DNA of 64,000 nt from NCBI GenBank assembly GCA_010015585.1, contig ML975156.1; one strand, 5' to 3'. The position numbers and the translations under genes were made by a program. The notes beneath the pieces are model-generated. The model had not been told where the DNA came from. It did not search any database and saw only the letters and a list, made by a program, of their open reading frames with translations. This stretch comes from Eremomyces bilateralis CBS 781.70. Its lineage: Eukaryota. Of this stretch, positions 1 through 64,000 are shown piece by piece (the stretch's first letter is position 1; every line of letters begins with the position of its first letter).

Positions 1-750
1 ACAGACGGGATTCCCTTCTCCCCTCCGCTTTCGCCGTTACTAAGCTGAGCCGTCCATGACTACTTGACGAGGGGAGAAGCAGGAAAACCGTGAATGTCTG
101 CGTGGTACGGATGAGGGTGTTAGCGGGGGTTTAGAACAAAGGAAAGGTAACGAGAAACGAGTGTTGATGGCGTGAAGGAGGTAGGTGTAGTGGCAGCCGA
201 AGTAGCAGGCTGGAAGGAATTGATTGACAATTTGGGAAGTAGAGGTGCGATCAGCAATGGTCCAAACAAAGGAGACGGGTGTCGTCGCAGACGTCCGGTT
301 TGTTTATTTCAGTTGCGTGATATGGATTTTTTTGTTCCGTTTTTTGGGGATTTATGGATCCTGGCTCTGGGGACTCTCAGTCCAGTGAGAGACCAGAGGG
401 TCAGGGGAAAACACTCGCGATAATTGACGGGGAAGAATGTTTCCGAGGAGAGGGGTTCCAGGGGTGCCGAGGGTACCAGAGTGATGAAGTTGGCAGTCTG
501 AGGGAACTCGTGGTAAGGATAAGCAATCCAGTCGACTGAAAGAAAGGGGAACGAGGACCATAGCGAAGTGGGTTCCGCCAAAGCAAAAATCCAGGTAAAC
601 GCCTTGGGCACGGGTTCGAGGTTCTCGCGGTCTGAGGGTTGCCCAACATCGAAACCAGTTGGGACCAATCTAGGGTTTCTGTTTCGGTGGTCTGAAATAG
701 CAAACATGACTCCGACCTACTCCGAATCGCACATATGAAAACCGACATTG

Positions 751-1617
751 TTAGATGGTTCGGGGAGACGCCTTAGTGGACAACCCCTCCAAATCATCCA
801 TGTGGTTGCACATGGCGACGAACAGATCAAAGAACAGCTTGCCACCCATCTCCATCTCCATCTGCATAGTGCCACTACGCTTGAAGGTCTTGCGGCAACG
901 GATGATCAGTGCTAGGTAGTGAGCGCGCAGGCGCGAGTCGGTGTCCGGCGTGTTCTCGTAGGCGTACCGGGCGCTGCGCAGGATGATGGCGACCTCGATG
1001 CCAGACTGCAGTCCCTGCTTGCGCAGAGCCACTTTCTTGAGCTCGTCGAGGCCGTATCGATGCGCCGCACAGTACACGGCCGTGTCGCGGAGAATGAAGT
1101 CGCCCACGCCGGAATGGAAGATTGTCGGCTCGACGGCCCCGCGACCGCCGGTTTTAAGGTCGAGGTTTTCGCCCTCGAGTAGCCAGGTGTTCCGCCGCTT
1201 GTCGTGGACGAGCCGCGGGTAGTAGTCACCTTTGTACAGGTACTCGAGGATACAGGAGAAAACCTCGGGTTCTTCGTCGGGAAGGAAGATACGTCGAGAG
1301 TTGGGTTCGAAGAACTGGTCCCGACACACCTCGGTGAACCAAGGTGAGTGACTCAGTACGTCTTCGTGAGCGGCGAACAGTCGCTCGTCTCGTCCCACGA
1401 CGATGGTGACGATGGCGCTGGTGAGAGGCGGCGAGGCGCTGGGAGAGTTGTGAGAATGATTCCGTCGGTAGGCAGCAGCGGGACGATCATACCCTCCCTC
1501 CATCGGACTGTCCACCTTCTCGATGATCTTCTTCTTCGCAGTCCCGCTAATCGATCTCTTCGTGGGTTTGGTGATCTTGCCCGAACGATCTTTCGGGGGA
1601 AAAGAGCGTTTGAACAT
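751..1617 (-). CDS. BTB/POZ domain protein (288 aa, single exon)
   Basis: Fungal BTB signature IVTIVVG..LFAAHEDVL..SPWF..IFLPDEEPEVFSCILEYLYKGDY followed by VYCAAHRYGLDELK. Confidence 0.9.
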   Translation of the reverse strand: MFKRSFPPKDRSGKITKPTKRSISGTAKKKIIEKVDSPMEGGYDRPAAAYRRNHSHNSPSASPPLTSAIVTIVVGRDERLFAAHEDVLSHSPWFTEVCRDQFFEPNSRRIFLPDEEPEVFSCILEYLYKGDYYPRLVHDKRRNTWLLEGENLDLKTGGRGAVEPTIFHSGVGDFILRDTAVYCAAHRYGLDELKKVALRKQGLQSGIEVAIILRSARYAYENTPDTDSRLRAHYLALIIRCRKTFKRSGTMQMEMEMGGKLFFDLFVAMCNHMDDLEGLSTKASPRTI

Positions 1618-3112
1618 TTTGAGCGAAGGAGAACGAGTAACGAGCGACGAGAGGGGGGATGCGGAAAGTGAACGAGGAGAGTTAGATTGACGCGATGGAG
1701 GGCATGAATGGAGCTCCGGAAGCCTTCAGAACGTTCCCCCGCAGCGAATCGCGATTCGTCGGACGGAAATCGGCGTTCTGGCGACTCGGCTGGATTCTGC
1801 ACACAGTGTTGTGTGAGAATACCAAGTGGTTTCGGCTGGCTCTAACTTGACTTGCTGGCGTGCGGAGAACAGAAGGCACCGAACGGTGGGGGTCTGGGGT
1901 GGTTTATATACCCTTCCAAACAGGGCTGGGGCGCCTAATCGTCGACTCACCTTTGGTTCCACATCCCCTGCATGGGCGCCAACACATCCCGGGGCCCGGG
2001 CTAGCGATGCGGGATGAGGCTGTGTAAGCCGTGCTCAACCCGAAAGTTGGGGCATCCGGTTGGCTGGGGTTCGCACCAATCGCCCTAAAAGAGTTCCATT
2101 AATGGCAACTGGAAACTTTGCTCATGTGTTCCGTGCATGGCTATGCACGATACAGGCATACAGCGGTACGATTGGACAAGTACCAGATATCAACCAAGAA
2201 ACTGGATACTTAACAGCATATGACGGCAACAAATAAGACTTCGCAGATAAAAACAAGGCAATTGGACAAACTAGAATTGAAAGGGCGCTGGCCAAACCTT
2301 GCCAAACCTTGCCAATTGAATGAAATTCCATGCTCAATTGGTTTTGGCTGAGACTCGCCCAAGTTTGTAGTTGATAGCGATGGAATGACATCGAACCATT
2401 GAGGATGGGGCAATGATTAAACGAAAGGGAACATCGTATTATTTGTACCCTTCACTTGAACGAAATAATCAGTGTCCTAGAAGGGCTTGAGTCACACAAA
2501 TTATTGCCCTGAGCCCTTTGGAGAGTACGGAGTACGCAAGCTTGAATGACGCACAGCGGCAAGTGAATGGTTCGGATCAGAGGTTGAACAAGCAGTAAAG
2601 AATGAAATGCAAAGACTGGTCAAATGGAACTCTCATGCGATTCCGATTATCAATGGGGACGATCAAGCATTTATATTTCCCAAAGAAATGAGGAGAAAGT
2701 AGTGAGTGACTGTTGGTGTCTGGGGGCGTGGAGAGAGGAGGGCGATTGGCTGTGGTGGACCCTGATGATGCTGAGGCCATGAGGCGTTGACGTAGGATGA
2801 GACTTCGAGAGAGACTCTTCATACCCAGTTGGTTCCTCAAACATACTTTTAATTCACTTATGAACACTTCCCTCTTTACTGTCTAGCCGGATTTGAAACG
2901 CCATCCTATCATCTACGAGAAAAACACCGTCCCGGATATAAATCCCCTCGTTAGTGCTGAGTACCCCGCTGTCGAACAAGCATCCAACAGGCTACACGTC
3001 ACCACCATATTCGCATCCCTCGTTGAAGGACTCCCTTCCTTCCAACCACTCCTCCTAGGGCTGTATCGATCATCTGAGACTCCTCGGTGATCACTCGCAT
3101 CATCCACTAGCC

Positions 3113-3698
3113 ATGGCGACCGCAGGAGCAAACAAACGCATTGCGAAGGTGGGCGGACCGTCCCGCACCGAACCGCTACCCCAGACTAACAACCGTCGTC
3201 CTAGGAATTGAACGAAATCACCAGAGAACCTCCGTCGGGGATGAAAGTGCGTCTAGTAGACGAGAGCAATGTCCACAAATGGGAGATCATCATGGACGGT
3301 CCCGCGTCATCACCCTACGAGGTACCTCCTTTATCTATCCAACGCCTCTCTAGCTCCACTTCGCTCACACCCACCAGGGCGGCCACTTCAAACTCCTCCT
3401 CACCCTCCCCATCGAATACCCCTTCAAGCCCCCAATCCTCTCCTTCCAAACCAAAATCTACCACCCCAACGTCAGCAACGACGACAAGGGCTCCATGTGC
3501 CTCGGTATGCTTCGCTCCGACGAATGGAAGCCCCCGAACAAGATCCTCGCCGTCCTCAACATGGCGAGGAACCTGCTGGTTGAGCCGAACGCCGAGGACG
3601 CCATCGAGACGAGCATTGCGGAGCAGTATCGGGGGGATCGGAAGGCGTTTGAGAAGACGGCGAAGGAGTGGACGAAGAAGTATGCGAATGCGAAATAG
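3113..3698 (+). CDS. Ubiquitin-conjugating enzyme E2 (3 exons)
   Basis: Spliced reading MATAGANKRIAK|ELNEI..GPASSPYE|GGHFKL..YPFKPP..TKIYHPNVSNDDKGSMCL, with HPN motif and catalytic Cys; two GT..AG introns. Confidence 0.92.
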
Positions 3699-4227
3699 TC
3701 GGGGGAAGAGACCGTGAAAGAGATTTATGGGGGGGATGGAATACGTTGTTTTTATGGAGCAAGGGAAATACATGTCTATCCGATGGCGCATCATGGACGT
3801 CGAGCGGCTGCATTTCATGGAGTCTTAAGGTCTATATATTGGTTGGATTACGGTTCATTGATACCGGTAGTCAGGTATATGAGCAGTATGTGATCGTCGA
3901 ATTCTAGGATATACCGAGCTGCATTTACACTGTCCAGTATCATCATAGCTTCCCGTCCTCAGGACTTGGCGAGTGACGCTCTATCACTTCCACGTTCCTG
4001 TGCCAGTCGATGAAGTCCCTAATCCTGGATTACATAATACAAAGGGTCTGGATGGGTTACAGGCAAAAGTGACGCCTGGAACGTTTGTGGGGTAATTACC
4101 AAGGCAGCAAGGCGGCAATGTGATATCATCGCCAGACAAGAGAATGAACTGTATGAATCGGCCTCACTTCAGGAATATATATTTCCACTCCATCAATCCA
4201 AGGACTTTAGATTCCAGAATCAGTACA

Positions 4228-5312
4228 ATGCCTTCCCACGAGCGACAACCACATGGGCACCGACACCAAACCCATGTCACCCGCTCCCGTTCCCGCAGTC
4301 CCCGTCCCCGACACGTCGACTCGCACCGCGGATCCAAGCGACGTCGACGGTCCTCCAGCCCTTCTCGACACGCCGACAACCTACCATACAATGCCCGTCC
4401 GCTAGAGAAGTCCGATCTGTCCGCCTACCGCGGACTTCTCGGGCTATACCTTGATATCCAGAAGGGCATGGCCATCGAGGAGCTCGATGAGAAGGAGGTG
4501 AAGGGGAGGTGGAAGTCGTTTCTTGGAAAATGGTAGGTTTAGTTAGCTAAATGGAGGGTTTATGATAGGTGTGGAAGCAAAGCTGACTTGGGTGAGGAAT
4601 CGGGGGATATTAGCGAGGAGTTATTATGATCCTGAGATGAAGAAGCGCGTTGAGGAGCAGGTTGCGGCAGTTCCGTCTACCAAGAACGAGCATGAGAGTC
4701 GAGAGCGTGGCCGGAAGATGGAGCGGACATCACGAGAGTCATCGCAGGAGTCGATAGGTCCGGTTCTTCCCGAGCAATCTGGCCGCGGGAAGCGATCTGG
4801 TCCCGCCATACCTACCGCCCAAGACCTGGCATTACGAAGCGGTATTTCCGACACCTTTCGCGTCAACCGTTCCACTACTGACGCCCACCACAGAGATCGC
4901 CGCTGAAGACCGCCACGACAGCCTCCAGGCGCACCGCGCTGCCCGCAAATCCGACCGTGCCCTCCAAACCGCCCGCCTCGACGAGCTCGCGCCCCGCGCG
5001 GACGCCAACACGCGCGAGCGCGCCCTCGAAAAACGTGCCGATACCACCGCGATGCACCGCACGTTCGCGGACCGACGCTCACCGGGTGCGGCGGAGGTCG
5101 GCGAGGGGGAGCTGATGGGCGACGATGGGATCGAGGGATACCGGGTGCAGAAGAAGGAGGAGGAGCGGAAGAAGACGGAGCGGGAGGTGAGGAAGGAGGA
5201 GATGTGGAGGGCGAGGGCAGAGGAGCGGGCGGAAAGGTTGGAGAGGTATCAGGATAAGGAGAGGGGGACGATGGAGATGTTGCGGGCGTTGGCAAAGGAG
5301 AGGTTTGGGTGA
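4228..5312 (+). CDS. Conserved fungal hypothetical protein, Arg/Ser-rich N-terminus and charged C-terminus (spliced)
   Basis: ORF pieces SRSRSPR, LYLDIQKG..EVKGRWKSFLGKW|NRG, GPAIPT and ..TMEMLRALAKERFG join across GT..AG introns. Confidence 0.75.
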
Positions 5313-6404
5313 GGGAGGGTGGGTGGCCTGGGCTGGGGTTTTACAGAATGGGTCATAGGATGCGTATGAAACACAGCTGGATATTGTTTCATTGCCGCTA
5401 GGGATACGGAATATACAGTATGGGGTTGGCTCAGCCCTCGTTCGATGTCACTGAATGATTTATGCTTAGAGAGCTGGACTTGCGAAGACGTGCCCATTCC
5501 GCAAGACCTAGGAGGTAACGCAATAAAACCTTCCCAGCCGCTTTGAATACCTTCAGCCTTGAATCTTGCTATTAGGAATCTCCGAATCTCCATGAGTCCA
5601 TGTTTAATCACCATACATAGTATGTACCTGTGCAAGGGTCCGATGGTGGCTGCGGACGCAACCGAGCTTAACCAACACGAGGAAGCTTGTTTAAGCCTGA
5701 AATAAGGGGCAACCGAAGTATTACAAACAAACATCCCCGCAACTGCAGATCGGTTTGTTTTGATTCTTCTACTATGGTCATCCTCTTACTCTTCAACCTA
5801 TCCCAAGGCCTCCAGAACATCTTGATACCCGTGTGATACCCAAGGAATGGTGGCACAGTGGCATCTCATTTTCCCCTTCTACGTATCAGGACATGCAAGA
5901 GAGTGATACAAGCACCGGCTCACCACCGACTCACCACCGATCTCCAGTCTTGCAGCCTTGTACAGACGTCGCCCCCACGGACAACATCTCAATTCTCAAC
6001 GAGACAACAATTCACTTGCCGCTCTGGGTTTAACTGCAATTACCACGATAGTGGATGGCAGGGGTTCCCCATCGACAGCGTGATCCCAGCCTTGCACAGT
6101 GATCTTCCACCGTTGATATTGCAGGGTTGGAAAGAGTGGTACCGTAGCTATATGAACTCGCGTCGATCGTTCTTACTTTGACCTCACCTCAACTGCGCTG
6201 CTTCAATTCTGCTTCGTCGTCGAAGCCTGCGCTGCTCGAGTCATATTAGTTACATCCCATGCGGTCGTCTTCACATGTGACGCTGTGACTTCTTTGGCAT
6301 TGGTTTCCGGTCTATATTGAATAACCTCTATATCGGTCGTTACTGCAGCGCTCAAGCGGTATTTCACCAGCGGAAGAAAGTCATTCGTTCTGTTCACCGG
6401 CGCG

Positions 6405-9121
6405 ATGGAGTCGTTTAAAGAAACGCCGCTAAAAGGCTCAAGGAGCGAGGAAAAAATACCCTTCTTGGATATCGAGGAAACGGAGCAAGATATGGACCAC
6501 GAACGCAGGATTCGCGAAAGTCAATCGAGGACTCGAAGCCTCGTGAAGCTGATAGTCTACATGGGGCTTCTCCTTGGACTGGTAGCGGCTTATAGTTGCC
6601 TAAGTCGACATATCAGCTTCGGGTTAGGTACGCGCAACAGGAACAGGACGGCTAGCCTTCTGCTTTCCGAGGTTTCTAATGTCGAGATAGCGCCTCCCGT
6701 ACCCGTATCAAGGCTCGAAGCGCACGATATCTCTGTGCAGTCTACGCTGGAGAGGAGGCGGGTTATACCTCTGGTTGATCAATCACGCCCAGAGTCTGGT
6801 CCGAATGAGACGTCGGTTTGCGAAACGGAGGCGTGCAAGGCTGCAGCTGCGGAGATTCTAACCAATATGGCTTCGAACTATACGGTGATGGATCCATGCA
6901 CGGAGTTCAACGCAATGGTTTGCACCGGGTTCGTAGCACGCACTACCTTATGCATTGCGATAGACTAACTCGGCGTAGTTGGGAGGCTACTCATGATTAC
7001 CGGCCGGAACAGTCTAGTAAGTCCCTGCTAGTATATTACCTGCGCTAAACTAACATGATACAGCCATTGGAACCCTCTCTGATATGGACGACAAACTGCA
7101 GGAGGTGCTCCACACCATCCTTGAGTCACCCTATACGTCCAATTCGATCCCACCAGGCACAGACCCTGCGGTTGACAAAGCCAACTTTGACAAGATGCAA
7201 AGTGCTTACCATGCCTGCTCTGACGAGGAGACCATTCGGTCGTTCGGCATCAAGCCGCTCACAGATATCTTAGATAGCTTTGAGGAGGTCTTCCCACTTG
7301 ATGGACCTGAGACCGTGGGAAAGGATGAACTGACCAAAGCAATCTTGAATCTGTCCGGGAAAGGCGTGGGAGCCCTGGTGGGCGCCGGTCCATCTGTATG
7401 TTTGCAATACAATCGTATTTCACCCAGCTAACGAAACACAGGCCGATGATAAGGAGCCCGATGTCATGGCCGTATATCTGTCTCCTGGCAGCGTCGGACT
7501 TCCGTCGAAAGAGTATTACAACATCTCCGATGTCGTGGAGAAATATAAAACCGCCATCACCGCCATGTTCGAAACCATGTACGGAAACTCGACTGGTCCC
7601 GCGGCCCCCTCAGGCTATCGAAACCGTCAAGCCGCCGGGTTTGCAGACTTAGCGAAGAAGATCTCGGATTTCGAGGGTTCACTTGATGTCCTTACAGCTG
7701 ACCCGGCTGATGCTGCCGATGTAACGAAATATTACAACCCCATGACGCTTGCGGAAGTCGATGCCTGGATTCCCTCCATCTGCATTACGGATATTGTGAG
7801 GGGCCAGGTTCCGAAGAACTTCACCTCTGACCGAGTCATCAACACTGACCCGGCCTACTACAAGAATGCATCTGCAATCATTGCCAGCACTCCCAGAGAG
7901 GTCCTCCATGGTTACTTTATATGGGGAATCATACGGCGTTGGTCTGGACGCTTGCACAAGGATTTCAATAAGCCATGGCGGCAATTCAACAATGTCCTAG
8001 CCGGGCGCGATCCAGACGCCATTGCCGATCGGTGGAGAACATGTGTAGCAGAAGTGGATGGAAATCTAGGCTGGCTTGAGAGTGGAGTATATGTGCAACG
8101 TGAATTTGGTCCAGACCAGAAGGCATTTGGTGACCGTATCATCGCCGATATCAGGTCTCAGTTCAATACCAAGTTGATTGGCTTGGACTGGATGTCTGAA
8201 GATGTCAAGAAGGTTGCCCAAGAGAAAGGTGAGCTGAATATGCAAGGGATTATTCCCACTGAGACTGGTTTCACTGATAATTATCCAGTTCGCAACATTG
8301 TCCAGAAGATCGGATACCCCACCAAGTCCCCCAACGTTCTGGACCCGCAAGACTTGTCGGACTACTATTCTGGACTATCTATCAGCAATGAGACGTACTT
8401 TGCCAATGGCGTGGCCTTTTCCAAGTTTGGCGATGCGAAGGAGTGGATCCGCCTCCTTGAACCCACTGACAAGGACCGCTGGTACATGACCGTCCCCACC
8501 GTAAACGCCTACTACAACCCCCCCGGCAACGAGATCGTCTTCCCCGCCGGCATCATGCAATACCCCGTCTTCCAACTCGGCCTCCCCGAATACGTCTCCT
8601 ACGGCTCCTTCGGCGCTGTTGCCGGCCACGAACTCTCTCACGGCTTCGATAACTCCGGCCGCAACTACGACGTCAACGGCACCTACACCGACTGGTGGGA
8701 CAACAGCACCGTGACGGCCTTTGAGCAGCGCGCCAACTGCTTCGTCCAGCAATACGGAAACTTCACCGTCCCCGGCCTCGACAACCAGCCGCTGCATGTC
8801 AACGGCGATCTCACCCTCGGCGAAAACATCGCTGACGCAGGCGGTGTCTCCGCCGCGTACGGCGCGTGGTCACTGCGAGAGTTCACGCAGCCGAACCAGC
8901 TGCTGCCTGGGCTGGAACGGTTCTCGAAGGAGCAAATGTTCTTCATTAGCTTCGGGACGACGTGGTGTGGGAAGGTGAGGAAGGAGACGGCGGTTAATCG
9001 GGTGTACACGGATCCGCATAGCCCGCCGCAATACCGCATTTTGGGCACTCTTGCGAATTCTCGGCCGTTCAAGGAGGCATTTAATTGTCCTGTCAAGGAG
9101 CCGACTTGTGAGCTGTGGTAG
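6405..9121 (+). CDS. M13 family zinc metalloendopeptidase (neprilysin/endothelin-converting-enzyme-like), type II membrane anchor
   Basis: N-terminal TM segment, DPC, VNAYY, HELSH (HExxH), GENIAD, DPHSP, C-terminal CELW; several introns. Confidence 0.93.
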
Positions 9122-9320
9122 ACTGCGGCTGTTCATTATTTCAGTCATGTGGAACATAAAAATTGTTTCACACAGGACATGTCCACTATTCCTACTGCAT
9201 CCCTAGCATTGCTACATCAAATAATGAATTAATTAGTAACAAATGCGCCAATTCCATACCTTTGTGATGCTCATGAGATCCAGTCGTTTCAACAATCGTC
9301 AAATCGCCCATTGTTACTTG

Positions 9321-11554
9321 TTACTTTCCAACTATGATGCTTTCTTCAAATCGTCGAGTGATTTCCAAAACTTCGGAATCCATGCGGCTTCCACCCAAAA
9401 ACATGACTCCAAACGGTAGCATTCCCTCCTTGACATCTTCAAGCCTCAGTTCAGAGGCATGGAGCCTCCCTGAAGGCACTGAAATGCCGCATAAATCCAA
9501 GACATTTGCGCACTGTGTAAAAGTGCCATTGACGGTGTTCCGCTTAAGAGGCGACTCCTGAACCTGTTTGATCGTCCAATGTGTGGGCAATGTCGGGCAG
9601 ACGACCACGTCTACCCCTTCCGCAGCTTCCGCAAATACAATCTCTGCCGCCCGAGTCAACGCGGCCCTTTCTTGTAGATCTCGATAGGCATCTACGGCGG
9701 TTGACTTCCTCCCTTCCACAGCCCCAAACAGCTCCCGAATGGCAGGCTGCAGTACATCCGCATGTTTCGTGAAGAAATCATCGGGTAACGACGCCAACCG
9801 CTCACAAACAAACGAACCATCGTACAACAGCCGGCCAGCCTTCTCGAACGGCGACCAGTCAATCGGAGTTAAGATCCCTCCTATCTCCTGCATCCGCGCG
9901 ATCGCTATGTTGAACATCCGGCGATAAGGCGGCGAGCAGCACTCCAATGCTTCAAAAGGCGGAATCCCAAATTTGAATGTTTTGCTCGCTTTCCCTGTAC
10001 TATTGATATGGCGGGATACCGCGCGGGATTCAGGAAGTTTCGCGTACGGATCCTGTGGGTCATACTCCTCCAAAACATTCCAGATCGCCCGCGCATCCGT
10101 GACGGTCTGCGTGATCAGCGCGACACAGTCTAGCGACAGACACGCCGGCGTAATGCCGACGAAGGGAAGCAGTCCCCGCGTCGGCTTGTATCCGACGACG
10201 CCGTTCAGCGCAGCGGGCACGCGGCCAGACCCCGCGGTGTCGGTGGCGAGGCTGAAGGTGCAGAGCTGCGCGGCGACGGTGACGGCGGAGCCGGACGAGG
10301 AGCCGCCGGGGATGAAGTCCGAGTGGAAGGCACTGCTAGGGAGGCCGTAGGGGCTGCGGCAGCCGGTGAGGCCGGTGGCGAGTTGATCGAGGTTGACTTT
10401 TCCGAGGAAGAGGGCGCCGGATTCGAGGGCTTTGGTGTAGATTGGGGCAGAGATGGTGGGGGTGCGCGTGAGAGGGGGACATGCGGTGGTGGTCGGGAGA
10501 CCGGCGACGTCGATGCTGTCTTTCACGGTGAATGGGATGCCGAAGAGGGGAGGAAGTTTGCTGCGGTCGGGGAATCTGGTGATGCACAATTCTGCTGCTG
10601 CCAGGATATCGGATTTGGGGAGGAGATGGATCCAGGCACCAGGGTTGACTTTTTCGTAGGCTTCGATTTTCTGATAGAGGGCTTCGATGACGGCGACTGC
10701 TGGGAGCCCAGATCGGTACGCTGCCTGTAGACTTGCGAGACGTAAATCACCATCCCACTCTGGAATAGTCTTTAGGGGGCTTGGACCGCTGGAAGGTGTG
10801 GTGATAGAGAGAGGCTTGAGGACATCAAGGAGAGGCTGTAAGTTGGCCACAAATCCGAAAAGTCCTTGAGACCAATGCAACATATCTAGAGCCGAGATCT
10901 TGAAACCGGGGTTGTATCCATCGGTAGCTTCGAAAACAGCGCCTATTGTTCGTTAGCCATTCTTGTTAACAGTATACTAACATTCCGATGATACTCACAG
11001 CACTCAAAGCCTCTATCATTTGCTTCTCGATATGTTGTTGTCACGCAGCACTCTGTAGTCACACCTGCAATCAATAAATGTGTGATTCCGCGGGATTTTA
11101 GCCTGTACATGATCTGGGTATCCCAGAATGCCCCCTTTCCGGGTTTATCAATTATTACTTCTCCGGGCACAGGTTGGAGCTCATCCACGATGTCATGACC
11201 GTACTCGCCGCGGATAAGCAGCCTTCCCATCTTTCCTTTGTCGCCAATTCCGAGTTTGTATTGCGTATCAGGCGCTTCTGCTTGTCGAACTGTCTTATTT
11301 GAAGGCATGTCGGACATGTCTGGCCTCTGGCCTTCTCGAGTATGGAATACTGTCATTCCCGCATTTCGGCAAGCTGCGAGGAGTTTCCCGACAGGCTCAA
11401 TTGCAGCTTGGACGTCGGTTAGATCACCCCCTTCGATCTCACCGAAGCCATCTGGAAGCAGGAAGTCTCGTTGCATGTCAATGATGACCAGAGCCGTCTT
11501 CCTTAGTGGAAATGCGTAAGGGTATGGCTTCGCATCTACCGTGAGGAACTCCAT
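9321..11554 (-). CDS. Fusion of an isochorismatase-like cysteine hydrolase (TrtA/BiuH-like) and an allophanate-hydrolase-type amidase, ~725 aa
   Basis: Exon 11554-10999 has IDMQRDF, HTREG, IDKPGKGAF, GVTTECCV..REANDRG. A 56-nt intron 10998-10943 (GTGAGT..CTAAC..TAG) joins it in frame to exon 10942-9321, which has VKDSID, GKVNLDQLATGL, PGGSSSGS, TDTAGSGRVPA. Confidence 0.88.
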
Positions 11555-11623
11555 CTTATTGGGCACTGCGCAGTCGAAACGCATGAATAATAACCTGAAA
11601 ACAAATCGGATTCACGAGTAGGT

Positions 11624-12159
11624 TTATCTTCAGGTAATTCGACAGGGCCTGCCGTATTTAAAAGTAGCGGACGTTGCAATTGCGTCTTCGACCACCGGGT
11701 CCAGATAGGAGGAATCTGGTTAGGAGATCGTCACAAATTGCTCTCGATCCTTGAAATATCCCAAGGCAAACATTCCAATCTCCACGCCGTATCAGCTGTG
11801 CGGCACCCCGACGGCGGGCCTACCGGCGCGTCGGCGCCCGCTTATCGTGTTGCGAATGATCTTTGATACACATTTCAGGGATTTCCCCACAGTGGATGGT
11901 TTTAGGGCTTGTCCGAAACCGTACAACCATTTCAGCCTTCTTTTCACTCCTTCAATCACAAACGGTCGCAATTCTTGACGTTGTGATAGATGTGGTCTAG
12001 AACACGATCTTCGAGGGCTGGACCTGCAAGGCTGCAACGTGCTGTCCATATCTGCGATGCCGATATATCGGGCGGCATGGGGGCCGTGGAGATGGCACTG
12101 GGCGACAGGCTATCAAGGCATTCCCGTCGATCTATCTCTAATGCTGGGGTCGATTATCG
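11624..12159. promoter_or_regulatory. Cluster of HGATAR (AreA/Nit2-type) sites in the divergent promoter
   Basis: Seven HGATAR hits by eye at 11624, 11703, 11842, 11984, 12110, 12132, 12154. Confidence 0.5.
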
Positions 12160-12341
12160 TCGTGGTCGCGAAGGTGTATGTATCAACCAGATGATGTCCG
12201 TATTCATTCCCTATACTGTATGCTATCGCATTTCTACTCCGCAATTTCAAGTCAGAGTTGAAAGTATTCAGAAGTCAACGTCCTGGGTCTCAACTTAAAC
12301 CAACTTATTATATTCATTGTACCTTATGGTAGATCCACGCT

Positions 12342-14223
12342 ATGCGTCGGCCTTCATTACTGAGTGCATCAAGGCTAAGAGCCAAGATCGAGCCTCAGCT
12401 CCACAGGAGAGTACCATTTGAGCCTGGTATCTATGCCAACAGTCCACGATGGTCCAACAAAGACCTAGATCCCATTCCTCCAGAAGGGAGGACTTGGGGT
12501 GGGTTGGACTATTGGGCATATTGGACGTCCGATATGGTGAGTGAAGCTCTACTATAGTTATTATGATGAGCTGACCGTGTAGCTCGCTCCGCCGCTTGCA
12601 TCGACAGTGTCCAGTGTCATGGCATTAGGATTCACTGCTCGAGAGACCATTCCCATTGTCTTCTTTGGTTTCATGATCTGCTCCGGGGTCATTACCCTGA
12701 CCGGGAAGATGGGCGCTACATATAGTGTCCCCTTCCCTGTCATTGTTCGAAGCATCTTTGGCATGTACGGGTCTCTGCCGGCGATCTGCATTCGAGCATT
12801 TGTGGCTCTCATGTGGACTGCTATTTTGACCGTCCAAGCCGGTTCCTTCCTCCAGCGATGCATTGAGGCCATCTGGCCATCATTCATCGTTTTCCCGAAC
12901 CATTTACCAGAGAGCGCTGGAATTACTTGTAAGTATGCCGTCAACCGGAGCGTGAAATGAATCTGACACAAGGAAGCCGCTGGACTTCTCTCATTTTTCC
13001 TGTACTGGTTCATCCAGACAGGCCTCTCCCTCATGCCCATCAGGAAGCTCCGAATTCTTTTCCTGATCAAGGGTGTCGTTGTTCCCCCCACATTCCTTGC
13101 CCTCTTCCTCTGGGCTGCAATCGTGACGAAGGGCGGCGGTCCACTTGTCACCGGTCGCACTGAGCTCACATCTAGCTACATGAACACGGCGTACTCCGCG
13201 TTGACTGGACTTAATGCGATAATCGGCCTGTTCTCCTCAATGGCAGTGAACATGCCTGACTTTGGTCGGTACGTCACCCTTGCTCCGCTCTAGCCTTTCA
13301 CATACAAGGGGGTGAAACGGTCCAGCTCTGACAGGCTCATATAGATTCTCCAAGAACCGGCTAGCTGGTATTCACCAGTACTTCGCTCTTCCCATCATCG
13401 GAACCCTTGGTTCTCTCACACCCATTTTTGTCACTTCGGCGCACCAGTACATCTGGGGAGAATTTGAATGGTATATGCCAGCTGTCATTGCCAACTTCGA
13501 TTCCCGTGCCGCCAAATTTTTTGTCTCTGCGTCCTTTATCCTCGCTACCATCGGCAACCAGGTTGCGGCTGGTGAGTTTCATCCCAATGTTGCCTAGCAT
13601 AACATGAGATATTAACAGTGTATGCCACAGGTACATACCCCTTCTCCAACGACGTCAGCGGACTCTTCCCTCGTTACATCAATATCTTCCGCGCCACCCT
13701 TTTCATCTGCCTTTTCTGCGTGGTCTCCACGCCATGGAACATCATCAAAAATGCCGAGGGTCTTCTCGCTTTTTTATCCGGCTACTCCTGTCTCATGGGT
13801 CCTCTTGCTGGTGTTATGGTCTGCGACTACTACATCATCAAGAAAGGGAAACTTGATGTCCATGCTATGTACCAAGATAAGAGCATCTACTGGTACACGG
13901 GAGGCTTCAATTACCGTGCTTACATTGCATTCATCGTCGGCTTCGCGCCACTGATGCCGGGTTTCGCTAAGAGCATCGACCATGATCTCAATGTCGGCGG
14001 TGGCTGGAGGATATACTCCTTCGCATGGATCTTTGGGTTCACCTTTTCGTCTTTGGCCTACTATGTCATCTGCACGTGGATCTGGCCCCAGAAAGAGAGC
14101 TTGGTTGAAGAGGCAGTGCTTCCGCCGCAAATCGGAGACGTTACTCCGAGCATCGAGGGAGAGGCAGTTGAAGAGACTAAGGTCGAGTATACTGCTACGG
14201 AGAAGAATGTTAGTCCTGTTTAG
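12342..14223 (+). CDS. NCS1 family nucleobase/ureide permease (Fur4/Dal4-like); start approximate
   Basis: RWSNKDLDPIP..RTW, PFPVIVRSIFGMYG, NMPDFGR, PWN, GPLAGVMVCDYY, YWYTGGFNYRAY; multiple TM segments and introns. Confidence 0.9.
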
Positions 14224-15323
14224 GTCCAAAGTCGCGATATTGTCCAAGAGAGAAGGCACAGAGCTGTAGCTAGACGGTCTTTACTGGATATTATGTCCCC
14301 GCGATTCTGATTGAGCCTTGATTATGTACACAGTTTTCCGCTAGTTTTGAGTCTAGGTATATTGCACAAGCACCAAGTGATTATCATAGGAGCAGCTATC
14401 TTGGCTGGTATGTTAGTAACTGGAAATGGCAAGGCCATGGTCTCAGCCAATGTTAGTGGAATTAAAACAATTTCCGCAGTTAACCTCAGTCCTTTCCCCA
14501 CGGAGCGGTATCAGAACGTAATTTAAACTATTCCTAAATCAGGCAGAGGTGGAGTGGCAACATGAGTCTGCAATTAATCTAGTACTCTGTAGAAGAGGGA
14601 CGTTTACTTCCATCAGTGGACAAATTCCCACGTAGATATTCACGTTGTCTTCATCATCCAAAATGCTAAGGTTGGCAACAATCGTTTTTTTATATAGGGC
14701 TTGACCACTTTCTACAGAAAAGAAGATGTACTGGCGCGTTGTATCAGCCGCACTTGATCCTTTATCATGTTTACTTTGTAGTGCTGGCCTCGCCCTCACG
14801 TCAACATTTCCAAACTGAACCACGATACTGATGATGATGCGAGGAGTGTCCCTGGTAGCTACCGCGATGTCCTATTGTAAAGCAGGCGATACCCTTGTGG
14901 CCAATAGTTGGCAGGTTATAGGTCAAAGAGGGGTTGAGAAAATTATCCAATGTGATTATGTGGTCAGGGGTTCCATGTCTTTGATTAGCTCGCACAGATC
15001 AGAAAACATAGAAAGTGCATACATATTTGCAATTAACCGCGCCCCAAAACCAATGTAGTGGCCGTGTCTATCTCTACTAGGATGTCAAAAGTTACACAGA
15101 CTATCCAGCCTGATATCGTTATGGTGACCGGATACTGTGCTTGTAGGATCTGTGGACTTTGTTTAGTCCATGACAATATTTGGGAGTTATGACTTGTTCT
15201 TTTCAATTGTTCGCTTACCTTAGGACATGACTGGGACTGACTGATCCGCTTTGGAATGAATCCAATAGTCTGTGATTAAGTATCAGCTTCATGAACTAAA
15301 ACATGAAACGCAGAACTATAAAA

Positions 15324-15650
15324 TCATAACATTGATACCGAAGAGCGCCAATTTCTGAAATATGAAAGTACTTGCGACGGTTTATTGGACAATACAATCC
15401 ATTCCTCCAGCTTCTCCCCGGGTCTCTCTGCATTTTTGGAAGATCGACGCTTCCAGACCGCGAGTTTTGCTTTGGTCCATTCGGAGATCGACCGACACCC
15501 GTTGTTCGTAAGGATGCACTGTTTCATTTCATGCTTGCACGCAGTGCACATGATCGGCTTGTCAGTCCGTCTAGAGCCAACTTCACCGCATACACAGCAC
15601 CGGTACGAAACCGGGATGAGTTCCTGGAGGATTGCGTTTACTAGAGTCAT
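15324..15650 (-). CDS. Possible small Cys-rich (zinc-binding) protein
   Basis: ATG-initiated 108 aa ORF with RCCVCG..CTACKH..C..C spacing; no family recognised. Confidence 0.3.
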   Translation of the reverse strand: MTLVNAILQELIPVSYRCCVCGEVGSRRTDKPIMCTACKHEMKQCILTNNGCRSISEWTKAKLAVWKRRSSKNAERPGEKLEEWIVLSNKPSQVLSYFRNWRSSVSML

Positions 15651-17787
15651 GGTTGTGGCAGTCTCAGATGCCGAATAGCAAACGAAAAGAAAAGAATCTG
15701 CTCTAATTGGACATGCTGCAACTGAGTACTAGATGAGGTGTATAATGTAAAGGGAGCTTGAAAGAGGAGGAAAGTTGGATAGAGCAAATGCCAAATGGAA
15801 CCCATTTGGGGGAAACGTTTGATAGACACTGTGATAGTGACAAAAGCACAATGGGTATCATTCAACGAAGCAATTCCTTTGTACAATAGAGACAATTCTC
15901 CGAAGGAAGAACTTGGTAATGCTTGTCCTTTGTCTCTGTAGACTATCTGTTGCCATAGGACAGACAATTGATAAGGGAAGAGAGTTAACACAATGAGACG
16001 TGTTTAAACTGGTTGTGATAGGAAGAGCAGAATTCATGGGGACTTCGACTTTCTTAAGCTCTTTTCATGCGATCAGTTAACAAAATAATTCAAATGAGAT
16101 GACATTTGCCCACCCATATTACCTACCCTCGACATGTTAGCAAAATAAACTAGCGACTATCAAGTTCAGTTGTAGGATGAATGGGGATATATGAGAGACG
16201 TAGACAGTTAGATTAGCGAACGGGAATTTGAAAGCAGGCTTCCTAGGACGGGTGGCATGAATGCAACACATGCACCGGCCTGTAGATGAACTCTTGATGT
16301 ATCATATGGACCTGTGAGATAAATAGCAGTTTCGCTCAATCAGGTGATTGGTGCAGCGACACAGTGGGAAAACACCGTTAGATTCCAAAAGAGCATAGAT
16401 AGATTGACCTTGATCCTGAAGAGCAGGAATTGTTGAACTTAACGGACCATAAGCTTCTCCGAACCGAACTCATTTAGATTGAGATAGCTAAGTTAGTTAT
16501 AGAAAAGCAAGATTAGAATACAGAGTAACCACGGTCTTAAAGGCGTTCCTAACACTGCCGTGTTCTTTCTTCTTAGTACAAAGGTATGCCAGACTATTCT
16601 GGAAACACAAACTTCCGCCAGGCCTTTCCAACAGGAATCCTGCGAAAACAGGCTGTTCCTGCAGCTATTTTATATGATTTACAATGGAGATCTAATCCCT
16701 AAAAAGGGACAGAATAGAGATATAGAATCGAATATGGAATTAATCCCTGCGGAAACGCCAAGAAACATATATGTATATTCTGTGACAGCACTGAGAGCGC
16801 CATATCAGGTCTATATCCGTACTGTCGTGACTTGGAGTTCGACAGCCGGATGCACTTCAAGAATCATGTGGCCACAGTACATGGTATCCGCCTGCATTGT
16901 ACGTGCTTCTTCAGATAATCAGCGAGGTTTCTGCTAGCAGGTAGCAAAGTTGACAAAAGGATTTTGCATATGCAGTACGCTCAGGTTTCATGGGCGATGG
17001 AGTGATGAATGAGTCTTTCAAAGCATACTTCTAACGGGGTTCATTTCATGGATAGGCTACTGTGCTGGATCTTCTTTCCCATTCCTTTTACCTTGGGTCA
17101 CGGCAAATGTACATCTGCATTTCCTAGAGTATCCACTAGTAGTAATTAGTGGTTGAATCCCCTCTACTACCTTGCCTACCCACTGAATAAGGGTCATGTC
17201 GGATGGGTCACTCTCAGCGACTATTTAGCAAATCCATGCTTTCAAATGAATATTGATTTTCGAGGCTGGGCTTGCACAACTCGGTATTTCCCGCAAATAA
17301 AAATATTCTAGTAGAAGGAAGCAATTGACAAGGCACAGTGGGCATGATCGATGGGTTCAGCACCAGGTGTGGGATAGTATGCCATGGATACATCAGTGAA
17401 ACCATTGTCCAGGGACGACGGGAAGACAAGGGAAGATGGGAAGACAAGCGAAGATAATATCTGCTAATTATCGCTTATAACGATCAGTGTTAGCGCGATC
17501 AAACAATACGAACTGCAGGATCATGCAAGAACCGGCGCACCAACTTCACCCATATCTGTCTACCAGAGAGGCCAGGGTAGGGCAGGACCTTCTCTTACTT
17601 CACGGTAACTGCTTTATTTTGAAGTTCTATGCTTTACTGGAGCTGAGAAATGATATCGCTTAGAGTTCGTATAGAAATCAAGTATATATACCTAGTAGAT
17701 CACTGGGTGGTTGTTCGGCGCTCCTACTTGGCCAGAAGCACCAGTCGCAGCACCGAAACCGTCCCCACTACTTCGTTTTCAATCAAA

Positions 17788-18210
17788 ATGCCCACGATAG
17801 GGCAGCTGCTGCGACAACCGCTGGGAGCAGCTAGGTATACACTGATCAGTGCCCCATCGCTCTCTGCGAAAGAGTGGGCTCAAGCCTATGAACCTCTCAT
17901 TAACCCCGTTGTACACGAAGAATCTTTGCAAGAGACATTTCCGCTTGATGATTTTGACGAACTAGTCCACGATGAAAATGCGAATGGGCTGAACGAGGCG
18001 ATGGAGGTTATTCAGTCAGAAGGAGACATTACCCAAAACTGGCACCGAACATTTGGCTTACTACACCACGCACGGAAACGGTTGGAACGGGTGCTTTGGG
18101 CATGCTCTCAATGCGGACCTTCCCATATAAGTGCTAATTATAGCAACCATTTTTGCTCTTTTGGCATGCATATGTATAGAGATAAGCACATTGCAACACT
18201 CGTCAGATAG
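17788..18210 (+). pseudogene. Hypothetical protein fragment, possibly truncated
   Basis: ORF MPTIGQLLRQP..AKEWAQAYEPL.. has protein-like composition but no clean continuation beyond ~18210. Confidence 0.3.
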
Positions 18211-18574
18211 TGATGATATGTGCTGCCTTCCGCCCAGCCTCTGTTGCAGATTTCGGGTATGGTTCTATGTGGGAGCTAAACCACGGTGCGGATATTGAGG
18301 TGGGCGGGTGAAGACTCCATGGTCCTCATTTCGTGGGGATGCTTTGAGATCTTGCACCTTTCCGTTATATCGCGCAAAGGTTGGGGTTGTCATGCTGTTA
18401 GGCGTTCATAGTTGGGAGATAGTCGTAGAAGATGCGGAAAAGCGGTGGATTAATGCGCACTAAAGGCGCTGCGTTTCCAAGAGGTTATTGCCGTACAACA
18501 CAATTGCAAAGTGCTCTAGTGACTCTACCATAACGTATACATCGTTTCACACGACACAAGACGCAGCTCTTTAA

Positions 18575-20207
18575 CTACAGCTTCGCCCCCAGCGCCTTCG
18601 AGACCTTCAACTCCTGCCTCACCGCTAAATCCGAAATAATCTCCTCACTCCCCCCACCCACAGAGTACATCCTCAGATCCCTACTAATCTGCTCGACCTG
18701 CCAACCCACCCCCCCTCGCTGATACCCAGCGCCCCCAAGCACCTGCTGCGCCTCCCTACACGCCAGCTCCAGCAACCTCGTGCCATTGACCTTGGACAGC
18801 GCCATGCGGCTCGCCAGCTCCGGGCCCGACCACCCTCGGCGGCTGGCGTGGTAGGCGATCTGCTCCAGCCACGCGAAGTTCGACTCTACGCCCCGCGCGA
18901 TGGTGGCGAATTTGTCACGGATGATCTGGTTGCTTATTAAGGGCGCGCCGAAGGTTTCACGGTCTTGCGCGTACTTCAGGGCCGTGGTGAGGCAGGTGCG
19001 CGCCTTGCGGTTGGAGCCGACGGACATGAGAAAGCGCTCTTTGTTGAAGTCTGGTGTAAGGTGTTAGCATGCGATGGGTGGAGGGAGGAAACAGAGGGAA
19101 GGGGGATGGGGACGGGGCGTACTTGTCATAAGGGTGAGGAAGCCCTTGTTTTCTTGCCCTATTATGTTCTCGACTGGCACCTTGACGTCCTCGAGGTAGA
19201 CCCACGCACTATCTGGAGAAACGATCAGTACCATGCGCCACGACTCGAAAGCCTAAAAGTAGGAACGCTTGTCATACTTGCTGCGTTCGCACCGCTGTTG
19301 TAGATCTTCTTGGCCGAGAAACCGGGCAGATCGGTAGGGATCACCAGCACGGAGACGCCGCCCGCGCCAGGGCCTCCGGTCCTCACAGCGGTTGTCATAT
19401 GTGTTGCTTGAAGTGCGCCCGTGATCCATTTCTGTGCGTAACCATCAGCGTCCACACTGTGTTTGAATGCCCGAATATCTTTCTGAAAAAGTCTCTGCCC
19501 ACCTTTGTCCCCTTCACAATATAGAATTTCCCATCTGGCGTCTTCCTCGCCGTCGTCCTCAGATTAGCCAAATCCGAGCCCCCAGACGGCTCCGTCGCAC
19601 CGAGGCAGAACTGCGTCTCGCCCGTAAAGATGCCTGGCAGCCAGGCCTGCTTCTGCGCCTCCGTGCCGAAGGCGATGATGGGTGGGACGCCGATTTTCGT
19701 GCCACCTCCGGAGAGGGCAGTCAGCACGCCGGACTCAACGCGGGCGGTCTCGTCGGTGAGGATGAGGTGGTGGAAGATGTCCCAGTCTGTGGAGTGGAGT
19801 GTTAGTGGTGTTTTCCTTTTCAAGCTTTTGAGGAATTGCTGGGTTTCCAATTTCATACCATCGGCTGAGATGCCGGCAGGAAGAGAAGTCCCCGGACGGT
19901 ACTTTTGCGGGATGCTCTGGAGTACGAAGCCTGCGCTGACGAACTTCATAGTTTCCTGGGATGCGTGTCAGCCGCCGAGTCTGGTTGCTTTCGCGGTGGA
20001 ACTACGTTTGCGGAGGCATACCTCTTTTGGGACACATCCGGATTCCTCCCACTCCTGCGCGTACGGAAGAACATTCTCGTCGATGTAGTTGCGGGCCCAG
20101 GCGGCCAGCTTTCTGTGCGTGGAGTTGTAGTAGGGCGAGTCGAGGATGTTGTACCAGGCTGGCTCGGCCCAAGGGCTGAGCTCGCCGAATGTTTCTTTTG
20201 GAGACAT
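18575..20207 (-). CDS. Acyl-CoA dehydrogenase with C-terminal PTS1 (AKL)
   Basis: PWAEPAWY..SPYY, FCLGATEPSGGSDLA, KWITG, QVLGGAGY, VGGGSEEI; ends GAKL; multiple introns. Confidence 0.93.
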
Positions 20208-20500
20208 GGAGAAGGGAGTGATGACAGAGAGTAGAGATAAAGAAACGAAGAAAAACAATAAGAATCGCTGAGAGAGAGTGGAGGTGGTACGTTACGGCTG
20301 GTAATACTATAGGACTCACCTCATTTTTATGCTTGGCTATACTAGTTTATGCTATTCTAGAATAGTGCAGCTAGTTAGTACATGACATCATTAGAAGATC
20401 TCTGACATTCTTTGACCACCCTGTTGTTGTTGCATTTCAAAACTTAGGAGGCATAGACGGTGCACGTTATGAGGGCGGAGCTAACAGCGATAAGTATTCC

Positions 20501-20518
20501 TGTCATCTTTTTATGACG
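20501..20518. promoter_or_regulatory. Cluster palindrome TGTCA-N8-TGACG (ACAD/esterase divergent promoter)
   Basis: tgtca tcttttta tgacg. Confidence 0.7.
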
Positions 20519-20914
20519 AGCCGCGATTACGGGTTTGGTCGCTTATCCTTTAGCTGCAGGTGCCCCTGTACTAGCTTCCCCACAACGTCACACCAACCCA
20601 TGTACGCGGTACGTACCCCGCAAAACGTCGAGACATGCAAACGAGTAAACAATGAGCAAATCAAATCAAATCTGTACGGAGTATGGATACAACGGGAAAG
20701 ATAAATTCTCACATAGTTAACTTATGGTACACGAACTAAAATACTGAGGACTATAGATATAGACATGGCTCACGATCTGCAACCACGTCGGGTTTCAATT
20801 GAGATTTATTTTCCTTCAATATGCGCTATTTGACCCGTCACGATAAACTTTATACTGTCTGTTCCAAATAGCAGTTGATTGTCTGTTGCCATTCTCACCA
20901 TTCTCGCCGTAACA

Positions 20915-22261
20915 ATGGCAGAATCCCAATACGACCCCAACCCCAACTTCGGCCAATCCGCCTCCCTCTCCGACCGCCTACAATCCGCCTGGCTGCTCCT
21001 CAGTCTCCCCTTTCACCTCACAACTGCAGCAATCACTCGCCCATTCATGAACACCTCTCTTTCCTTCAGGGAGTACATGAGGCGGGCCCTCGTACGCAAG
21101 TACGGCTCCCATCTCCTCCTTCTCCTCCTTCTTTCACTGCGCCAAAACGCGCCTGTTTTAGAGTTGACGTGCCGATCCTAACGTTTGCCTAGCATTCTCC
21201 ACTTCCCTGTGCTGTCCGTGAGCCGAAAAACAGTCAGTCTAGACCCTGTCAAGACATCCCTGCGCTATAAAGCGCTTTTTGATGGCGGGCACCTCAATCA
21301 GCGTATCCAGCGCGCAGACTTCGCTGGAAACTGGGTCTGCAAGGCCAACTTTGACGGCGGAGCCGACGTCGCAAAGTCAGACATCGTAATCTTTTTCATC
21401 CATGGTACGTCCCCTATGGTACCCTCCTCAACCTCTTCTAAGTCCCCACCCCCGCCATTCTAATCCCCAATTTCAGGCGGCGCGTATGTAACCGGCCACC
21501 TACACCAATACATGCCTCTCCTTCTCCGCCTATCCGAGACCATCTCCGCCACCAGGGGCCTTACCGTCTCTATCTTTGCCCTCGACTACTCTCTCGCCCC
21601 CGAACACCCCTTCCCTTGCCAACTTTCCCAAGCTGCAACAGCGTACACGTACCTCACCACTGAACTAAACATTCCCCCCTCTAACATCGTGCTCACGGGC
21701 GACTCCGCGGGGGGTTCGATCGCGCTGTCACTGCTTACACATTTGCGCCAGCCGAATCCCGGGGTGGAAATGGTGCTGCCGAGGGAGGAAAAGCCAAAGG
21801 CACTGTTCTTGCTGAGTCCCTGGGTTAGCCTGGCGAGTGAGAAGGGGTATAAGGAGAAGGAGGCGAGCGATATATTGCATCCCGCGAGTTTGGCGGGGTG
21901 TGTGCGCTACTTGCTGCCTACTCCTGCTGCCGTTGCAGACGCAGCGCCGTATCTTGAGTTCGCCACACCAACGCCTAGTCGCTCGTGCAACTTTAACGAG
22001 TTGTTGCCTGAGCACGTGTGGGTGTCTGCCGGCGAAGACGAGATTTTTCTGCATAATATTACGAGCTTCGTGGATGAAGCCAGGAAGAGTGGGGTTAAGG
22101 TGGAGTACGAGATTGAGAGTGGGAAATTCCATGATTGGCAGCTTTTTGATAGTGTGCAGAATGCTGGGGTGTTTTTGGGGAAGGAGAGGGGGGCGAGAGA
22201 TGAGGGAGAGATGGAGGGCGTGGAGAGGATTGGGAGGGCAGTTGCGGGGGTTTTTGATTGA
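20915..22261 (+). CDS. Alpha/beta hydrolase (HSL-family esterase/lactonase, Say1-like)
   Basis: HGGAY split by an intron, LDYSLAPE..FP, GDSAG nucleophile elbow, LSPW, terminal His in GKFHDW. Confidence 0.9.
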
Positions 22262-22590
22262 GGGGTGTGGATGCGCGGATAGGGATGGAATAGAAAGTTA
22301 GAGGGTGAATAATAACTTATTTGAAAAGGTATGGACGGTTCTGTTTAAATAAACATGGAATACTTCAGACCTGTTAAATGATTGGTGCATAACGTGTCTA
22401 GATTGACTGCAGCTGTAGCCACTACAACTCTTATATGAGACTACACAGCGTGAGTTTATTCTTGCTTGCGACTTTGGAGTAGTCGATGAAATTAAGATCA
22501 AGCGTCAGATTTCCAATCATAACGGCTATGCTAACAATTTCTAAAGATTTACAAAACGAAATAAACCTCTTCAAATCTGCCTCCTTCACT

Positions 22591-24579
22591 CTACAGCTTC
22601 GTCTTCGCGGCGGCCGCCCCCCTCCCCGCCTTCTCCTTCCTGGCGGGCAGCTCACTCCTTTGAATTTTCCCCGTCGGGTTCTTGGGAATCGCATCGATTG
22701 CAAAAACGCCCCCTCTTAGCTTCTTGTACGGGCTCACAATCTTATCCACTGACTCCCGGATGCGTTTCAGCGCCGCTTCACGATCGTTCTGCGCCACGGA
22801 GGACGAGAGCACGACGTAGCCAATTGGAACTTCGGTTTGGCCATCTTCGTGCCAGAGGGCGCAGACGGCTGCTTCTTCGACTTCGGGGTGCGAGGCGAGG
22901 AGGTCTTCGAGTTCGGCGGGGGCGACTTGCATGCTGCAACAGTCAGCTATCTGGGCAGCAGATGGTGGATTGTCGGACTTACCCCTTATACTTAATCATC
23001 TCCTTCTTCCGATCCTTAAACCATAAAAACCCATCCTTATCAATTGATAGTGTATCGCCAGTGCGCAGCCAGCCATCATGGAAGGACTCCTGCGTGCTCT
23101 TGGGGTTATTGCGGTAGCCCGCAAACACGGTGGGCGCCTTGATGAGCGCTTCGCCAGGCTCACCTAGCTTGACGTCATTCATGTTGTCGTCAATGATGCG
23201 CATCTTGCTAAGACTGGTGTTAGAGCGGTGTAGTGAGAGACAGGGGAGGGGGAACGTACACGCCTGGGTAGAGCCGTCCTACGCTGCCTGCTTTCTCTGC
23301 TGAGCGCCGGCCGCGGAGCCCAGCGACGGAAACTTCACTCATGCTACGCCAGACGTTAGAAAATGCTTGCAACACTGCAATTGGAGGACAATTTCTGCTT
23401 ACCCGTAACCCTGCGTAATGCTAACCCTTGGCATGATCTGCTGCAGCCTCTGCACAACCTCGACTTGCAGCGCCGCACCAGCGCACATGAGCGTCTTGAC
23501 GGTCGTCAGGTCGAGCTGATCGATGCGCGGGTCCTTGGTAATCGCCACGGCGACTGCGGGAACCATCCTCATGACCGTGCTGCCGACTTTAGAGCAGGAC
23601 TGGATATACTGGTCGTAGACGAATGCCGGAAGGATGGCGATGTAGTTTCCGAGGAAGGCGGGGATGAGAACGCCGCCCAGGAGACCGAATAGGTGTGGGA
23701 CTGCGCGATGTTAGCATGTTAGTCTTGCAGGGTAACGGTTCAATGGGTGTACGGACAGGGACCGAAGAAGACTTCGCGCGAGTCGGCGTTCGCGTCCTCG
23801 GGATTTGCGGTGCGGTTGCTCAATGCATTGGCAATCATTCCGTAGTGGCTCAGGTGTACACCCTTTGGTTTTCCAGACGTCCCGGAGCTGAAAACAACGG
23901 CAGCCGGGAGGGTGCGGTTGTCGATGTTTGACAGGTCGACTGGCGGAATTGGATTTACGGCAGTCGAGCGGAGATACTTGTGTGGGAACTGAGACCGGTT
24001 AGGTTTTGATTTGGTTGGCGTTTGGAGTTGGACTTCTTACGGCAACCGCCGATTGATTGTCAATGTTGATAATTGGTGCCGAAGGAACGGTCGTATGATG
24101 GTGGGCCACTGTCCTCTCAACGACGCCGCGACGATGAGGCTCCACGACAATTAACTTTGCGGCCGCTACTGAAAGATAATGCCCCAGATCATGTTCCGAG
24201 GTTGCAACATTGATTCCGCTGCTCTACATTAGCAAACTTCATTTCGCGACATCACACCTGAAGAAGCTCACATGATCGTTCCACCAAACCACATCACGGC
24301 ATGTGCCAGTAGAATATAATTTGCCGAGTTTGCAGCGTACACAACTACGGCATCGCCCATCTTTAGGTTGAAAGCATGCACCAATTCGGCGGCGAGCTTT
24401 GCGGCATCTCTACGAAGCCCGCCATATGTAATCTTGCTGCCCTTTGGGTCAATGTCCTCGTAGATGACCTTGTCCGGCGAGATATCATCTGGATTGACAT
24501 CGAGCAGGTACTGACCGAGTGATTTGTTGGTTGGGACCAAATATTCGGGATAAATCGAGCTGTAGATTATTGGTGCCAT
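22591..24579 (-). CDS. Acyl/aryl-CoA ligase (4-coumarate-CoA-ligase-like), C-terminal TKL
   Basis: FSSGTSGKPKGV, GWLRTGD, DRKKEMIKYKG, QVAPAELE, IPKNPTGKIQR; many introns. Confidence 0.92.
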
Positions 24580-24887
24580 GATGTGTGGACGTGTGGTTCT
24601 GTCTGGATGTGCGGAGCAAGGCGAAAAGAAATCAACAACGCAGACAACACTTCAACTCAATATTTTAAAGTAGTGCAGCAGCGCGTTAAGAGCCATGACG
24701 GTAATTGGGCGACATTACATAGTCGCCTCTCCAAGCAGCCGAGACGAACATAATCCCTAGTCAGAAATATCATATCACGGCATCATGGTATAAATGGCAA
24801 CTTGTGCCGTGAACTGCGGTCGTAGTTGCTGGAATGAGTGTAGCATGAGGAGCAAAGTACTAGTATAGACATTGACGCTAGAAAGGA

Positions 24888-24905
24888 AGTCATCCATTTC
24901 TGACA
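24888..24905. promoter_or_regulatory. Cluster palindrome AGTCA-N8-TGACA (CoA ligase promoter)
   Basis: agtca tccatttc tgaca. Confidence 0.7.
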
Positions 24906-25129
24906 AAATGAGACCGGCAAGTAGGGTACAGGTATGGTGTACATACACGTTAAACCGGAGCAGGACTAACTTAGAGCACTAATTAGTGCTAACTAGTTAG
25001 AGGTGATAAACTGAGGTAGATTGTGGGGAAAGTACCTCGAATAGAAAGTCTGGGGAATATGCAGGGTTAGCGCCTTGGCGGTGACCAGCGCTAGCGCATC
25101 GTAAACGCTAACTAACTTAGCACGCTAAC

Positions 25130-25174
25130 TAACGTAATCCACCACCGAGTTGCGAATACCACCGAGCTGCGAAC
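25130..25174 (+). mobile_element. Orphan pogo/Fot1-type terminal inverted repeat
   Basis: TA|ACGTAATCC followed by tandem ACCACCGAGYTGCGAA units, the layout typical of Fot1/Tan1-type ends; no partner end found. Confidence 0.5.
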
Positions 25175-25258
25175 TTCGAATCTCACCAGAATCAGGATAT
25201 TTCATATCCCGATATCTCAACAACAACATGATAATAAAATCTAAAAGTTGATAGATAG

Positions 25259-25304
25259 ACTTTACCTAACTTAGTTGGCTTAACTTAGTTAAGTTAGGTA
25301 AAGT
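25259..25304. repeat. 15-bp perfect inverted repeat
   Basis: actttacctaactta (25259-25273) and taagttaggtaaagt (25290-25304), 16-nt spacer. Confidence 0.8.
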
Positions 25305-25410
25305 AATGTACGGGGCAACTATAGAGTCAAAGAATACTTTTTGGGGAGGTGGATGGGGCGGTTTTGGACTTCCAACTCTCTGTTTCAGTTTTTCTACCTT
25401 CACGACTTCG

Positions 25411-25455
25411 ATGCCTCCATGCTAATTTCGGAAGCGTGATGATGTTAAACACTAT
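25411..25455 (+). repeat. Direct repeat copy A (partner 27605-27649)
   Basis: 45 bp with 4 mismatches, all G/A transitions; weaker similarity extends ~60 bp upstream in both copies. Confidence 0.85.
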
Positions 25456-25908
25456 GGGTCTGCAGCGGAGTCTCCCTCTGTTTTCTCATATAATGGACAA
25501 TGTTTATGTGTTATGATCTGGTATCAGGGATACAACACATGGGTTTAGAACTCTTGGAGCAGAGTGTGCAGTCAAGGAGGCACGCAAGTGAGTGAGTGCA
25601 GGCTTTGCTCAGTTATATACACATAGCTGCCCAGCTCCCATTGTCCTGGTCCTGATCGCCTCTGATCATTCTGATCGATCCGATCATTGTGATCATTGTG
25701 ATCATCGACCTGGTGATGTCCTAACACAGCGGCGCCGATTTACATCGAGCTACGTCCAGATTGTCTGTCTTTGTAACTATCGTAGAATCTGATAATAACC
25801 GAAGGATGAACAGCGAGCAGTGCAATCTATTTGTTAGGTGACTGGATGCATATAAGCAGGATATCAAGAGGATAAATTGTGCAACCGAAAAGACCCTTGA
25901 GCAGCCCT

Positions 25909-26982
25909 TCACCCCTTGCCGGCAGCTTGTGTCCTTACAATAACTAGCCAGATTGTTTGCGCAGATAAATTCAGTGGCAAAACCTTTGCTGAGCTACCTT
26001 CTGCGCTCGAGCTAGCCTCTCCACCTGAGGCTGAGGCAGCAGGCTCGTCCGACTCTTTCTTCACGTCTGTAGGAATTTCAGCGGGAAATACGGGCATTAT
26101 CCGTGGCTCTTCGTCGAGTCGTTCGCCTTGGATGTCAACATCTTCGAGAATATCCCTTAGTGCTCTCAGCTGGATACCACCGCTGGCAGACTGCGAGTTA
26201 ACCGTGTTAAGCACCTGTGCAACTGACACCCCAACCAGGTTACAAAGCTCTTCAGTAGTCATCAAAGATAATTGCAGCCCTCTGGAATATAGCCAGTCTT
26301 TATTTGCCGCCGCCGCGTACGCCTCCGCTCGGCCTCGGGGTGTTTGCGGGTTCGCTGCTGTGGTAATCGCGTTACCAGGAAGCGATAGAACCGAGCCAAC
26401 TAGACGAGTAGCAGTGCCCACAGTCAATCTAACTGCTCCACCAATGGCACCTCCAACGACGCTGAGGATATTTCCCTTTTTCGCATGCTTGCCAAGGTCC
26501 TTGACTATTGGTTTGGCGTGATTTACGGTATCTTTGCAGAACTGCTGAGGCACCTTTCCGAGCCCAGCAGCGATATCACCAGCATGGCTGATGGCTCGCT
26601 TCCCGACACGCGCAGTCAAGAATGCGGATATTGTATCCACAAAAGAGTACCAAGTCATCGCTGGGATGCCATGCCTTAACAGCGACGGAGGATAAGCTGC
26701 GAGAAACGGTGATGCCGGATCGGGATATCTCTGGGGTATCGCAATTGGTCTGCGACCGGTGGGAGGAGGTGTATTACCAAGAGGTAGATTTGTAGATGGG
26801 AAGGTGAACGGAGAAGAGACTGTCGGTCCTAGTGGTGCTGTCGATGGCCCATCATTTGATATATTTGCGCTTGGGGATGGACTTTCCACGGTTTCCTGGT
26901 ATGTTGGTAGCTGAGAGTCGTGTTCCTCTTTTCCGCGTGCGACATGCTTGACACCATTGCCGTCATGGCTCATTCCGCCCAT
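25909..26982 (-). CDS. Uncharacterised fungal protein (357 aa, intronless)
   Basis: Long ATG ORF with RPIAIPQ..PFLAAYPPSL..GI motif and Gly/Ala-rich zipper-like centre; resembles BuaE-type proteins from memory only. Confidence 0.75.
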   Translation of the reverse strand: MGGMSHDGNGVKHVARGKEEHDSQLPTYQETVESPSPSANISNDGPSTAPLGPTVSSPFTFPSTNLPLGNTPPPTGRRPIAIPQRYPDPASPFLAAYPPSLLRHGIPAMTWYSFVDTISAFLTARVGKRAISHAGDIAAGLGKVPQQFCKDTVNHAKPIVKDLGKHAKKGNILSVVGGAIGGAVRLTVGTATRLVGSVLSLPGNAITTAANPQTPRGRAEAYAAAANKDWLYSRGLQLSLMTTEELCNLVGVSVAQVLNTVNSQSASGGIQLRALRDILEDVDIQGERLDEEPRIMPVFPAEIPTDVKKESDEPAASASGGEASSSAEGSSAKVLPLNLSAQTIWLVIVRTQAAGKG

Positions 26983-27604
26983 GCTGGCATATAATAGTGG
27001 CCGTGAAGATGAGGTGAAGACTCTAGAACTGTTTACTGTAGATAAAAAGCCGTTCGTGAGGTTGGATTAGTTGCCCGCTGTCAAAGTATAAGTTCTCCAC
27101 GCTTTACATACTGCAGCGATGGCCTGTAAAGGTTGTGAGGAGCCATGAGTATACGTAGTAAGCTTCGTCATTCCCGACTACGGAGGCGCAGCAGATCTGC
27201 TAAGCCCCACGCTAATCCTCTCTCTTCTAATTACATGTACTATCCGTGCCCATATCTGTCGCCCCACACCGTCCTACGTACGTAACTAGTATATGAAAAC
27301 GGATAAACAGAATTACCCGACATGCCAGCGCTAAACTATACATGAATTTGGTAGCACACAGTCTACGGAGTAAATGTGTGTGCTACCGAAATTGCCTCGC
27401 CGTTTTCTGCGGACTTTCCGCCTAGGCGAAACGCCTTTGTTTCGTTATCGGCAGTGCCCAAAACTCTCTGCTACGGTGCCAAGACCCTGCGGGGGCTCAC
27501 CACGCCGGATCCTTGCTCTAACTACCGTAATTAGTCCAAACTGGGAGGGATCCGATTTTGGATTCCATCTCCCAAGTTTTGGTATTTCGACCTTCGCAAC
27601 TGCT

Positions 27605-27649
27605 ATGCCTCCATGCTAATTTCGAAAGCATGATGGTGTTAAACGCTAT
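27605..27649 (+). repeat. Direct repeat copy B (partner 25411-25455)
   Basis: atgcctccatgctaatttcgaaagcatgatggtgttaaacgctat. Confidence 0.85.
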
Positions 27650-27669
27650 ATAAGATCTTAGCGCGACTA

Positions 27670-27947
27670 TGTTATGGTCCCGGGCCTGTGGCCTGGGCCT
27701 TTGAGTATGGCTGACGCCACAGGGATGTGGCTAGTGGATGGCATGGAGGATTATCAAGGAGATAGTCATATAGAAGCTATGTTAGGACGGAGCTGTGTTA
27801 AGGAGCTGTGTTGAGCTGTGTTAGGATAGCAGAGAGAAGAGTTTATACCTCGCGCACAAAGGCGCTGGGAGATTTCTTCCTTCTCTCTCTTCAGTTTAGA
27901 TTAATGGAACTTGGTAATCGCAGACCTTGCGCATCCAAACCGTGTCA
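27670..27947. mobile_element. Probable solo LTR (278 bp)
   Basis: Starts TGTTATGG, ends CCGTGTCA; flanking 5-mers GACTA / GGCTG differ only by two G/A transitions; internal GAGCTGTGTT repeats. Confidence 0.5.
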
Positions 27948-27996
27948 GGCTGTCAGCTACGCCTAGTTGAGAGATTATTTTCCACCATTGCTAGCC

Positions 27997-28048
27997 GGGG
28001 GGAAAATCTCACAGGGGGGGAAATCTCAAATACGGGGGGGAAATCTCA
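27997..28048 (+). repeat. Three copies of G6-7 AAATCTCA, likely a DNA-transposon end
   Basis: ggggggaaaatctca, gggggggaaatctca, gggggggaaatctca in close tandem. Confidence 0.65.
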
Positions 28049-28469
28049 CCAGCTTTGCACGTTGCAAAGGTTGTGTTCACCCCAAGGCCTACTTATCATC
28101 CCCTCACACAGCGGCTTGTATTTTAGATCTTCTTTCCTCCTTTGTAGATTGATTCTCGTATATCACGAATCACAGAGTTTGACCTCATCCTTTCGTGCCC
28201 TGATACTCTTATACGATAATATAGTTAATTGTTTATGTATTGTACATATAAGAGTCTTGGGCTGTACGCCCAGACTATTGGTTACGAACTATCGGCTTTA
28301 GAGGCCTCCAACCAAAGTATTCGGGAAGGTGCAGAGGATGGCAAACGTGCATTTAGAACTTCGGGAGGAGAGGCCTTTTTCTCTTCTTCTTCTTTTCTCC
28401 AGTAATTCGATAACGTCCCTACCATTCATAATCCTCATTTATTGTGAACCCTCACAGTACAGAGTATAA

Positions 28470-29321
28470 TCATAGATTAGAAGAGACCCACTGTGGCTTC
28501 TTCTTTGCTGCAAATGCTGCCAGACCAATTCTAGCATTCTCGCCCCTCATCAGCTTCTCCGCCCACCGATCGCCAGTAAGCTGCGTGGCTCTCTCCACGC
28601 TGGCCGTCTCCCAAGCCTCACGGAGTCCCTGCCGGGTGACAAACGTCGCATCCGGAGAGATATCAGCTATATGTCTCGCCAATTTCAGTGCTTCCTCCAC
28701 GACAGACTCGGGCGTCTGCGCAATCACGTTGACCAAGTGAAACCCCTTTGCCTCCTGTGCTGACAGCCTGCGTCCCGTAAGCCCGATCTCAGAGCCGATT
28801 TGCAGACCACAGTTGCGTACCACTCGCGCGAGTCCTCCAGCTCCGGCATATAGGCCGACAGTTGACTCGGGCAGACCAAACGATGCCTTTGGGGATGCGA
28901 CGACAAGATCGCAGTTTAAGCAGATCTCGAACCCCCCTCCAAGCGCAAAGCCATTGATAGCAGCGATGACCGGCTTTTTCCCAAGCCGTCTGCTCAGAGC
29001 TGCAAAGCCTCCTGGTGGGTGCGAGGATCGAGAGACGTTGGTGGATTCTGCTCGCTTCTTGTTCTGCTCGATGAGGTCTTGGCCGGCGCAGAAGGCCTTC
29101 GTCCCGGATCCGGTGATAATGGCGACGCGTAGGTTGGGCTCGTTGTCGAACCACTGGAAGAGGTCGTGCGCTTCCCAGTGTCCGGCTATCGGGATCGAGT
29201 TCATGGCTTGGGCCCTATCGATGGTGACGAGAAGGACATAAGGACTCGGGTACAAAAGCAAGAATGTCGTGGTTTGAGGAGGAAGCGTAGTAAAGTTCTT
29301 GGCTCCACAGTCTTCCGCCAT
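28470..29321 (-). CDS. Enoyl-CoA hydratase/crotonase family protein (SidH/CaiD-like), C-terminal SNL
   Basis: AFCAGQDL, KPVIAAINGFALGGGFE, FGLPE (both catalytic Glu present); intronless 283 aa. Confidence 0.93.
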   Translation of the reverse strand: MAEDCGAKNFTTLPPQTTTFLLLYPSPYVLLVTIDRAQAMNSIPIAGHWEAHDLFQWFDNEPNLRVAIITGSGTKAFCAGQDLIEQNKKRAESTNVSRSSHPPGGFAALSRRLGKKPVIAAINGFALGGGFEICLNCDLVVASPKASFGLPESTVGLYAGAGGLARVVRNCGLQIGSEIGLTGRRLSAQEAKGFHLVNVIAQTPESVVEEALKLARHIADISPDATFVTRQGLREAWETASVERATQLTGDRWAEKLMRGENARIGLAAFAAKKKPQWVSSNL

Positions 29322-29565
29322 TGTAGAAACGGTGCGATGTGTGATCTGTTGTGGTTTACAGTTTGTTACTGTTGTTGAGGGTGGCTCTTTGTATTAAAGA
29401 GGCCTTAAAAACTGGGCAATGCATATATAAATTTGAGGATAAATATGTGACAGGTTTGGGCCCATGAAAATATGCGCCTACATAAAGCGCAGTCGATAAT
29501 AAATGGCTTGGTAGACCACATCTTGTAAATGCCGCAGAAATGTTGCAGAAGTAATAAGATCTGTC

Positions 29566-29583
29566 TGTCACGTATTGATGACA
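29566..29583. promoter_or_regulatory. Cluster palindrome TGTCA-N8-TGACA (crotonase promoter)
   Basis: tgtca cgtattga tgaca. Confidence 0.7.
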
Positions 29584-30176
29584 TTGAGCCTCTTTTCAAC
29601 TAGTTAGATGGTCTTTGGAAAACCGATAGCACAGGCGGTAGGGTGCCTAGCCAACGGGCGGGTACTAGGCGCGGTAAATCGAATATCCGGCGCCCTTGGT
29701 TCGAATTAGGCTCTGTGAGACCTAGTTAAATTAAATGCCTAGTTAGTTGATAGGCAGTCTAGTGCCCGTGGTAGGGCTCTCGAAACCGCTTATATAATCA
29801 AGCCACTCTCTCGGCGAGCAAGAACTTTTGAAATGGAGTGTGCCAAAACTTTATTGACGCACCTCCGTACTCTATCTACAAGCTCACATCATGTCCCAAT
29901 TACTAGCTTTATTCCTTGATGCTAGACTAGCTGAAAATAAGCTTTCCTGCGTAAAGTGCCCGGATTCAGCTACTCTCAATTTTTCTTTGCTGGTCTATCG
30001 AGATCCTCTTCACTTAACCAAACGGTTGTATATTTTATTGGTATACCTGTGATAGAGAAATTAAAAGATGCTTAGGAATTTCAACAAGCTGCGAGCAAAG
30101 GGCACACTTACCCATATCAAAAGGAAAAACGCAGGACCACAATGTATATCTCCTCAAAAGTAGTGTGACAGAGAAA

Positions 30177-30218
30177 ACGTAATCTGCCAGCGAGTCGCCC
30201 AAACCACTGAGTCGCTCA
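30177..30218 (+). mobile_element. Degenerate orphan pogo-type TIR
   Basis: ACGTAATC followed by tandem GAGTCGC-containing units; expected TA target not preserved. Confidence 0.35.
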
Positions 30219-30859
30219 TCTCAACCATGGCCTACTATTATAACTAGAATATCTCGATACCCACGGAAGCTTTTTATTAGTTAGAAAGTAGGCTAGGATC
30301 AATGATTTCTGGTATAGCTATTTGAGGCATTAAATAGGTCTTAACTCGATGTTGTAAGATTATGAAGATGTGCAAGAGTTAAGATGTGTCGCAAGGTGCC
30401 CTGTTGATTCCAATGCCACGCAGCATTCCATTCGCAGCCCATTACCCCTGAGCTAAGCCTAATCAGGACTCCTCAGTCTTGATTTATGTCCCAGTTATCT
30501 TCAACTGTTTTGCTAGTTAGCTAGATCTCTTTTGGGAGAGAATGGGAATAATAGTCAATACCAATTTGCGTTGTGACTCTGGAGTAACTGAGCTTAAGCT
30601 GCGAACGTGCTTAATCATCACCCACGCGTAATGCGACAAGATGTCTCTAGTATTTCGATAGGACTATTTTCTAAAGTTTACAATTGTCACGGCTGCACTT
30701 TTCGTTGCTTTCTAGCCTTGATGGATGGATCCCTTGGCCTGGCGAGAGGTGAAGTATGTTGTGTAACCGTTGATAGCAAATACAAGCATTAGGTTCTTAG
30801 ATATTACATTTGGATTATCTCATTACGACCTTTATAAGAACATGCTCATAACTCGCCGA

Positions 30860-32057
30860 TCACAGCTTCGACTTATTGCCACTATCTAGCGTCTGCGCAC
30901 CCTCTGCAAGCAACTCCGCGGCTTCCTCAACCATCTCATCCACAATCGTCTTTGCCCTCTTCCTTTCCTTCACCTCCGCCGCCACCTTCCCCATAATCAT
31001 TGGAAACGCATTTTCAGTGAGCTCGGCATCATCAGGAAACTTGTCAAAGTCGTTCTGAAGAGGTATAATACCCTTCGCTTGCAGCGCCTGCATTTCATCC
31101 TGCCGCTTGCTAATCCACCGCTCGATGTACGGCGTCGACCGGACGTGCATCGGGCGCCCGGAGAAGATGGTTGTCCGCACAATTTGCCCATGGTCGGCGG
31201 AGCGCACGGCCTCTTGGTGCTCTGCGCCCGATCCGGACTCCTCACAGAGGATGAACCGCGTGCCGACCCAGATGGCCTGGGCGCCGAGCATCATCGCGCC
31301 TGCGAGGGAATGGCCATTGTGCATGCCGCCGCCGCCGACGAGCTGGATCTCCTTGTCGGTGAACTTGCTGATCTGGCCTTTGATGATCTTCTTCACAGCG
31401 GGGATGAGGATGACTGTTGGAACATCGCCTGTGTGGCCCCCTGCCTCACCGCCGGCGGCACAGAGGAGGTCGGCACCGAGATCGATGGCCCGCTGCGCGT
31501 GCTTGGGATGGCCTATCATGTTCATGTATAAGACGCCTCCGGCATGGAGGCGGTCGACGACTGCTTGAGAAGGTATACCGACAGCGCAGACGAAGAGTTT
31601 TGCTCCACCTTCAACGATGACGTCTATTAAGTCCATGATCCTGCCTTTGTTATAGTCATAGCTATTGAGAGCAAGGTTAGCTTGTTTTCTGAAAGTGGTT
31701 CCCGTAGGAGACCTGCGACCTACTTTGTTGCTCTTGCGCCGTTGCCGACCTTTGGAATCAGCAGATCCACCCCAAACGGCGCATTCTTGTCGACAAGATA
31801 TGACTTCAGTTCTGCGATTGACTCTCGCAGGAGCTGGGGCGTGTACATCCCACCGCCGATAACACCGAGCCCTCCGGCATTTGTGACTGCGGCGGCAAGC
31901 TTGGGTGAAGCGGTCTTGTTCATTCCGGCGAGCAGGACAGGATGCTTAATACCTAGAAGGTCTGTCGCTCCGGTGCGGATCTTCTCTGCGTCGGTACGTG
32001 AGCTGCATAGTCCATTGAAGGTATGAGGAGAGGAGAAGAGTTACGTGGCGATGCCAT
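30860..32057 (-). CDS. Nitronate monooxygenase / FabK-like FMN flavoprotein with PTS1 (SKL)
   Basis: HPVLLAGM, AAAVTNAGGLGVIG, PFGVDLLIP, GGEAGGHTG, WVGTRF; ends KSKL; two introns. Confidence 0.92.
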
Positions 32058-32313
32058 TTTGTGTGGAGGCAAGATTGGTGTATGTTCAAGACTCGGTTTT
32101 TGGGTTGTTGTTTCAGAAAATAGAATGAGGCCTCAATTGCAACTTATTTGCCCCTGGCATCTTGGATATTTCATCGATTATCTTCTCTTCTACTTGACGC
32201 CTCGGCGAAAACATAGGTTTTGGACTTTGGACTCTAGCTCAGGGATTTTGTCGAGTATATCCCTGGTATGGACCCTTCTTGCATGTTATGAAAGTAGTTA
32301 CTGCCATCAGGTC

Positions 32314-32331
32314 TGTCAGAAAAAGATGACC
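32314..32331. promoter_or_regulatory. Cluster palindrome TGTCA-N8-TGACC (NMO/ALDH divergent promoter)
   Basis: tgtca gaaaaaga tgacc. Confidence 0.7.
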
Positions 32332-32784
32332 TGACCGCTTTGGCTCCCTCATAAACATCCACGCATAACTTTTATAGTCCCCGACATATTAGATTAGAGG
32401 AGATACGTAGAGAAACCTACGCATTCTATTATTCACGTGGGTGACTGCTGTTCATGCAGAAATCTGGATATCCCAAGGGCTCTGATAGTCTCCCCTGTCG
32501 TACTCCGTAAAAGGCTTTGCGACCAGTAATGGGAACGAAGTGAGCACCCATCCCCATGCTATTTATGGATATCACAAAGCATTTCCCCTAGACTTACCCT
32601 CTTCAAGAAAACAAGCGGATGCGCGGTGTTGAGTACTGAGACGAGAAATAAACCCTAATATGTGATACTAACATGAAAGAATAAACTTTAAGCTCTTGTT
32701 TCTATCTTGACTTTGTAAAAACACGTCAATATGGAATTTGGTGTAGGCCAAAGTTACAAAGTTAAGGTTAGAGTGTATTTGTGC

Positions 32785-32802
32785 TGTCAGACATTTCCGA
32801 CA
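32785..32802. promoter_or_regulatory. Cluster palindrome variant TGTCA-N8-CGACA (ALDH-proximal)
   Basis: tgtca gacatttc cgaca, one mismatch. Confidence 0.55.
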
Positions 32803-32937
32803 GAACATATAAACGTAATATTGTTGCTTGCATACACATATGGTCGAAAACATATAGTTTCAAGCCTCCCCATGTTTCTCCCACAATAGCGGCAGAACAC
32901 AATTGTACCCAGGAAAATAACTGCCTACAGTCGAGAA

Positions 32938-34516
32938 ATGGCCGCCAAGCTCATCACAAACGATGTCCCATCAAAGCTATTCCTAAACAACGAGGTCAGG
33001 ATCTTAAACCATACACATGGATACCTAACTGACCAAACTTCCAGTGGGTGGCCGGCTCCGGCCCCTCTCTCACAATCACCAACCCCAAAGACTCCAGCAT
33101 CGTCACCTCTCTCCAGGAAGCCAGTCCGTCCGACCTAGACATAGCCGTCCAGTACGCCACCGAAGCGTTTGAGTCGGGTCCCTGGTCGACCTTCCCCGCC
33201 CTCAAGCGCGCGGAATGCATGAACAAACTCGCCGACCTGCTCGAGGCGCATGTGGAGGAGATCGCCTATTTGGAGAGCGTGGCCTCTGGGCGCCTGCTGT
33301 CCATGGTGAGGTATGAGATCCCGCTTGTTGCGCGGGTATTCAGGTGTAAGTCTGCGTGCACTCGCCTCCCTGCGGTGACGTGAGGTTGGAAATGTGCTGA
33401 CAATACGTAGACTATGCGGGCTGGGCCGACAAAATAAAAGGCGACGCCTACCCCCCCGACGACGGACACTTCAAGTTCGTCTCCCACGTTCCCCTCGGCG
33501 TCTGTGCCGGCATAACCGCCTGGAACGCCTCGCTCCACTTCCTCGCCTGGAAATCCGCCCCAGCGCTCGCAACCGGTAACACCGTCATCATCAAGCCGTC
33601 TGAGAAATCCCCGCTCGGGTCCCTGGCCATCGGCTATTTGATCGCCGCCGCCGGATTCCCGCCCGGCGTTTTCCAGATCCTGCCGGGTGGTGGCGCGCTC
33701 GGGGCGGCGATAAGCGGACATATGCGGATTGCGAAGGTGAGCTTTACGGGGAGTACGGCAACGGGGGTGAAGATCCAGGAGGCAGCGGCAAGGAGCAATC
33801 TCAAGCGTGTCACTCTTGAGCTGGGAGGCAAAAGCCCGTCCATTGTCTTTGACGATGCTGACATTCCATCGGCAGTCCAGTGGGCGGTCAGAGGCATTAC
33901 TATCAACTCGGGGCAGGTCTGTGCTGCTTCTTCGCGTTTGTATGTTCACGAAAGTATTATGGAGCCCTTTATGGGGGCCCTGAAAGATGCATTTGAAGGG
34001 ATTGGAAATGCCCTTGGTGAGGATCCACAACAGCTCGCAACAACGTTTGGTCCGGTGATCGACGAGGAGCAGTTCAAGAAGATTTGGGAGTATATTGAAG
34101 CTGGTAAGAAGTCGAGTGCTCAGCTACTCACAGGAGGATCGAAGTATGACGGAAACGGAACATATATCGCGCCAACAATCTTTGTCAACCCACCCGAGGA
34201 CTCGGTGATCTACAAGGAGGAGATCTTCGGCCCAGTTCTGTGCGCCAAATCTTTCAAGACGGAAGAGGAGGTGCTCAAGTGGGCGAATGACACGCAGTAC
34301 GGACTTGCCGCTGCGATATTCACAAAAGAGCTTTCCAGGGCTTTGAGGGTGAGCTCGAAGCTTCAAGCTGGCACTGTTTCGGTCAATTGCGCTTTGTCAG
34401 TTGGTCCTCAGGTTCCGATGGGAGGAATGAAAATGAGCGGGAGTGGGCGCGAGCTTGGAGAATATGCTCTGAGGCATTACACTGAGCCGAAAACCACTTG
34501 GATCAGGTTAGAATAA
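32938..34516 (+). CDS. NAD(P)-dependent aldehyde dehydrogenase
   Basis: AWN, IKPSEKSP, SFTGST, TLELGGKSP, NSGQVC (catalytic Cys), EEIFGPV, GGMKMSGSGRE; two introns. Confidence 0.95.
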
Positions 34517-34823
34517 GTGCAATAATTAAAGGTTAAGCAGTTCTGGTCACCGAAAAACACAGGCGCATGACCACGATTGTAGACTCTCACTGATTATCGA
34601 AGTATCGACATATTCATTTGTCCTACTTCCCGCTGAAGAGTTGCATGTATGTGTTTGATAGTAGGTCTATTCATGGCTGTGGTCCTTTACAAGCGTTTAA
34701 ATCTGCTTTCACTTACCTCTAGAACTACGCTAGCATGCATATAACTGCTCAGAAACATATAATCCTCCACTCCTACATGACTAAATCTATCTAAATCGGT
34801 TTGTCGGTATTTACCAAGCAACT

Positions 34824-36839
34824 TCACATTTCAGGGAGTATCCTCGAAGAGTACATCGGATACAACGCCGTAACTGCGAATGTCAGTCACTAAACCGGTG
34901 AGCTGTCAAGGAGAAAACTCACCACCAGTGCAATCAAGCCAAGGGTACGCCATCTCAAACTCCTTACTCAGTTTCCAGCGGTCCAGATTGTCGAGCCCCC
35001 ATCTCGATGACAATGGTTGCTTATCTGCGATAAGCCTGTTAAAGGGCGGTGAGCCCCTTACCGTAGTAGACGATGGCTGGTACCCAGGAAGCGTGGGGTC
35101 TGGCAGCTGCTGCATCGTGTGTTTGAGGCACTGGAAAATTTCCTCGGTGCCTGGCGCGCTTCCGCTACACATGAAGCCCTCAAATTCTGCGCTGAAATTG
35201 CTAGACTCTGAATTGGAAGAACTAAAAAGAGGGTCAGTGGAGGTAAATGCAGGGTAAGGAGGTATGCATACCCAGTTTCAAGTGATGACGCCACTTGAGA
35301 AAACACCCGAGTAATGAACGCATCATGGATGTTGATGGCCGCATGGAACTCTGGAAACTCAATAACCGTATGCAGAACGATATCATGACAGACACCAGAC
35401 AGCTCGTATGTTCCCTGCTTATATATTAGTTGATCCCTTATCGAGGGCCAATTGACAAAACTGATAGCGAGCGGGTGATCCGGGCGCATAAACTGCAGCG
35501 GCGTCGGCTTGAACGGCTCGGAGATTGCAGTCCGATTACTCGCGTTCGCCGCGAGCCGCCACAAAAGTACCTTCTCCATGCTTTCATTCGCACCAACACC
35601 GTATAGGTAGTTGGTTAGCCCGCTCATTTTGGAGGTCAGGCTGATGCCGGCCTTGGCGATGATCGCCACAACGGGGTAGCTGATGCTGTTGTCTAGGGTC
35701 GCGATGGCTGCGCGCAGGGGCTCGTAGCACGAGGACGGCTGTTCGAGACCGCGAGCGACGCCGTGACCTTGCAGACCGAGCTCCTCCAATAGGTACCAAA
35801 GACAGGCTTCTTCGACCCTCCAGACGACCATTTCTGACTGGGACGACAACCAGCGTCTGGGAATTTCGGCTGGGACATGATCTGGGATTTGGGGAAAGAA
35901 CTCGTAGGCCGATGAGAAGTCCATGTCAGCACCCCAATCGAGCAGATTCAGCATGGGATCGATAAAGCAGAGCTCCTTGTGGAATTCGCCTTTTGCGGGA
36001 CCGGGCCCCTCGTCGCCCTCTACGACGTACCCAGACTCAAGCCTGACATTGTATGCAGGTCCACTTGTATGGAGCGCCTTTTGAGCTGGTAGACCAGAAG
36101 CATGGGAGCTGGAGGATCCCAGAGAGCCATGTGGCGTAGAATTGGTTTCAGGAGCCAATGACAGGGACATTCCGTCCAAGTCTCGATGTTTCTGGCGTTG
36201 GAGCTGCATAGCCATCTCTTCATCGTAAGCTGGGATCTGGTCCCTATCATCTCCGGAATCACTTCCAGCATCCCCTACACTCAGTGCCGGATTCAGCGGT
36301 GATCCTGGCGCGAAGCTTGCACTTAGACTAGAGATATTCTTCGCTTTCCGTTTCAACGAGATTTCTTGACTGGTTTTGCTGAATAACTTGTCGAATATCG
36401 CATCATCTAGAGCCAGGGGGTAAGAATCTTGCTGAAAGTCCTAAACTTCCCGAGCAACAGACATACCTGCAACGGCCGACAATGCCGCACTCAGCGAGAG
36501 TGTTTTCTTCCTCATCCTCAACAGCGCCTCCCGCAAATCTTTGTTTTCTTCGATCAACGCCAGCTGATTGCTCATCAGGGCGGCTCTGAGGCTGCTATGG
36601 TCCGCATCCTCACCCGTCGAGATCTTCATGATGCTCGCTAGCGTTTCCAGCTGCTTGGAGTGTGCAAGCTGCCGCTCACGGAGACACTGTTGCGATATCC
36701 GGTTCTGTTCTCTTTTTCGGTTGATCCGTTCCTGCTCATGGCGAGTCTTTCCATCAGTAGCGGTCTGCTTTTTTCTGGCGTTTCCTTGTCTTCCGACGCC
36801 TCGGTTGGAGGTCCGGACGCCAGTGGTATTCGAAACCAT
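34824..36839 (-). CDS. bZIP transcription factor with DUF3425-like C-terminal domain
   Basis: Basic region RKREQNRISQQCLRER, coiled coil LIEENKDLREALL, C-terminal HPLAISFVNWPSIRDQLI and WKLSKEF..YPWL; last exon ends ..ILPEM*. Confidence 0.82.
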
Positions 36840-36975
36840 GCTGCTGTGAGGCTGGCGTATGATGGGGAGCTTGTCCACTTGTCGTCGACGGGAATCACCT
36901 GCTGAGGTTTGGTTTTCAAAGATATCAGAATATGGGTGAGGACAGGACGAGAGCAGGAACCCTTGGGAATACAAC

Positions 36976-37179
36976 TAGGCCTCGGATGGGGTCGGGTTAT
37001 CTTGGCGTGCGGTTGAGGTGGGTGGGGCTTTATAAACCTAGCACCCTAAGTCCCTAACCCCAACCCAACCCGCAGGCTCAGACAATAATAAGGTAAAACC
37101 CGCCGCGGGTGAGGTTCTTAGCAACCCCAACCGCAAACCCTGGGGTAATGGGGTTAAACCCCGCCCCATCCGAGGCCTA
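36976..37179. mobile_element. hAT-like MITE (204 bp) with perfect 16-bp TIRs
   Basis: TAGGCCTCGGATGGGG (36976-36991) and CCCCATCCGAGGCCTA (37164-37179); interior rich in AACCC/GGGTT; no TSD visible. Confidence 0.7.
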
Positions 37180-37548
37180 AGTGAGGGCGGGGTTGTGGGG
37201 TTGTGGAGACATTTGTGTAGACTTTGATACAAATATCCTGCGCTATTGTCATAGTGCCATTCCTTCGTGTTACCTGATTCGTGTTATGAGTGATGTATAA
37301 ATAAATATAGCCGTTCATAACTAATGCATACCGTTCAACTCCGCATACATCTTGACTTCAAACACCTCAAACTTGTATATACACATATACGACATACTAC
37401 CAGCAGGAGGGGGATACAAGGGAACCACGGGATTGATTGACGTTGATAAGATACCGAACATTTGCTCCTCAGCTTCACTCCTCTTCTTGCTTTCGCCATG
37501 CACAAACCATACAAACCTCCTACAGTAGCAGAACACTTATCCTCGTAT

Positions 37549-37551
<3 letters not shown>

Positions 37552-37584
<33 letters not shown>
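37552..37584 (+). repeat. (CAT)11 microsatellite downstream of the ADH stop
   Basis: 11 perfect CAT units. Confidence 0.95.
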
Positions 37585-37585
<1 letters not shown>

Positions 37586-37616
37586 GATCAAAGGTAGAGC
37601 GTGACACTGATAAATC

Positions 37617-39098
37617 TCAAAACTTGTACACCAAGCGGCCATTAACTTTGCCTTTCATCATGTCCTCAACCCCTTCGTTGATCTGGCTAATGTCGCGCAA
37701 CTACACGTGTTAGAATTGAATTCTCAAGTTATTAGGCGGTACAACATACTTGGTACACTGGTTTGATACCTGCCGAAGCAGCCAAGGTGAGTGACTTGCT
37801 CAAATCGTCCTTCGTACCCTGGTTCGTAGCTTTGAAACGGTCAACGGTTGTGCACTTTGAAGAGTAAAGCCGTTGGCTATCTTACCAATGAGGGAGAGGT
37901 CGTTCAGGATCATGTTCAAAATGTTAACAGCTACAGGGCCGTTTGGCGCACCAATGGCAATAACCTTTCCATGTTTTGCCGTAATCTTGAAGGCCAGATC
38001 GTAGGCTGGAGCTGCGCCGCTGACCACGACTGTGCAGAGTGTCTTCTCGAACGTGGCTGCGTCACCGGTCATCGAGTTGAAGACCTCCTCAGCTCCCGAG
38101 TCTTTCGCCAGTTGCAGCTTGTCGTTCGCAATATCAACTGTTGGGCCGGTTAAACGTGACGGAATAGCTCTGGAGAAGGATACACATACAAGCGTGGACC
38201 CGGTAGCCCATGGCCTTGGCGTACATGATCGCAAGGTGACCTAGGGAAATATGAGCATGCATGTTCATTATATCAACGGCTAGACATCATTCACCAACAC
38301 CCCCGCTTCCAACGATGTTGAGCAGCGTGCCTCCGGTCTGGAACTGGGAGACCTTCTTCAGGGCACCATATGCTGTTACACCAGCGCACAGAAGCGGTGC
38401 AGCACTAATGCGGAATTCAGTCTCTGGCTCTTTCTGCTCATGTTGAAGGATCCTCAAACCTCTCGTCCGGCAGCCCGTCTGGAATTTTGACCGTAGAAAG
38501 CGGATCCGCGACACAATATTCTGTAAAGCCACCCTGCATACCGTTAAAGCCGACAGCCGTTTTGCCAGAGCAGAATCGATGCTGCCCGCTCAGGCATTCG
38601 CTGCAGTCCACTATCACAGAGTTACAAAGTGTCATAGTTTGGGTAATGGAGGCCACGACGTACGGCAAGTATTGCTCGCTGGCATGAAACCGACTCTGTC
38701 CCCAACGGCAAACCCTCTTACGCCCTCTCCTAGCTCTGCGACCGTGCCGACAGCTAAATGAGACATACATCAGAAGTCTGTGACTCAAGATATGGCCGTC
38801 CCGCAGAGGGGTCGTGGCTTACGTTCGTGACCAGGGCAATACGGGAGGGCTCCGCCGACGTGTCCCTGGATACCGGAAATGTCGGACATGCAGAGCGAGC
38901 AGCAGCTGTTCTTGACCAAGATCTGGTTGGCACCTGGTTTGAGGATTGGCAGATCGTCTCTGATCACGAGAGGTTTGTTGTACTGGGAGATTGTCGTCAG
39001 TAAAGTGCAAGATGTTGCCGTGAGATAAACTCAAGGCGAGAGCAGATGCTACCTACCTCGACTACGGTTGCGCCCCTCATTGTAGTTTTGGTTGCCAT
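37617..39098 (-). CDS. Zinc-dependent medium-chain alcohol dehydrogenase
   Basis: SLCMSD, PGHE, CSECLSG..FC, APLLCAGVTAYGALK, GSGGVG, C-terminal GKVNGRLVYKF; many introns. Confidence 0.9.
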
Positions 39099-39566
39099 TG
39101 TGTTGAGTTGGATCTTTGTGATAGAGAGAGTTTGGGGAAAATTTTGGGATATTTCGGATAATGAGATAGAGTCAAACAAAACCAACAAGACATGAATAGC
39201 TATCAAGGTTTCGGGCAGCTGAATATTCCCTCTAGATATTGTTTTTCTGCCTTGGCTTCCCTATTCTGAGCTAATCGGGGTTTGATGTCGTCTCACAATG
39301 ATCTAGAGCACTTTGACCAGATTTTTAAGGAATTGTGGTAGTGCTGCTTATAATGAGAAGCGCGCTGTCAGACAATGCTCACTTGAATGTGCATTGGGCC
39401 ATCGACTTATGTTCAAATGCTCGAGTTGTAACACCAAAAACTCTATCTCTGCGATTGCAGGGATATGGGATTCTCTAGCAAATCCAAAAGGGGTTACTGC
39501 TTGCTAGTCTTGCGCTAGCGCAATATGGCTCATGGGGCAATCTCTCACGCTTCCCGCAAGGCGGCA

Positions 39567-39584
39567 TGTCATGCTTTCATGACA
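39567..39584. promoter_or_regulatory. Cluster palindrome TGTCA-N8-TGACA (ADH/thiolase divergent promoter)
   Basis: tgtca tgctttca tgaca. Confidence 0.7.
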
Positions 39585-39893
39585 GAAATATGAATTTACT
39601 TACTTTACACTGTAACATGCATGAGGAATGGAGAATGCTACAGTTTTTGTGGGCGAATACATGGAATAGTAAAGCTGAAACAAAAGCCATGTTCATATGC
39701 GCAATGCACCGAGTATCGGGCACTGTGGCAGCTGCAAAATCAATCTCCCTTGCCCTTAAGGTCCCTTCTTTGCGTAGTTCGTCTTGTCACAAACATTTCT
39801 TTTCATTTAAGATTTTTATGTTTTCAAAATTATCTTCAGAAACCGACGTGTTGCTGACTTGCTCAGTTATTTATATCAGCCAGTTCATTAATA

Positions 39894-41804
39894 ATGGCGC
39901 AACCCGCACTAATTCCTGTTATTGTTGGCGTGGGTGATATCAAAAACAAAAAGTTAACAGTTGAGGATGCGATCGAGCCGATGCAACTAATGCGCCTGGC
40001 AACCATACGTGCTCTTGAAGACACCGGTCTCTCATCCGAAGCTTCGAAACAGTTTCTGGCAAGTGTTGACAGTGTCAGTGTCGTTGCAACATGGACTTGG
40101 AACTATCCTGACCTGCCTGCCCTTCTCTCAGAGAAACTGGGAATAAGCCCTTCTCACAAGACTCTGAGTCCTCACGGCGGAAACTATCCAGTAAGTCTTA
40201 TAGATGAAGCTGCGAGACGGGTTTCGTTGGGACAGAGCCAAGCCTGTATTGTAACCGGTGGAGAGGCCTTGGCTTCCGGTGAGTAGCTGGATGTGATTGA
40301 CTTCTCATCTTAAGAAGCACATTCTAAACCTTTGGCGTTATAGTAAATGCATGTGCTGCCGCGAAGAAATCACCTCCGAGATGGACACCAAGCGATCCAA
40401 AAACGAAAAGTGTGTCTACATCTAAACTGCCAGACACCCAGCAGAGTAGGTCTCAAATGCTAAGCTTCAAAGAAATTTGTGTTCCTAATCTCGTATCATA
40501 GCTCCCGGCTCCGTCCACTCCATTGGGCTACCAATCCACATCTATCCATTATACGAAAACGGATTCCGAGCAAAGCGACGCCAAACACCCGAAGAGAATA
40601 ATGCAGAGTCAGCAAACCTGTACGCAGAATTTGCCCAAGTTGCAGAGCAGAATCCCATGGCTTGGAACTATGGACAACCTGCCAAATCAGCAAAAGAGAT
40701 TGGCACTGTCACCAAAAAGAACAGACTGATATGCTCCCCTTGTAAGGCTCAACTATGGCCCTCACAGGTGATTGCCGCTGACTCCAGTCTCAGATCCGCT
40801 ACTTATGAACGCCTTCAACGCTGTCAACCTTGCTGGAGCATGCCTTTTGACCTCCACCAAATTCGCGACAGAGTTTGGTATTTCTGAGGACAAATGGATC
40901 TATCCGCTGGGCGGCGCAGGGGCAGAAGATAGTGAGAACTGTGTGTTGCGTTTACTTCATCCTTGTACACTCTGTGAGGCCAGGGCTAACCACATGGAAT
41001 CAGTTTGGGAGCGTCTCAACTACTACTCTAGCCCCGCTCTCTCAAACGCACTGGATGCGGCATTAAGAGTTTGTAAACTATCAAAGGACGACATTGAAGT
41101 CTTTGACTTCTATTCATGCTTCCCCATAGTTCCTAAACTCGCATGCCATCATCTCAGTTTGCCTATTGCCAATTCTCCTAAGCCGGTAACCTTTCTGGGT
41201 GGACTAACATCGTTCGGTGGTGCTGGTAACAATTACTCTATGCACGTAAGTTACAATCAGCGGACAATCCCAAAGGCATTCCGCATGATATTGACCATAC
41301 AGTGCAGTCTGTGATCGAAATGGCGCGCGAGTTGAGAAAGGGAGCGCGGCAGTACGGCCTCGTATTGGCAAATGGGGGGATACTCACGAAACACAATGTG
41401 CTCTGCCTTTCCCGCAAACCCCGCAAGGATGGCTCTCGTTATCCCGCAACGAACCCTCTAGCACAGTGGAAACTGGAAGCTGTCATTCCACCAATCGCAG
41501 AGCAGGCAGATGGAAAGGCAATACTTGAGGTACGTGATGAGAGTAGTCTGGATCAATACAATGATTCGAATTGACACGCTTCTAGACATATACCGTCGAG
41601 TTCACCAGGGAAGGGAAGCCGACTCGCGGTCATATTGTAGGATTATTGCAGGGTGGACGTCGCTTTGTGGCCCATCATGGGGACGAAGGTACCCTGCAGC
41701 AGCTTGCAAGTCAAACGAAAGAACAAGTTGGAAGGAATGGGTGGGTGAGGGCTGGAGGCAATGGAAAGAATTACTTTGTGTTTGAAGAAGCGGGACGGCT
41801 GTGA
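39894..41804 (+). CDS. Thiolase-like protein (TLP1-type)
   Basis: PVIVGVG, HGGNYP, TGGEALAS, YPLYEN, FDFYSCFPIVPK, GGLTSFGGAGNNYSMH, LANGG; ends EAGRL; multiple introns. Confidence 0.88.
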
Positions 41805-42258
41805 TGAGTTTTCAATGAATACATATTTCATCCGCAAGACCAACTCGTGCTTTATTTGAAAGTTATATAACTACCGCTTTTTCCAGCATTTGCTTCAGTT
41901 ACACAAATCAACGGTTTAAGAGACCATTGGGAAGTTTTGATCTTACCAGGTAAGAGCAAACGGAGAACTAACAAAAAGAATTGGCCACCAAAATTCCGCG
42001 GAGATACGGATGGTCGCGCAGCGTATTGCGTGTTGAGTTAGGTAGCTGGACCAATGCCTGTGTTAACTTATCGATTTCGACATTGAGGTGGAGATGATAA
42101 CCACATTTTCAAACATAAGAGAGCCGTTCATCAGCTGTCGAATACTCCAACTTGTAATTTCTAACCTAATAAACCACCTCAAGGCTAATTCCACAATGAC
42201 TTCGTCCGCTCTTGTTCTGAAGTAGTTAACTAACTTAGCAGTTAGCCGTCAGTTAGTT

Positions 42259-42280
42259 AAGTCCCAGTAAACTGGGACTT
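42259..42280. repeat. 10-bp perfect hairpin between convergent genes
   Basis: aagtcccagt aa actgggactt. Confidence 0.6.
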
Positions 42281-42352
42281 TACTTTTGGCCCATAATACA
42301 ATCGTGGGTCCCTTGATATCAGCAATTCTGTTAGTTCCGGCATAGAAGAACG

Positions 42353-44398
42353 CTACTTCTTTTCGTCCGTGTCCCTGTCTTTGGCTGCCAGGCCCTCTCT
42401 CAGCTTGATGTCAACCTTCTCTGTCATGAGGTGGCCAACTTCGGCAGTTGAAAACGCCGCCAAACAACCAAGGATACCGAAAGTTATGGATACATAGTAA
42501 ACCAGCTTGAACGCATTGATATACGCCATTTTCATGGCAATCAGTCCAGCGTCCACGACTGACTGTGGCAACGTCCGAAGAATTGCGGCGTTTTTCTCTA
42601 CGATTGCTTCGATGGCTTCCGGCAATTCTGCTTGGGACAGACCGGCGCCAAGCAATGCCTTGGCAATGCCAGGTACAAGATTGTGTCCAATTTTGTTCTC
42701 GATGATGGAGGTGTAAATGGTGGTTGCTAAACATCCGCCAATAGAGCGTGCCGTGATGGCCATGGCAGTAGCGATGCCAATATACTCGTGCTTCTGACCC
42801 AGCTGAACCATGGTCGTAGAACATAGCGTTGCGCCTGTGAGGCCCATTCCCAACAAAACGGTAAGCACCGTGCAGCTGATATTTGTATTGATCCCTGTGT
42901 CCATGTTAGCTGAAGAAATTTTACCGCAAGTGAGCTTCAGAACGGGACTGAAAAATCCAAATGCAACTTACCAACATGGGCTTGAGCGCCGCAACAAGCC
43001 GTGAGGAGCATGGCATAAAGCGTGAATTGATACCTTGCAAATTTCCCCCATTTCCTGAATGCCCAACCGCAGATGGGCGAGGCCAGGACACCGCCGGCTC
43101 CAAGAGCTGTACAATACCAGCCGACCTGGATTTGGTCTTTTGCAAACAACTTCTCGACCATCATTGGCCAAAGCAGGATAGTAGAATAGTATAGCATGCC
43201 GGCCAAAGCGGTCGTGAGAAGGACCATTGTGCAACCTCTAATATTTCCCAGGACAACTGGCGGGAACAGTGCATATTCGAGGCTTGCGTGAGCTTCGTAA
43301 AAGCCGAGAGCGACAAGTGTCAAGAATCCAAGAACGATCATGCATATTGGCCCAGCCGATTTCCTAATTCTTGAGTGAGTTTATTTCTCTCGGACTCATA
43401 ATATTCGGATAAAGCGTTACTCACCATGGGAATTCCGATCCCCCAAAGGTAATTCCGAGAAGGAACAGGGTAAGGCCGGCAGCAAAAAGGAATAAGCCAA
43501 TCCAGTCAAGTTCCTTGAACTGCTGAAACTTCGTTTTCCTTTCAGGATTGTAAAACTGATTGATGGGATGGTAAAAGAGTACAATAAGTACCAAGCCGGC
43601 AATATCGAGCGCAAATGGAATCCAGTAACAGTATCTCCAGCTTGCATGAACGACGAGAGATTTGCCTGTGAGCGGCTAGGTAAGAATATTCCATGACATC
43701 TTTGGATGAGATATTACTTACCAATAACCGCAGCAAAGAGTGACGCTGGTGTCAGAGATACTTGGAAAAGACCCAAAGCAAAGGCTCGCTGGCTTCTTGG
43801 CACGACCTCGGCGAGGCACGACCATGCGAGCTGATGCATCGCTGCACCAAACCCGATGAAGATGCTGGCAACGATGATTGTGCTGACCTCGTGCGCGGTT
43901 GCAGCAACGGCGCAGCCTACCGCGCCAATGGTATTGCCAAGCAGGAGGAAGGTCTTTCGACCAAAGATGTCGCCGAGACGTCCGACAAGAGGCGAAAGTA
44001 CGGCCGCTGAGATGATCTGGGCCGTTGCCATCCAGCTGTACGCCGTGGAGGGGCCTGAACTGGGGATGAGCGGAGGAAAAGGAGCTGCGGTGGCAAATAA
44101 GGCTTACCAATATCGTTGTTGATGTCTCCCAAAACGGCGGAAGCAAGTGAGATGACAAAAACATCGCTCAAGTATCCAAACTGAAAGCTCTGGGACATGT
44201 GTTAGAGGGTGAAAAGATTAAAAAAGATGTACTTACCATGCAAGCCAGGAACTTGCTAAGTGTGAACTTGAAATCCCCATCAGGATAATCTTCAACGACC
44301 TCCTCCTTGTCTTCTTCGAGGGAGGATGGAGACCAGTCGCTCTTGGGCTTCATTCCCATCTCTACATGATCCGTTTCCGCTTTATCGTTTGCAGCCAT
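42353..44398 (-). CDS. MFS transporter, Tri12 (trichothecene efflux pump)-like 14-TM family
   Basis: INNDIG, PLVGRLGDIFGRK, AEVVP, IGIA..RSIGG, AFKLVYYVSITFG; multiple introns. Confidence 0.88.
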
Positions 44399-44620
44399 GA
44401 TTACAAGACAAGATCAAGAGTATATTGCTTAAGAGTGAGAGACGGCGACCAAGTGTTCGTCGATAGTGCTTCTTTACCCCAGATTTGATGTACAGCTAGG
44501 TTAAGTACTCCATACGACTCCACACGTTTCGTTTGGCCAAGCGTCTCCTCCTATCGCTTACCCCTCATTTCCCCAGATTTTCATCCAGCAATTTGGGTGG
44601 ATCGGGGTCGAGAGATGGGC

Positions 44621-44638
44621 TGTCAGGTAACAATGACG
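44621..44638. promoter_or_regulatory. Cluster palindrome TGTCA-N8-TGACG (MFS promoter)
   Basis: tgtca ggtaacaa tgacg. Confidence 0.7.
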
Positions 44639-45821
44639 GAAATGATACTTTCGGTTTTGGACCTTTTCCGTTGACCCGCCACATGGACTAAAGTCTTGGA
44701 GTCCAGCCCTACTTGAAGCCACTAACAGCCCCTCTCCTCTCCACAAATCTGGGCATTATCTGGAGTCAAGAGCGCGAATACAGCGATCGAGTAGCATTAC
44801 CTTCAGTGATGGAGACGAAAGTCTCACCGGTGACCGGTCTTTAGTGACATGCACAGACGATGACCCTTTCCACGTATCGCCTTACCGGTTAGAGTAGTGC
44901 GGAGGTATGACCATGTGGGGGATTCATAGTTTTGGGCTAGTTTAACTGTTTAATGTCCTTTTGCGTGCGGCTAGGCCGCGTGAACAGTAACATGATTAAG
45001 GGGATGAAGAGTGCAGCTCCTGATTTTCAAAAAACAGCCTCAGATCCAACATGCTATCCCTGACATGGCCCACTTAATTTATTCCATTTTAGCGCCGGAT
45101 GGCGCTTAATGGCGCACACTTAGCGTACTAGTAAAGCCCAATCACGAGGCGAACTAAAAATTACTCAGCTTTACGGTCTTTACACCCAAACGCAGCTTCG
45201 ATCCCAGGAGCATCGAAGCAATCAATAATCATGTCGTCTCAACGTATTGTCTAATGTCGTCTATACCGCTCCCATCCGCCCCAGTGGCCTCCTCTATCTC
45301 TGATGATACATCCGACGATGAGCTTGCCACCGAATTTATATCAAGAGCTCGATCCGACGCGACATCCGCTGCAGAAGTGGACCCAGACGTACCAGAGTCC
45401 CCATTACAGCCACCTCCAGGCTCTTCCGCTGGATATCTTAATTGCCCAATTGGGCGCCATGGAGAGGCCTCTTATATAGCTATTGATCCGGCTAGTAAGA
45501 GGCCTCTGGGTCAGACTGGAACTCCATTTCAGAAGATGGAGGGATACGTCTCTTATTACCATAATCCGGAGGCGCTGCTTGATCTCCCGATTAGGATTCC
45601 AGGCCCCATTGATCCTACAGACACCCAAAATGTTCTATGTGGAAATCCTAGCTGTATAGGCTGCGGCATTTCCCATAGTGATGGCCAGTACCTAGATCCA
45701 TTGCTTCATAATCGCCGTCCATCATCCTTCAAATAGCTTATCGAGTGATGGGATCTCCCGCTGGTACTCTTCTCGCAGATATTCCATCAGCGCGTACCGA
45801 CACGGTAAAATTAAAAATATC

Positions 45822-47649
45822 ATGGAGTTGCACCGGAAATTTAAGCTTCCTTACCATCGCCTCCGAACTCGCATCCACGGTCGTCCTTTAAGGAAAACTC
45901 TACGAACTTTTGATATTACTGAAGATGATGAAGAGAGACGAATCCTTAAAGCCGTTGATATATACTGCAGCGGTGATTGCAAAAATATCACAGAGTTGCA
46001 CCAACAAATTGAAGTTCCTTACCATCGCCTTCGAGGGCGCATCAACGGTCGTGCCTCCAATAAAACCCCACGAACTACGAACCGAGCCCTTGATAAAACA
46101 CAGGAGGATGCACTTAAACTATGGATTAAGCAGCTTGATGAAGCTGGCCGACCACCAACCAGTGAAATGGTAACAAACTGTGCAAATGCCATCCTCTGTC
46201 GAAGCCATGATCCTGATCCTGAGACGCCCACACCCGCACCAACTGTCTCTAAGATGTGGACCTACCGCTTTCTCAAACGACTTCCTTCTGAATATGAGCG
46301 AGTTCAGCAGAAAACAAAGGATCCAAAGCGTATACAAGCAGAAGATCTTGGGATTGTGCAGAGCTTCTATGACCACTGGAAAGTCATTATTGAGAGCCAT
46401 CGCATACGCCCATGAAATATATACAACATGGATGAGACAGGCTTTGCAATTGGTCAAGGAAAGGTTGAGAAGGTCATTACTGCCTTTCCAGAAAAAAATG
46501 CAGTCCTTGGAAGTGCCATGTCACGCAAACTGGTCACTGTCATTGAGTGTATTTCTGCTGAGGGTAAACCTACCAATCCCTTTCTTGTTCTACCAGGAAA
46601 GAACCATCTTGAAGATTGGTACAAGGATTGTGGGCTTCCAGATAACTGGATAATTCTGGTCTCTCCTAATGGGTACACCAGTGATGAAGGAGGCTTTGAC
46701 TGGGTTCATCATTTTGAGATTAAGACGCGTCCAGCAACCTCCTGGGAATGGAGACTTCTCTTGCTTGACAACCATGGTTCACACCTGACATATGACTTTC
46801 TCAAGTTCTATGAAGATCACCGGACCATTCCCTTTTTCCTCCCTCCACATATGACACATTATCTTCAGCCTTTGGATGGAGTTCCTTACAGCCTTACCTG
46901 GGATACGAGCAAAAGCCTTCACACCACGCGTTTTACGAGCTGGCCGGTCAAAGCGAGGAGTATGGCCAATTAAACCTGATCTTGTGATTAAAGAGTTGGA
47001 GAAAATCTGTGCGGATGAGGGGCCTGAACTTCAGGATTTTAATGGCTCTGAAGCCGAGTCAGAAGAGCCCCAATCTACCTCTTCTTCACAACTTTCCTCA
47101 CCAAAGTCGATTCGAAAACTCCGCCGCAGCATTGAGAAAGTGAAAAAGAACCTTAATGAGCTGGGTACCTTGCTTGAGGAGGCCTCTCCGTCGCTCAACA
47201 AGCGAATAAATAAGGTGTTCAGTGGCAGCCTTGTTCAAGCCGAGCTTGGCGCGCAGCGAGGAGATGATTTGGATCGCTACTTGGAGGCTAGCCACAAGCG
47301 CAAACGAAAAGATACTAGACGGCAGGTGAAAGCAGCAGGTCCTCTTTATGTTAAGGATGCAAATCGCGAGATTGAAGAGCGGAGGGCGAAGGAAATGAAG
47401 ACTGAGTGGGCGCAACGTGAAAAGCGCCGTGCCCTTGATGCGAAGAAGACGCGTGAGGAGCAAGGAAACAGAGAAGCGGACAGAATTATTGGTGATATTG
47501 CTGCTCTGGCTACTGGACAGGAGGAAAATCCTCTTTATTTTGTAGATACTCAAGGCACGTTGCAGTAATTAATCATTTTGTTGCTTTGTATAGTCCATTT
47601 TGCGTCTTTGCGTGGTTTGCGTCTTTGCGTGGTTTGCCCACCCCGGGTA
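45822..47649 (+). mobile_element. Defective pogo/Fot1 (Tc1-mariner superfamily) DDE transposon
   Basis: CENP-B-type HTH, YNMDETGF, TVIECISA, LLLLDNHGSH, PPHMTHYLQPLD; in-frame TGA at 46413-46415 and a frameshift near 46885; right end with a 17-bp tandem repeat and ..GGG|TA; left TIR not found. Confidence 0.9.
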
Positions 47650-47987
47650 GGTGGGTGCGTAGGGCACGGGTAGTTAACTATCTACTTTTGTAGTTATGAG
47701 ATTCTGGTGCTAATCGAATGTGACGGTATGATTACCCGGAATTGGGCTTAGTGCGACCGGGGGCACAGCCAAAGCGGCCATGCCAAGTGGTATGAAAAGC
47801 CTGTAGCGGATGCTGTAAATGGTCAATGTTTGAATAGGCTCCACATGTACATATACGGCGTCCCAATCTGATCTTCACACTAATTAGTGCGTCCACACAG
47901 TTTGCGGAGGCCTGGAGAAATATACGGGGAATCCATGGGATGCTGGCCTCGAGATGCATGGCTTGGCAACCACCACGCGTCGGTGCT

Positions 47988-48005
47988 TGTCATTAAAATC
48001 TGACA
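47988..48005. promoter_or_regulatory. Cluster palindrome TGTCA-N8-TGACA (BVMO promoter)
   Basis: tgtca ttaaaatc tgaca. Confidence 0.7.
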
Positions 48006-48278
48006 ACGAAAAGGAAATATGACAATACCACACCAACTACTCGAATGGGGAATGAGCAGCACAGGTACAATAAGAAACTTTCGATTGTCATGGTTACCTG
48101 GTATTCACATGTAGTTCGCATAGTATGATGGTAAAACGCTGCTGATTGACTACGGGTGAAAGGAGATATAATAATACAGTGTTGTCAGTTTGAGAATATA
48201 CCTTCGAAACCAACAACTCTTGAACAACTTCTTTGCAGTTTAGCCTACTCCACTTCACTTCTCCCCAACGACGCCAAG

Positions 48279-50419
48279 ATGCCGCATCTTAACGGAAACG
48301 GAATAGCCAACGGCCATGGCATCGATCACCGCAACCTGCCCAGCATTTTCACACCACAGCGCAAATTGAGCGTGGTTTGCATTGGTGCTGGCGCCTCGGG
48401 GCTGCTGTTGGCATACAAGCTGCAACGACACTTTGATGACTTCGACCTTAAGGTTTTTGAGAAAAATCCAGAAATTTCGGGCACATGGTTTGAAAACAGT
48501 TATCCCGGGTAAGGTCACTTCACTCAGGCGCTGCATCTGCCTCCATGATGGGCGAGAAACCAAGTGGAAAGTCACGATGCTAACTGCAATATTTGCAGCT
48601 GCGCATGCGACGTCCCGTCCCATTGCTACACCTGGTCTTTCGAGCCCAAGACGGACTGGTCCGCCAACTACGCGGGTTCCAAGGAGATTTTCCAGTATTT
48701 TAAGGACTTCTCCACCAAGTACGGTCTGGAGCAGTACGTCAAGCTTGAGCATGAGGTTATCGGCGCGATCTGGGATGCGAAGGTGAGCAAGTGGCATGTG
48801 CAGACGAAAGACTTGCGGACGGGGCGTGTGAGCACTGACTCGGCGCATGTGCTGATCAATGCGGGTGGGATCCTGAATGCGTGGAGATACCCTCCAATTC
48901 CGGGTATTGAGACGTTCAAGGGGGAGCTGGTGCATTCCGCCGCTTGGCCGGAGGATCTTGATCTCAAGGGGAAAGTGGTCGGACTTATTGGGAATGGGTA
49001 AGCGGAGACGGCGGCAAACAATATCATGAATGCATATGAGACTGACCGTTGTGTAGATCGTCCGGTATCCAAATTCTGCCTGCAATCAAGGGCGAGGTCA
49101 AGGAGCTCAAGACCTTCATCCGCGAGGCCACGTGGGTTGCTCCGCCCGTGGGAGAGGGGTTCAAAGCCTTCTCGCCCGAGGAACAGCAAAGGTTCGCCGA
49201 GGATCCAGAGTACCATCTCGCGGAGCGCCGGAAAATCGAGGCGCGCATGAACAGCAGCTTCGCGATCTTCCACTCTGAGTCTCAGCCTCAGAAGGACACG
49301 CGCCAGTATATGAAGGGCCTGATGGAGGAGAGACTGCAAGATGAGAAGCTCTCCAAGCTACTAATTCCGGAATGGTCGGTCGGCTGTCGACGATTGACGC
49401 CGGGCACGAATTATCTCGAGTCGCTGAGCGATGATAATGTCAAGGTCGTCTATGGAGAGATCACACAGATCACGGAGACGGGAGTGATTTGTGATGATGG
49501 TGCTGGAGAGCACTCAGTCGAGGTGCTGATTTGTGCGACTGGCTTTGACACTACGTTCAAGCCCCGCTTCCCCTTGATCGGATCGACTGGAGAACAGTTG
49601 AGCACGCTTTGGAAGGGTAAAGCGTCTCGAGTGACCATTCATACTTGCTCACAGGCTAACGCTGGATGGCAGACGACCCGAAAGCATATTTTGGTATTGC
49701 AGCTGACAAGTTCCCGAATTATTTCTGTAAGCATCGAATGGGTCGCCTCCAAATGATGAAAGCTACTGACGCAAATGTAGTTACACTTGGCCCCAACTGC
49801 CCAATTGGAAATGGACCAGTGCTCATCTCCATCGAGGCCGAAATCGAGTATATCATCCAGATGCTCTCAAAGTTCCAAAAGGAGAACCTTGACTCGTTTG
49901 AGGTCAAGACGGAATCAGTGGATCAGTTCAACGAGTGGAAAGACGAGTTCATGAAAGACACTAGTAAGCAATAGGCCCATAACCTTGCGGCGCATCCATT
50001 ATAGCTGACGTTCATGCTTCTTAGTCTGGACCGAGGAATGCCGCTCGTGGTACAAAGCAGGCAACAGCCTCGGAAAAGTTCTGGCCCTCTGGCCAGGCAG
50101 CACCCTGCATTACTTGGAAACGATCAAGAGCCCACGCTGGGAGGACTGGACCTACAAGTATCCAGCCGGCAAAAACAAATACATATACCTGGGTAATGGC
50201 CACAGCGCAGCCGAAGTTCAGCAGAGCGACCTCAGCTTCTACATCAGAAACAAGGACGACTCGCCGGTTGATCCGGTGTTGAAGAAGCCGGCGGTAAAGG
50301 CCAAGATTGAGGCGGTGCAGGGCGCAATTCCAGGAGTGGTCACGTCTGAAGCCTCGGGGCACTTTGGGGGAGTGGAGGCTCGCTTCCCTATAGGAGTATC
50401 TAGCAAAGTCGCAAGTTGA
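48279..50419 (+). CDS. Type I Baeyer-Villiger monooxygenase (StcW/MoxY-like flavoprotein)
   Basis: GAGASG, GTWFENSYPG|CACDVP, FKGELVHSAAWP (FxGxxxHxxxWP), GNG|SSG, GCRR, CATGFD, CRSWYK; several introns. Confidence 0.93.
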
Positions 50420-51414
50420 TTGAGGAGCTCGCGGAAGCCATCGCGTATCATATTCAGCGTTTCCTACTGCAATTCAAGCCCTTTGTATTGATTGCGGCTC
50501 AGACCTTTTAAGATGTTCAATATTCCGCGCGGCTAGTCCTGGCTCGGCAGATGAGGAGTTGACTGTAACGGTGGAGAATTGCTAAGAATCCGAGGTGGTG
50601 GTGGTGGTGGCGGAGGCGGGTGTGGCTGTAGAGGAAGGAGAGTCGAGCCAGTAGCGATCTGGGTCAAAATAATAGGGTCGACTTACAATCCTAGGCCCCA
50701 TTGAAGGCGAAAATGGGTTGAATTCTATCTCATAGTTCCCCTGGGGCGGTAAGTGACTGGTTTTCTGAGGAATTGCTTGATGGACGTGGGATCCAAGCAC
50801 CGTATCACCGGTTTCAGGGGCATATCGGGATGATGAGTGAACACGTCGGCGGAATGTTGATCCGGAAGCCTGCGACGGAAATGATCGAGGATTTGGTTCA
50901 TCACATATGTCACCCAAGATGGGGTGCTATAGTAGGAGCTCCAGGAGCTATGGCCTGAAGAGGAGGAAGCTGAGAAGGAATGGAGGAAGAAGGCAGGTGC
51001 TGTACAAATGACGACTCGAGGGTATGATTCCGCACGAGGATGACGATATGGTCAGGTAAACGCAGCCTGTGGTGGAGCCAGGCTTTAACGATATTGGTCT
51101 CATCAGGACAAGTCACCACCAGAGTCTCCTGTCTATTCGCCGGTTTCACGAATGCCGAACAGTGTCCACTTGAGAAACGGGCCCTGAGAAGCTTTGTTGT
51201 GTTGGTAGCAAGCTCCCGAGACCAGGGCTCGTCCGTCCCCATCTCTGAGACCGGTGCTGGTAACATTGCCGTTGCCTTTGAGACTGAGCGCGCGTAAAAA
51301 GAGAACAGCGGTTTTTCAGAGAGAAGGAGACACAGAAACCGACTGGAAAAGCTGACTGGGTTCCGAAGGGATGGTATTGCAGTAGAGGAGAGTACCAAGA
51401 AAGCATAAGAGGAT

Positions 51415-51484
51415 GCAGAGGAAATGGAGCAGAGGAAATGGAGCAGAGGAAATGGAGCAGAGGAAAAGGAGCAGAGGAAAATGA
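51415..51484 (+). repeat. 14-bp minisatellite, 5 copies (GCAGAGGAAATGGA)
   Basis: Three perfect and two variant units. Confidence 0.9.
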
Positions 51485-54400
51485 GTAGAGGATGGTGTTG
51501 CAAATAAGTAGCCAGTGGATCGAACGGTGGTATCGCCCCACTTTATAGGCATCTTGCCTCCCAGCAGCAGAAGGGAGTCCCTCATTTTGACGCTCCTAGC
51601 TCTTCCCTCTGCTTCTCCCTTTCTTTGCGGCGAGGGCCTGAGAAGCTATCGTAGGCTGTGGGAACGGTGTCAGGAGATAAAGTTAAAGACAGGCGTAAAG
51701 GTGGAGGAAACGAGTGGACGATAGCCCTGGACTTTCCAAGTCGGTATCTCATGGAGGAAGGAGTCGGCCTAAGGTTTCCGTTGACAATGTGACCGAGTCA
51801 TCCATGTCCCTGGAATTTCGTTGGTTCGCTGGTCGCTGGAGCTCCGAGTTACGTTGGGGTTCGGGACGTCGATGCCGATACCCGAAAAGGATGATCGGTG
51901 GCAGAGGAGAGTTTATCAACCCCATGCAGGGGGCAAGAGATGAAGATCTTACCGCTCAGGTTGAAACAGAAAGTAAGGGACCACCCCGCATGCGTAGTAG
52001 TAAAAGAAGAAAGAGGGTTGGCTCATGAAGTGTGGAGAGAGGGGGAGAGACTCACTGGCATTTGGGTCTCCGCCACAGGCCCAAACCAAACTAATTGTAT
52101 GCTGTACGGTCCGCCCTGTAGCAGGGCGTTGTTTCCCTGAAGGCATAGCCGGATCTGCTCCGGATACTCACATCGAATCAACTTCACACGGTCGCCGTCA
52201 GGCTGAGGACTGGCCTGACTGAACTTCTGGGTAAGGAAATAGCGACGGAGACCATCGATGATCTGGCGACCAAAGCCAAGCCACTCCCAATGCCAGGACA
52301 CATCTGTTTCAGCAGATGTAGTAGATACGGATAAAATATCGCGAAGAGAAGGTAGGCGACGACAGGACGAAGGCCGCGAGGCAGAGTCGCGACGTGGTCA
52401 TTGCTACCCAATCCCCTAGCTGGAGGAATGGAATGAGAGAACCCTCCCTTTCCAACATCATCAGTGTTGAGGGATCCCCCTCAAACAGCTACTAAGCTCG
52501 TTGGCCCTGCGCTAATATCTAGCTGCGGCGTGCCACTTGAGAACCATTGTCTGCTCTCAGCACGTTGTTGATAGCTAAGCAAGGACCGAGTGGACGATAA
52601 GCCCTGACTTGCAAGTGGGCTTTAAGAGCCGGCTTAGCCGCCTAACACGGTCAGATCAACTCATACAAAACTCTCGTATTTGATTAGGGCGTTGGAAGTC
52701 TCCGTGAATTCTTCGTGTTCCTTCATGCGAGCAAATTGGAGTTCCAAGGACTACTAATATCGCAGTTGGTGGGGGAAAGGCGGACTTGAAAGTAGTAGTG
52801 GGTTACCAAACGGCACAGTGACAAACATGAAGGCCTCCTCACTCACTTCCGGAAGAGCGCAACCCCAGAATCCTTCAACAGGGACAGACCGAATTGGGTC
52901 CCCTACACTAAATGAAAACAGCTGGAACAGGCCGGTTTGGAAGGGAGAACCGCCCCTTTAACTATTGACCATCAATAGACAACCATGCCCCCCTTTCGGC
53001 CGAAGAATCATTCCCAGATTCCGACTTTGAATGGCTGCGCCGCCACGCAACTCCTTCGTACTCTACTTTGTATGCGAGACAAGTTTCCAGCGATGGTTCA
53101 ACGTAGCCGGGTTTCGATCAGTCGGCATTTGCCGATTCAGTTCTTTTGTGACGGTCCCCTAGTGGCAGTTGTGCTTCTCGGCGAAGCGAAGAAGCAGGCC
53201 ATCTTCAGCATGACTGATGGGAATCCTCTTTCGCATCTGCTTCGCCCGCTTCTTCTCGTGCTTCCCCTGCTGATCCCTCTGGTCCCTCTAACTCTTCGGA
53301 TTCCGGATCCGGATCCGCAACGACAGGTTCGCTGCCGGTGCTAGCGCGGGTGCCTAAGTCCGTCCACTATCATCAGACACGCTCAGCTCACCCTCTTTTG
53401 GCGGCGAGGAGGTGTCAGGGGACCCGTAACCTTCCACCCTAGCCGTTCGCAGATCCCCCCGCAGCTCAACGTAGTGGTCGAGCATCTCACGTGCCAGGTC
53501 GTTCGAAACCTACTGCGAAGCAAGTAGTTCCGCGACCAAGCGGTTCGTTTGATGGGAGCCGTCCGCAATTTCAGCCAGGCACTGGTTCCGGGCACCGGGA
53601 AGCACCATGACGTGACCTACTGGGCGCGGTTCAAATGATGAAGAAGGCGGGATCCGCAGTGGCGGAGGAGCCGGGGTGGGATACTGTACCAGTGGTGGCG
53701 AGGAGTTATGCGTTGCATGGCGTTGTTGCTGCTAGTAGAACGAAGGAAGGATAGATCAGGGACTGGCCAGGGACGTGGGTGAGAGTGGAAGGGAGGCGAG
53801 AGCAGGAAGAAGGAAAGAAGGATGACGGCGCAGCTAAGTGCAGGTGATACCGAGCGCAGCTGACTTACCACCTTAAAGCGGACATGGAGCTGTTGCGTCA
53901 AAGATGGACCCTGTAACATGCTCATAACGAGCTCGTACTCCCTAGTGGACCCAACTCTCCACGGAGGCACTCCTTGAGTTGCTCCTCGTTCCCGCCCCGC
54001 ACTTCTAGGATCTTGATGGCGCCAAAACCATATAGTTCTGCCTCGAAGCGCTTGCTCGGAAACCGATCTTGAAGATGGCGTAACGCTCCATGTGCCGAGT
54101 TGCTGCTAATCCTGCTCGCTCCAAGGGCTTCTGTGAATCCCGGACCCATTAATAAGTCCGGCATAGCCTGGGGGAGAAGAGAAGAGATGGCAGCAGTAGC
54201 TGCAGGAGCGGGAGCAAGAGGGGAAGGAAGTAGTGGTGGTGAAGGAGGTATCGTCGCCGGCGTCGGGTAGAATTATCACCGTAAGAGAGATCTAAAGATG
54301 CCGGGGAAATTAGGATGGAAGAGGTACCAGCCGACGAGAGTGAAGCGGTAGGAGGAAGCCTGAGTAAGCTAGCAGAGAAAGGAATTGATCAAAACTGTCA

Positions 54401-55572
54401 TCATCGTGTCCTTTTAATAGTCGAACCGATCGATCCCCGGATCAGGGGGAAGCGGCAGACAGGATCGCCCTCCCTCTTAACAGCCCTCGCAATATCCTCC
54501 TCATATTTTTTCTCTGCAATTGTTGCAGCCGTGTGTGTTGGAGAGCCGAGAGCGGCACTGTCGGTCGTAGATTGGAGCGAAGGGGCTTGGAAAACCCCAG
54601 TCCGGTCTGATTTCGAGGAGCAGCATGATCGTGAGGACTTGATCTAGGTGGAGTGTTTAGGGAGGGGGAAAACACTGGGGGGGTGAGGGAAGTGGGGGGG
54701 GGGGGTGAAGCAAGGGGGGGAACGCAATGTGATCGTTCCATTTCGAGGAGGAAGGGAGCGAGCGATTGGGCGAGGTCGGTTTGGGAGGAAATTCGTTGGG
54801 AAAAGGATACGAGGCGAAGCGGTCACCGATACCGATTTTGAAGAGGAGAAGGTAAAGAGATTTCGAAGACGGTGAAGAACGTGAGGGCTAGAGGGATGGG
54901 GGGTTGGAGATGGGACGGAGAGGGTGTAGTGTATTTCTGGAAAAAAGATTGGAAAGATATGAACGATATCGATATGGAGGATTTAAAGTCGAAGAGGGCT
55001 GGACAAAAGAAATCAACTCGTAGGCTGCGAGGCGTGTTGAGGTCATCATTATTGGGACAGCGAAGCGTTAATTCCTTGTGGATAGCACAATCTATACGAG
55101 TATGCTTCACCTTGGAAGGTTTAATATATTTGGATATGTCCGTGTACGTGATTATCACTACGAAGATTCTGGGTTTACGTTCTTTAGGATGTTAAGGTGA
55201 AGAAGATGCAAAATGTGAATAAAAGTACCATTTATTAGATGGAAAGTGAAGGTGGTTTAACTACTCTAACTATCCATAATAATAATTACGAAATGGGATT
55301 TCTGGAGCGTTGCACTACTCTAGGTCTCAAACGGAAGCTCGCGGTTCTAGCGTCATCTGCGATAACAACTACGGCAATAATATCCCGCACTTTAGTTAAG
55401 TAGGAACAGTCGAACCTTTAGGATTCGTATCTTGAATTTTGATAAAATCAAACTGAGGAGTTTATCGGACGGGCATTCGTCGTCAATCTGAAGATTCTCT
55501 CGCTTTCCATTTATACCTGCCTGTACACTCCGTCAATCGGTTTAAGTCATATCGGTACTCTTTCGGTGTACG

Positions 55573-56486
55573 ATGCCGGACAACGCTTCAGCAATCTCGG
55601 TACCGACAATCGAGGTCCAAAACTTAAGCTACAAGTTTCCCGATGGATCCTCTGGGCTACACAGCCTTGACTTGAGTTTGCCCTCCGGGAGTAGAACACT
55701 TCTCATCGGAGGTATCGTCCTTCATTTCATTGAATGATTCCACGATCGTCGGCTTACACATCCTTAGCAAATGGTGCGGGGAAAACCACGCTGCTTCGCT
55801 TGCTCTCTGGCAAGCGCATGCCCCCGACAAACACCGTCAAAATTGCCTCCGTTGACCCATTTACCACGGGATTGGAGGGCGTCACCTATCTTGGAGTGGA
55901 ATGGGTGCTCAATCCGATTGTTCGCACCGATATTGCGGTCCCCGAACTGCTCAAGTCCATTGGGGGAGACTTCTATCCGGATCGACGGGATGAGCTGATC
56001 CGCATCCTAGACATCGACCTGGAATGGCGCATGCACGCCGTCAGCGATGGCGAGAGACGGCGCGTGCAGGTAGCAATGGGATTGATTCGGCCTTGGCGCG
56101 TGCTGCTGTTGGATGAAGTAACCGTGGACCTAGATTTGCTGTCCCGCGCGAATTTCCTAACTTTCCTGAAGAAAGAGACGGAATCCAGACCATGCACGAT
56201 TGTGTATGCGACGCATATCTTGGATAACCTCTCTACGTGGCCGACACATTTGGTGCACATGTCGCTGGGGAAAATCAAGAAGGCAGGCACCGTGGAAGAA
56301 TTGGCTCGTGGAGAACGGCTCGATACTTGGGGAAGCACCGGTAATTCGAAGCTCGGCGATTTGGTGTTGGAATGGCTACAGGAAGATTTCATTGAAAGAG
56401 GTCCAAGAAATGAAAGGGGGAATCAGTATCTGAGCTACCAGAGTCACGAAGGAAAGGGTGGGTATGGCCTTGAGAAAAGGCCGTGA
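55573..56486 (+). CDS. CAF16: CCR4-associated factor 16, soluble ABC ATPase
   Basis: LLIG|ANGAGKTTLL, TYLGVEW, WRMHAVSDGERRRVQ, LLLDEVTVDLD, YATHILD; one intron. Confidence 0.92.
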
Positions 56487-56682
56487 TGCCGGTATGGAAG
56501 ATGTTCATTTCCTATCGTGAATCAACGGCGTTTAGGATGGCTTCAACAAGCCGAGGGATGATACCCGGATGGCTCAACGTGGCTTTGTCTTAGCATGACC
56601 CGTGTTTTCAACACTGAGGATTCAACAACTAGAGACTAGGCGGGTATATAACGAGAACATGTGTTTTGGCAATATTATGGTG

Positions 56683-57922
56683 CTAGTATATTCGATTCCT
56701 ACCCGTCGTTATAGCATCCCCTAGGACTAGCTCCACATCGTCCAACCCTGGATCATTGTTCGGAGAAAGTACTTGACCTTTCCAAAGTGCACGTAAGGAA
56801 GCCCCCATCACAAATATCCACATCACTATGAGCAGGAGAGTCAAGCCAGCTCCAACTCCTTGCACTCCTTTACTCCCCAACGCATCCCCAATCTGAATGC
56901 ACGCAATTGCTAACCCGACATTGGGGAAGATAAAGGCCCACCAGTTCAGTGTCCAGCTCATTCTTCGTACGACTCGAAGCACCGTAATGGTAGCAAGTGC
57001 GCAAAACCAAAAGGCGACAAGAAATAAAAAGATTCCCGATACGAACCCGAGCACCGCCATCACTGAACCCACTGGGATAGGTGTGGGTGAGGCGGAGCTG
57101 AGATTCAAGGTAGGGAATAGTCCTGGACTCGCACGGCCAAGCGATATGAGCCCCGCCGATGTGTATGCTGTGGATATCAGCATTCTAGCTAGGACAATGT
57201 AGGTTGGGTGAATGCATACCAGCCGGACCAACAGCAACGTACATGCCCGGCCTCATCCCATGGGCAGGCATCTTATGTGTAGTGAGCCGCGTAAGATACA
57301 TCGTGTATATGATAAACGCGATTGTCCATCCCAGCCCCTGAATTGCAATCCCCGCAATTAATATCCGTTGGCCACTTTCCACCGGCTGTGACTTCAAAAG
57401 TACACCAGCCAAAGGCCCTGTGACGAGGGAAGGGTATGCGGGCAAAATCCATGCCGGCATGGCGTCTGCGATCAGCAGCCTCTCCACTGAGAAAATCGCT
57501 TGATATTGGAAAATCGCCACGCATAGGGAACAAGATATATAGACCCAAAAGAGTACTTCCAGCGCCCGGATGAGCCACGGTCCAGACCTAGGAACGCCAT
57601 ATGCTTGAATGGAATAGATGATCAACGCAACGCTCACCCAATATGCGCCGAAGAAGAAAGACTCATTGGGATGATGGAGACTCGCAAGCCATGCACGAGG
57701 ATTCCGCGTGATACGGATGAACATCATGAGATTGAATATGAAGAAGAGAACGGCATCGAAAATGAAGAACATTGTGCCGATCGCTACCAGCCCACGGAAG
57801 GGAAATGGCTGCTGCGAGAGGAGTGCGGCGATAGCACCAGTGGACATCGTGCACGTAAACCATGGCCAAGTGATGCGGGACAATCGATATATCAGGGGTA
57901 GCTTCACTGGAGCGTCAGTCAT
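56683..57922 (-). CDS. SLAC1/TDT family C4-dicarboxylate (malate) transporter, Mae1-like
   Basis: TWPWFTCTMSTGA, ESFFF, PAWILPAYP, RPGMYVAVGP, WWAFIFPNVG; one intron. Confidence 0.9.
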
Positions 57923-58826
57923 ATCCAGACTCCCTCGCGGAACGGGCGATAGAATAGAACAAAAATGCGATGGAATTATACACCACCCTTCAAATAACAA
58001 AGACAAGTTATGACTCGCTGTATAACTGACAAGAATTGAAAAGTTTTAGATATGGATGGCGACCGATTTCACAATGCCGTTGGAGAAACGGTCGGACCGA
58101 ACCAGGAGGGATTACGGTGTGCCTCGTGATGGAAGTGTGTACCGATGACGTAGATGGGCACCAACCCATGGTAGTAAATAGACCATGCGAAAAATAAACC
58201 GCGTCTCAGATATGAAAGTATCCCATCTTGATTCAGGTTGTTGATCGAAGTCATATCACTGCCGTGGATGGTTTCCGGAAGCACACAGATCTTAGACCTC
58301 AATCAGCTGAGAGAAACAAGATGGAAAGTGGAGTCAGGAATAGAGTTGAACGGATCATATTGATCAATGACAGGTGCTCCACAAAGCGCCTCGCTCCCTG
58401 ACATACACTATGCTCGGGATGCTAGATTCAACTAACTCTGGTAGAGTTCTGGTATTTACAAACCATGAATCGCTCGTTTCCTAACCACGGGACGTTCGTT
58501 CTGCCAATCTCTCCTGGGCAACTGGTAGAGGAGCCCGATGAAACAATGCTTCGCAATGCCATGTGAGGAGTTGACGCCATAAAATCGTAAATAGACCGCA
58601 CTGCGCCGTCTCAGCCATCTTCCGAGCGTACTTTCTCCTATCGCTCCTCACTCCCCTGGCCTACATCTCCAGTCTGGTCTGTCGTTCCCGCTCCGTCCGT
58701 TGGCCTCGGTGACAAAACCTGCAATGGACCCTGTTCACTCGGTCGACTATTCTCCTCTTCTTCACCATCCACTGTCTCCGGTATCCCACCAATGCAACAC
58801 GCCACTTTAACCTTGCTTTACGCTGC

Positions 58827-61319
58827 TCAATCCACTTGACTTGGGTCAGTGGCAATCAGGTCATCGCCCCCCGCCGTGACTGAGCTGTCCTTCGAGTCGC
58901 GGAACCCCCGTTGTTTCGTCCATAACTTGAAGAACTTCCCCTTCATCGCGAGTAGCTCGTCGTGCGTGCCACGCTCAATGATATGTCCCTTGTCGACCAC
59001 GAGGATCAGATTCGCATCCATGATAGTGGACAAGCGATGGGCTATGACGAACGTCGTCCGTCCGACACTCAACCGACTGAATGCATCTTGGATCTGCCCT
59101 TCCGTCTCGGAATCCACGGCCGACGTCGCTTCGTCCAGTAAGACGATCTTGGGATTTTTGAGCAGCACCCGCGCAATGGATACGCGCTGCAGCTCGCCAC
59201 CGGAGAGCTTGACGCCTCGCTCGCCGACCTTAGATGCGTAGCCGTCTGGGAACGATAGGATTTTCTCGTGGATGGACGCCGCTTTGCAAGCTTCGTAGAT
59301 TTCCTCGTCGGTGGCCTCCAGTCGTGCGTACCGCACATTCTCCATTATCGACTGGTTGAAGAGGGTGGAATCTTGGGGAACTACGCCCATGTGCTCACGA
59401 AGGCTGGAGAGCGTGACGTCCTTGATGTTCTGGCCATCGATCTCGATACCGCCGCTTTTCACGTCGTAGAAGCGGAAGAGGAGCTTCAGCATCGTTGACT
59501 TGCCACTTCCCGTCTCACCTACGAAAGCAACGGTGTTGCCCGGCTCGGCGGTAAAGTTGACGTCGATCAACGTCGGTTTCCGCTCGTCGTATGCAAAGCT
59601 CACGTTTTTGAACTCGACTCGTCCATCGGTGATGTTCAGTTCCTCGGCTTCTTCTTTGTCCACGACCGCCGGTTTGGTGAGAACAAGCTGCAAGAGCCTC
59701 TCCGCGTCAATCAAATATTGGGCGACATTCCGGTAACTCCTTGCAAGTACAGAGATCGGGTGCGTCAGCCCTTGCCAGTAGCTGATGAGCGCAATGAAGC
59801 TTCCGACACTCTGTTCGCCACGAGCGATCTTGAATGCGGCCAGGAAGCAGGCGCATAGCAAGCCAAGCTGAAGAATATTTTGCTGAAGGCCGTACCAGAT
59901 GTCGATGAGTATCCAATACTTGAGTCGCAGTTCCATCACTTCGAGGGTACAGTCTCGAAACCTCTTCATCGAATGGCTAAGGCGGTTGAAGTACGTCACC
60001 GTCTGCCAATTCCCAATGCTCTCGTACATGACATTGCTCTTGTTCCGGCTGAGTTCGACGTATTTGCGACGGATCGGACGGAATGCTTTTGTAGATCGAG
60101 CAACGCACCAGGTGTAGGAGACGGAGCTGACCAATAACACCAGAGCGAGGTTGACGTCGAACAGATAGCTCACAAATGAGACCGTCAGGAAGACATGGAA
60201 GATAAGCGGCATGAGCTCGAAGCAGACGTCCTCTAGAAGGTTTGTGAGAGCTTCTCCTTGGCTGATAGCCTGGGTGACCTCTCCCGAAGCCTTGTCGTTG
60301 TGAAATTCCATAGACAGGCTCATTATGTGGTTAAAAGTGAAGGTCTTCAGTGCCACCGATTGCCAAATGCTGACCACCGTAAGCAGTAGCTGCTGCGCCA
60401 TTTGGATGAAGAGTGGACCTCGGAGGAACTGCAATCCCATCCATATGGAGATATCTTTCCAAGGAACAACTCCGGTCCCCGTAACCTCCGTGAGCTTGTT
60501 TGTCAAAATTCCTAGCTGCAGAGGAATAAGGAGGTCGATTAGGAGATCCACGACGGTTAAGATTCCACGGAGGACCAGGAAAACCATAATTCTCCGCTCT
60601 TTGACGGGGAAAACGTAAGGGATGAAAACCGAGAAGCGTTTGGCATATGCGTACCAGCCATCTTCCTTGATTTTCTTGCTGATATCAGCCTTGGTTTTGT
60701 CCCCCTTGTGGATGCTCTCGCCATCGGAATCGTAATTGGAGTCCTCGACGACTATCAACGGCTGGCGTTCCTCCTCTGTCGATGGGCCGTGTGTGTACTT
60801 GCCGACCAGGAAGATCCCGTTGATAACGAGCATTGATAGCAATATGACGCGTCCTGCTTGAAGTCCAAGACGGGCGTCATCGTATATATTTGTCCGGGTA
60901 TTGCCCGTAGCGCTGAGGATGAGCAACACGACCTCAAATATTAGACCTAGAATCCATCCGCCAAGGTATGGCATCCAGAACACGTCGACGACATCGAGCG
61001 CGATGACTTCGACCATCCCCCAGACACAGCATGCGAGGACCACCCGCACCACATTCTCTTCTTGAAGCTCCCAATTCGGATTCCGGGCAATTCGGACGAC
61101 ATAGAGGATCCCTTCACCGAGGTAACCGAGAAGCAAGAAGGACATCAAGATTACCGCGACGATTCGTTGTCGTTTGATGTATTTGACTTTTGTTGAGGTG
61201 TGGAATTGCGATGCGGCGTATGCGGTGGATGCTCCAAACCAAACCGCGAGCACGATGCCTTGAGCATAGGATAGAGCCTCGAGTGCCGTAATGGCACTCA
61301 CATCCTTTCCCAGCATCAT
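58827..61319 (-). CDS. Half-size ABCB transporter, heavy-metal-tolerance HMT1/ABCB6-like (830 aa, intronless)
   Basis: N-terminal hydrophobic extension, TMD, GETGSGKST, LSGGELQR, LLDEATSAVD, IAHRLST. Confidence 0.9.
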   Translation of the reverse strand: MMLGKDVSAITALEALSYAQGIVLAVWFGASTAYAASQFHTSTKVKYIKRQRIVAVILMSFLLLGYLGEGILYVVRIARNPNWELQEENVVRVVLACCVWGMVEVIALDVVDVFWMPYLGGWILGLIFEVVLLILSATGNTRTNIYDDARLGLQAGRVILLSMLVINGIFLVGKYTHGPSTEEERQPLIVVEDSNYDSDGESIHKGDKTKADISKKIKEDGWYAYAKRFSVFIPYVFPVKERRIMVFLVLRGILTVVDLLIDLLIPLQLGILTNKLTEVTGTGVVPWKDISIWMGLQFLRGPLFIQMAQQLLLTVVSIWQSVALKTFTFNHIMSLSMEFHNDKASGEVTQAISQGEALTNLLEDVCFELMPLIFHVFLTVSFVSYLFDVNLALVLLVSSVSYTWCVARSTKAFRPIRRKYVELSRNKSNVMYESIGNWQTVTYFNRLSHSMKRFRDCTLEVMELRLKYWILIDIWYGLQQNILQLGLLCACFLAAFKIARGEQSVGSFIALISYWQGLTHPISVLARSYRNVAQYLIDAERLLQLVLTKPAVVDKEEAEELNITDGRVEFKNVSFAYDERKPTLIDVNFTAEPGNTVAFVGETGSGKSTMLKLLFRFYDVKSGGIEIDGQNIKDVTLSSLREHMGVVPQDSTLFNQSIMENVRYARLEATDEEIYEACKAASIHEKILSFPDGYASKVGERGVKLSGGELQRVSIARVLLKNPKIVLLDEATSAVDSETEGQIQDAFSRLSVGRTTFVIAHRLSTIMDANLILVVDKGHIIERGTHDELLAMKGKFFKLWTKQRGFRDSKDSSVTAGGDDLIATDPSQVD

Positions 61320-63661
61320 GATTTCAGGAAACGAATGAATGTTTATCCCATATGAGTTGTCTGGATAGACCTATGAAATGGGTAGTGATATGTTTTCAGT
61401 GGGAGGCGAAAAAGGAAAGATAACAGGAGGAACAAATTTATATTCCCGCAGGAATGGGCGTGTATTTATGATTCACACTCCAGTCTCAACACAAATCAAC
61501 ACAGATCACTTCCCGCCCGGATCTCAACCGTTCATCCCGTTTTAAGTGAAATACACCCTGTAAAGGCGGTGACTCCGTTGGATCCAAGCACAGCCGTGGC
61601 GCGATAATCCTCGAGCCGATCAACTGATAACGCCATGACAACTCGGAGGGATTCTGACATCGGGTGAACGATGGCTTAGTGGAATTTGGTTCACAGTGTG
61701 ACGAGGGTTCTTTGCTTGCATTGTTGCTGAAGGCGCAATGCGGTATTCCTGTTCAAGTTGAGCGATCCTGCAGCTGTTCTCTCGTGCAGCACCACTAGGC
61801 AGCAATTTGATTGGTAATGGGAGTTGTGCATCCTTAGTATACCACCCGATTCGAGACAAGCAAACAATCTTGTTAGTTCTGCAAGCTTTTGTTTGTAGGG
61901 CTGACCTGCGGGCTGATGATTACAAGTGGAGAAAATCACATCAGCCTCGGTGCAGGCAGAAGTATTCTGGGGAGGATTACTACTAGAGCTATCCAGGAGA
62001 GGAGGCTATACGCAACCGATACAAGCTGAGAGCAAGAGACAACAATGCTTTATGTATGACAGTGGGTGTGGCGCTAAATTCATGCAATTCTGGAGCTTTC
62101 CCCCTGAATGTTACACTGTTAAGCCATCAATCCAATTAACTAACTAGTTAACCAATTGGTTAGATATCCCGTCAGTGGCGCAGCCGCCATCTGGGGTTTG
62201 ATGAGTCGACGGAAACATAAAAAGAGCTAGACCCCCCAGCCCCAAGGGTCAAGCTACTTTCCTGGAAACCTTTCCTTGCAAAGCATTTCGTCCAAACTCC
62301 AGCTCCTCCGCTCTTCAGCACTCAGCAGTCTGGCCGCAGTCGTGCGCCAGCGGCTCCCAGTCATATTATGTCCTTCAGGGGCGTTAGCAAGCCACCTATT
62401 TAGTCTCCGTTGTGGCGACTCCGCATTCCCACGAGCGGGATGGTGCATGCGGTCATCAAATACTAAGTACGACCTCCTTTATCAGATAATTAATACCAAT
62501 AGGTCATGCGACGCATTCGGGAGACACCTTGATGGATGCGATAATGAACTATTGAATGCGCGCAGATATATTCCGTTCCTCGCCACGGGAGAGCCGCATC
62601 GATGCAGGTCTAGAACTCTAGATGCCACCACTGGAGACCGACTGGAAGCGAGACCAGGAGGCCATGAACTAACATATTACAAGGCTAGGCAACAACGCCG
62701 GCTTACGTCCACATCGATCTTAAGATCTGCAACTGATATCCCGGACGTAATATCGGATGATGACATTGACCGGAACTGGAGGTAAGAGCTGGAGAGTTCA
62801 CTAACGAGGCCAAATCCGTCAACATCCGTTATGGACTCCATATCTGGCCTGTAGAAGGTTTCCATCCTGGACCCCTATGACTCCGGACACATATTCTCGT
62901 CTCTCGTTCACTGGCGCTTTGGATCCCATTCATCAACCTGGGTCGAATGCAGTGTAAATGCTGAACCTGATCAGAATGCAATGCGCAAGGGTGTCCATTA
63001 ATAGGCTTGGAGCCATCGACCCTATTTATTAGTCTCAACGCCCAGAGACTTGACTTGGGGTCTGCGCCTCAACGGCGCATAAAGTGGCGCGCTGTTTCGA
63101 GGCTCTCGACCTCATTTAGCATTGTCCAGTAGCGCGCATGATACGTTTCTGTATTGAAATTATGGGGGATACCATAGCTTGACAATGTTCACTGTATGAA
63201 AATATATGGAACTACGAGTAGGCGCAACTGAATCAGACAGGGACGTAATAGGAAAGTGCCTATATGTCGAACTGAAGAAGTGAAGAACAAAATCCAAGGA
63301 TCGTGAATTCACGATGTAATGATCATGCCCCGCTTTTCAACAGTTTAACGACGGGAATGACATCGTGCTACCAAACTTGCATCGTTCAGTTTGATGGAGA
63401 TGTTCTCCATAGAAATCTTTTATGAGATCCACGTCCTAGGAATCCGCTCAAGCTGCAGTCAAAATTGCAAGCTAATTCGCCTCAACTCCAATTCACTGCT
63501 GCTATTAAATAGACAAGGGCCGTCAACTGATCTCTAATCCTCAGGAAGCAACATCAGTCCTAGCCTATACACGCCTCGAACTCTGCCGACGTCGTGAGGT
63601 ATTCAGTCGCTTACATCCCCGCTAGATATAATTGCGTCCTACAACGATTCAACCTACCGAT

Positions 63662-64000
63662 ATGTCAAGCATGGACGTCCCGGTCGTGAAATCCGTTGAC
63701 GGGATATATCCCGAAGATGCTGTCCGTGCCCAGCAACAAAGATGGGACCACCTACTCCAGACCTTCAAGTCGAGGTACGGGCGAACCGCGGACTTTGTCT
63801 CCAGGAGCCCGGGGCGGGTCAATATCATAGGAGAGGTTTGGGAAACCGCCACGCACTTCTGGCCGCGATTGAGAAGCTAAGATGAATGCAGCATATCGAC
63901 TACTCATTATATGAGGTCCTTCCTATGGCGATCACTGCTGACGTTATCATCGCCGTGGCCATCGCGCCGTCCAATGGCCCAGCCAAGTTCCGCGTCCAAA
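63662..64000 (+). CDS. GAL1: Galactokinase, 5' part (runs off the window)
   Basis: RSPGRVNIIGE|HIDYSLYEVLPMAI galactokinase signature across an intron. Confidence 0.93.

Follow-up and report, generated by a model that had tools for sequence, protein, structure and literature searches.

A fungal fusion of a TrtA-like cysteine hydrolase domain and an AtzF-type amidase as a candidate two-step ureide-cleaving enzyme

On the minus strand of contig ML975156.1 of Eremomyces bilateralis, two open reading frames lie in intron-bearing fungal DNA, one carrying an isochorismatase-like domain (10946-11611) and the other an amidase domain (9321-10952). All positions refer to the window, the whole 64,000-nucleotide stretch that was analysed. 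The locus raises the question of whether these frames form a single gene and, if so, which compound a protein with this pair of domains would take apart. An earlier note on this DNA had proposed that they are joined in frame by a 56-nt intron and that the product cleaves ureides in two steps.

Removal of the intron at 10943-10998 gives a coding sequence of 2178 nt, from the ATG at 11554, at which our residue numbering starts, to the stop codon at 9321, and a protein of 725 aa with one stop. The open frame is by itself little proof of this intron, because it would also be preserved by removal between any of 17 GT..AG pairs in the region. The public gene model P0001 is identical letter for letter to the spliced product, preceded by 10 further residues, as it starts at an in-frame ATG farther upstream (11584). 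The match to the triuret hydrolase TrtA ends at chain residue 181 when exon 1 is used alone and at 215 with the spliced protein, which indicates that exon 2 completes the fold of the N-domain; the 47-residue start of exon 2, searched alone against the PDB, found no match. At six fungal metagenome loci examined, a phase-1 GT donor occurs at the same junction position in four, and the other two, which are near-identical copies, are open through the junction in one frame, as is a seventh locus (L033). The contigs of run X1, which is not on record as RNA, have no bearing on the splicing or expression of the fusion gene, none of them covering it. The identity with P0001, the completed fold and the fungal junctions bear out the proposed join, and at the level of sequence the two frames can be taken as confirmed to be one predicted spliced gene for a two-domain protein (Table 1). 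To have called the fusion hidden was an overstatement, as the fused model is already part of the public annotation.

Table 1 Features of the fusion gene and its neighbour in the window
Feature	Position	Strand	Description
Exon 1	10999..11554	minus	Residues 1-185 plus one base; TrtA-type isochorismatase-like cysteine hydrolase domain
N-domain triad codons	D26 (11479), K137 (11146), C170 (11047)	minus	In exon 1; lid E41/G43
Intron	10943-10998	minus	56 nt, phase 1; GTGAGT donor, GCTAAC branch-type motif, AG acceptor
Exon 2 start	10817..10942	minus	Last N-domain strand and helices; Y195 (TrtA Y187)
W-S-Q-G-L-F-G loop	within 10817..10942	minus	S210 (10871) in place of TrtA Q202
Linker between domains	10754..10816	minus	Ser/Pro/Thr-rich, low model confidence
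Amidase-signature domain, AtzF type	9321..10753	minus	K326, S400, S424, Y559, R567; ends at stop codon
Intergenic region, fusion gene/permease gene	11585..12341	.	Putative promoter function
NCS1-family (PF02133) permease	12342..14223	plus	Divergent from fusion gene; 550 aa, five-exon model

The fusion of these two domains is widespread in fungi, a point not seen in the earlier note. A search for longer relatives of exon 1 returned 1031 proteins, and among the best 120 of these, 66 carry motifs of both domains, 54 of them with a length of at least 650 aa. The named fusions span the Dothideomycetes, Sordariomycetes, Eurotiomycetes, Lecanoromycetes and Geoglossomycetes, the classes being assigned from genus names. 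More distant fusions turned up when cluster representatives were searched with a profile: in Geopyxis, Clonostachys and Aspergillus californicus, in the yeasts Dipodascopsis, Limtongia and Sugiyamaella, and in the basidiomycete Meredithblackwellia, so that the architecture is present across the Ascomycota and in one basidiomycete. Public records of the fusion carry generic names such as 'amidase signature enzyme', 'allophanate hydrolase' and 'GatA'.

The C-terminal domain matches the amidase signature family (PF01425) with 239.5 bits against a cut-off of 27, and its closest sequences and folds are the allophanate hydrolases 4CP8 and 4GYR/4GYS and the K. lactis AH domain (best match E 2.7e-96; Foldseek TM 0.86-0.90 over the target, from a fusion protein model with a mean pLDDT of 79.8). 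The Ser-cisSer-Lys triad (K326, S400, S424) and the pair Y559 and R567 are invariant in 54/54 full-length fusions, and the pair aligns with the LLY..ER motif of 4CP8, 4GYR and 4ISS. We take this Tyr/Arg pair to be the binder of the substrate carboxylate. S424 aligns with the K. lactis nucleophile S177 (PMC5770610), the residue mutated in the S177A chain 4IST. The fusion thus resembles both AtzF (4CP8, 4GYR) and the AH domain of Dur1,2 (4ISS, 5I8I) in its triad and Tyr/Arg pair. Unlike AtzF, it has no AH_C domain and its N-terminal partner is a cysteine hydrolase; unlike Dur1,2, it has no urea carboxylase on the same chain and ends after the amidase.

That the amidase lacks the C-terminal domain of AtzF and Dur1,2, as had been noticed, holds throughout the family: 0-20 residues follow position 718 in 54/54 full-length fusions, leaving no AH_C domain behind an amidase that matches AtzF in fold and sequence. 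The score against the AtzF model TIGR02713 is 398 bits, below the cut-off of 511, and the missing AH_C domain is part of the reason why the C-domain falls below the NCBIfam cut-offs. At 11 non-fungal metagenome loci an AtzF-like frame lies near a TrtA-type gene, and 8 of the 11 frames have a tail of ~150 residues. AtzF is reported to act on allophanate, malonamate and biuret, with the C-truncated AtzF467 equal to the full enzyme on biuret (PMC3944691), and by analogy the missing domain need not matter in the fusion. In a quick, 33-row tree of amidase domains without an outgroup, no branch sets the fungal rows apart as one side, and we read no origin of the domain from it. Among 16 aligned fusions, nine have kept the D/K/C triad of the N-domain and lost the amidase triad, namely the A. 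californicus record, five yeast records and three more, which suggests that the N-domain is the part under lasting selection.

The N-domain matches the isochorismatase-like family (PF00857) with 112.3 bits against a cut-off of 27, and its Asp-Lys-Cys triad (D26, K137, C170) is intact in 54/54 full-length fusions. Its best PDB match is TrtA (213 bits, E 5.5e-62), followed by the biuret hydrolase BiuH (192-196 bits), and its mean identity is 51% to TrtA-type versus 45% to BiuH-type domains. Equivalents of TrtA F35, E160 and Y187 are kept in 54/54 close fusions. In a tree made by a quick method from 116 of 168 domains, with three in four TrtA-type locus domains left out, the 30 fungal domains group as a single clade (SH-aLRT 100), which is nested in the TrtA-type group (98) and lies apart from the BiuH-type group; these groups are labelled by motif, and the characterised enzymes and GuuH are not among the rows. 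The PDB scores, the retained residues and the nesting in the motif-labelled tree agree with the earlier view of the N-domain as nearer to TrtA than to BiuH.

Which substrate such a domain would accept depends on its pocket, and we compared 30 fungal, 70 TrtA-type and 9 BiuH-type domains, with TrtA numbering and residue roles taken from PMC7948467. The core ureide-contact residues D24, F29, K129, E160 and C162 are kept in 30/30 fungal domains, and E72 and K132 in 29/30. At the lid, L39 is Leu in 70/70 TrtA-type domains and is replaced in the fungal domains by Gln (28/30) or Glu (2/30); the present copy has Glu41, and 53/54 close fusions have Gln. Position 41 is Asn in 0/30 fungal domains versus 70/70 TrtA-type domains, and position 202 is Gln in 2/30 fungal domains versus 68/70 TrtA-type and 9/9 BiuH-type domains. 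V161 has become Cys (giving Cys-Cys at the nucleophile), G203 a polar residue and I205 Leu, each in 30/30 fungal domains. The distal substrate pocket, as predicted from these alignments, is rebuilt across the whole fungal clade. The earlier note was correct in reading SQGLFG where the known enzymes have QGG: Ser, not Gln, occupies the position of TrtA Q202, and the Gln of 'SQG' is not the conserved one, since it sits at G203 and varies.

The fusion protein shares with TrtA of Herbaspirillum sp. BH-1 (PDB 6XIX/6XJE; PMC7948467) the triad together with F29, F35, E72, K132, A134, E160 and Y187, of which the signature residues F35, E160, Y187 and A134 correspond to F37, E168, Y195 and A142. Unlike TrtA, it has Ser for Q202, Gly for N41 and Leu for I205 (S210, G43 and L213), Glu/Gln for L39, Cys for V161 and Trp for A201; it is also fused to an amidase, and no biuH partner was found in the genome. 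With BiuH (PDB 6AZO; NF050097; PMC5806882) it shares the fold and the triad but not Gln215 or the set of Tyr/Tyr/Asp/Thr/Val at TrtA positions 35, 41, 160, 187 and 205, for which it has S, F, G, E, Y and L, respectively. It thus lacks every BiuH-type residue at N41 (Tyr), E160 (Asp), Y187 (Thr) and I205 (Val), and the score against the BiuH model NF050097 is 226.6 bits, below the cut-off of 370. Guanylurea hydrolase (GuuH) has Glu at the TrtA Q202 position; Glu occurs in that column in none of the 30 fungal domains, and the present protein has Ser. Judged by these residues, the N-domain would be TrtA-like in fold and chemistry, yet it carries the complete signature of neither TrtA nor BiuH. 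A search of species genomes for a prokaryotic counterpart of the fungal pocket, with an exact, narrow TECC pattern, gave 13 loci, none in the fungal clade, and because the pattern is so exact and narrow, the absence of such a pocket from prokaryotes is not established.

The replaced residues are those to which selectivity has been attributed. In TrtA, Q202 is donated by the partner subunit, held by N41, and sets the selectivity for triuret; Q202E lowers triuret activity by >95% and raises biuret activity tenfold, and N41Y lowers triuret activity by >90% (PMC7948467). In BiuH, Gln215Ala lowers kcat/KM ~400-fold, from 149,742 to 357 per M per s (PMC5806882). The fusion N-domain is predicted to form a dimer with a score of 0.83, the best of 3 controls scoring 0.00, at least 95% of contacts agreeing between runs and a pLDDT of at least 92; the mark used is reached by 20/30 solved pairs and 1/23 single chains (17/29 and 0/30 for eukaryotes). 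Lid residues 41-43 and the loop 209-215 lie in the modelled interface, as the architecture of TrtA requires. Since the TrtA and BiuH dimers are already solved, this model shows likeness only.

The rest of the genome was searched for partners of the fusion; these searches score the best candidates only, in an assembly that may be incomplete. They found no second TrtA/BiuH-like gene, no second allophanate hydrolase (the next amidase has E 1e-29 and 33% identity) and no AH_C domain (PF21986, for which the control was positive in 2/14). There is one urease, one DUF1989 locus and one biotin carboxylase of urea-carboxylase architecture, which has LamB/YcsF and copper amine oxidase genes next to it, surroundings that we take to be a lactam-utilisation context. 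The sole CT_A_B locus found is on another contig than the fusion gene. Cyanuric acid hydrolase (PF09663), a possible source of carboxybiuret, gave no match, a result that is uninformative with a control of 0/14.

Upstream of the fusion gene lies the divergent NCS1-family permease gene, of whose introns three are skipped in the run X1 contigs and the first (12537-12582) is predicted only. In 4/7 fungal loci, namely L026, L035 and the near-identical L030 and L031, an NCS1 homologue occurs upstream on the opposite strand. The upstream sequence of L024 and L025 is limited to ~0.6 and 1.1 kb, and that of L033 spans 4.3 kb without an NCS1 permease. A cytosine permease has been reported on some archaeal biuH contigs (PMC12625717). 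We consider it likely that the NCS1 permease imports the substrate of the fusion. By plain count, three GATAA-type sites lie between the fusion and permease genes. The pair L030/L031 also contains a 2OG-Fe(II) dioxygenase and a fungal transcription factor. The best PDB match of the L030 dioxygenase, 9OVH, which is cited with reconstructed ancestors of the ethylene-forming enzyme (PMC12329707), is not diagnostic, and the matches of this dioxygenase in the Eremomyces genome fall outside the 64-kb window, none beside the fusion gene.

From these findings we infer a two-step ureide-cleaving enzyme, possibly with another substrate than biuret or triuret, a reading already advanced in the earlier note that is supported here and would fit all the evidence. 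Bacterial trtA, biuH and atzF form one operon (PMC7948467), and we put at about even chances the more specific proposal that the fusion is a one-protein stand-in for these three genes, taking triuret and biuret via allophanate to ammonia for nitrogen scavenging. The NCS1 permease would import the ureide, and the Asp26-Lys137-Cys170 domain, as a predicted TrtA-like dimer, would form a thioester and release ammonia from the terminal amide. With a polar lid Gln (here Glu41) and without the Gln202/Asn41 pair that bars biuret from TrtA, the N-domain may accept biuret besides triuret. Triuret would be converted to carboxybiuret, which would lose CO2 spontaneously to give biuret, and biuret to allophanate; allophanate is the product of BiuH and the substrate of the closest relatives of the fused amidase. 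The Ser-cisSer-Lys domain would then deaminate allophanate ahead of its decay to urea, and the product, N-carboxycarbamate, would break down without a C-terminal domain.

As no BiuH-like gene and no second allophanate hydrolase was found in the genome, the biuret step would fall to the fusion itself. By analogy with known enzymes, each of the two domains could perform it, given the tenfold gain of TrtA Q202E on biuret and the activity of AtzF and AtzF467 on the same compound. Because allophanate decays to urea (PMC6219798), the amidase would be dispensable under the one-protein proposal, and relatives with a decayed amidase could pass allophanate to urea and urease or to Dur1,2, which occurs in 7/7 other Saccharomycetes of the table of Strope et al. 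(PMC3073912). Loss of the amidase triad in nine relatives would be expected if the product of the N-domain is otherwise disposable, and the present genome has a urease. The proposal is the most economical one, and it would explain the ancestry of the N-domain, why biuH is missing, why the selectivity pair has been lost and why the amidase can be dispensed with. Against it stand the absence of an NCS1 permease at L033, the scores of both domains below curated cut-offs and the absence of BiuH-type residues. Its weak point is that loss of the Gln cripples TrtA and BiuH unless, as would be a guess, the new lid residue compensates; the present copy, moreover, departs from the usual Gln at the lid.

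The main rival, though less probable, is a different substrate under the same chemistry: another acyl-urea from nucleobase breakdown, bulkier or ending in a carboxylate (ureidomalonate, oxalurate or carboxybiuret), would be deaminated, CO2 would be lost from the N-carboxy product, and the amidase would cleave malonamate, oxamate or allophanate. The clade-wide rebuilding of the pocket at L39, N41, V161, Q202 and G203 is what such a change would leave, the neighbouring permease is of nucleobase/allantoin type, and AtzF hydrolyses malonamate (PMC3944691); the dioxygenase and transcription factor at L030/L031 further suggest an oxidised ring compound upstream. However, no prokaryote was found to combine the fungal pocket with a telling operon, the 13 TECC-pattern matches being on other branches, the dioxygenase is not beside the gene in the window, and a stable, accumulating amide would sit less easily with the loss of the amidase triad in nine relatives. 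Tentatively, the fusion and the NCS1 permease may also mark an undescribed fungal nitrogen-scavenging pathway for a ureide handled by no known enzyme, with the N-domain a fungus-specific offshoot of TrtA. This offshoot, its pocket rebuilt, would have been maintained in Pezizomycotina, in early-branching yeasts and in a basidiomycete, also in lineages with a decayed amidase.

The nesting of the N-domain in the TrtA-type group, with F35, E160 and Y187 kept in all 54 fusions, could instead point to a strict triuret hydrolase that releases carboxybiuret, leaving the fused amidase to handle biuret (or carboxybiuret) and then allophanate, and AtzF-type enzymes do act on biuret (PMC3944691). We regard this as unlikely, as Q202 and N41, which are tied to triuret selectivity, are precisely the residues replaced, and relatives with a dead amidase would halt at biuret.

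It is more doubtful still that the domains are uncoupled, with the N-domain doing a separate job and the amidase serving as a general allophanate hydrolase for a urea or guanidine carboxylase to which it is not linked. No other gene of allophanate-hydrolase type was found in the genome, which has, at other sites, a DUF1989 gene and a biotin carboxylase that stands alone and is of urea-carboxylase architecture, but the only such carboxylase adjoins the LamB/YcsF and copper amine oxidase genes, whose lactam-utilisation label we presume, and the fusion is kept across the Ascomycota and in a basidiomycete. Amidase and urea carboxylase are unlinked in Dothideomycetes, as the uncoupled arrangement would have it, but the carboxylase occurs without the amidase in three Aspergillus species, and the amidase without the carboxylase in one Dothideomycete (PMC3073912).

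Two separate genes or an unspliced artefact are highly improbable: the splice of 10943-10998 is not directly visible in reads or contigs, but exon 1 alone would lack the last helices of its fold, and the intron-less relatives and the public models are fused in one frame.

If the fusion does stand in for trtA-biuH-atzF, a single protein would enable many soil, plant-associated and lichen fungi to mineralise biuret and triuret, compounds that arise as impurities of fertiliser and from the oxidation of urate. In that case the family would also offer a natural experiment on the role of the Gln202 network in TrtA/BiuH specificity, a point left open in the text of PMC7948467. If the substrate is another acyl-urea, the fusion would belong to a new fungal catabolic route. 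Surprise is limited by the conventional chemistry of the two domains and by a gene model that is already public. Tandem BiuH-TrtA fusions of algae and bacteria (P0009, P0010, P0020) are likewise ureide-enzyme fusions containing a TrtA-type domain, but they differ in having two isochorismatase-like domains, an intact QGG and no amidase domain.

As far as the literature consulted goes, the architecture is known from public gene models under generic names, and no assay of it is reported. Triuret genes are stated to occur in some fungi in PMC7948467, whose main text contains no word starting with 'fus' and whose supplement text does not contain 'fusion'; the parts consulted of PMC2409186, PMC12625717 and PMC7826186 do not describe it either. 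No paper on the fusion was found by title or start of abstract, and a 2018 biuret-hydrolase survey, a 2021 guanylurea-hydrolase paper and a thesis cited in PMC7948467 may mention it. The gene does appear to have been placed in a published tree. The 'stand-alone fungal amidase' group (Fungi A) of Strope et al. in 2011 includes Stagonospora SNOT_08324 and is treated there as a lone amidase, the word 'isochorismatase' being absent from the main text (PMC3073912). Whichever substrate applies, the two-domain architecture corrects this reading, together with the generic labels of amidase, allophanate hydrolase and GatA: SNOT_08324 shares its number with SNOG_08324 (P0469), and an alignment of the latter with P0001 shows 64% identity across 591 residues that take in both domains.

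In nine database fusions related to the fungal gene (P0333, P0334, P0335, P0337, P0338, P0339, P0342, P0343 and P0345), for the most part from early-branching yeasts, the catalytic triad of the N-terminal cysteine hydrolase is intact while the amidase domain is decayed, although 270-430 residues of the latter are still present. As judged from sequence, the decayed amidase is a pseudo-enzyme domain retained on a predicted active hydrolase.

Hydrolases of the biuret hydrolase (BiuH) and triuret hydrolase (TrtA) type are also found in other domain fusions. In P0072 and P0323, a BiuH-TrtA tandem is joined to the allophanate-hydrolase C-terminal domain (PF21986), which thus accompanies cysteine hydrolases in these proteins, whereas it is missing from the fungal fusion. 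BiuH/TrtA-type domains in P0364, P0403 and P0410 are joined to an amino-acid-kinase-family, polysaccharide-deacetylase or ureidoglycolate-lyase domain, partners again pointing to purine/ureide catabolism. BiuH/TrtA-like hydrolases at loci L104-L107 and L109-L116 form a separate bacterial branch (Acetobacter, Steroidobacteraceae and others) with the motifs DKVGSG and TECC, in which R-[ND]-P-x-T-L-F-G replaces the QGG loop.

The fusion at the near-identical fungal loci L030 and L031 belongs to the subclade keeping Gln202 (loop GQDGLFG), and its substrate may be made by the 2OG-Fe(II) dioxygenase of the same cluster. The gene set at L022, in the same genome as the window, resembles a lactam or amine utilisation cluster.

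Genes beside the fusion in the window and gene clusters elsewhere
Feature	Location	Strand	Content
Peptidase M13 (neprilysin-like) gene	window 6321-9121	+	converges on fusion gene, ~200 nt between stop codons
Four-gene cluster	L030:3445-12181, also L031		fungal transcription factor, NCS1 permease, 2OG-Fe(II) dioxygenase, fusion
L022	G000:C20:135000-144999		LamB/YcsF gene, copper amine oxidase, stand-alone urea-carboxylase-like biotin enzyme, all adjoining

None of the fungal loci checked has a peptidase M13 gene next to the fusion. The lid residue of the window's fusion (residue 41, window 11434) is Glu, and Gln occupies this position in 53 of 54 close fusions.

Follow-up and report, generated by a model that had tools for sequence, protein, structure and literature searches.

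The analysed window, a 64-kb stretch of contig ML975156.1 of Eremomyces bilateralis CBS 781.70, contains a run of metabolic genes packed into 32 kb (18575-50419), in which 11 enzyme, regulator and transporter families are represented. In the gene models, this cluster is delimited by the stop codon of an acyl-CoA dehydrogenase gene at 18575 and that of a Baeyer-Villiger monooxygenase gene at 50419, and it is flanked at either end by 4-5 kb of gene-poor DNA. All 11 genes named in the first-pass annotation were recovered with Pfam or, for the thiolase-like protein, with PDB and NCBIfam; a twelfth, DUF4646-like gene and a dead transposon had not been listed there. The window has 307 stop-to-stop ORF pieces with a length of at least 75 aa; 300 were compared with Pfam, and the other seven all lie at 58978-60134, within an 847-aa ABC-transporter ORF. 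The features and their supporting evidence are:

18575..20207, minus strand: acyl-CoA dehydrogenase (ACAD), 5 exons (Pfam, gene model)
20915..22261, plus strand: HSL-family (Abhydrolase_3) esterase (EST), 393 aa, 3 exons (Pfam, motifs)
22591..24579, minus strand: AMP-dependent acyl-CoA ligase, 555 aa, 7 exons (Pfam, gene model)
25909..26982, minus strand: DUF4646-like conserved ascomycete hypothetical protein, roughly 357 aa, counted from its first Met (open frame)
28470..29321, minus strand: crotonase-type enoyl-CoA hydratase (ECH), 283 aa, single exon (Pfam, motifs)
30860..31998, minus strand: NMO/FabK-like FMN flavoprotein (NMO), 358 aa, 2 exons (Pfam, RNA)
32938..34516, plus strand: aldehyde dehydrogenase (ALDH), class 1/2 type, 487 aa, 3 exons (Pfam, RNA)
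34824..36839, minus strand: bZIP-like regulator with DUF3425, 618 aa, 4 exons (Pfam, RNA contig introns)
37617..39098, minus strand: Zn-dependent alcohol dehydrogenase (ADH), yeast ADH/AdhP type, 339 aa, 9 exons (manual model)
39894..41804, plus strand: TLP1-type thiolase-like protein (THL), about 490 aa (PDB, NCBIfam profile, motifs)
42353..44398, minus strand: MFS transporter, TRI12/DHA2 type, 583 aa, 6 exons (Pfam, RNA)
45170..47940 (limits approximate), plus strand: degenerate Tc5/pogo-type transposon remnant between the MFS and BVMO genes
48279..50419, plus strand: type I Baeyer-Villiger monooxygenase (BVMO), 606 aa, 6 exons (Pfam, motifs, RNA)

Eight of the 12 genes form four divergent pairs (ACAD-EST, NMO-ALDH, ADH-THL and MFS-BVMO), which agrees with the earlier description of a mostly divergent layout. 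Cytosolic-type and peroxisomal-type genes are interleaved along the cluster, and the divergent promoters of the first three pairs each join one gene of either type. The BVMO and esterase genes occupy opposite ends of the cluster, 26 kb apart. The partners of the MFS-BVMO pair are separated by the transposon remnant, in which HTH_Tnp_Tc5 and DDE_1 domains are found in broken frames (transposase at 45696-46970, Pfam). Over this region, DNA depth in run X1 is raised and RNA depth is near nil (45941-47941); neither a terminal inverted repeat nor a RIP signature was found in the remnant.

The BVMO matches NAD_binding_8 and FMO-like at 48150-49753 (+), its top PDB matches are solved BVMOs, and its spliced model contains the motifs GAGASG, FKGELVHSAAWP and GNGSSG. 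The esterase matches Abhydrolase_3 at 21464-22258 (+), and HGG and GDSAG are present in its spliced model. The catalytic motifs of both enzymes are intact. The esterase shares approximately 30% identity (60-71 bits) with JGI-named (monoterpene) epsilon-lactone hydrolases and scores 76 bits against ordinary solved esterases; that it is no nearer to the former counts against the catabolic reading favored below. The ADH matches ADH_N and ADH_zinc_N at 37803-39030 (-) and, with a single exon, NCBIfam AdhP (8e-8), while the ALDH matches Aldedh (4.5e-132) at 33033-34513 (+), with ALDH1A3 as its best PDB match (1e-114).

Five genes encode proteins of CoA metabolism type. The ACAD matches Acyl-CoA_dh_N/M/1 at 18578-20291 (-); its exons are placed at 18575-19050, 19123-19212, 19278-19431, 19503-19955 and 20022-20207, and the ATG at 20207, which lacks RNA support, is its inferred start. 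The ligase matches AMP-binding and AMP-binding_C at 22594-24651 (-), and its NCBIfam matches are fatty-acid and acyl-CoA ligase families, every one below cut-off. The ECH matches ECH_1 (1.4e-46) at 28473-29393 (-), with EchA19 and PRK08252 as top NCBIfam matches, both below cut-off. Its motifs GGGFE and GLPE retain both hydratase glutamates, a mark of hydratases and not of MenB/BadI-type ring openers. The NMO has its Pfam match at 30863-32040 (-), FabK tops both its PDB and NCBIfam matches, and its start was set by the public protein P0261 (100% identical). A protein listed by NCBI under E. bilateralis CBS 781.70 is 100% identical to the NMO exon. The NMO family is broadly conserved, at 55-63% identity across most Aspergillus and Penicillium species; the enzyme may be general and not pathway-specific, which counts against the catabolic reading.

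The THL has no Pfam match above threshold, and its exons are uncertain at 40190-40504. Its best solved match is PDB 4egv (MsTLP1; E 1.5e-19, one exon), and five exons match NCBIfam PRK08257 over profile positions 2-512. The earlier label of thiolase-like is corrected by the fingerprints: YSCF and GGL stand at the sites of thiolase NEAF and GHP. MsTLP1, the thiolase-like protein type 1 of Mycobacterium smegmatis, has no thiolase activity; it has the YSCF/GGL fingerprints in common with the THL, and its C-terminal extra domain is also matched (PMC3406046). The THL differs in being eukaryotic and in ending in -GRL. According to the gene models, ACAD ends in -AKL, NMO in -SKL, ligase in -TKL and ECH in -SNL, whereas ADH, BVMO, esterase and ALDH carry no peroxisome-type tripeptide. 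We take these five endings to be peroxisomal PTS1 signals. TKL, SNL and GRL are non-canonical tripeptides, which weighs against the favored reading.

The regulator gene matches DUF3425 (2.3e-9) and, weakly, bZIP_1 (0.0031) at 35061-36974 (-), and its protein was rebuilt using three introns visible in an RNA contig. The transporter matches MFS_1/TRI12 at 42356-44103 (-). A TRI12-type efflux MFS together with a DUF3425 bZIP is more typical of secondary-metabolite clusters, and their presence counts against a catabolic role. The DUF4646-like ORF has a weak DUF4646 match (E 0.0095), no match in a PDB search, and an Atlas feature score of 0.96 against a 101-member ascomycete cluster.

Seven cluster genes (bZIP, MFS, BVMO, NMO, ALDH, ADH and THL) are transcribed and spliced, as observed in RNA contigs. 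Contigs from run X3 skip 13 listed GT..AG introns in the bZIP, MFS and BVMO genes, 12 of which exactly match gene-model introns; all five predicted introns of the MFS gene and all five of the BVMO gene are borne out. Contigs also span NMO, ALDH, ADH and most of THL. This transcription was seen in a run with no known inducer, which weighs against the catabolic reading favored below. Among 6-8-mers, none was common to more cluster promoters than in dinucleotide shuffles, which counts against the cluster being one unit.

The best relatives of both the BVMO (KAK1762780, 73% identical across 556 aa) and the esterase (KAK1762781, 43% across 390 aa, aligned end to end) are found in Phialemonium atrogriseum, where their consecutive accessions place them next to each other. 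In metagenome locus L002, a BVMO relative (63-66%) likewise adjoins an Abhydrolase_3 gene divergently. In locus L001 (BVMO 61%), the BVMO is surrounded by an ALDH, two SDRs, two DUF3425 genes, an epoxide hydrolase, CoA_transf_3 and AtuA, and in L003 (58%) an SDR, CoA_transf_3 and AtuA are nearby. No synthase occurs within 10 kb on either side of the closest BVMO relatives. The BVMO-esterase adjacency and these catabolic-looking neighborhoods support the logic of an upper pathway. Synteny was sampled in 78 BVMO-centered metagenome loci, 33 of them at least 10 kb long; the complete cluster was found in none, nor were relatives of ACAD, ECH, NMO, THL, bZIP or the DUF4646-like protein. Conservation elsewhere is seen only for the BVMO-esterase pair, which also counts against a single unit.

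From the gene content, motifs, transcripts, C-terminal tripeptides and neighborhoods described, we infer reactions, step order, compartments, co-regulation and a substrate class. With a probability of roughly 55%, the genes form one functional cluster of a filamentous ascomycete, serving to break down or detoxify a ketone or a secondary alcohol; the substrate is plausibly alicyclic or terpenoid. The Zn-ADH would produce the ketone in the cytosol, and the BVMO would insert oxygen, forming either an ester or a lactone. Once the esterase had opened this product, ADH and ALDH would act on the hydroxyl or aldehyde group set free and yield a carboxylate. The ligase would then activate the acid for peroxisomal processing by ACAD, crotonase and the FabK-like flavoprotein; reduction or dehydrogenation of a C=C bond in a CoA thioester is the probable reaction of this flavoprotein. 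At this stage the TLP1-type protein may also take part, in an unassigned role, and general peroxisomal enzymes encoded outside the cluster would supply 3-hydroxyacyl-CoA dehydrogenase and thiolase. The bZIP/DUF3425 protein is the likely regulator, and the MFS protein may transport substrate or product.

In Acinetobacter, the chn (cyclohexanol) and dca (dicarboxylate) genes direct a route from alcohol to ketone, BVMO lactone, hydrolase, ADH/ALDH, acid, CoA ester, ACAD and hydratase. The proposed step order is the same, but here the place of the SDR ChnA is taken by a Zn-ADH, the only ADH of the cluster. The FabK-like flavoprotein and the predicted peroxisomal sorting are extra here. The chn/dca logic suggested earlier is supported for the upper half, in which the families fit and the BVMO and esterase adjoin elsewhere; the dca half is only partly present, because no 3-hydroxyacyl-CoA dehydrogenase was found in the Pfam scan of the 64-kb window. 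A catalytic thiolase is also missing from the cluster, the THL having MsTLP1 fingerprints, and an AMP-ligase takes the place of the dca CoA-transferase.

As a fungal version of a bacterial route, the cluster is not new, since its kind is known from available descriptions of Grosmannia clavigera. This pine-infecting fungus has a terpene-responsive cluster of approximately 30 genes, including the limonene BVMOs CMQ_6956 and CMQ_7007 and the acyl-CoA ligase CMQ_6959 (PMC3680317, PMC4368105, PMC8120277, PMC12628601). By its described content, that cluster is also without a backbone synthase, is monoterpene-induced and has BVMO, alcohol dehydrogenase, acyl-CoA ligase and beta-oxidation-type genes in common with the one described here. 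The G. clavigera BVMO nearest to ours (EFX00491/XP_014169973, 69% over 550 aa) differs from both limonene BVMOs (XP_014176117 and XP_014176168). The limonene/carveol route of Rhodococcus erythropolis DCL14, as far as described, uses a monocyclic monoterpene ketone monooxygenase and an epsilon-lactone hydrolase, followed by CoA activation and beta-oxidation (PMC4097962), the same chemistry as proposed here, but bacterial. The epoxide hydrolase and SDRs adjoining relatives of the BVMO would fit the needs of that route; no epoxide hydrolase was found in the Pfam scan of the 64-kb window. For the lower module, the described actinobacterial HIP (steroid rings C/D) genes FadD3, FadE30-33, IpdC and EchA20 present the same unusual set of CoA ligase, ACAD(s), FabK-like flavoprotein and crotonase, IpdC acting on alicyclic CoA thioesters (PMC5380842). 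This precedent supports a CoA-thioester set that includes the flavoprotein, although IpdAB is absent here, the crotonase retains its hydratase glutamates and the IpdC likeness is at FabK family level.

A less probable reading is that of a backbone-less biosynthetic cluster, in which Baeyer-Villiger cleavage, hydrolysis of the ester and steps resembling beta-oxidation in the peroxisome would tailor and shorten a precursor derived from a fatty acid, sterol or terpenoid. The MFS pump would export the product, a small secreted metabolite, and the bZIP protein would exert control. The TRI12/DHA2-type transporter, the DUF3425 regulator and transcription in a run without known inducer fit this reading, and peroxisomal CoA enzymes are found in some toxin clusters. 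In demethoxyviridin biosynthesis, as described, the BVMO VidF, the esterase VidP and the dehydrogenase VidH act together on a methyl-ketone side chain, which they cleave in a sequence of Baeyer-Villiger oxidation, hydrolysis of the ester and a dehydrogenation (PMC5943271). By that description, the trio is fungal like the present genes, but belongs to a steroid cluster with six P450s, and P450s are absent here. Against biosynthesis, the scan of the 64-kb window found no PKS, NRPS or terpene synthase domain, as the first-pass annotation had stated, and no synthase or cyclase; the closest BVMO relatives lie in the synthase-free neighborhoods given above; and ALDH, ACAD and hydratase suggest oxidation to CoA esters and not molecule building.

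Somewhat more doubtful is the presence of at least two side-by-side units, a conserved BVMO/esterase/ADH/ALDH detoxification set and a general peroxisomal CoA-metabolism set (NMO, ACAD, ECH, ligase and TLP1) for other substrates. Such a division would agree with the solitary conservation of the BVMO-esterase pair, the near-universal NMO family in Eurotiales and the lack of a common promoter word, but the sets are interleaved, three bidirectional promoters each link one gene per set, the conserved partners bracket the whole region, and both flanks are gene-poor. Chance grouping is very improbable: all families here have many paralogues in fungal genomes, but nine enzymes of one chemical logic with a regulator and a transporter in 12 consecutive gene slots would be expected far less than once per genome, by a rough estimate not computed from genomes.

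The cluster is real and probably catabolic, and its substrate is possibly a plant terpenoid.

The stretch from 18575 to 50419 is best read as a catabolic or detoxification cluster, with a probability of roughly 0.55. The window was split into 307 stop-to-stop ORF pieces of at least 75 aa, 300 of which were scanned against Pfam, and the other seven all lie within the 847-aa ORF of an ABC transporter (58830-61370). The Pfam families found in the cluster are acyl-CoA dehydrogenase (ACAD), Abhydrolase_3 esterase, AMP-dependent ligase, crotonase (ECH), NMO/FabK-like flavoprotein, aldehyde dehydrogenase (ALDH), Zn-alcohol dehydrogenase (ADH), TRI12-type MFS transporter and flavin monooxygenase, together with a DUF3425 protein whose bZIP_1 match is weak. 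Every family named by the first-pass annotation was recovered here, the thiolase-like protein (THL) through PDB and NCBIfam. Missing from that list were a DUF4646-like ORF of 357 aa and a broken Tc5/pogo transposase between the genes of the MFS transporter and the Baeyer-Villiger monooxygenase (BVMO). The ALDH is of the class 1/2 type and the ADH is of the yeast-ADH/AdhP type (Zn-MDR), not a ChnA-type SDR. The window is fungal DNA with introns, and a home-made splice-aware model, later refined, gave 12 genes; the public gene models at 20915-22261 and 48279-50419 look faulty.

No PKS, NRPS or terpene-synthase domain was found by Pfam anywhere in the 64 kb (300 of 307 ORF pieces scanned). The locus could also be a backbone-less biosynthetic cluster, which is somewhat unlikely; in its favor are an MFS transporter of the efflux type, a regulator with DUF3425 and the precedent set by VidF/VidP/VidH.

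The cluster is bounded on either side by gene-poor stretches of 4-5 kb. At 14.3-18.5 kb and 50.5-55.7 kb, no Pfam match and, with a simple gene model, no convincing gene was found. The left stretch (14300-18500) has a GC content of 0.44, whilst in the right one (50500-55700) the GC skew is strongly positive and a 14-nt tandem repeat occupies 51415-51492. The features outside these stretches, and the transposon remnant within the cluster, are as follows:

9324-10952, minus strand, amidase, left of the cluster
10946-11611, minus strand, isochorismatase-family hydrolase, left of the cluster
12583-14220, plus strand, purine/cytosine-type permease, left of the cluster
45170-47940, degenerate Tc5/pogo-type transposon remnant (HTH_Tnp_Tc5 and DDE_1), inside the would-be divergent promoter of the MFS and BVMO genes
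55734-56483, plus strand, ABC ATPase piece, right of the cluster
56686-58045, minus strand, SLAC1/TDT-family (Mae1-like dicarboxylate-type) transporter, right of the cluster
58830-61370, minus strand, large ABC transporter of 847 aa, right of the cluster

The amidase, isochorismatase and permease genes upstream of the cluster (9324-14220) possibly form a small catabolic unit of their own. In the transposon remnant, the frame is interrupted by a stop codon at 46413-46415 and shifts near 46855; neither terminal inverted repeats nor a RIP signature was found in it. Its depth in the DNA sequencing run is 445-660 compared with about 240 nearby, which indicates that it is multi-copy. RNA depth is next to nothing at 45941-47941, and the genes on both flanks are still transcribed. 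In addition, a dispersed repeat of about 38 nt (30601-30638) lies directly 3' of the NMO gene, which encodes the FabK-like flavoprotein; it reaches a depth of about 950 in the DNA run, and differing loose ends, several in number, are seen on both its sides, in the DNA run and in the spliced run described below. At 37552-37590, directly 3' of the ADH gene, lies a (CAT)n microsatellite with 12.7 copies.

Transcription was followed with a public run (X3) that was labelled merely as a guess at RNA, as none of the runs listed for this sequence is recorded as RNA, and whose contigs turned out to be spliced. This run contains 0.69 of the sampled words from 28400-38399. Its contigs were compared with 30600-50599, so that the genes for ACAD, esterase, ligase, the DUF4646-like protein and ECH lie outside this RNA check. 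The contigs skip 13 listed GT..AG introns, three in the bZIP (DUF3425) gene, five in the MFS gene and five in the BVMO gene; 12 of these were exactly as modelled beforehand, and the remaining one corrected a donor site. Also NMO, ALDH, ADH and most of THL are covered by contigs. Together, the skipped introns and the contig cover indicate that 7 of the 12 cluster genes are transcribed and spliced. The contigs give no expression levels, and their depth is unsuited to ranking genes. X4 yielded three pieces of 32-46 nt, in three contigs, and X5 none, neither of which is evidence of absence.

Multiple observations bear on whether these genes form one unit. Peroxisomal targeting by PTS1 depends on a C-terminal tripeptide with the consensus [SAC][KRH][LM]. 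Each of the five CoA-module proteins has a peroxisome-type tripeptide at its C terminus, which is canonical in two of them (ACAD, -AKL; NMO, -SKL) and non-canonical in three (ligase, -TKL; ECH, -SNL; THL, -GRL), and no such tripeptide is present on ADH, BVMO, esterase or ALDH. The genes of both kinds are interleaved along the cluster, and three bidirectional promoters (ACAD/esterase, NMO/ALDH and ADH/THL) each couple one gene of either kind. The fourth divergent pair, MFS/BVMO, is the one interrupted by the transposon. Among nine upstream regions, no shared 6-8-mer exceeded the null maximum of 200 dinucleotide shuffles.

Type I BVMOs are recognized by a pair of Rossmann GxGxxG motifs together with the fingerprint FxGxxxHxxxW[P/D]. 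In the RNA-supported 606-aa model, GAGASG is found at 36, FKGELVHSAAWP at 183 and GNGSSG at 208, and both motifs and homology mark the cluster monooxygenase as a type I BVMO. Its exon 3 matches STMO, OTEMO and CHMO in the PDB (E 1e-9 to 6e-6). A public protein that is 73% identical and served as a proxy (P0256) matches 7v51/6a37 at 3e-65, STMO at 5e-62, CHMO at 3e-61 and PAMO at 5e-57, so that none of the characterized BVMOs appears clearly nearest. Relatives with 65-75% identity are spread over four classes of Pezizomycotina and include Lachnellula, Phialemonium, Penicillium, Grosmannia, Fusarium, Lophium/Mytilinidion and Lepidopterella; a paralogue in the same species is 53% identical. Several of the host genera of the closest relatives are conifer or resin dwellers. 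Among public proteins of 327-2000 aa, no 100% match to exon 3 was found, although the 606-aa gene is backed by an RNA contig.

The esterase carries HGG at 132 and GDSAG at 207 and scores 96.3 bits with Abhydrolase_3 (cut-off 25), which places it, as judged from sequence, in the hormone-sensitive-lipase family (family IV). It is about 30% identical (60-71 bits) to remote bacterial proteins named by JGI as (monoterpene) epsilon-lactone hydrolases, and ordinary esterases of solved structure score equally well or better (76 bits). The esterase is far rarer than the BVMO, with 110 matches at E <=1e-10. In the public protein for this gene (P0145, 249 aa), translation begins at an internal Met and the HGG exon is absent.

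In Phialemonium atrogriseum, the top BVMO relative and the top esterase relative bear consecutive accessions (KAK1762780 and KAK1762781), in Grosmannia clavigera both relatives share one 2.34-Mb scaffold, and in a metagenome contig (L002) an Abhydrolase_3 gene divergently adjoins a BVMO relative of 63-66% identity. Public fusion proteins of 749-1411 aa combine BVMO with Abhydrolase_3 in Aureobasidium melanogenum (P0028, P0131, P0134 and P0144) and BVMO with Aldedh and adh_short in Zalerion maritima (P0013). These are probably merged neighboring genes and give a hint of gene adjacency. With identities to the cluster proteins of no more than 27% and 23%, the Aureobasidium esterase part and the Zalerion ALDH part were rejected as orthologues. 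None of 78 BVMO-centered metagenome loci (33 of at least 10 kb) contained relatives of the ACAD, ECH, NMO, THL, bZIP or DUF4646-like genes, and the homologue search with NMO is uninformative on synteny because this family is too widespread. It is unlikely that the locus is a composite, in which a conserved BVMO-esterase unit, as these adjacencies suggest, sits beside general peroxisomal genes, the two kinds of gene being interleaved and sharing promoters here.

Two of the three closest BVMO loci have another content. In the first (L001:1-16000; BVMO 61% identical), ALDH, two SDRs, two DUF3425 genes, an epoxide hydrolase, a family III CoA-transferase and AtuA flank the BVMO, and in the second (L003:1-8300; 58%), an SDR, the family III CoA-transferase and AtuA lie alongside it. 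AtuA is the acyclic terpene utilisation family. These neighborhoods are synthase-free and catabolic-looking, with a terpenoid flavor, and look like a second, different type of fungal BVMO cluster.

The first-pass annotation had compared the cluster with the chn/dca route of Acinetobacter. The part of this analogy that stands is the co-occurrence, at the family level, of ADH, BVMO, hydrolase, ALDH, ACAD and enoyl-CoA hydratase; the crotonase retains GGGFE and GLPE. What was not found is a 3-hydroxyacyl-CoA dehydrogenase, as no 3HCDH or SDR domain was detected by Pfam in the window (300 of 307 ORF pieces), or a catalytic thiolase. THL has no match above the Pfam threshold, and one exon matches PDB 4egv (E 1.5e-19). 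Its five exons map to profile positions 2-512 of PRK08257, an NCBIfam family of about 500 aa, including 447-505, with single exons each scoring under the whole-protein cut-off. It carries YSCF at 297 and GGL at 326 and fits the TLP1 family, which is marked by these fingerprints, by about 500 aa of sequence and by an additional C-terminal domain. In MsTLP1, which is reported to have no thiolase activity, YSCF and GGL replace the NEAF and GHP of thiolases (PMC3406046). A role for THL as catalytic 3-ketoacyl-CoA thiolase was rejected on these same replacements; the region of the nucleophilic cysteine lies in an uncertain exon. With no 3-hydroxyacyl-CoA dehydrogenase and a THL bearing MsTLP1 fingerprints, the dca-like half of the analogy is incomplete. 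The proteins nearest to NMO are FabK enoyl reductases.

In the proposed catabolic mechanism, for which we infer every reaction, every compartment and the role of the regulator, the cytosolic steps would fall to ADH, BVMO, esterase and ALDH. Next would come the ligase-dependent module, in the peroxisome, where general beta-oxidation enzymes would supply the missing steps. The FabK-like protein would have as its target a C=C bond in a CoA thioester, in the way described for IpdC of bacterial steroid-ring catabolism (PMC5380842). The chemistry mirrors that of the chn/dca genes and that of the Rhodococcus limonene route (PMC4097962). In a quite improbable extension, alicyclic or terpenoid ketones would be handled by a eukaryotic pathway coupled to the peroxisome, in which FabK-like and TLP1-type proteins run, after Baeyer-Villiger ring opening, CoA-thioester steps beyond the canonical beta-oxidation enzymes. 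If true, the TLP1 family would gain its first physiological role, and bacterial IpdC-type chemistry a counterpart in fungi.

A fungal precedent for such a cluster exists in G. clavigera, for which the reports describe a terpene-responsive cluster of about 30 genes with BVMOs, ADH, acyl-CoA ligase and beta-oxidation genes, and a 1107-fold induction of the acyl-CoA ligase on monoterpenes (PMC3680317, PMC4368105, PMC8120277, PMC12628601). The limonene BVMOs of this fungus (CMQ_6956 and CMQ_7007; XP_014176117 and XP_014176168) are ruled out by their accessions as its closest relative of the cluster BVMO, since the 120 BVMO matches listed include a single G. clavigera protein, EFX00491/XP_014169973. 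Judging by the 10 titles listed of 13 papers that mention Eremomyces bilateralis, none concerns this locus. Given the precedent, what could be gained is one more example, and possibly lower-pathway chemistry that is new, rather than a new principle; originality lies mostly in the TLP1-type and FabK-like proteins within a peroxisome-tagged module.

Fungal catabolic clusters are much less charted than biosynthetic ones and are missed by synthase-centered cluster finders. The cluster described here is a compact transcribed set that pairs a BVMO with a partner esterase and adds candidates for a regulator and a peroxisomal module. Its enzymes may be of interest for biocatalysis, and it could be used to probe the roles of TLP1-type and FabK-like proteins in eukaryotes, as well as to learn which natural substrate is used by a widespread and uncharacterized BVMO clade (65-75% identical across four Pezizomycotina classes).

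What the first reader, a model, noticed from the sequence alone, without database searches (positions are those of the whole stretch)
20501..48005. One palindrome, GTCA-N8-TGAC, marks every non-regulatory promoter of the 32-kb cluster
Seen: TGTCA-TCTTTTTA-TGACG (20501), AGTCA-TCCATTTC-TGACA (24888), TGTCA-CGTATTGA-TGACA (29566), TGTCA-GAAAAAGA-TGACC (32314), TGTCA-TGCTTTCA-TGACA (39567), TGTCA-GGTAACAA-TGACG (44621), TGTCA-TTAAAATC-TGACA (47988), plus variant TGTCA-GACATTTC-CGACA (32785). The spacer is always 8 nt with an A/T centre. The seven exact sites lie about 220-310 bp upstream of the nearest ATG and cover all seven promoter regions of the ten enzyme/transporter genes. Eight fixed bases would occur roughly once per 65 kb at equal base frequencies. 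Inference: this is the binding site of a cluster-specific regulator and it defines cluster membership.
Basis: partly seen in the sequence, partly recalled or inferred. Interest (0 to 1): 0.9.

Follow-up and report, generated by a model that had tools for sequence, protein, structure and literature searches.

The report
Shared palindrome marks fungal cluster promoters
A 16-base palindrome (GTCA, eight bases with an A/T centre, TGAC) sits once in front of every enzyme and transporter gene of a fungal fatty-acid-style gene cluster and nowhere else in the window, so it is very probably the docking site of the regulator that switches the cluster on.

Summary
GTCA-N8-TGAC occurs exactly 7 times in the 64 kb window, at the stated coordinates (shuffles gave a mean of 1.26 and at most 4). 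The count alone is not exceptional: it ranks 3rd of 5376 inverted 4-mer dyads. The placement is exceptional. The dyad hits 7 of 7 upstream regions of the ten enzyme and transporter genes. The best unrelated dyad hits 3, and no dyad exceeded 4 in 500 shuffles.

The sites are not repeat copies. All 8 core bases are invariant, the two central spacer bases are A/T in 14 of 14 cases, and every site can be written GTCAT-N6-NTGAC. No site lies before the regulator gene, the unrelated 385-aa gene or the decayed transposon.

The cluster encodes a Baeyer-Villiger monooxygenase, an esterase, ADH, ALDH, a CoA ligase, ACAD, ECH, NMO, a TLP1 thiolase-like protein and an MFS transporter. It also encodes one bZIP-like/DUF3425 protein, which is the only recognisable DNA-binding protein in the window.

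The best reading is a cis-regulatory site for a dimeric regulator, most likely this protein. Binding, genome-wide specificity and conservation in other fungi could not be tested here. It is a new member of a known kind, with a possibly unusual everted half-site geometry.

The parts
20501..20518 (.). Site 1, TGTCA-TCTTTTTA-TGACG, in the divergent ACAD/hydrolase intergenic region
   Evidence: exact match; centre is 302 bp from the ACAD ATG at 20207 and 405 bp from the hydrolase ATG at 20915.
24888..24905 (.). Site 2, AGTCA-TCCATTTC-TGACA, upstream of the CoA-ligase gene
   Evidence: 317 bp from the ATG at 24579.
29566..29583 (.). Site 3, TGTCA-CGTATTGA-TGACA, upstream of the enoyl-CoA hydratase gene
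   Evidence: 253 bp from the ATG at 29321. It lies inside RNA contig 28163-29667 of run X3.
32314..32331 (.). Site 4, TGTCA-GAAAAAGA-TGACC, in the divergent NMO/ALDH intergenic region
   Evidence: 400 bp from the NMO ATG at 31923 and 615 bp from the ALDH ATG at 32938. Its reverse complement matches site 1 at 15 of 16 bases, spacer included.
32785..32802 (.). One-mismatch variant, TGTCA-GACATTTC-CGACA; significance doubtful
   Evidence: One-mismatch sites are not enriched in the window.
39567..39584 (.). Site 5, TGTCA-TGCTTTCA-TGACA, in the divergent ADH/TLP1 intergenic region
   Evidence: 477 bp from the ADH ATG at 39098 and 318 bp from the TLP1 ATG at 39894.
44621..44638 (.). Site 6, TGTCA-GGTAACAA-TGACG, upstream of the MFS transporter gene
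   Evidence: 231 bp from the ATG at 44398. The spliced X3 RNA contig of the MFS gene appears to run over it to 44699 (bin-depth arithmetic).
47988..48005 (.). Site 7, TGTCA-TTAAAATC-TGACA, upstream of the Baeyer-Villiger monooxygenase gene
   Evidence: 282 bp from the ATG at 48279.
34824..36839 (-). Candidate regulator: 618-aa bZIP-like protein with DUF3425. It has no site in its own upstream region.
   Evidence: RNA-supported introns 34874-34922, 35222-35271 and 36407-36466. Spliced model of 618 aa. 100% hit P0001 over the long exon, also 618 aa. DUF3425 scores 43.7 bits against a cut-off of 27.1; bZIP_1 scores only 14.7 bits against 27.6.
18575..20207 (-). Acyl-CoA dehydrogenase gene (C-terminus AKL)
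   Evidence: Pfam Acyl-CoA_dh_1, _N and _M; model; C-terminus.
20915..22261 (+). Alpha/beta hydrolase (Abhydrolase_3, esterase-like) gene
   Evidence: Pfam 2.8e-27; model (the start is approximate).
22591..24579 (-). AMP-binding acyl-CoA ligase gene (C-terminus TKL)
   Evidence: Pfam AMP-binding; ATG and C-terminus.
28470..29321 (-). Enoyl-CoA hydratase gene (C-terminus SNL)
   Evidence: Pfam ECH_1 1.4e-46.
30860..31923 (-). Nitronate monooxygenase-family (NMO) gene (C-terminus SKL)
   Evidence: Pfam NMO 4e-28.
32938..34516 (+). Aldehyde dehydrogenase gene
   Evidence: Pfam Aldedh 4.5e-132; model (the start is approximate).
37617..39098 (-). Zinc-type alcohol dehydrogenase gene
   Evidence: Pfam ADH_zinc_N and ADH_N; N- and C-terminal ORFs (internal introns not resolved).
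39894..41804 (+). Thiolase-like protein type 1 (TLP1) gene (C-terminus GRL)
   Evidence: PDB 4EGV at E 2.8e-19 and 0.015; Pfam TLP1_add_C 6.9e-17; RNA intron 40742-40793.
42353..44398 (-). MFS transporter (TRI12-like) gene, 583 aa
   Evidence: Pfam TRI12; five RNA-supported introns; model.
48279..50419 (+). Flavin (Baeyer-Villiger-type) monooxygenase gene
   Evidence: Pfam FMO-like and NAD_binding_8 at residues 35-77 counted from ATG 48279; model.
45158..47565 (+). Decayed pogo/Tc5-type transposase. It splits the MFS-BVMO intergenic region and is not part of the regulon.
   Evidence: Pfam HTH_Tnp_Tc5 and DDE_1. ORF pieces lie in three frames, with an in-frame stop at 46413-46415. No terminal inverted repeats were found.

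Best explanation
The seven palindromes are upstream activating (or operator) sites for one dimeric sequence-specific DNA-binding protein, which co-regulates the ten structural genes from ACAD at 18.6 kb to BVMO at 50.4 kb. The consensus is T-GTCA-(T/G)-NN-WW-NN-(A/C)-TGAC-A. The most likely binder is the cluster's own 618-aa bZIP-like/DUF3425 protein (34824-36839, minus strand). In this model each monomer reads one (A/C)TGAC half-site, and the invariant A/T centre lets the DNA narrow or bend between the two major-groove contacts, which are 12 bp apart. Three divergent gene pairs each share one site and four genes have their own. The regulator gene carries no site, so it is not directly autoregulated. 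By enzyme content, the pathway under control looks like ketone to ester (BVMO), ester cleavage (esterase), ADH and ALDH, CoA activation, and a peroxisomal beta-oxidation-type round (ACAD, ECH, TLP1, NMO), plus an MFS transporter. Shown here: the non-random placement, the exactness of the motif and the gene content. Inferred: regulatory function, the identity of the binder, dimeric binding and the pathway.
For: (1) Placement. GTCA-N8-TGAC covers 7 of 7 upstream regions (5988 bp). The next rows are TGTC-N10-GACA with 4, which is the same sites read with the flanking T/A, and ATAA-N17 with 3. In 500 dinucleotide shuffles the best of all 5376 dyads covered 2-4 regions. (2) Exactness. There are 7 exact sites but no excess of one-mismatch sites. 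The spacer is fixed at 8. The central WW is present in 14 of 14 cases, and at least one GTCAT half is present in 7 of 7 sites. (3) The sites are not copies of a repeat. The +/-200 bp flanks share only chance words of 14 bases or fewer, and none matches elsewhere in the window. (4) No ungapped 6- to 8-mer stands out in the same regions, so this is the only candidate shared element. (5) No site lies in the 32 kb outside the cluster, in the regulator's upstream region, in front of the 385-aa gene or in the transposon. (6) The bZIP-like/DUF3425 gene sits in the middle of the cluster. It is transcribed and spliced in run X3. It is the only recognisable DNA-binding protein in the window; no Zn2Cys6 signature occurs in any frame. 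(7) Precedent. Curvularia lunata A7370, a bZIP with DUF3425, binds ACGGCTGAC by EMSA and ChIP-seq (PMC13113314, passages). Aspergillus fumigatus XanC, an atypical bZIP, acts through AGTCAGCA, which is present in the xan promoters but absent from its own (PMC8406171, passages). Both sites contain the GTCAG/CTGAC core seen in 4 of 14 half-sites here. (8) The N-terminal basic region is conserved among the few homologues.
Against: No binding or expression test was possible. Genome-wide frequency is unknown because no genome is held. The only two related loci that could be fetched (37% identity to the regulator, 1.6 and 6.4 kb) contain no site. They are distant and short, so this is uninformative rather than contrary. 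The half-sites are everted (GTCAT...ATGAC) and 8 bp apart, which a canonical bZIP fork cannot span. The Pfam bZIP_1 score is below its cut-off (14.7 against 27.6 bits). RNA contigs of X3 cover sites 3 and 6. At least in that sample, these two sites may therefore lie in transcribed 5' regions rather than upstream of the start. Contig extension by traces of genomic DNA cannot be excluded.
Confidence: 0.55

Rival explanations
1. The palindrome is a real cis-regulatory site, but it is bound by a regulator encoded elsewhere in the genome, for example a wider lipid, peroxisome or xenobiotic regulon factor. The in-cluster bZIP-like protein would then act through another, unrecognised element or indirectly.
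For: The everted, widely spaced half-sites do not fit canonical bZIP geometry. The bZIP_1 score is sub-threshold. Five enzymes end in PTS1-like tripeptides, which fits a broader peroxisomal programme. Genome-wide distribution of the motif is unknown.
Against: No site occurs in the 32 kb outside the cluster. The motif differs from the fungal fatty-acid regulator site I recall (CCTCGG; recalled, not tested). An in-cluster regulator with no target element would be odd, and no other shared motif was found. Reported sites of two fungal bZIP regulators share the GTCAG core.
Confidence: 0.27
2. The element works at the RNA level, as a short GUCA/UGAC hairpin in the 5' leaders of the cluster's mRNAs that affects stability or translation.
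For: X3 RNA contigs cover sites 3 and 6. Each site can form a 4- to 7-bp stem.
Against: The stems are weak (-3.0 to -10.2 kcal/mol). Only 2 of 7 have z below -2 against shuffles, and one has z of +0.10. The stem sequence is invariant rather than covarying. Three sites sit between divergent genes. The invariant A/T centre would lie in the loop.
Confidence: 0.05
3. The sites are footprints or terminal fragments of a mobile element, or a chance pattern picked out after the fact.
For: The region holds high-copy repeats (25.1-25.4, 27.4-28.3 and 29.7-30.6 kb) and a decayed transposase. By raw count the dyad is only 3rd of 5376, and the top one, ACCA-N16-TGGT, lies mostly in coding sequence.
Against: The flanks are unrelated and unique in the window. 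Coverage of 7 of 7 regions was never approached in 500 shuffles, where the maximum was 4. No terminal inverted repeat contains the motif.
Confidence: 0.03

Closest known systems
Pathway-specific promoter motifs of fungal gene clusters, e.g. AflR TCG-N5-CGA and XanC AGTCAGCA (PMC8406171, passages read)
   Same: One short motif is present in the promoters of the structural genes of a cluster and absent from the regulator's own promoter. An in-cluster regulator is present. The XanC site shares the GTCAG core.
   Different: Here the element is a strict 16-bp palindrome with a fixed 8-bp spacer and an A/T centre. The XanC site is a single 8-mer and the AflR site is a CG-type Zn2Cys6 palindrome. Nothing has been tested experimentally here. 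The cluster has no backbone synthase in the window and looks catabolic.
Curvularia lunata A7370, a bZIP with DUF3425 that binds ACGGCTGAC (PMC13113314, passages read)
   Same: The domain combination is the same (basic region plus DUF3425), both fungi are Dothideomycetes, and the site ends in CTGAC, which is one half-site form here.
   Different: The A7370 site is a single 9-mer found in one promoter of another regulator, with a Kd of about 10 uM. No palindrome or spacing rule was reported. Sequence relatedness of A7370 to the protein here was not tested.
Canonical bZIP sites (CRE TGACGTCA, AP-1/GCN4 ATGA(C/G)TCAT; from general knowledge)
   Same: The half-site ATGAC is the classical GCN4/ATF half-site. 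At least one half of each of the 7 sites is ATGAC.
   Different: Canonical half-sites abut and face inwards (ATGAC|GTCAT). Here they face outwards (GTCAT...ATGAC) and are separated by 6-8 bp. TGAC-N0-GTCA occurs only once in the window, at 23170, which falls inside the CoA-ligase gene span of my model.
PpsR/CrtJ operator TGTCA-N8-TGACA of purple photosynthetic bacteria
   Same: The consensus string is identical. The literal string TGTCAN8TGACA occurs in only one paper of the library, on Congregibacter (PMC2654016; search listing only). That it is the PpsR/CrtJ site is recalled knowledge.
   Different: That is a bacterial PAS-HTH repressor system. The window is fungal (spliced genes; 100% protein hit to a Dothideomycete), and no PAS or Fis-type HTH domain was found among the ORFs scanned. 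The resemblance is best taken as coincidence or convergence of a dimer-friendly palindrome.

Membership tests
Cluster-specific cis-regulatory element of a fungal gene cluster | Present in the upstream regions of most or all co-regulated structural genes, far beyond chance | tested here: met
   7 of 7 upstream regions are covered. The best dyad in 500 shuffles covered at most 4.
Cluster-specific cis-regulatory element of a fungal gene cluster | Rare or absent in unrelated promoters genome-wide | not testable with these tools
   No genome is held. Within the window, 0 sites lie outside 20.5-48 kb.
Cluster-specific cis-regulatory element of a fungal gene cluster | Bound by the pathway regulator; mutation changes expression | not testable with these tools
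   Needs EMSA or DAP-seq and promoter mutagenesis.
Cluster-specific cis-regulatory element of a fungal gene cluster | Conserved in orthologous promoters | tested here: inconclusive
   Only two distant loci (37% identity, 1.6 and 6.4 kb) could be fetched. Neither has a site.
bZIP transcription factors (for the candidate binder) | Basic region matching the bZIP profile | tested here: inconclusive
   Pfam bZIP_1 scores 14.7 bits, E 0.034, below the 27.6-bit cut-off. The basic stretch RINRKR-QNRISQQC-RER is conserved in homologues. UniRef names the protein a BZIP domain-containing protein.
bZIP transcription factors (for the candidate binder) | Continuous leucine zipper that forms a parallel dimer directly after the basic region | tested here: inconclusive
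   The AF2 model has helix 29-74, a break, then helix 81-124. Its best structural matches are generic helical hairpins or long helices with Z of 7.5 or less.
DUF3425 (PF11905) proteins | Pfam domain above the gathering score | tested here: met
   43.7 bits against 27.1. All 16 and all 7 homologues in the two searches carry PF11905.
Canonical bZIP binding site (CRE/AP-1/Yap type) | Abutting or overlapping inward-facing half-sites | tested here: not met
   The half-sites are everted with an 8-bp spacer. The spacer-0 orientation TGAC|GTCA occurs once, inside the CoA-ligase gene span.
Zn2Cys6 binding site (CGG-Nx-CCG type) | CGG/CCG triplet half-sites and a Zn2Cys6 regulator | tested here: not met
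   The half-sites are GTCA/TGAC. No Zn2Cys6 cysteine pattern occurs in any of the six frames of the window.
PpsR/CrtJ operator | Bacterial PAS-HTH repressor present; photosynthesis or tetrapyrrole genes as targets | tested here: not met
   The locus is eukaryotic and spliced. No PAS or HTH_8 domain was found among the ORFs scanned. The targets are beta-oxidation-type genes.

The most novel reading that the evidence does not exclude
The DUF3425 bZIP-like proteins may use a DNA-binding geometry not described for bZIPs. In this model the basic helix is followed by a loop and a second long helix that folds back (predicted helices 29-74 and 81-124). Two monomers would then dimerise over the centre of the site while their basic regions read classical ATGAC half-sites in everted orientation, 8 bp apart, across an obligatory A/T centre. 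If true, this window gives the first full operator for that widespread but barely studied fungal regulator family. The single 8- to 9-mers reported for XanC and A7370 would be half-operators. The regulon would be a peroxisomal Baeyer-Villiger/beta-oxidation pathway, possibly for ketones or terpenoids, since regulator homologues occur in the resin-dwelling fungi Sarea resinae and Claussenomyces.
Probability: 0.3. Interest if true: 0.75.

Novelty: new member of a known kind. Interest (0 to 1): 0.55.

Why it matters
Shared promoter motifs are how fungal gene clusters are wired to their pathway regulators, but very few are known outside the Zn2Cys6 family. None is known as a full operator for the DUF3425 bZIP-like family, which the papers I read list in several fungal bZIP inventories.

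This site set is unusually clean: one exact site per promoter region, a fixed spacer and an invariant centre. That gives three things:
- a ready-made probe set for EMSA or DAP-seq;
- a sequence rule for delimiting this cluster and finding further regulon members genome-wide;
- a test of whether bZIP-like proteins can read everted, spaced half-sites.

It also marks an uncharacterised ten-gene pathway (monooxygenase, esterase, dehydrogenases and CoA-dependent chain shortening) as one regulatory unit.

Tried and rejected
- Whole-genome scan: no genome is held for this window.
- Earlier notes of this scan: nothing by place, by sequence or by words.
Neither has the motif, which is not informative.
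- Sequencing runs: no listed holder is on record as RNA. Run X3, guessed to be RNA, does carry spliced joints. Contig depths cannot rank genes, so co-induction was not assessed.
- Relative X4: at 80% likeness or more it matched only the 385-aa gene and short repeat pieces at 27.4-27.65 kb. This is no proof that it lacks the cluster.
- Homodimer prediction for regulator residues 25-135 in two copies: no verdict (score 0.18 against a mark of 0.32). I count this neither for nor against binding.
- Fold of the regulator: Foldseek against the PDB gave no match at E 0.001 or better. VIA-align gave only generic long-helix or hairpin matches to residues 24-138, with Z of 7.5 or less. The C-terminal DUF3425 part was barely tested, and I make no claim about its fold.
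- Ungapped k-mers of 6-8 bases shared by the seven regions: none exceeded the shuffles.
- Terminal inverted repeats of the transposon: none convincing.
- Ab initio intron chaining: it over-extends gene ends. Only starts supported by Pfam or PDB alignment, or by RNA joints, were used. One search timed out and crashed part-way.
- GTCA-N13-TGAC (5 hits) and ACCA-N16-TGGT (9 hits): scattered, many in coding sequence; treated as chance.
- Literature: no paper in the library gives GTCA-N8-TGAC or TGTCA-N8-TGACA for a fungus. Of the 11 papers mentioning DUF3425, I read passages of two, and neither describes this palindrome. The 13 papers naming the species do not, by their titles and abstracts, concern this cluster. 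No described fungal cluster with this gene set turned up.

Full report
**Observation.** A pattern scan finds GTCA-N8-TGAC exactly seven times in the 64-kb window, at 20502, 24889, 29567, 32315, 39568, 44622 and 47989. In 100 dinucleotide-preserving shuffles the mean was 1.26 and the maximum 4. With the same half-sites, every other spacer from 0 to 20 gives 0-1 hits, except N13, which has five scattered hits. The opposite orientation, TGAC-Nk-GTCA, gives 0-3 hits. One-mismatch versions are not enriched: one search lists 19 matches with up to 1 mismatch against 26.3 expected. It is one of two one-mismatch sites in the seven upstream regions; the other is at 39367.

**Is it more than chance?** The motif was chosen after looking at the sequence, so I enumerated all 5376 inverted 4-mer dyads with spacers 0-20.
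- By raw count, GTCA-N8 is only third (Poisson p 2.7e-5). The first, ACCA-N16-TGGT, has 9 hits that lie mostly inside coding sequence and looks like a chance outlier. Count alone would not carry the claim.
- Placement does. I defined the seven upstream regions of the ten structural genes without reference to the motif (5988 bp in total). GTCA-N8-TGAC is present in 7 of 7.
- The next rows are TGTC-N10-GACA with 4, which is the same sites read with the flanking T/A, and an unrelated dyad with 3.
- In 500 dinucleotide shuffles the best of all dyads covered 2, 3 or 4 regions (236, 255 and 9 shuffles respectively) and never more.
- No ungapped 6- to 8-mer stands out in the same regions.

**Anatomy of the sites.**
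- The flanks of the seven sites are unrelated to each other and unique in the window, so these are not copies of a repeat.
- All eight core bases are invariant.
- The base before GTCA is T in 10 of 14 half-sites. The base after it is T in 9, G in 4 and C in 1.
- The two central bases of the spacer are A or T in 14 of 14 cases, against 56% A+T in these regions.
- Every site can be oriented as GTCAT-N6-NTGAC. Site 1 and the reverse complement of site 4 agree at 15 of 16 positions, spacer included.

**Surroundings.** The window is fungal. Run X3 carries spliced joints with GT..AG or CT..AC ends that the DNA run X1 lacks. The long exon of the regulator gene is 100% identical to a 618-aa hypothetical protein annotated in Eremomyces bilateralis CBS 781.70.

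Pfam and PDB sequence searches on exons give the gene order below.

| Gene | Strand | Coordinates | Site |
|---|---|---|---|
| Acyl-CoA dehydrogenase (ACAD) | - | 18575-20207 | site 1, shared with the hydrolase |
| Abhydrolase_3 esterase-like hydrolase | + | 20915-22261 | site 1, shared with ACAD |
| AMP-binding CoA ligase | - | 22591-24579 | site 2 |
| 385-aa gene without a clear domain | - | about 25913-26982 | none |
| Enoyl-CoA hydratase (ECH) | - | 28470-29321 | site 3 |
| NMO-family oxidoreductase | - | 30860-31923 | site 4, shared with ALDH |
| Aldehyde dehydrogenase (ALDH) | + | 32938-34516 | site 4, shared with NMO |
| bZIP-like/DUF3425 protein | - | 34824-36839 | none |
| Zinc alcohol dehydrogenase (ADH) | - | about 37617-39098 | site 5, shared with TLP1 |
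| Thiolase-like protein type 1 (TLP1; 4EGV at E 2.8e-19, TLP1_add_C 6.9e-17) | + | 39894-41804 | site 5, shared with ADH |
| TRI12-like MFS transporter | - | 42353-44398 | site 6 |
| Decayed pogo/Tc5 transposase | + | 45158-47565 | none |
| Flavin Baeyer-Villiger-type monooxygenase (BVMO) | + | 48279-50419 | site 7 |

- The 385-aa gene is flanked by high-copy repeats.
- Seven upstream regions serve ten structural genes, and each region has exactly one site.
- Site centres lie 231-400 bp from the nearest ATG in my models. The ATGs of the hydrolase, ALDH and ADH are the least certain.
- The transposon has ORF pieces in three frames, an in-frame stop at 46413-46415 and no detectable terminal repeats. 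It splits what was presumably one divergent MFS/BVMO intergenic region carrying two sites.
- No site lies in the regulator's upstream region, before the 385-aa gene, or in the 32 kb outside the cluster.
- ACAD, NMO, ECH, the ligase and TLP1 end in AKL, SKL, SNL, TKL and GRL respectively. These are PTS1-like tripeptides by general knowledge, which suggests a peroxisomal pathway.

**The candidate binder.**
- No Zn2Cys6 cysteine pattern occurs in any frame of the window. The bZIP-like/DUF3425 protein is the only recognisable DNA-binding protein.
- Its DUF3425 domain is above the Pfam cut-off (43.7 against 27.1 bits). Its basic region matches bZIP_1 only weakly (14.7 against 27.6 bits).
- The family is small in a 5.8-billion-protein search. 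Sixteen homologues match the C-terminal exon, the best at 53% identity. Seven proteins, the query included, match the N-terminal 111 residues. They include proteins from Claussenomyces sp., Sarea resinae, Botryosphaeria dothidea and Neofusicoccum parvum.
- The basic stretch RINRKR-QNRISQQC-RER and a second helix (EEN-x-LREALLRMRKK) are conserved.
- An AlphaFold2 model (mean pLDDT 58.7; the N-terminal helices have pLDDT of about 63-90) shows helix 29-74, a short break, then helix 81-124. Structural neighbours of this part are only generic helical hairpins or long helices, with Z of 7.5 or less.

**Literature precedent.**
- In Curvularia lunata, the bZIP A7370, described as carrying DUF3425 and lying outside the known bZIP clades, binds ACGGCTGAC by ChIP-seq and EMSA (PMC13113314, passages).
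- In Aspergillus fumigatus, the atypical bZIP XanC, which lacks the usual zipper leucines, acts through AGTCAGCA. That motif is present in the xan structural-gene promoters and absent from xanC's own promoter (PMC8406171, passages). That XanC carries DUF3425 is my recollection and was not tested.
- Both sites contain GTCAG/CTGAC, the form of 4 of the 14 half-sites here. The other 9 read GTCAT, the complement of the classical GCN4/ATF half-site ATGAC (general knowledge).

**Mechanism proposed.** A dimeric regulator, most likely the in-cluster bZIP-like/DUF3425 protein, binds the palindrome and co-regulates the ten genes.
- The half-sites are everted (GTCAT...ATGAC) and 8 bp apart. A canonical bZIP fork reads abutting inward-facing half-sites and cannot do this.
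- If this protein is the binder, it must dimerise differently. One possibility is through the fold-back second helix or the DUF3425 domain, with the invariant A/T centre accommodating groove narrowing or bending.
- This last step is inference only. A homodimer prediction for residues 25-135 gave no verdict (not counted either way).
- The enzyme set suggests this order: ketone to ester (BVMO), ester hydrolysis, alcohol and aldehyde oxidation, CoA activation, then a beta-oxidation-type round, with an MFS transporter. The order is inferred from family functions and is not shown.

**Caveats.**
- No genome is held, so genome-wide specificity is untested.
- The X3 RNA contig 28163-29667 covers site 3.
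- The spliced MFS contig appears to extend to at least 44699, over site 6. The bin depth of 140.3 equals the contig depth of 165.5 times the non-intronic fraction of that bin.
- Either these sites lie in long 5' leaders in that sample, or the contigs were extended by read-through or traces of DNA.
- An RNA-level role is unlikely. The hairpins are weak (z from +0.10 to -3.0) and the stem is sequence-invariant rather than covarying.

**Comparison with known systems.**
- In kind, this is a pathway-specific promoter motif of a fungal gene cluster, like the AflR or XanC sites.
- In form, it is neither a Zn2Cys6 CGG-type palindrome nor a canonical bZIP site.
- The literal consensus TGTCA-N8-TGACA occurs in the paper library only once, in a paper on a photosynthetic gammaproteobacterium (PMC2654016, listing only). 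From memory it is the PpsR/CrtJ operator. With a spliced fungal locus and no PAS or HTH protein found here, I regard that as coincidence.
- I found no paper giving this palindrome for a fungus. The two DUF3425 papers whose passages I read do not describe it. I found no paper on this cluster in this species.

**Verdict.** A functional, cluster-wide cis-element is very likely (about 0.85). Its binder being the in-cluster bZIP-like/DUF3425 protein is the best guess (about 0.55 overall). Cluster-specificity in the genome and conservation across species remain open. It is a new member of a known kind, with a realistic chance (about 0.3) of revealing an undescribed everted, spaced half-site binding mode for the DUF3425 family.

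Noticed in passing
window 25100-25400, 27370-28300, 29700-30650: These are high-copy repeats. DNA run X1 reaches a summed contig depth of 24,765 in the bin 27368-28034, against about 240 for single-copy sequence. Joints such as 25394 to 27594 ('skips 2199') appear in both the DNA and the RNA runs. The repeats bracket the 385-aa gene and lie upstream of the hydratase gene.
   Followed up: partly
window 25913-26982 (-): A 385-aa ORF with no clear domain (weak DUF4646, E 0.0095). It is covered by X3 RNA contigs. It is the only gene of the laid stretch matched in relative X4 at 80% likeness or more: 169 differences and 5 gaps over 1040 bp, on a 21.6-kb contig. It has no palindrome upstream and is probably not part of the regulon.
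   Followed up: partly
window 45158-47565 (+): A decayed pogo/Tc5-type transposase (HTH_Tnp_Tc5 and DDE_1). Its ORF pieces lie in three frames, with an in-frame stop at 46413-46415, and no terminal inverted repeats were found. It is inserted between the MFS and monooxygenase genes, and each of those genes keeps its own palindrome.
   Followed up: partly
C-termini of genes ending near 18575, 22591, 28470, 30860 and 41804: Five of the CoA-pathway enzymes end in PTS1-like tripeptides: AKL, TKL, SNL, SKL and GRL. This suggests a peroxisomal location.
   Followed up: no
window 14000-18000: An A+T-richer stretch (GC 0.444 against about 0.50-0.55 elsewhere) with no Pfam-recognisable genes. It separates the purine-cytosine permease gene from the cluster and may mark the cluster's left border.
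   Followed up: no
window 50500-55700: About 5 kb to the right of the monooxygenase gene, with several ORFs of 110-210 aa but no Pfam hit at E 0.05 or better. ABC-transporter and SLAC1-type channel genes follow.
   Followed up: no
window 32785-32793 and 39366-39374: The two one-mismatch sites that lie in cluster upstream regions both begin with TGTCAGACA. This may be chance or a lone half-site variant.
   Followed up: no
proteins P0011 and P0019: The closest named homologues of the regulator's N-terminal region come from Claussenomyces sp. and Sarea resinae. These are resin-dwelling fungi (my own knowledge), which hints at terpenoid or ketone catabolism for the pathway.
   Followed up: no

What the first reader, a model, noticed from the sequence alone, without database searches (positions are those of the whole stretch)
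34824..36839. Embedded bZIP with an atypical basic region is the candidate reader of an everted, widely spaced site
Seen: basic region QNRISQQCLRER and a DUF3425-like C-terminus; I saw no GTCA-N8-TGAC in its own upstream region. Established: bZIP half-sites are TGAC/GTCA, normally abutted as TGA(C/G)TCA or TGACGTCA. Inference: the cluster motif uses the same half-site in everted orientation with an 8-bp gap, which would be an unusual bZIP binding geometry, possibly two dimers or a ligand-controlled arrangement.
Basis: inference. Interest (0 to 1): 0.7.

Follow-up and report, generated by a model that had tools for sequence, protein, structure and literature searches.

The report
Split-zipper regulator with everted DNA site
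A fungal breakdown-pathway gene cluster carries the same spaced palindrome in front of every enzyme and transporter gene, and the regulator gene inside the cluster, a bZIP-like protein with an interrupted zipper, is its likely reader, which would be an unusual way for this protein class to grip DNA.

Summary
The gene (36839-34824, minus) is transcribed and spliced and encodes a 618-aa bZIP-like/DUF3425 protein. GTCA-N8-TGAC occurs once in each of the seven promoter intervals that serve ten catabolic genes (7 seen, 0.085 expected; top of 5,376 dyads). It is absent upstream of the regulator and not enriched genome-wide.

The link to this regulator is supported within the genome. Its closest paralog sits in a second monooxygenase cluster with (A/G)TCA-N8-TGAC in all four promoter intervals. 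A third such cluster, whose DUF3425 bZIP has an unbroken zipper, lacks the everted site and carries an ordinary abutted ATGA-N-TAAT instead.

The basic region is only mildly atypical (a Pap1/Yap-type variant shared by about 90 homolog hits). The split zipper is the odder feature. No binding data and no cross-species test were available. One dimer versus two is open, and ligand control has no support. The DNA geometry has a precedent in yeast Vhr1p, which is not a bZIP. The scan noted a motif beside a DUF3425 bZIP in another genome (e1-9948327).

Reader about 0.72; interest 0.55.

The parts
34824..36839 (-). Regulator gene, 618 aa, bZIP-like N-terminus plus DUF3425; exons 36467-36839, 35272-36406, 34923-35221, 34824-34873
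36678..36704 (-). Basic-region core N46-R54 (NRISQQCLR): N-x7-R, with S at +3, Q at +4, L at +7
36618..36650 (-). Short first zipper segment (L64, L67, A68, M71), two heptads, followed by a linker of variable length
36468..36587 (-). Displaced second leucine zipper (residues 85-124) with N99 and a conserved RMRKK basic patch
35349..35567 (-). DUF3425 match (residues 405-477), inside a folded C-terminal domain of about residues 309-614
20501..20518 (.). Site 1, divergent promoter of acyl-CoA dehydrogenase and esterase
24888..24905 (.). Site 2, upstream of the AMP-binding (acyl-CoA ligase-like) gene
29566..29583 (.). Site 3, upstream of enoyl-CoA hydratase
32314..32331 (.). Site 4, divergent promoter of the NMO-family flavoenzyme and aldehyde dehydrogenase
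32785..32802 (.). Extra one-mismatch site about 150 bp upstream of aldehyde dehydrogenase
39567..39584 (.). Site 5, divergent promoter of Zn-alcohol dehydrogenase and the thiolase-like gene
44621..44638 (.). Site 6, upstream of the MFS transporter
47988..48005 (.). Site 7, upstream of the Baeyer-Villiger-type monooxygenase
18575..20207 (-). Acyl-CoA dehydrogenase (putative target)
20915..22261 (+). Abhydrolase_3 esterase or lactonase (putative target)
22591..24579 (-). AMP-binding enzyme (putative target)
28470..29321 (-). Enoyl-CoA hydratase (putative target)
30860..32057 (-). Nitronate monooxygenase / FabK-like flavoenzyme (putative target)
32938..34516 (+). Aldehyde dehydrogenase (putative target)
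37617..39098 (-). Zn-alcohol dehydrogenase (putative target; 3' end approximate)
39894..41804 (+). PRK08257-like acetyl-CoA acetyltransferase, thiolase-like (putative target; 3' end approximate)
42353..44398 (-). MFS transporter, TRI12-like (putative target)
48279..50419 (+). FMO-like, Baeyer-Villiger-type monooxygenase (putative target)

Best explanation
The embedded bZIP-like/DUF3425 protein is likely the pathway-specific switch of this catabolic cluster, predicted to place one basic arm on each TGAC half of the everted GTCA-N8-TGAC site found in front of all ten enzyme and transporter genes. Shown: the spliced gene, the sites and their positions, and the match between regulator subtype and motif type at three clusters of this genome. 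Inferred: binding; activation rather than repression; and a pathway of alcohol/ketone oxidation, Baeyer-Villiger ring or chain opening, ester hydrolysis, CoA ligation and beta-oxidation, with the substrate unidentified. Inferred with least support: how the arms reach half-sites whose centres are 12 bp apart and point outward. I lean about 55:45 to one dimer, in which the basic helix with its two-heptad stub folds back on the displaced second zipper so that the arms sit about one turn apart and RMRKK faces the A/T-rich spacer. The alternative is two dimers.
For: (1) One site per promoter interval for 10 of 10 catabolic genes; none for the regulator or for the unknown ORF at 25912-27066. XanC shows the same pattern, with the motif in target promoters and not in its own (PMC8406171, passages). 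(2) Local, not global: GTCAK-N6-MTGAC has 73 sites genome-wide against 74 for the reversed control, 6 of them in this 27.5 kb. (3) Replicate: among the fetched stretches the best other hit to family profiles is at G000:C1:407-409k (E 4e-11 and 7e-19; NRLSQKAVR, same split coil). It lies among cutinase, monooxygenase, SDR, MFS and ADH genes. All 4 promoter intervals there carry (A/G)TCA-N8-TGAC: 4 ATCA variants against 0.11 expected (P 6e-6, 12 variants tested; 0 of 3,000 random sets) plus 1 exact site. Four of the 36 genome-wide ATCA-N6-GGTGAC sites fall in 8.4 kb there. (4) Controls: the 5 other DUF3425 loci have 0-1 such sites within 10 kb, against 1.1 expected. One is also a monooxygenase cluster (C1:1836-1854k). 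Its regulator has DRKAQHAFR and unbroken heptads, and it carries 7 abutted ATGA-N-TAAT sites against 0.24 expected. That fits the published link between Phe at position 17 and Yap-type half-sites (PMC3334620, passages); the window's protein has Leu there and TGAC half-sites. (5) The inner base is A in 9 and C in 4 of 14 half-sites. The DUF3425 bZIP A7370 binds a probe containing CTGACA with Kd 10.6 uM (PMC13113314, passages, section 7 part 1 and probe row). (6) Split coil: helices 30-74 and 79-124 in the model; the R54-L106 distance varies from 45 to 59 in 73 of 74 homologs.
Against: All co-occurrence comes from one genome: two everted clusters and one abutted cluster. The metagenome scan gave a single 1.6-kb contig, too short for the test. 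The paralog-cluster variant was noticed by eye before it was counted. With the loose pattern over 20 kb it is only 5 against 1.1 (P 0.006), and spacer 15 gives 4 there. The abutted motif of the third cluster was also found post hoc. The outer base is A in 10 of 14 half-sites and TGACAG occurs in 5 of 14, which suits a TALE homeodomain (recalled), and the genome has 4 Homeobox_KN matches. The A7370 probe holds only one half-site and binds weakly. Covariation for a fold-back hairpin is weak: P 0.002 overall, but 0.42 away from the linker and 0.70 near it. Split-looking coils also occur in three D-type paralogs that have no everted sites nearby. Relatives in Fusarium and Neonectria are fused by gene models to metal ATPases, so the subfamily is not confined to monooxygenase clusters.
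Confidence: 0.72

Rival explanations
1. Same reader, two dimers. Each dimer binds in the ordinary scissors grip, with one arm on a TGAC half-site and the other on the outer flank, and the two are held 8 bp apart by tetramer contacts through the second coil or DUF3425. This is a sub-case of the 0.72.
For: In the paralog cluster 5 of 10 outward 7-mers are within one mismatch of TGA(C/G)TCA, and two sites read as TGAATCA-N8-TGACACA. N-x7-R-x9-L-x6-M is in canonical register. A7370 binds a single half-site.
Against: In the window's cluster 0 of 14 outward flanks are within one mismatch of an AP-1 or CRE site (read from the table), yet the spacer is exactly 8 in all 7 sites.
Confidence: 0.32
2. An unlinked factor, such as a TALE homeodomain protein that binds TGACA(G) as an everted pair, reads the site; the embedded gene acts indirectly or on something else.
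For: TGACA in 10 of 14 and TGACAG in 5 of 14 half-sites. Four Homeobox_KN matches in the genome. The everted geometry is awkward for a classic bZIP.
Against: No genome-wide excess: 73 against 74 and 146 against 130. None of the four homeobox matches is on this contig. The second cluster has a variant (AATCA...GGTGAC) that largely lacks TGACAG, and the third monooxygenase cluster has a different motif that matches its own regulator.
Confidence: 0.18
3. A Vhr1-type factor reads the site, since yeast Vhr1p is listed with AATCA-N8-TGAYT.
For: Same geometry (PMC7466126, table row). One paralog-cluster site (L004:347-364) matches that consensus exactly and two differ by one base.
Against: No Vhr1 (PF04001) match in G000 at E up to 1 (the genome may be incomplete). 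Vhr1 is not among the 25 of 53 families shown for the 26 N-terminal sequences. Vhr1 lacks the bZIP Asn and Arg, which this protein has.
Confidence: 0.04
4. The sites are chance matches or remnants of a repeat, not a regulatory element.
For: The motif has only 8 fixed bases and was defined after the fact.
Against: Bonferroni 3e-8 over all dyads; one site per promoter interval; unrelated flanks.
Confidence: 0.02

Closest known systems
Pap1/Yap-type fungal bZIPs (PDB 1gd2 Pap1; PDB 7aw7 'BZIP domain-containing protein', recalled as HapX)
   Same: Best solved-structure hits of the N-terminal profile (E 6e-4 and 6e-5); QNRxxQ and N-x7-R.
   Different: Ser for Ala at +3, Leu/Val/Ala for Phe at +7, and a conserved Cys at +6. 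The zipper breaks after two heptads; there is a DUF3425 domain. Those factors bind abutted or overlapping half-sites.
A7370 of Curvularia lunata, a DUF3425-bearing bZIP (PMC13113314; passages, section 7 part 1, probe rows of the supplement)
   Same: bZIP plus DUF3425; an activator; binds a probe with a CTGACA half-site.
   Different: It lies outside its target cluster. The reported site is a single half-site, ACGGCTGAC, with no everted partner at N8 in the 30-nt probe. Its basic-region subtype was not seen.
AfXanC, the cluster-resident bZIP of the Aspergillus fumigatus xan cluster (PMC8406171; passages, section 15, supplement passages)
   Same: Resident bZIP with a non-standard zipper; a GTCAG-containing motif in all target promoters but not its own.
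   Different: The site is AGTCAGCA with no everted TGAC in the five A. fumigatus flanks shown. The cluster is biosynthetic, and DUF3425 is not mentioned in the main text.
Vhr1p and its element AATCA-N8-TGAYT, Saccharomyces cerevisiae (PMC7466126 table row; PMC3334620 passages; the original 2006 paper was not read)
   Same: The same everted TCA-N8-TGA geometry; Gcn4-like half-sites; a reader with two putative basic segments.
   Different: A VHR domain, not a bZIP, lacking the Asn and Arg; biotin regulation; no PF04001 match in G000.
BIP1 of Magnaporthe oryzae (PMC10833574; passages and S3 Table rows; 7 of 17 supplementary files not searched)
   Same: Fungal bZIP missed by Pfam that binds paired TGACTC-type motifs in a bidirectional cluster promoter.
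   Different: Its two motifs are in direct orientation in the probe; 266 aa, with four zipper repeats.

Membership tests
bZIP | Basic region N-x7-R/K | tested here: met
   N46-R54; N and R in 88 of 90 profile hits, the other 2 being gaps
bZIP | First zipper leucine nine residues after the Arg | tested here: met
   L64; the position is hydrophobic in 97% of 74 homologs
bZIP | Uninterrupted heptad zipper of four or more repeats directly after the basic region | tested here: not met
   Two heptads, then a variable linker, then a second zipper at 85-124
bZIP | Pfam bZIP_1 above the curated cut-off | tested here: not met
   14.7 bits against 27.6; 23 of 26 N-termini give some match at E up to 10
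bZIP | Dimeric scissors-grip DNA binding | not testable with these tools
   Needs a protein-DNA structure or binding assay
Pap1/Yap subfamily | Gln at +4 | tested here: met
   Q in 87 of 90
Pap1/Yap subfamily | Ala at +3 and Phe at +7 | tested here: not met
   S in 73 of 90 at +3; L 38, V 13, A 12, F 7 at +7
DUF3425 (PF11905) | Profile match above cut-off | tested here: met
   43.7 bits against 27.1; Atlas neighbours are DUF3425 clusters
Cluster-specific regulator (XanC/AflR pattern) | Shared motif in every target promoter, regulator gene inside the cluster | tested here: met
   10 of 10 catabolic genes, 7 of 7 promoter intervals
Cluster-specific regulator (XanC/AflR pattern) | Binding, and loss of expression in a deletion strain | not testable with these tools
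   Bench test
Cluster-specific regulator (XanC/AflR pattern) | Motif and regulator co-occur across species | tested here: inconclusive
   Only a 1.6-kb ortholog contig was found; tested instead among 7 DUF3425 loci of G000
VHR (Vhr1, PF04001) | VHR domain in the candidate or elsewhere in the genome | tested here: not met
   No match in G000; the candidate keeps the Asn and Arg that VHR lacks
TALE homeodomain site | TGACAG core and a homeobox gene tied to the cluster | tested here: inconclusive
   TGACAG in 5 of 14 half-sites; four unlinked Homeobox_KN matches; the core sequence is recalled

The most novel reading that the evidence does not exclude
The NRxSQQCxRE subfamily of DUF3425 regulators is a bZIP derivative with a different DNA-binding architecture. 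The basic helix folds back on a displaced leucine zipper, so that one dimer reads outward-facing TGAC half-sites a full turn apart, with a second basic patch on the A/T-rich spacer. Each family member then serves as the private switch of a neighbouring catabolic cluster. This would converge on the yeast Vhr1 element and give a motif rule for finding such regulons across ascomycetes.
Probability: 0.3. Interest if true: 0.8.

Novelty: new variant of a known kind. Interest (0 to 1): 0.55.

Why it matters
DUF3425 bZIPs are numerous in filamentous fungi (10 are listed in one F. fujikuroi table) and almost uncharacterised: 11 papers in the library hold the term. This locus gives a sharp, testable protein-site pair, a paralogous pair with a shifted half-site for swap experiments, and a third pair as a conventional control, all in one genome. 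If one dimer reads the everted site, it extends the known bZIP binding modes. Either way the motif offers a handle on an undescribed fungal monooxygenase and beta-oxidation pathway.

Tried and rejected
Cross-species co-occurrence: the one metagenome scan returned a single 1,647-bp contig covering the 3' part of an ortholog. Homodimer prediction for residues 25-150 gave no answer (score 0.20, mark 0.32). The single-sequence fold was poor (pLDDT 38.9). Fold searches of the alignment-based model found no clear relative: Foldseek had no hit at E up to 0.001, and weak nuclear-receptor ligand-binding-domain rows (E 0.9-5) did not appear among the 50 VIA rows shown. The VIA lists were filled by the N-terminal helices, so the C-terminal domain is barely tested. 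Several top rows are proteins I recall as helical hairpins, but a monomer model can fold that way for lack of a partner. My first covariation test looked strong and weakened under block controls.

Isolated motif matches elsewhere did not reveal a trans regulon. Those examined lay in or near unrelated genes, and a close pair at C9:296k lies in the arms of a long inverted repeat. Two further weak protein hits were ordinary NRAAQRAFR bZIPs. GTCA-N13-TGAC (5 hits) is scattered and not tied to promoters. BIP1 and XanC sites were checked as precedents for an everted N8 pair and are not. No listed run is on record as RNA; X1 is a guess, although its contigs skip introns. Depth figures were not used.

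Paper searches that found no bZIP on an everted N8 site. The last gave the Vhr1p row and three prokaryotic listings, seen as listings only. Supplements not seen (7 of 17 files for PMC10833574) could bear on the precedent claim. Only 60 of the window's 170 long ORFs went to the first Pfam scan; a pattern scan of all six frames found no convincing second regulator in the cluster.

Full report
OBSERVATION. The window is fungal, with intron-bearing genes, and lies at G000:C8:62001-126000. The gene runs from 36839 to 34824 on the minus strand in four exons. A contig of run X1 skips all three introns, and the 618-aa record P0001 is identical over exon 2. DUF3425 scores above the Pfam cut-off and bZIP_1 below it. 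No GTCA-N8-TGAC or TCA-N8-TGA lies within 1,000 bp upstream.

THE MOTIF. GTCA-N8-TGAC occurs 7 times against 1.26 expected. The sites fall one to each promoter interval of ten genes: acyl-CoA dehydrogenase and esterase (divergent), an AMP-binding enzyme, enoyl-CoA hydratase, an NMO-family enzyme and aldehyde dehydrogenase (divergent), Zn-alcohol dehydrogenase and a thiolase-like gene (divergent), an MFS transporter, and a Baeyer-Villiger-type monooxygenase. The far edge lies about 240-485 bp from the ATG, and about 620 bp for the aldehyde dehydrogenase, which also has a nearer one-mismatch site. In an unbiased scan of 5,376 dyads over 5,985 bp of upstream DNA it ranks first (7 against 0.085; Bonferroni 3e-8). 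The half-site reads (A/C)TGAC(A) and the spacer centre is A/T-rich. Genome-wide there is no clear excess over reversed controls (73 against 74; 146 against 130). So this is a local regulon. The enzyme set suggests oxidation of an alcohol or ketone, oxygen insertion, ester hydrolysis, CoA ligation and beta-oxidation. That reading is inference from families; the substrate is unidentified.

THE PROTEIN. The basic region keeps N-x7-R and the R-x9-L spacing and aligns best to Pap1 and 7aw7. It differs at base-reading positions: Ser at +3 (73 of 90 profile hits), Cys at +6 (76 of 90), and Leu, Val or Ala for Phe at +7. It is a conserved subfamily signature, found from Dothideomycetes and Sordariomycetes to Myxozyma, and not a private oddity. 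The more unusual feature is the coil. There are two heptads, then a linker that makes the R54-L106 distance vary from 45 to 59 residues, then a full second zipper with N99 and a conserved RMRKK. The alignment-based model gives helices 30-74, 79-124 and 127-147, a disordered middle and a confident C-terminal domain, which has no clear solved relative.

No second regulator gene was found in the cluster. A cross-species test was not possible, so I used the seven DUF3425 loci found in this genome. The closest paralog (G000:C1:407-409k; NRLSQKAVR; same split coil) sits among cutinase, monooxygenase, SDR, MFS and ADH genes. All four promoter intervals there hold (A/G)TCA-N8-TGAC. Four are ATCA variants against 0.11 expected (P 6e-6 with 12 variants tested; 0 of 3,000 random sets), and one is exact. 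All four variants share GG before TGAC and account for 4 of 36 such sites genome-wide. I saw two of them by eye before counting, and the loose count over 20 kb is weaker (5 against 1.1). The five other loci show 0-1 sites; four of them have D-R-x-A-Q basic regions, and none was seen for the fifth.

A THIRD CLUSTER AS CONTROL. One of those five loci, pointed out by note e1-7704779, is also a monooxygenase cluster. Its regulator has DRKAQHAFR and unbroken heptads, and the cluster carries seven abutted ATGA-N-TAAT sites against 0.24 expected (post hoc). This agrees with the published role of Phe17 in Yap-type half-site choice (PMC3334620, passages). Monooxygenase clusters therefore do not share one motif. 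Each has one that fits its resident regulator, which argues against a common outside factor. The sample is three clusters in one genome.

GEOMETRY. By established bZIP structure, a scissors-grip dimer cannot put both arms on outward-facing half-sites 12 bp apart. Two solutions remain. In the first, one dimer folds its basic helix back on the displaced zipper. For this: the fixed spacer, the lack of AP-1- or CRE-like outer flanks in 14 of 14 window half-sites, and the pairing of split coil with everted site and unbroken coil with abutted site. Covariation support is weak, and three D-type paralogs also have split-looking coils. In the second, two dimers sit side by side. For this: 5 of 10 outward 7-mers in the paralog cluster are within one mismatch of an AP-1 site. 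I lean 55:45 to the first. Ligand control through DUF3425 is plausible for a catabolic regulator, but nothing here tests it.

COMPARISON. Resident bZIPs that switch gene clusters are known (XanC), and DUF3425 bZIPs have been shown to bind DNA (A7370; TeSrdA, PMC12765306, passages). The DNA geometry has a precedent in the yeast Vhr1p element AATCA-N8-TGAYT, but Vhr1 is not a bZIP and has no match in this genome. My searches found no bZIP reported on an everted N8 site; the library lacks most subscription papers. The protein works like a cluster-specific bZIP and is a DUF3425 member, but it fails the continuous-zipper and Pfam tests for a canonical bZIP.

VERDICT. The motif is real and almost certainly regulatory. 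The embedded gene is the likely reader (0.72). The binding mode is unresolved. This is a new variant of a known kind, with interest 0.55; it would be 0.8 if the single-dimer fold-back mode holds (probability 0.3).

Noticed in passing
G000:C1:400-413k (L003:4850-10000, L004:1-8340): Second catabolic cluster (cutinase, Baeyer-Villiger-type monooxygenase, SDR, split-zipper bZIP/DUF3425 paralog, sugar-type MFS, Zn-ADH) with an AATCA-N6-GGTGAC variant of the motif.
   Followed up: yes
G000:C1:1837753-1854001 (L024, L025): Seven ATGA(G/C/T)TAAT sites across the OYE/AtuA/MFS/bZIP-DUF3425/monooxygenase/lactonase-like/GST cluster; the likely site of its resident regulator.
   Followed up: partly
window 36976-37179: Single-copy G+C-rich 23-bp inverted repeat (158 nt between the arms) with several AACCCC/GGGGTT words in the regulator's own upstream region; it may be how the regulator itself is controlled.
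   Followed up: partly
window 45158-47568: Tc5/DDE_1 transposon remnant, split over several frames, between the MFS and monooxygenase promoters; both flanking promoters keep their site.
   Followed up: no
window 25912-27066 (-): 385-codon open frame inside the cluster with no Pfam or NCBIfam match and no motif upstream.
   Followed up: partly
L054:5800-6470 (G000:C9:295.8-296.5k): Long inverted repeat, MITE-like, between a laccase and a non-reducing PKS, with GTCATTA(A/G)CACGTGAC in both arms.
   Followed up: partly
P0035, P0049, P0094, P0137, P0162, P0163, P0048: Fusarium and Neonectria members of this regulator subfamily are fused by gene models to a heavy-metal P-type ATPase, and one protein to an aldehyde dehydrogenase, which suggests other conserved neighbourhoods; the basic region has a conserved Cys.
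   Followed up: partly
window sites at 20502 (minus), 39568, 44622: G(A/G)AAT follows TGAC(A/G) in three of seven sites; possibly an extended or second element.
   Followed up: no
window 9321-14223: Amidase, isochorismatase and cytosine/purine permease genes next to the cluster, without the motif.
   Followed up: no
G000:C8:425-450k (L029-L032): Nine TGA(C/G)TAA words within 12 kb of another DUF3425 gene, against 2.4 expected; possibly a fourth regulator-motif pair.
   Followed up: no
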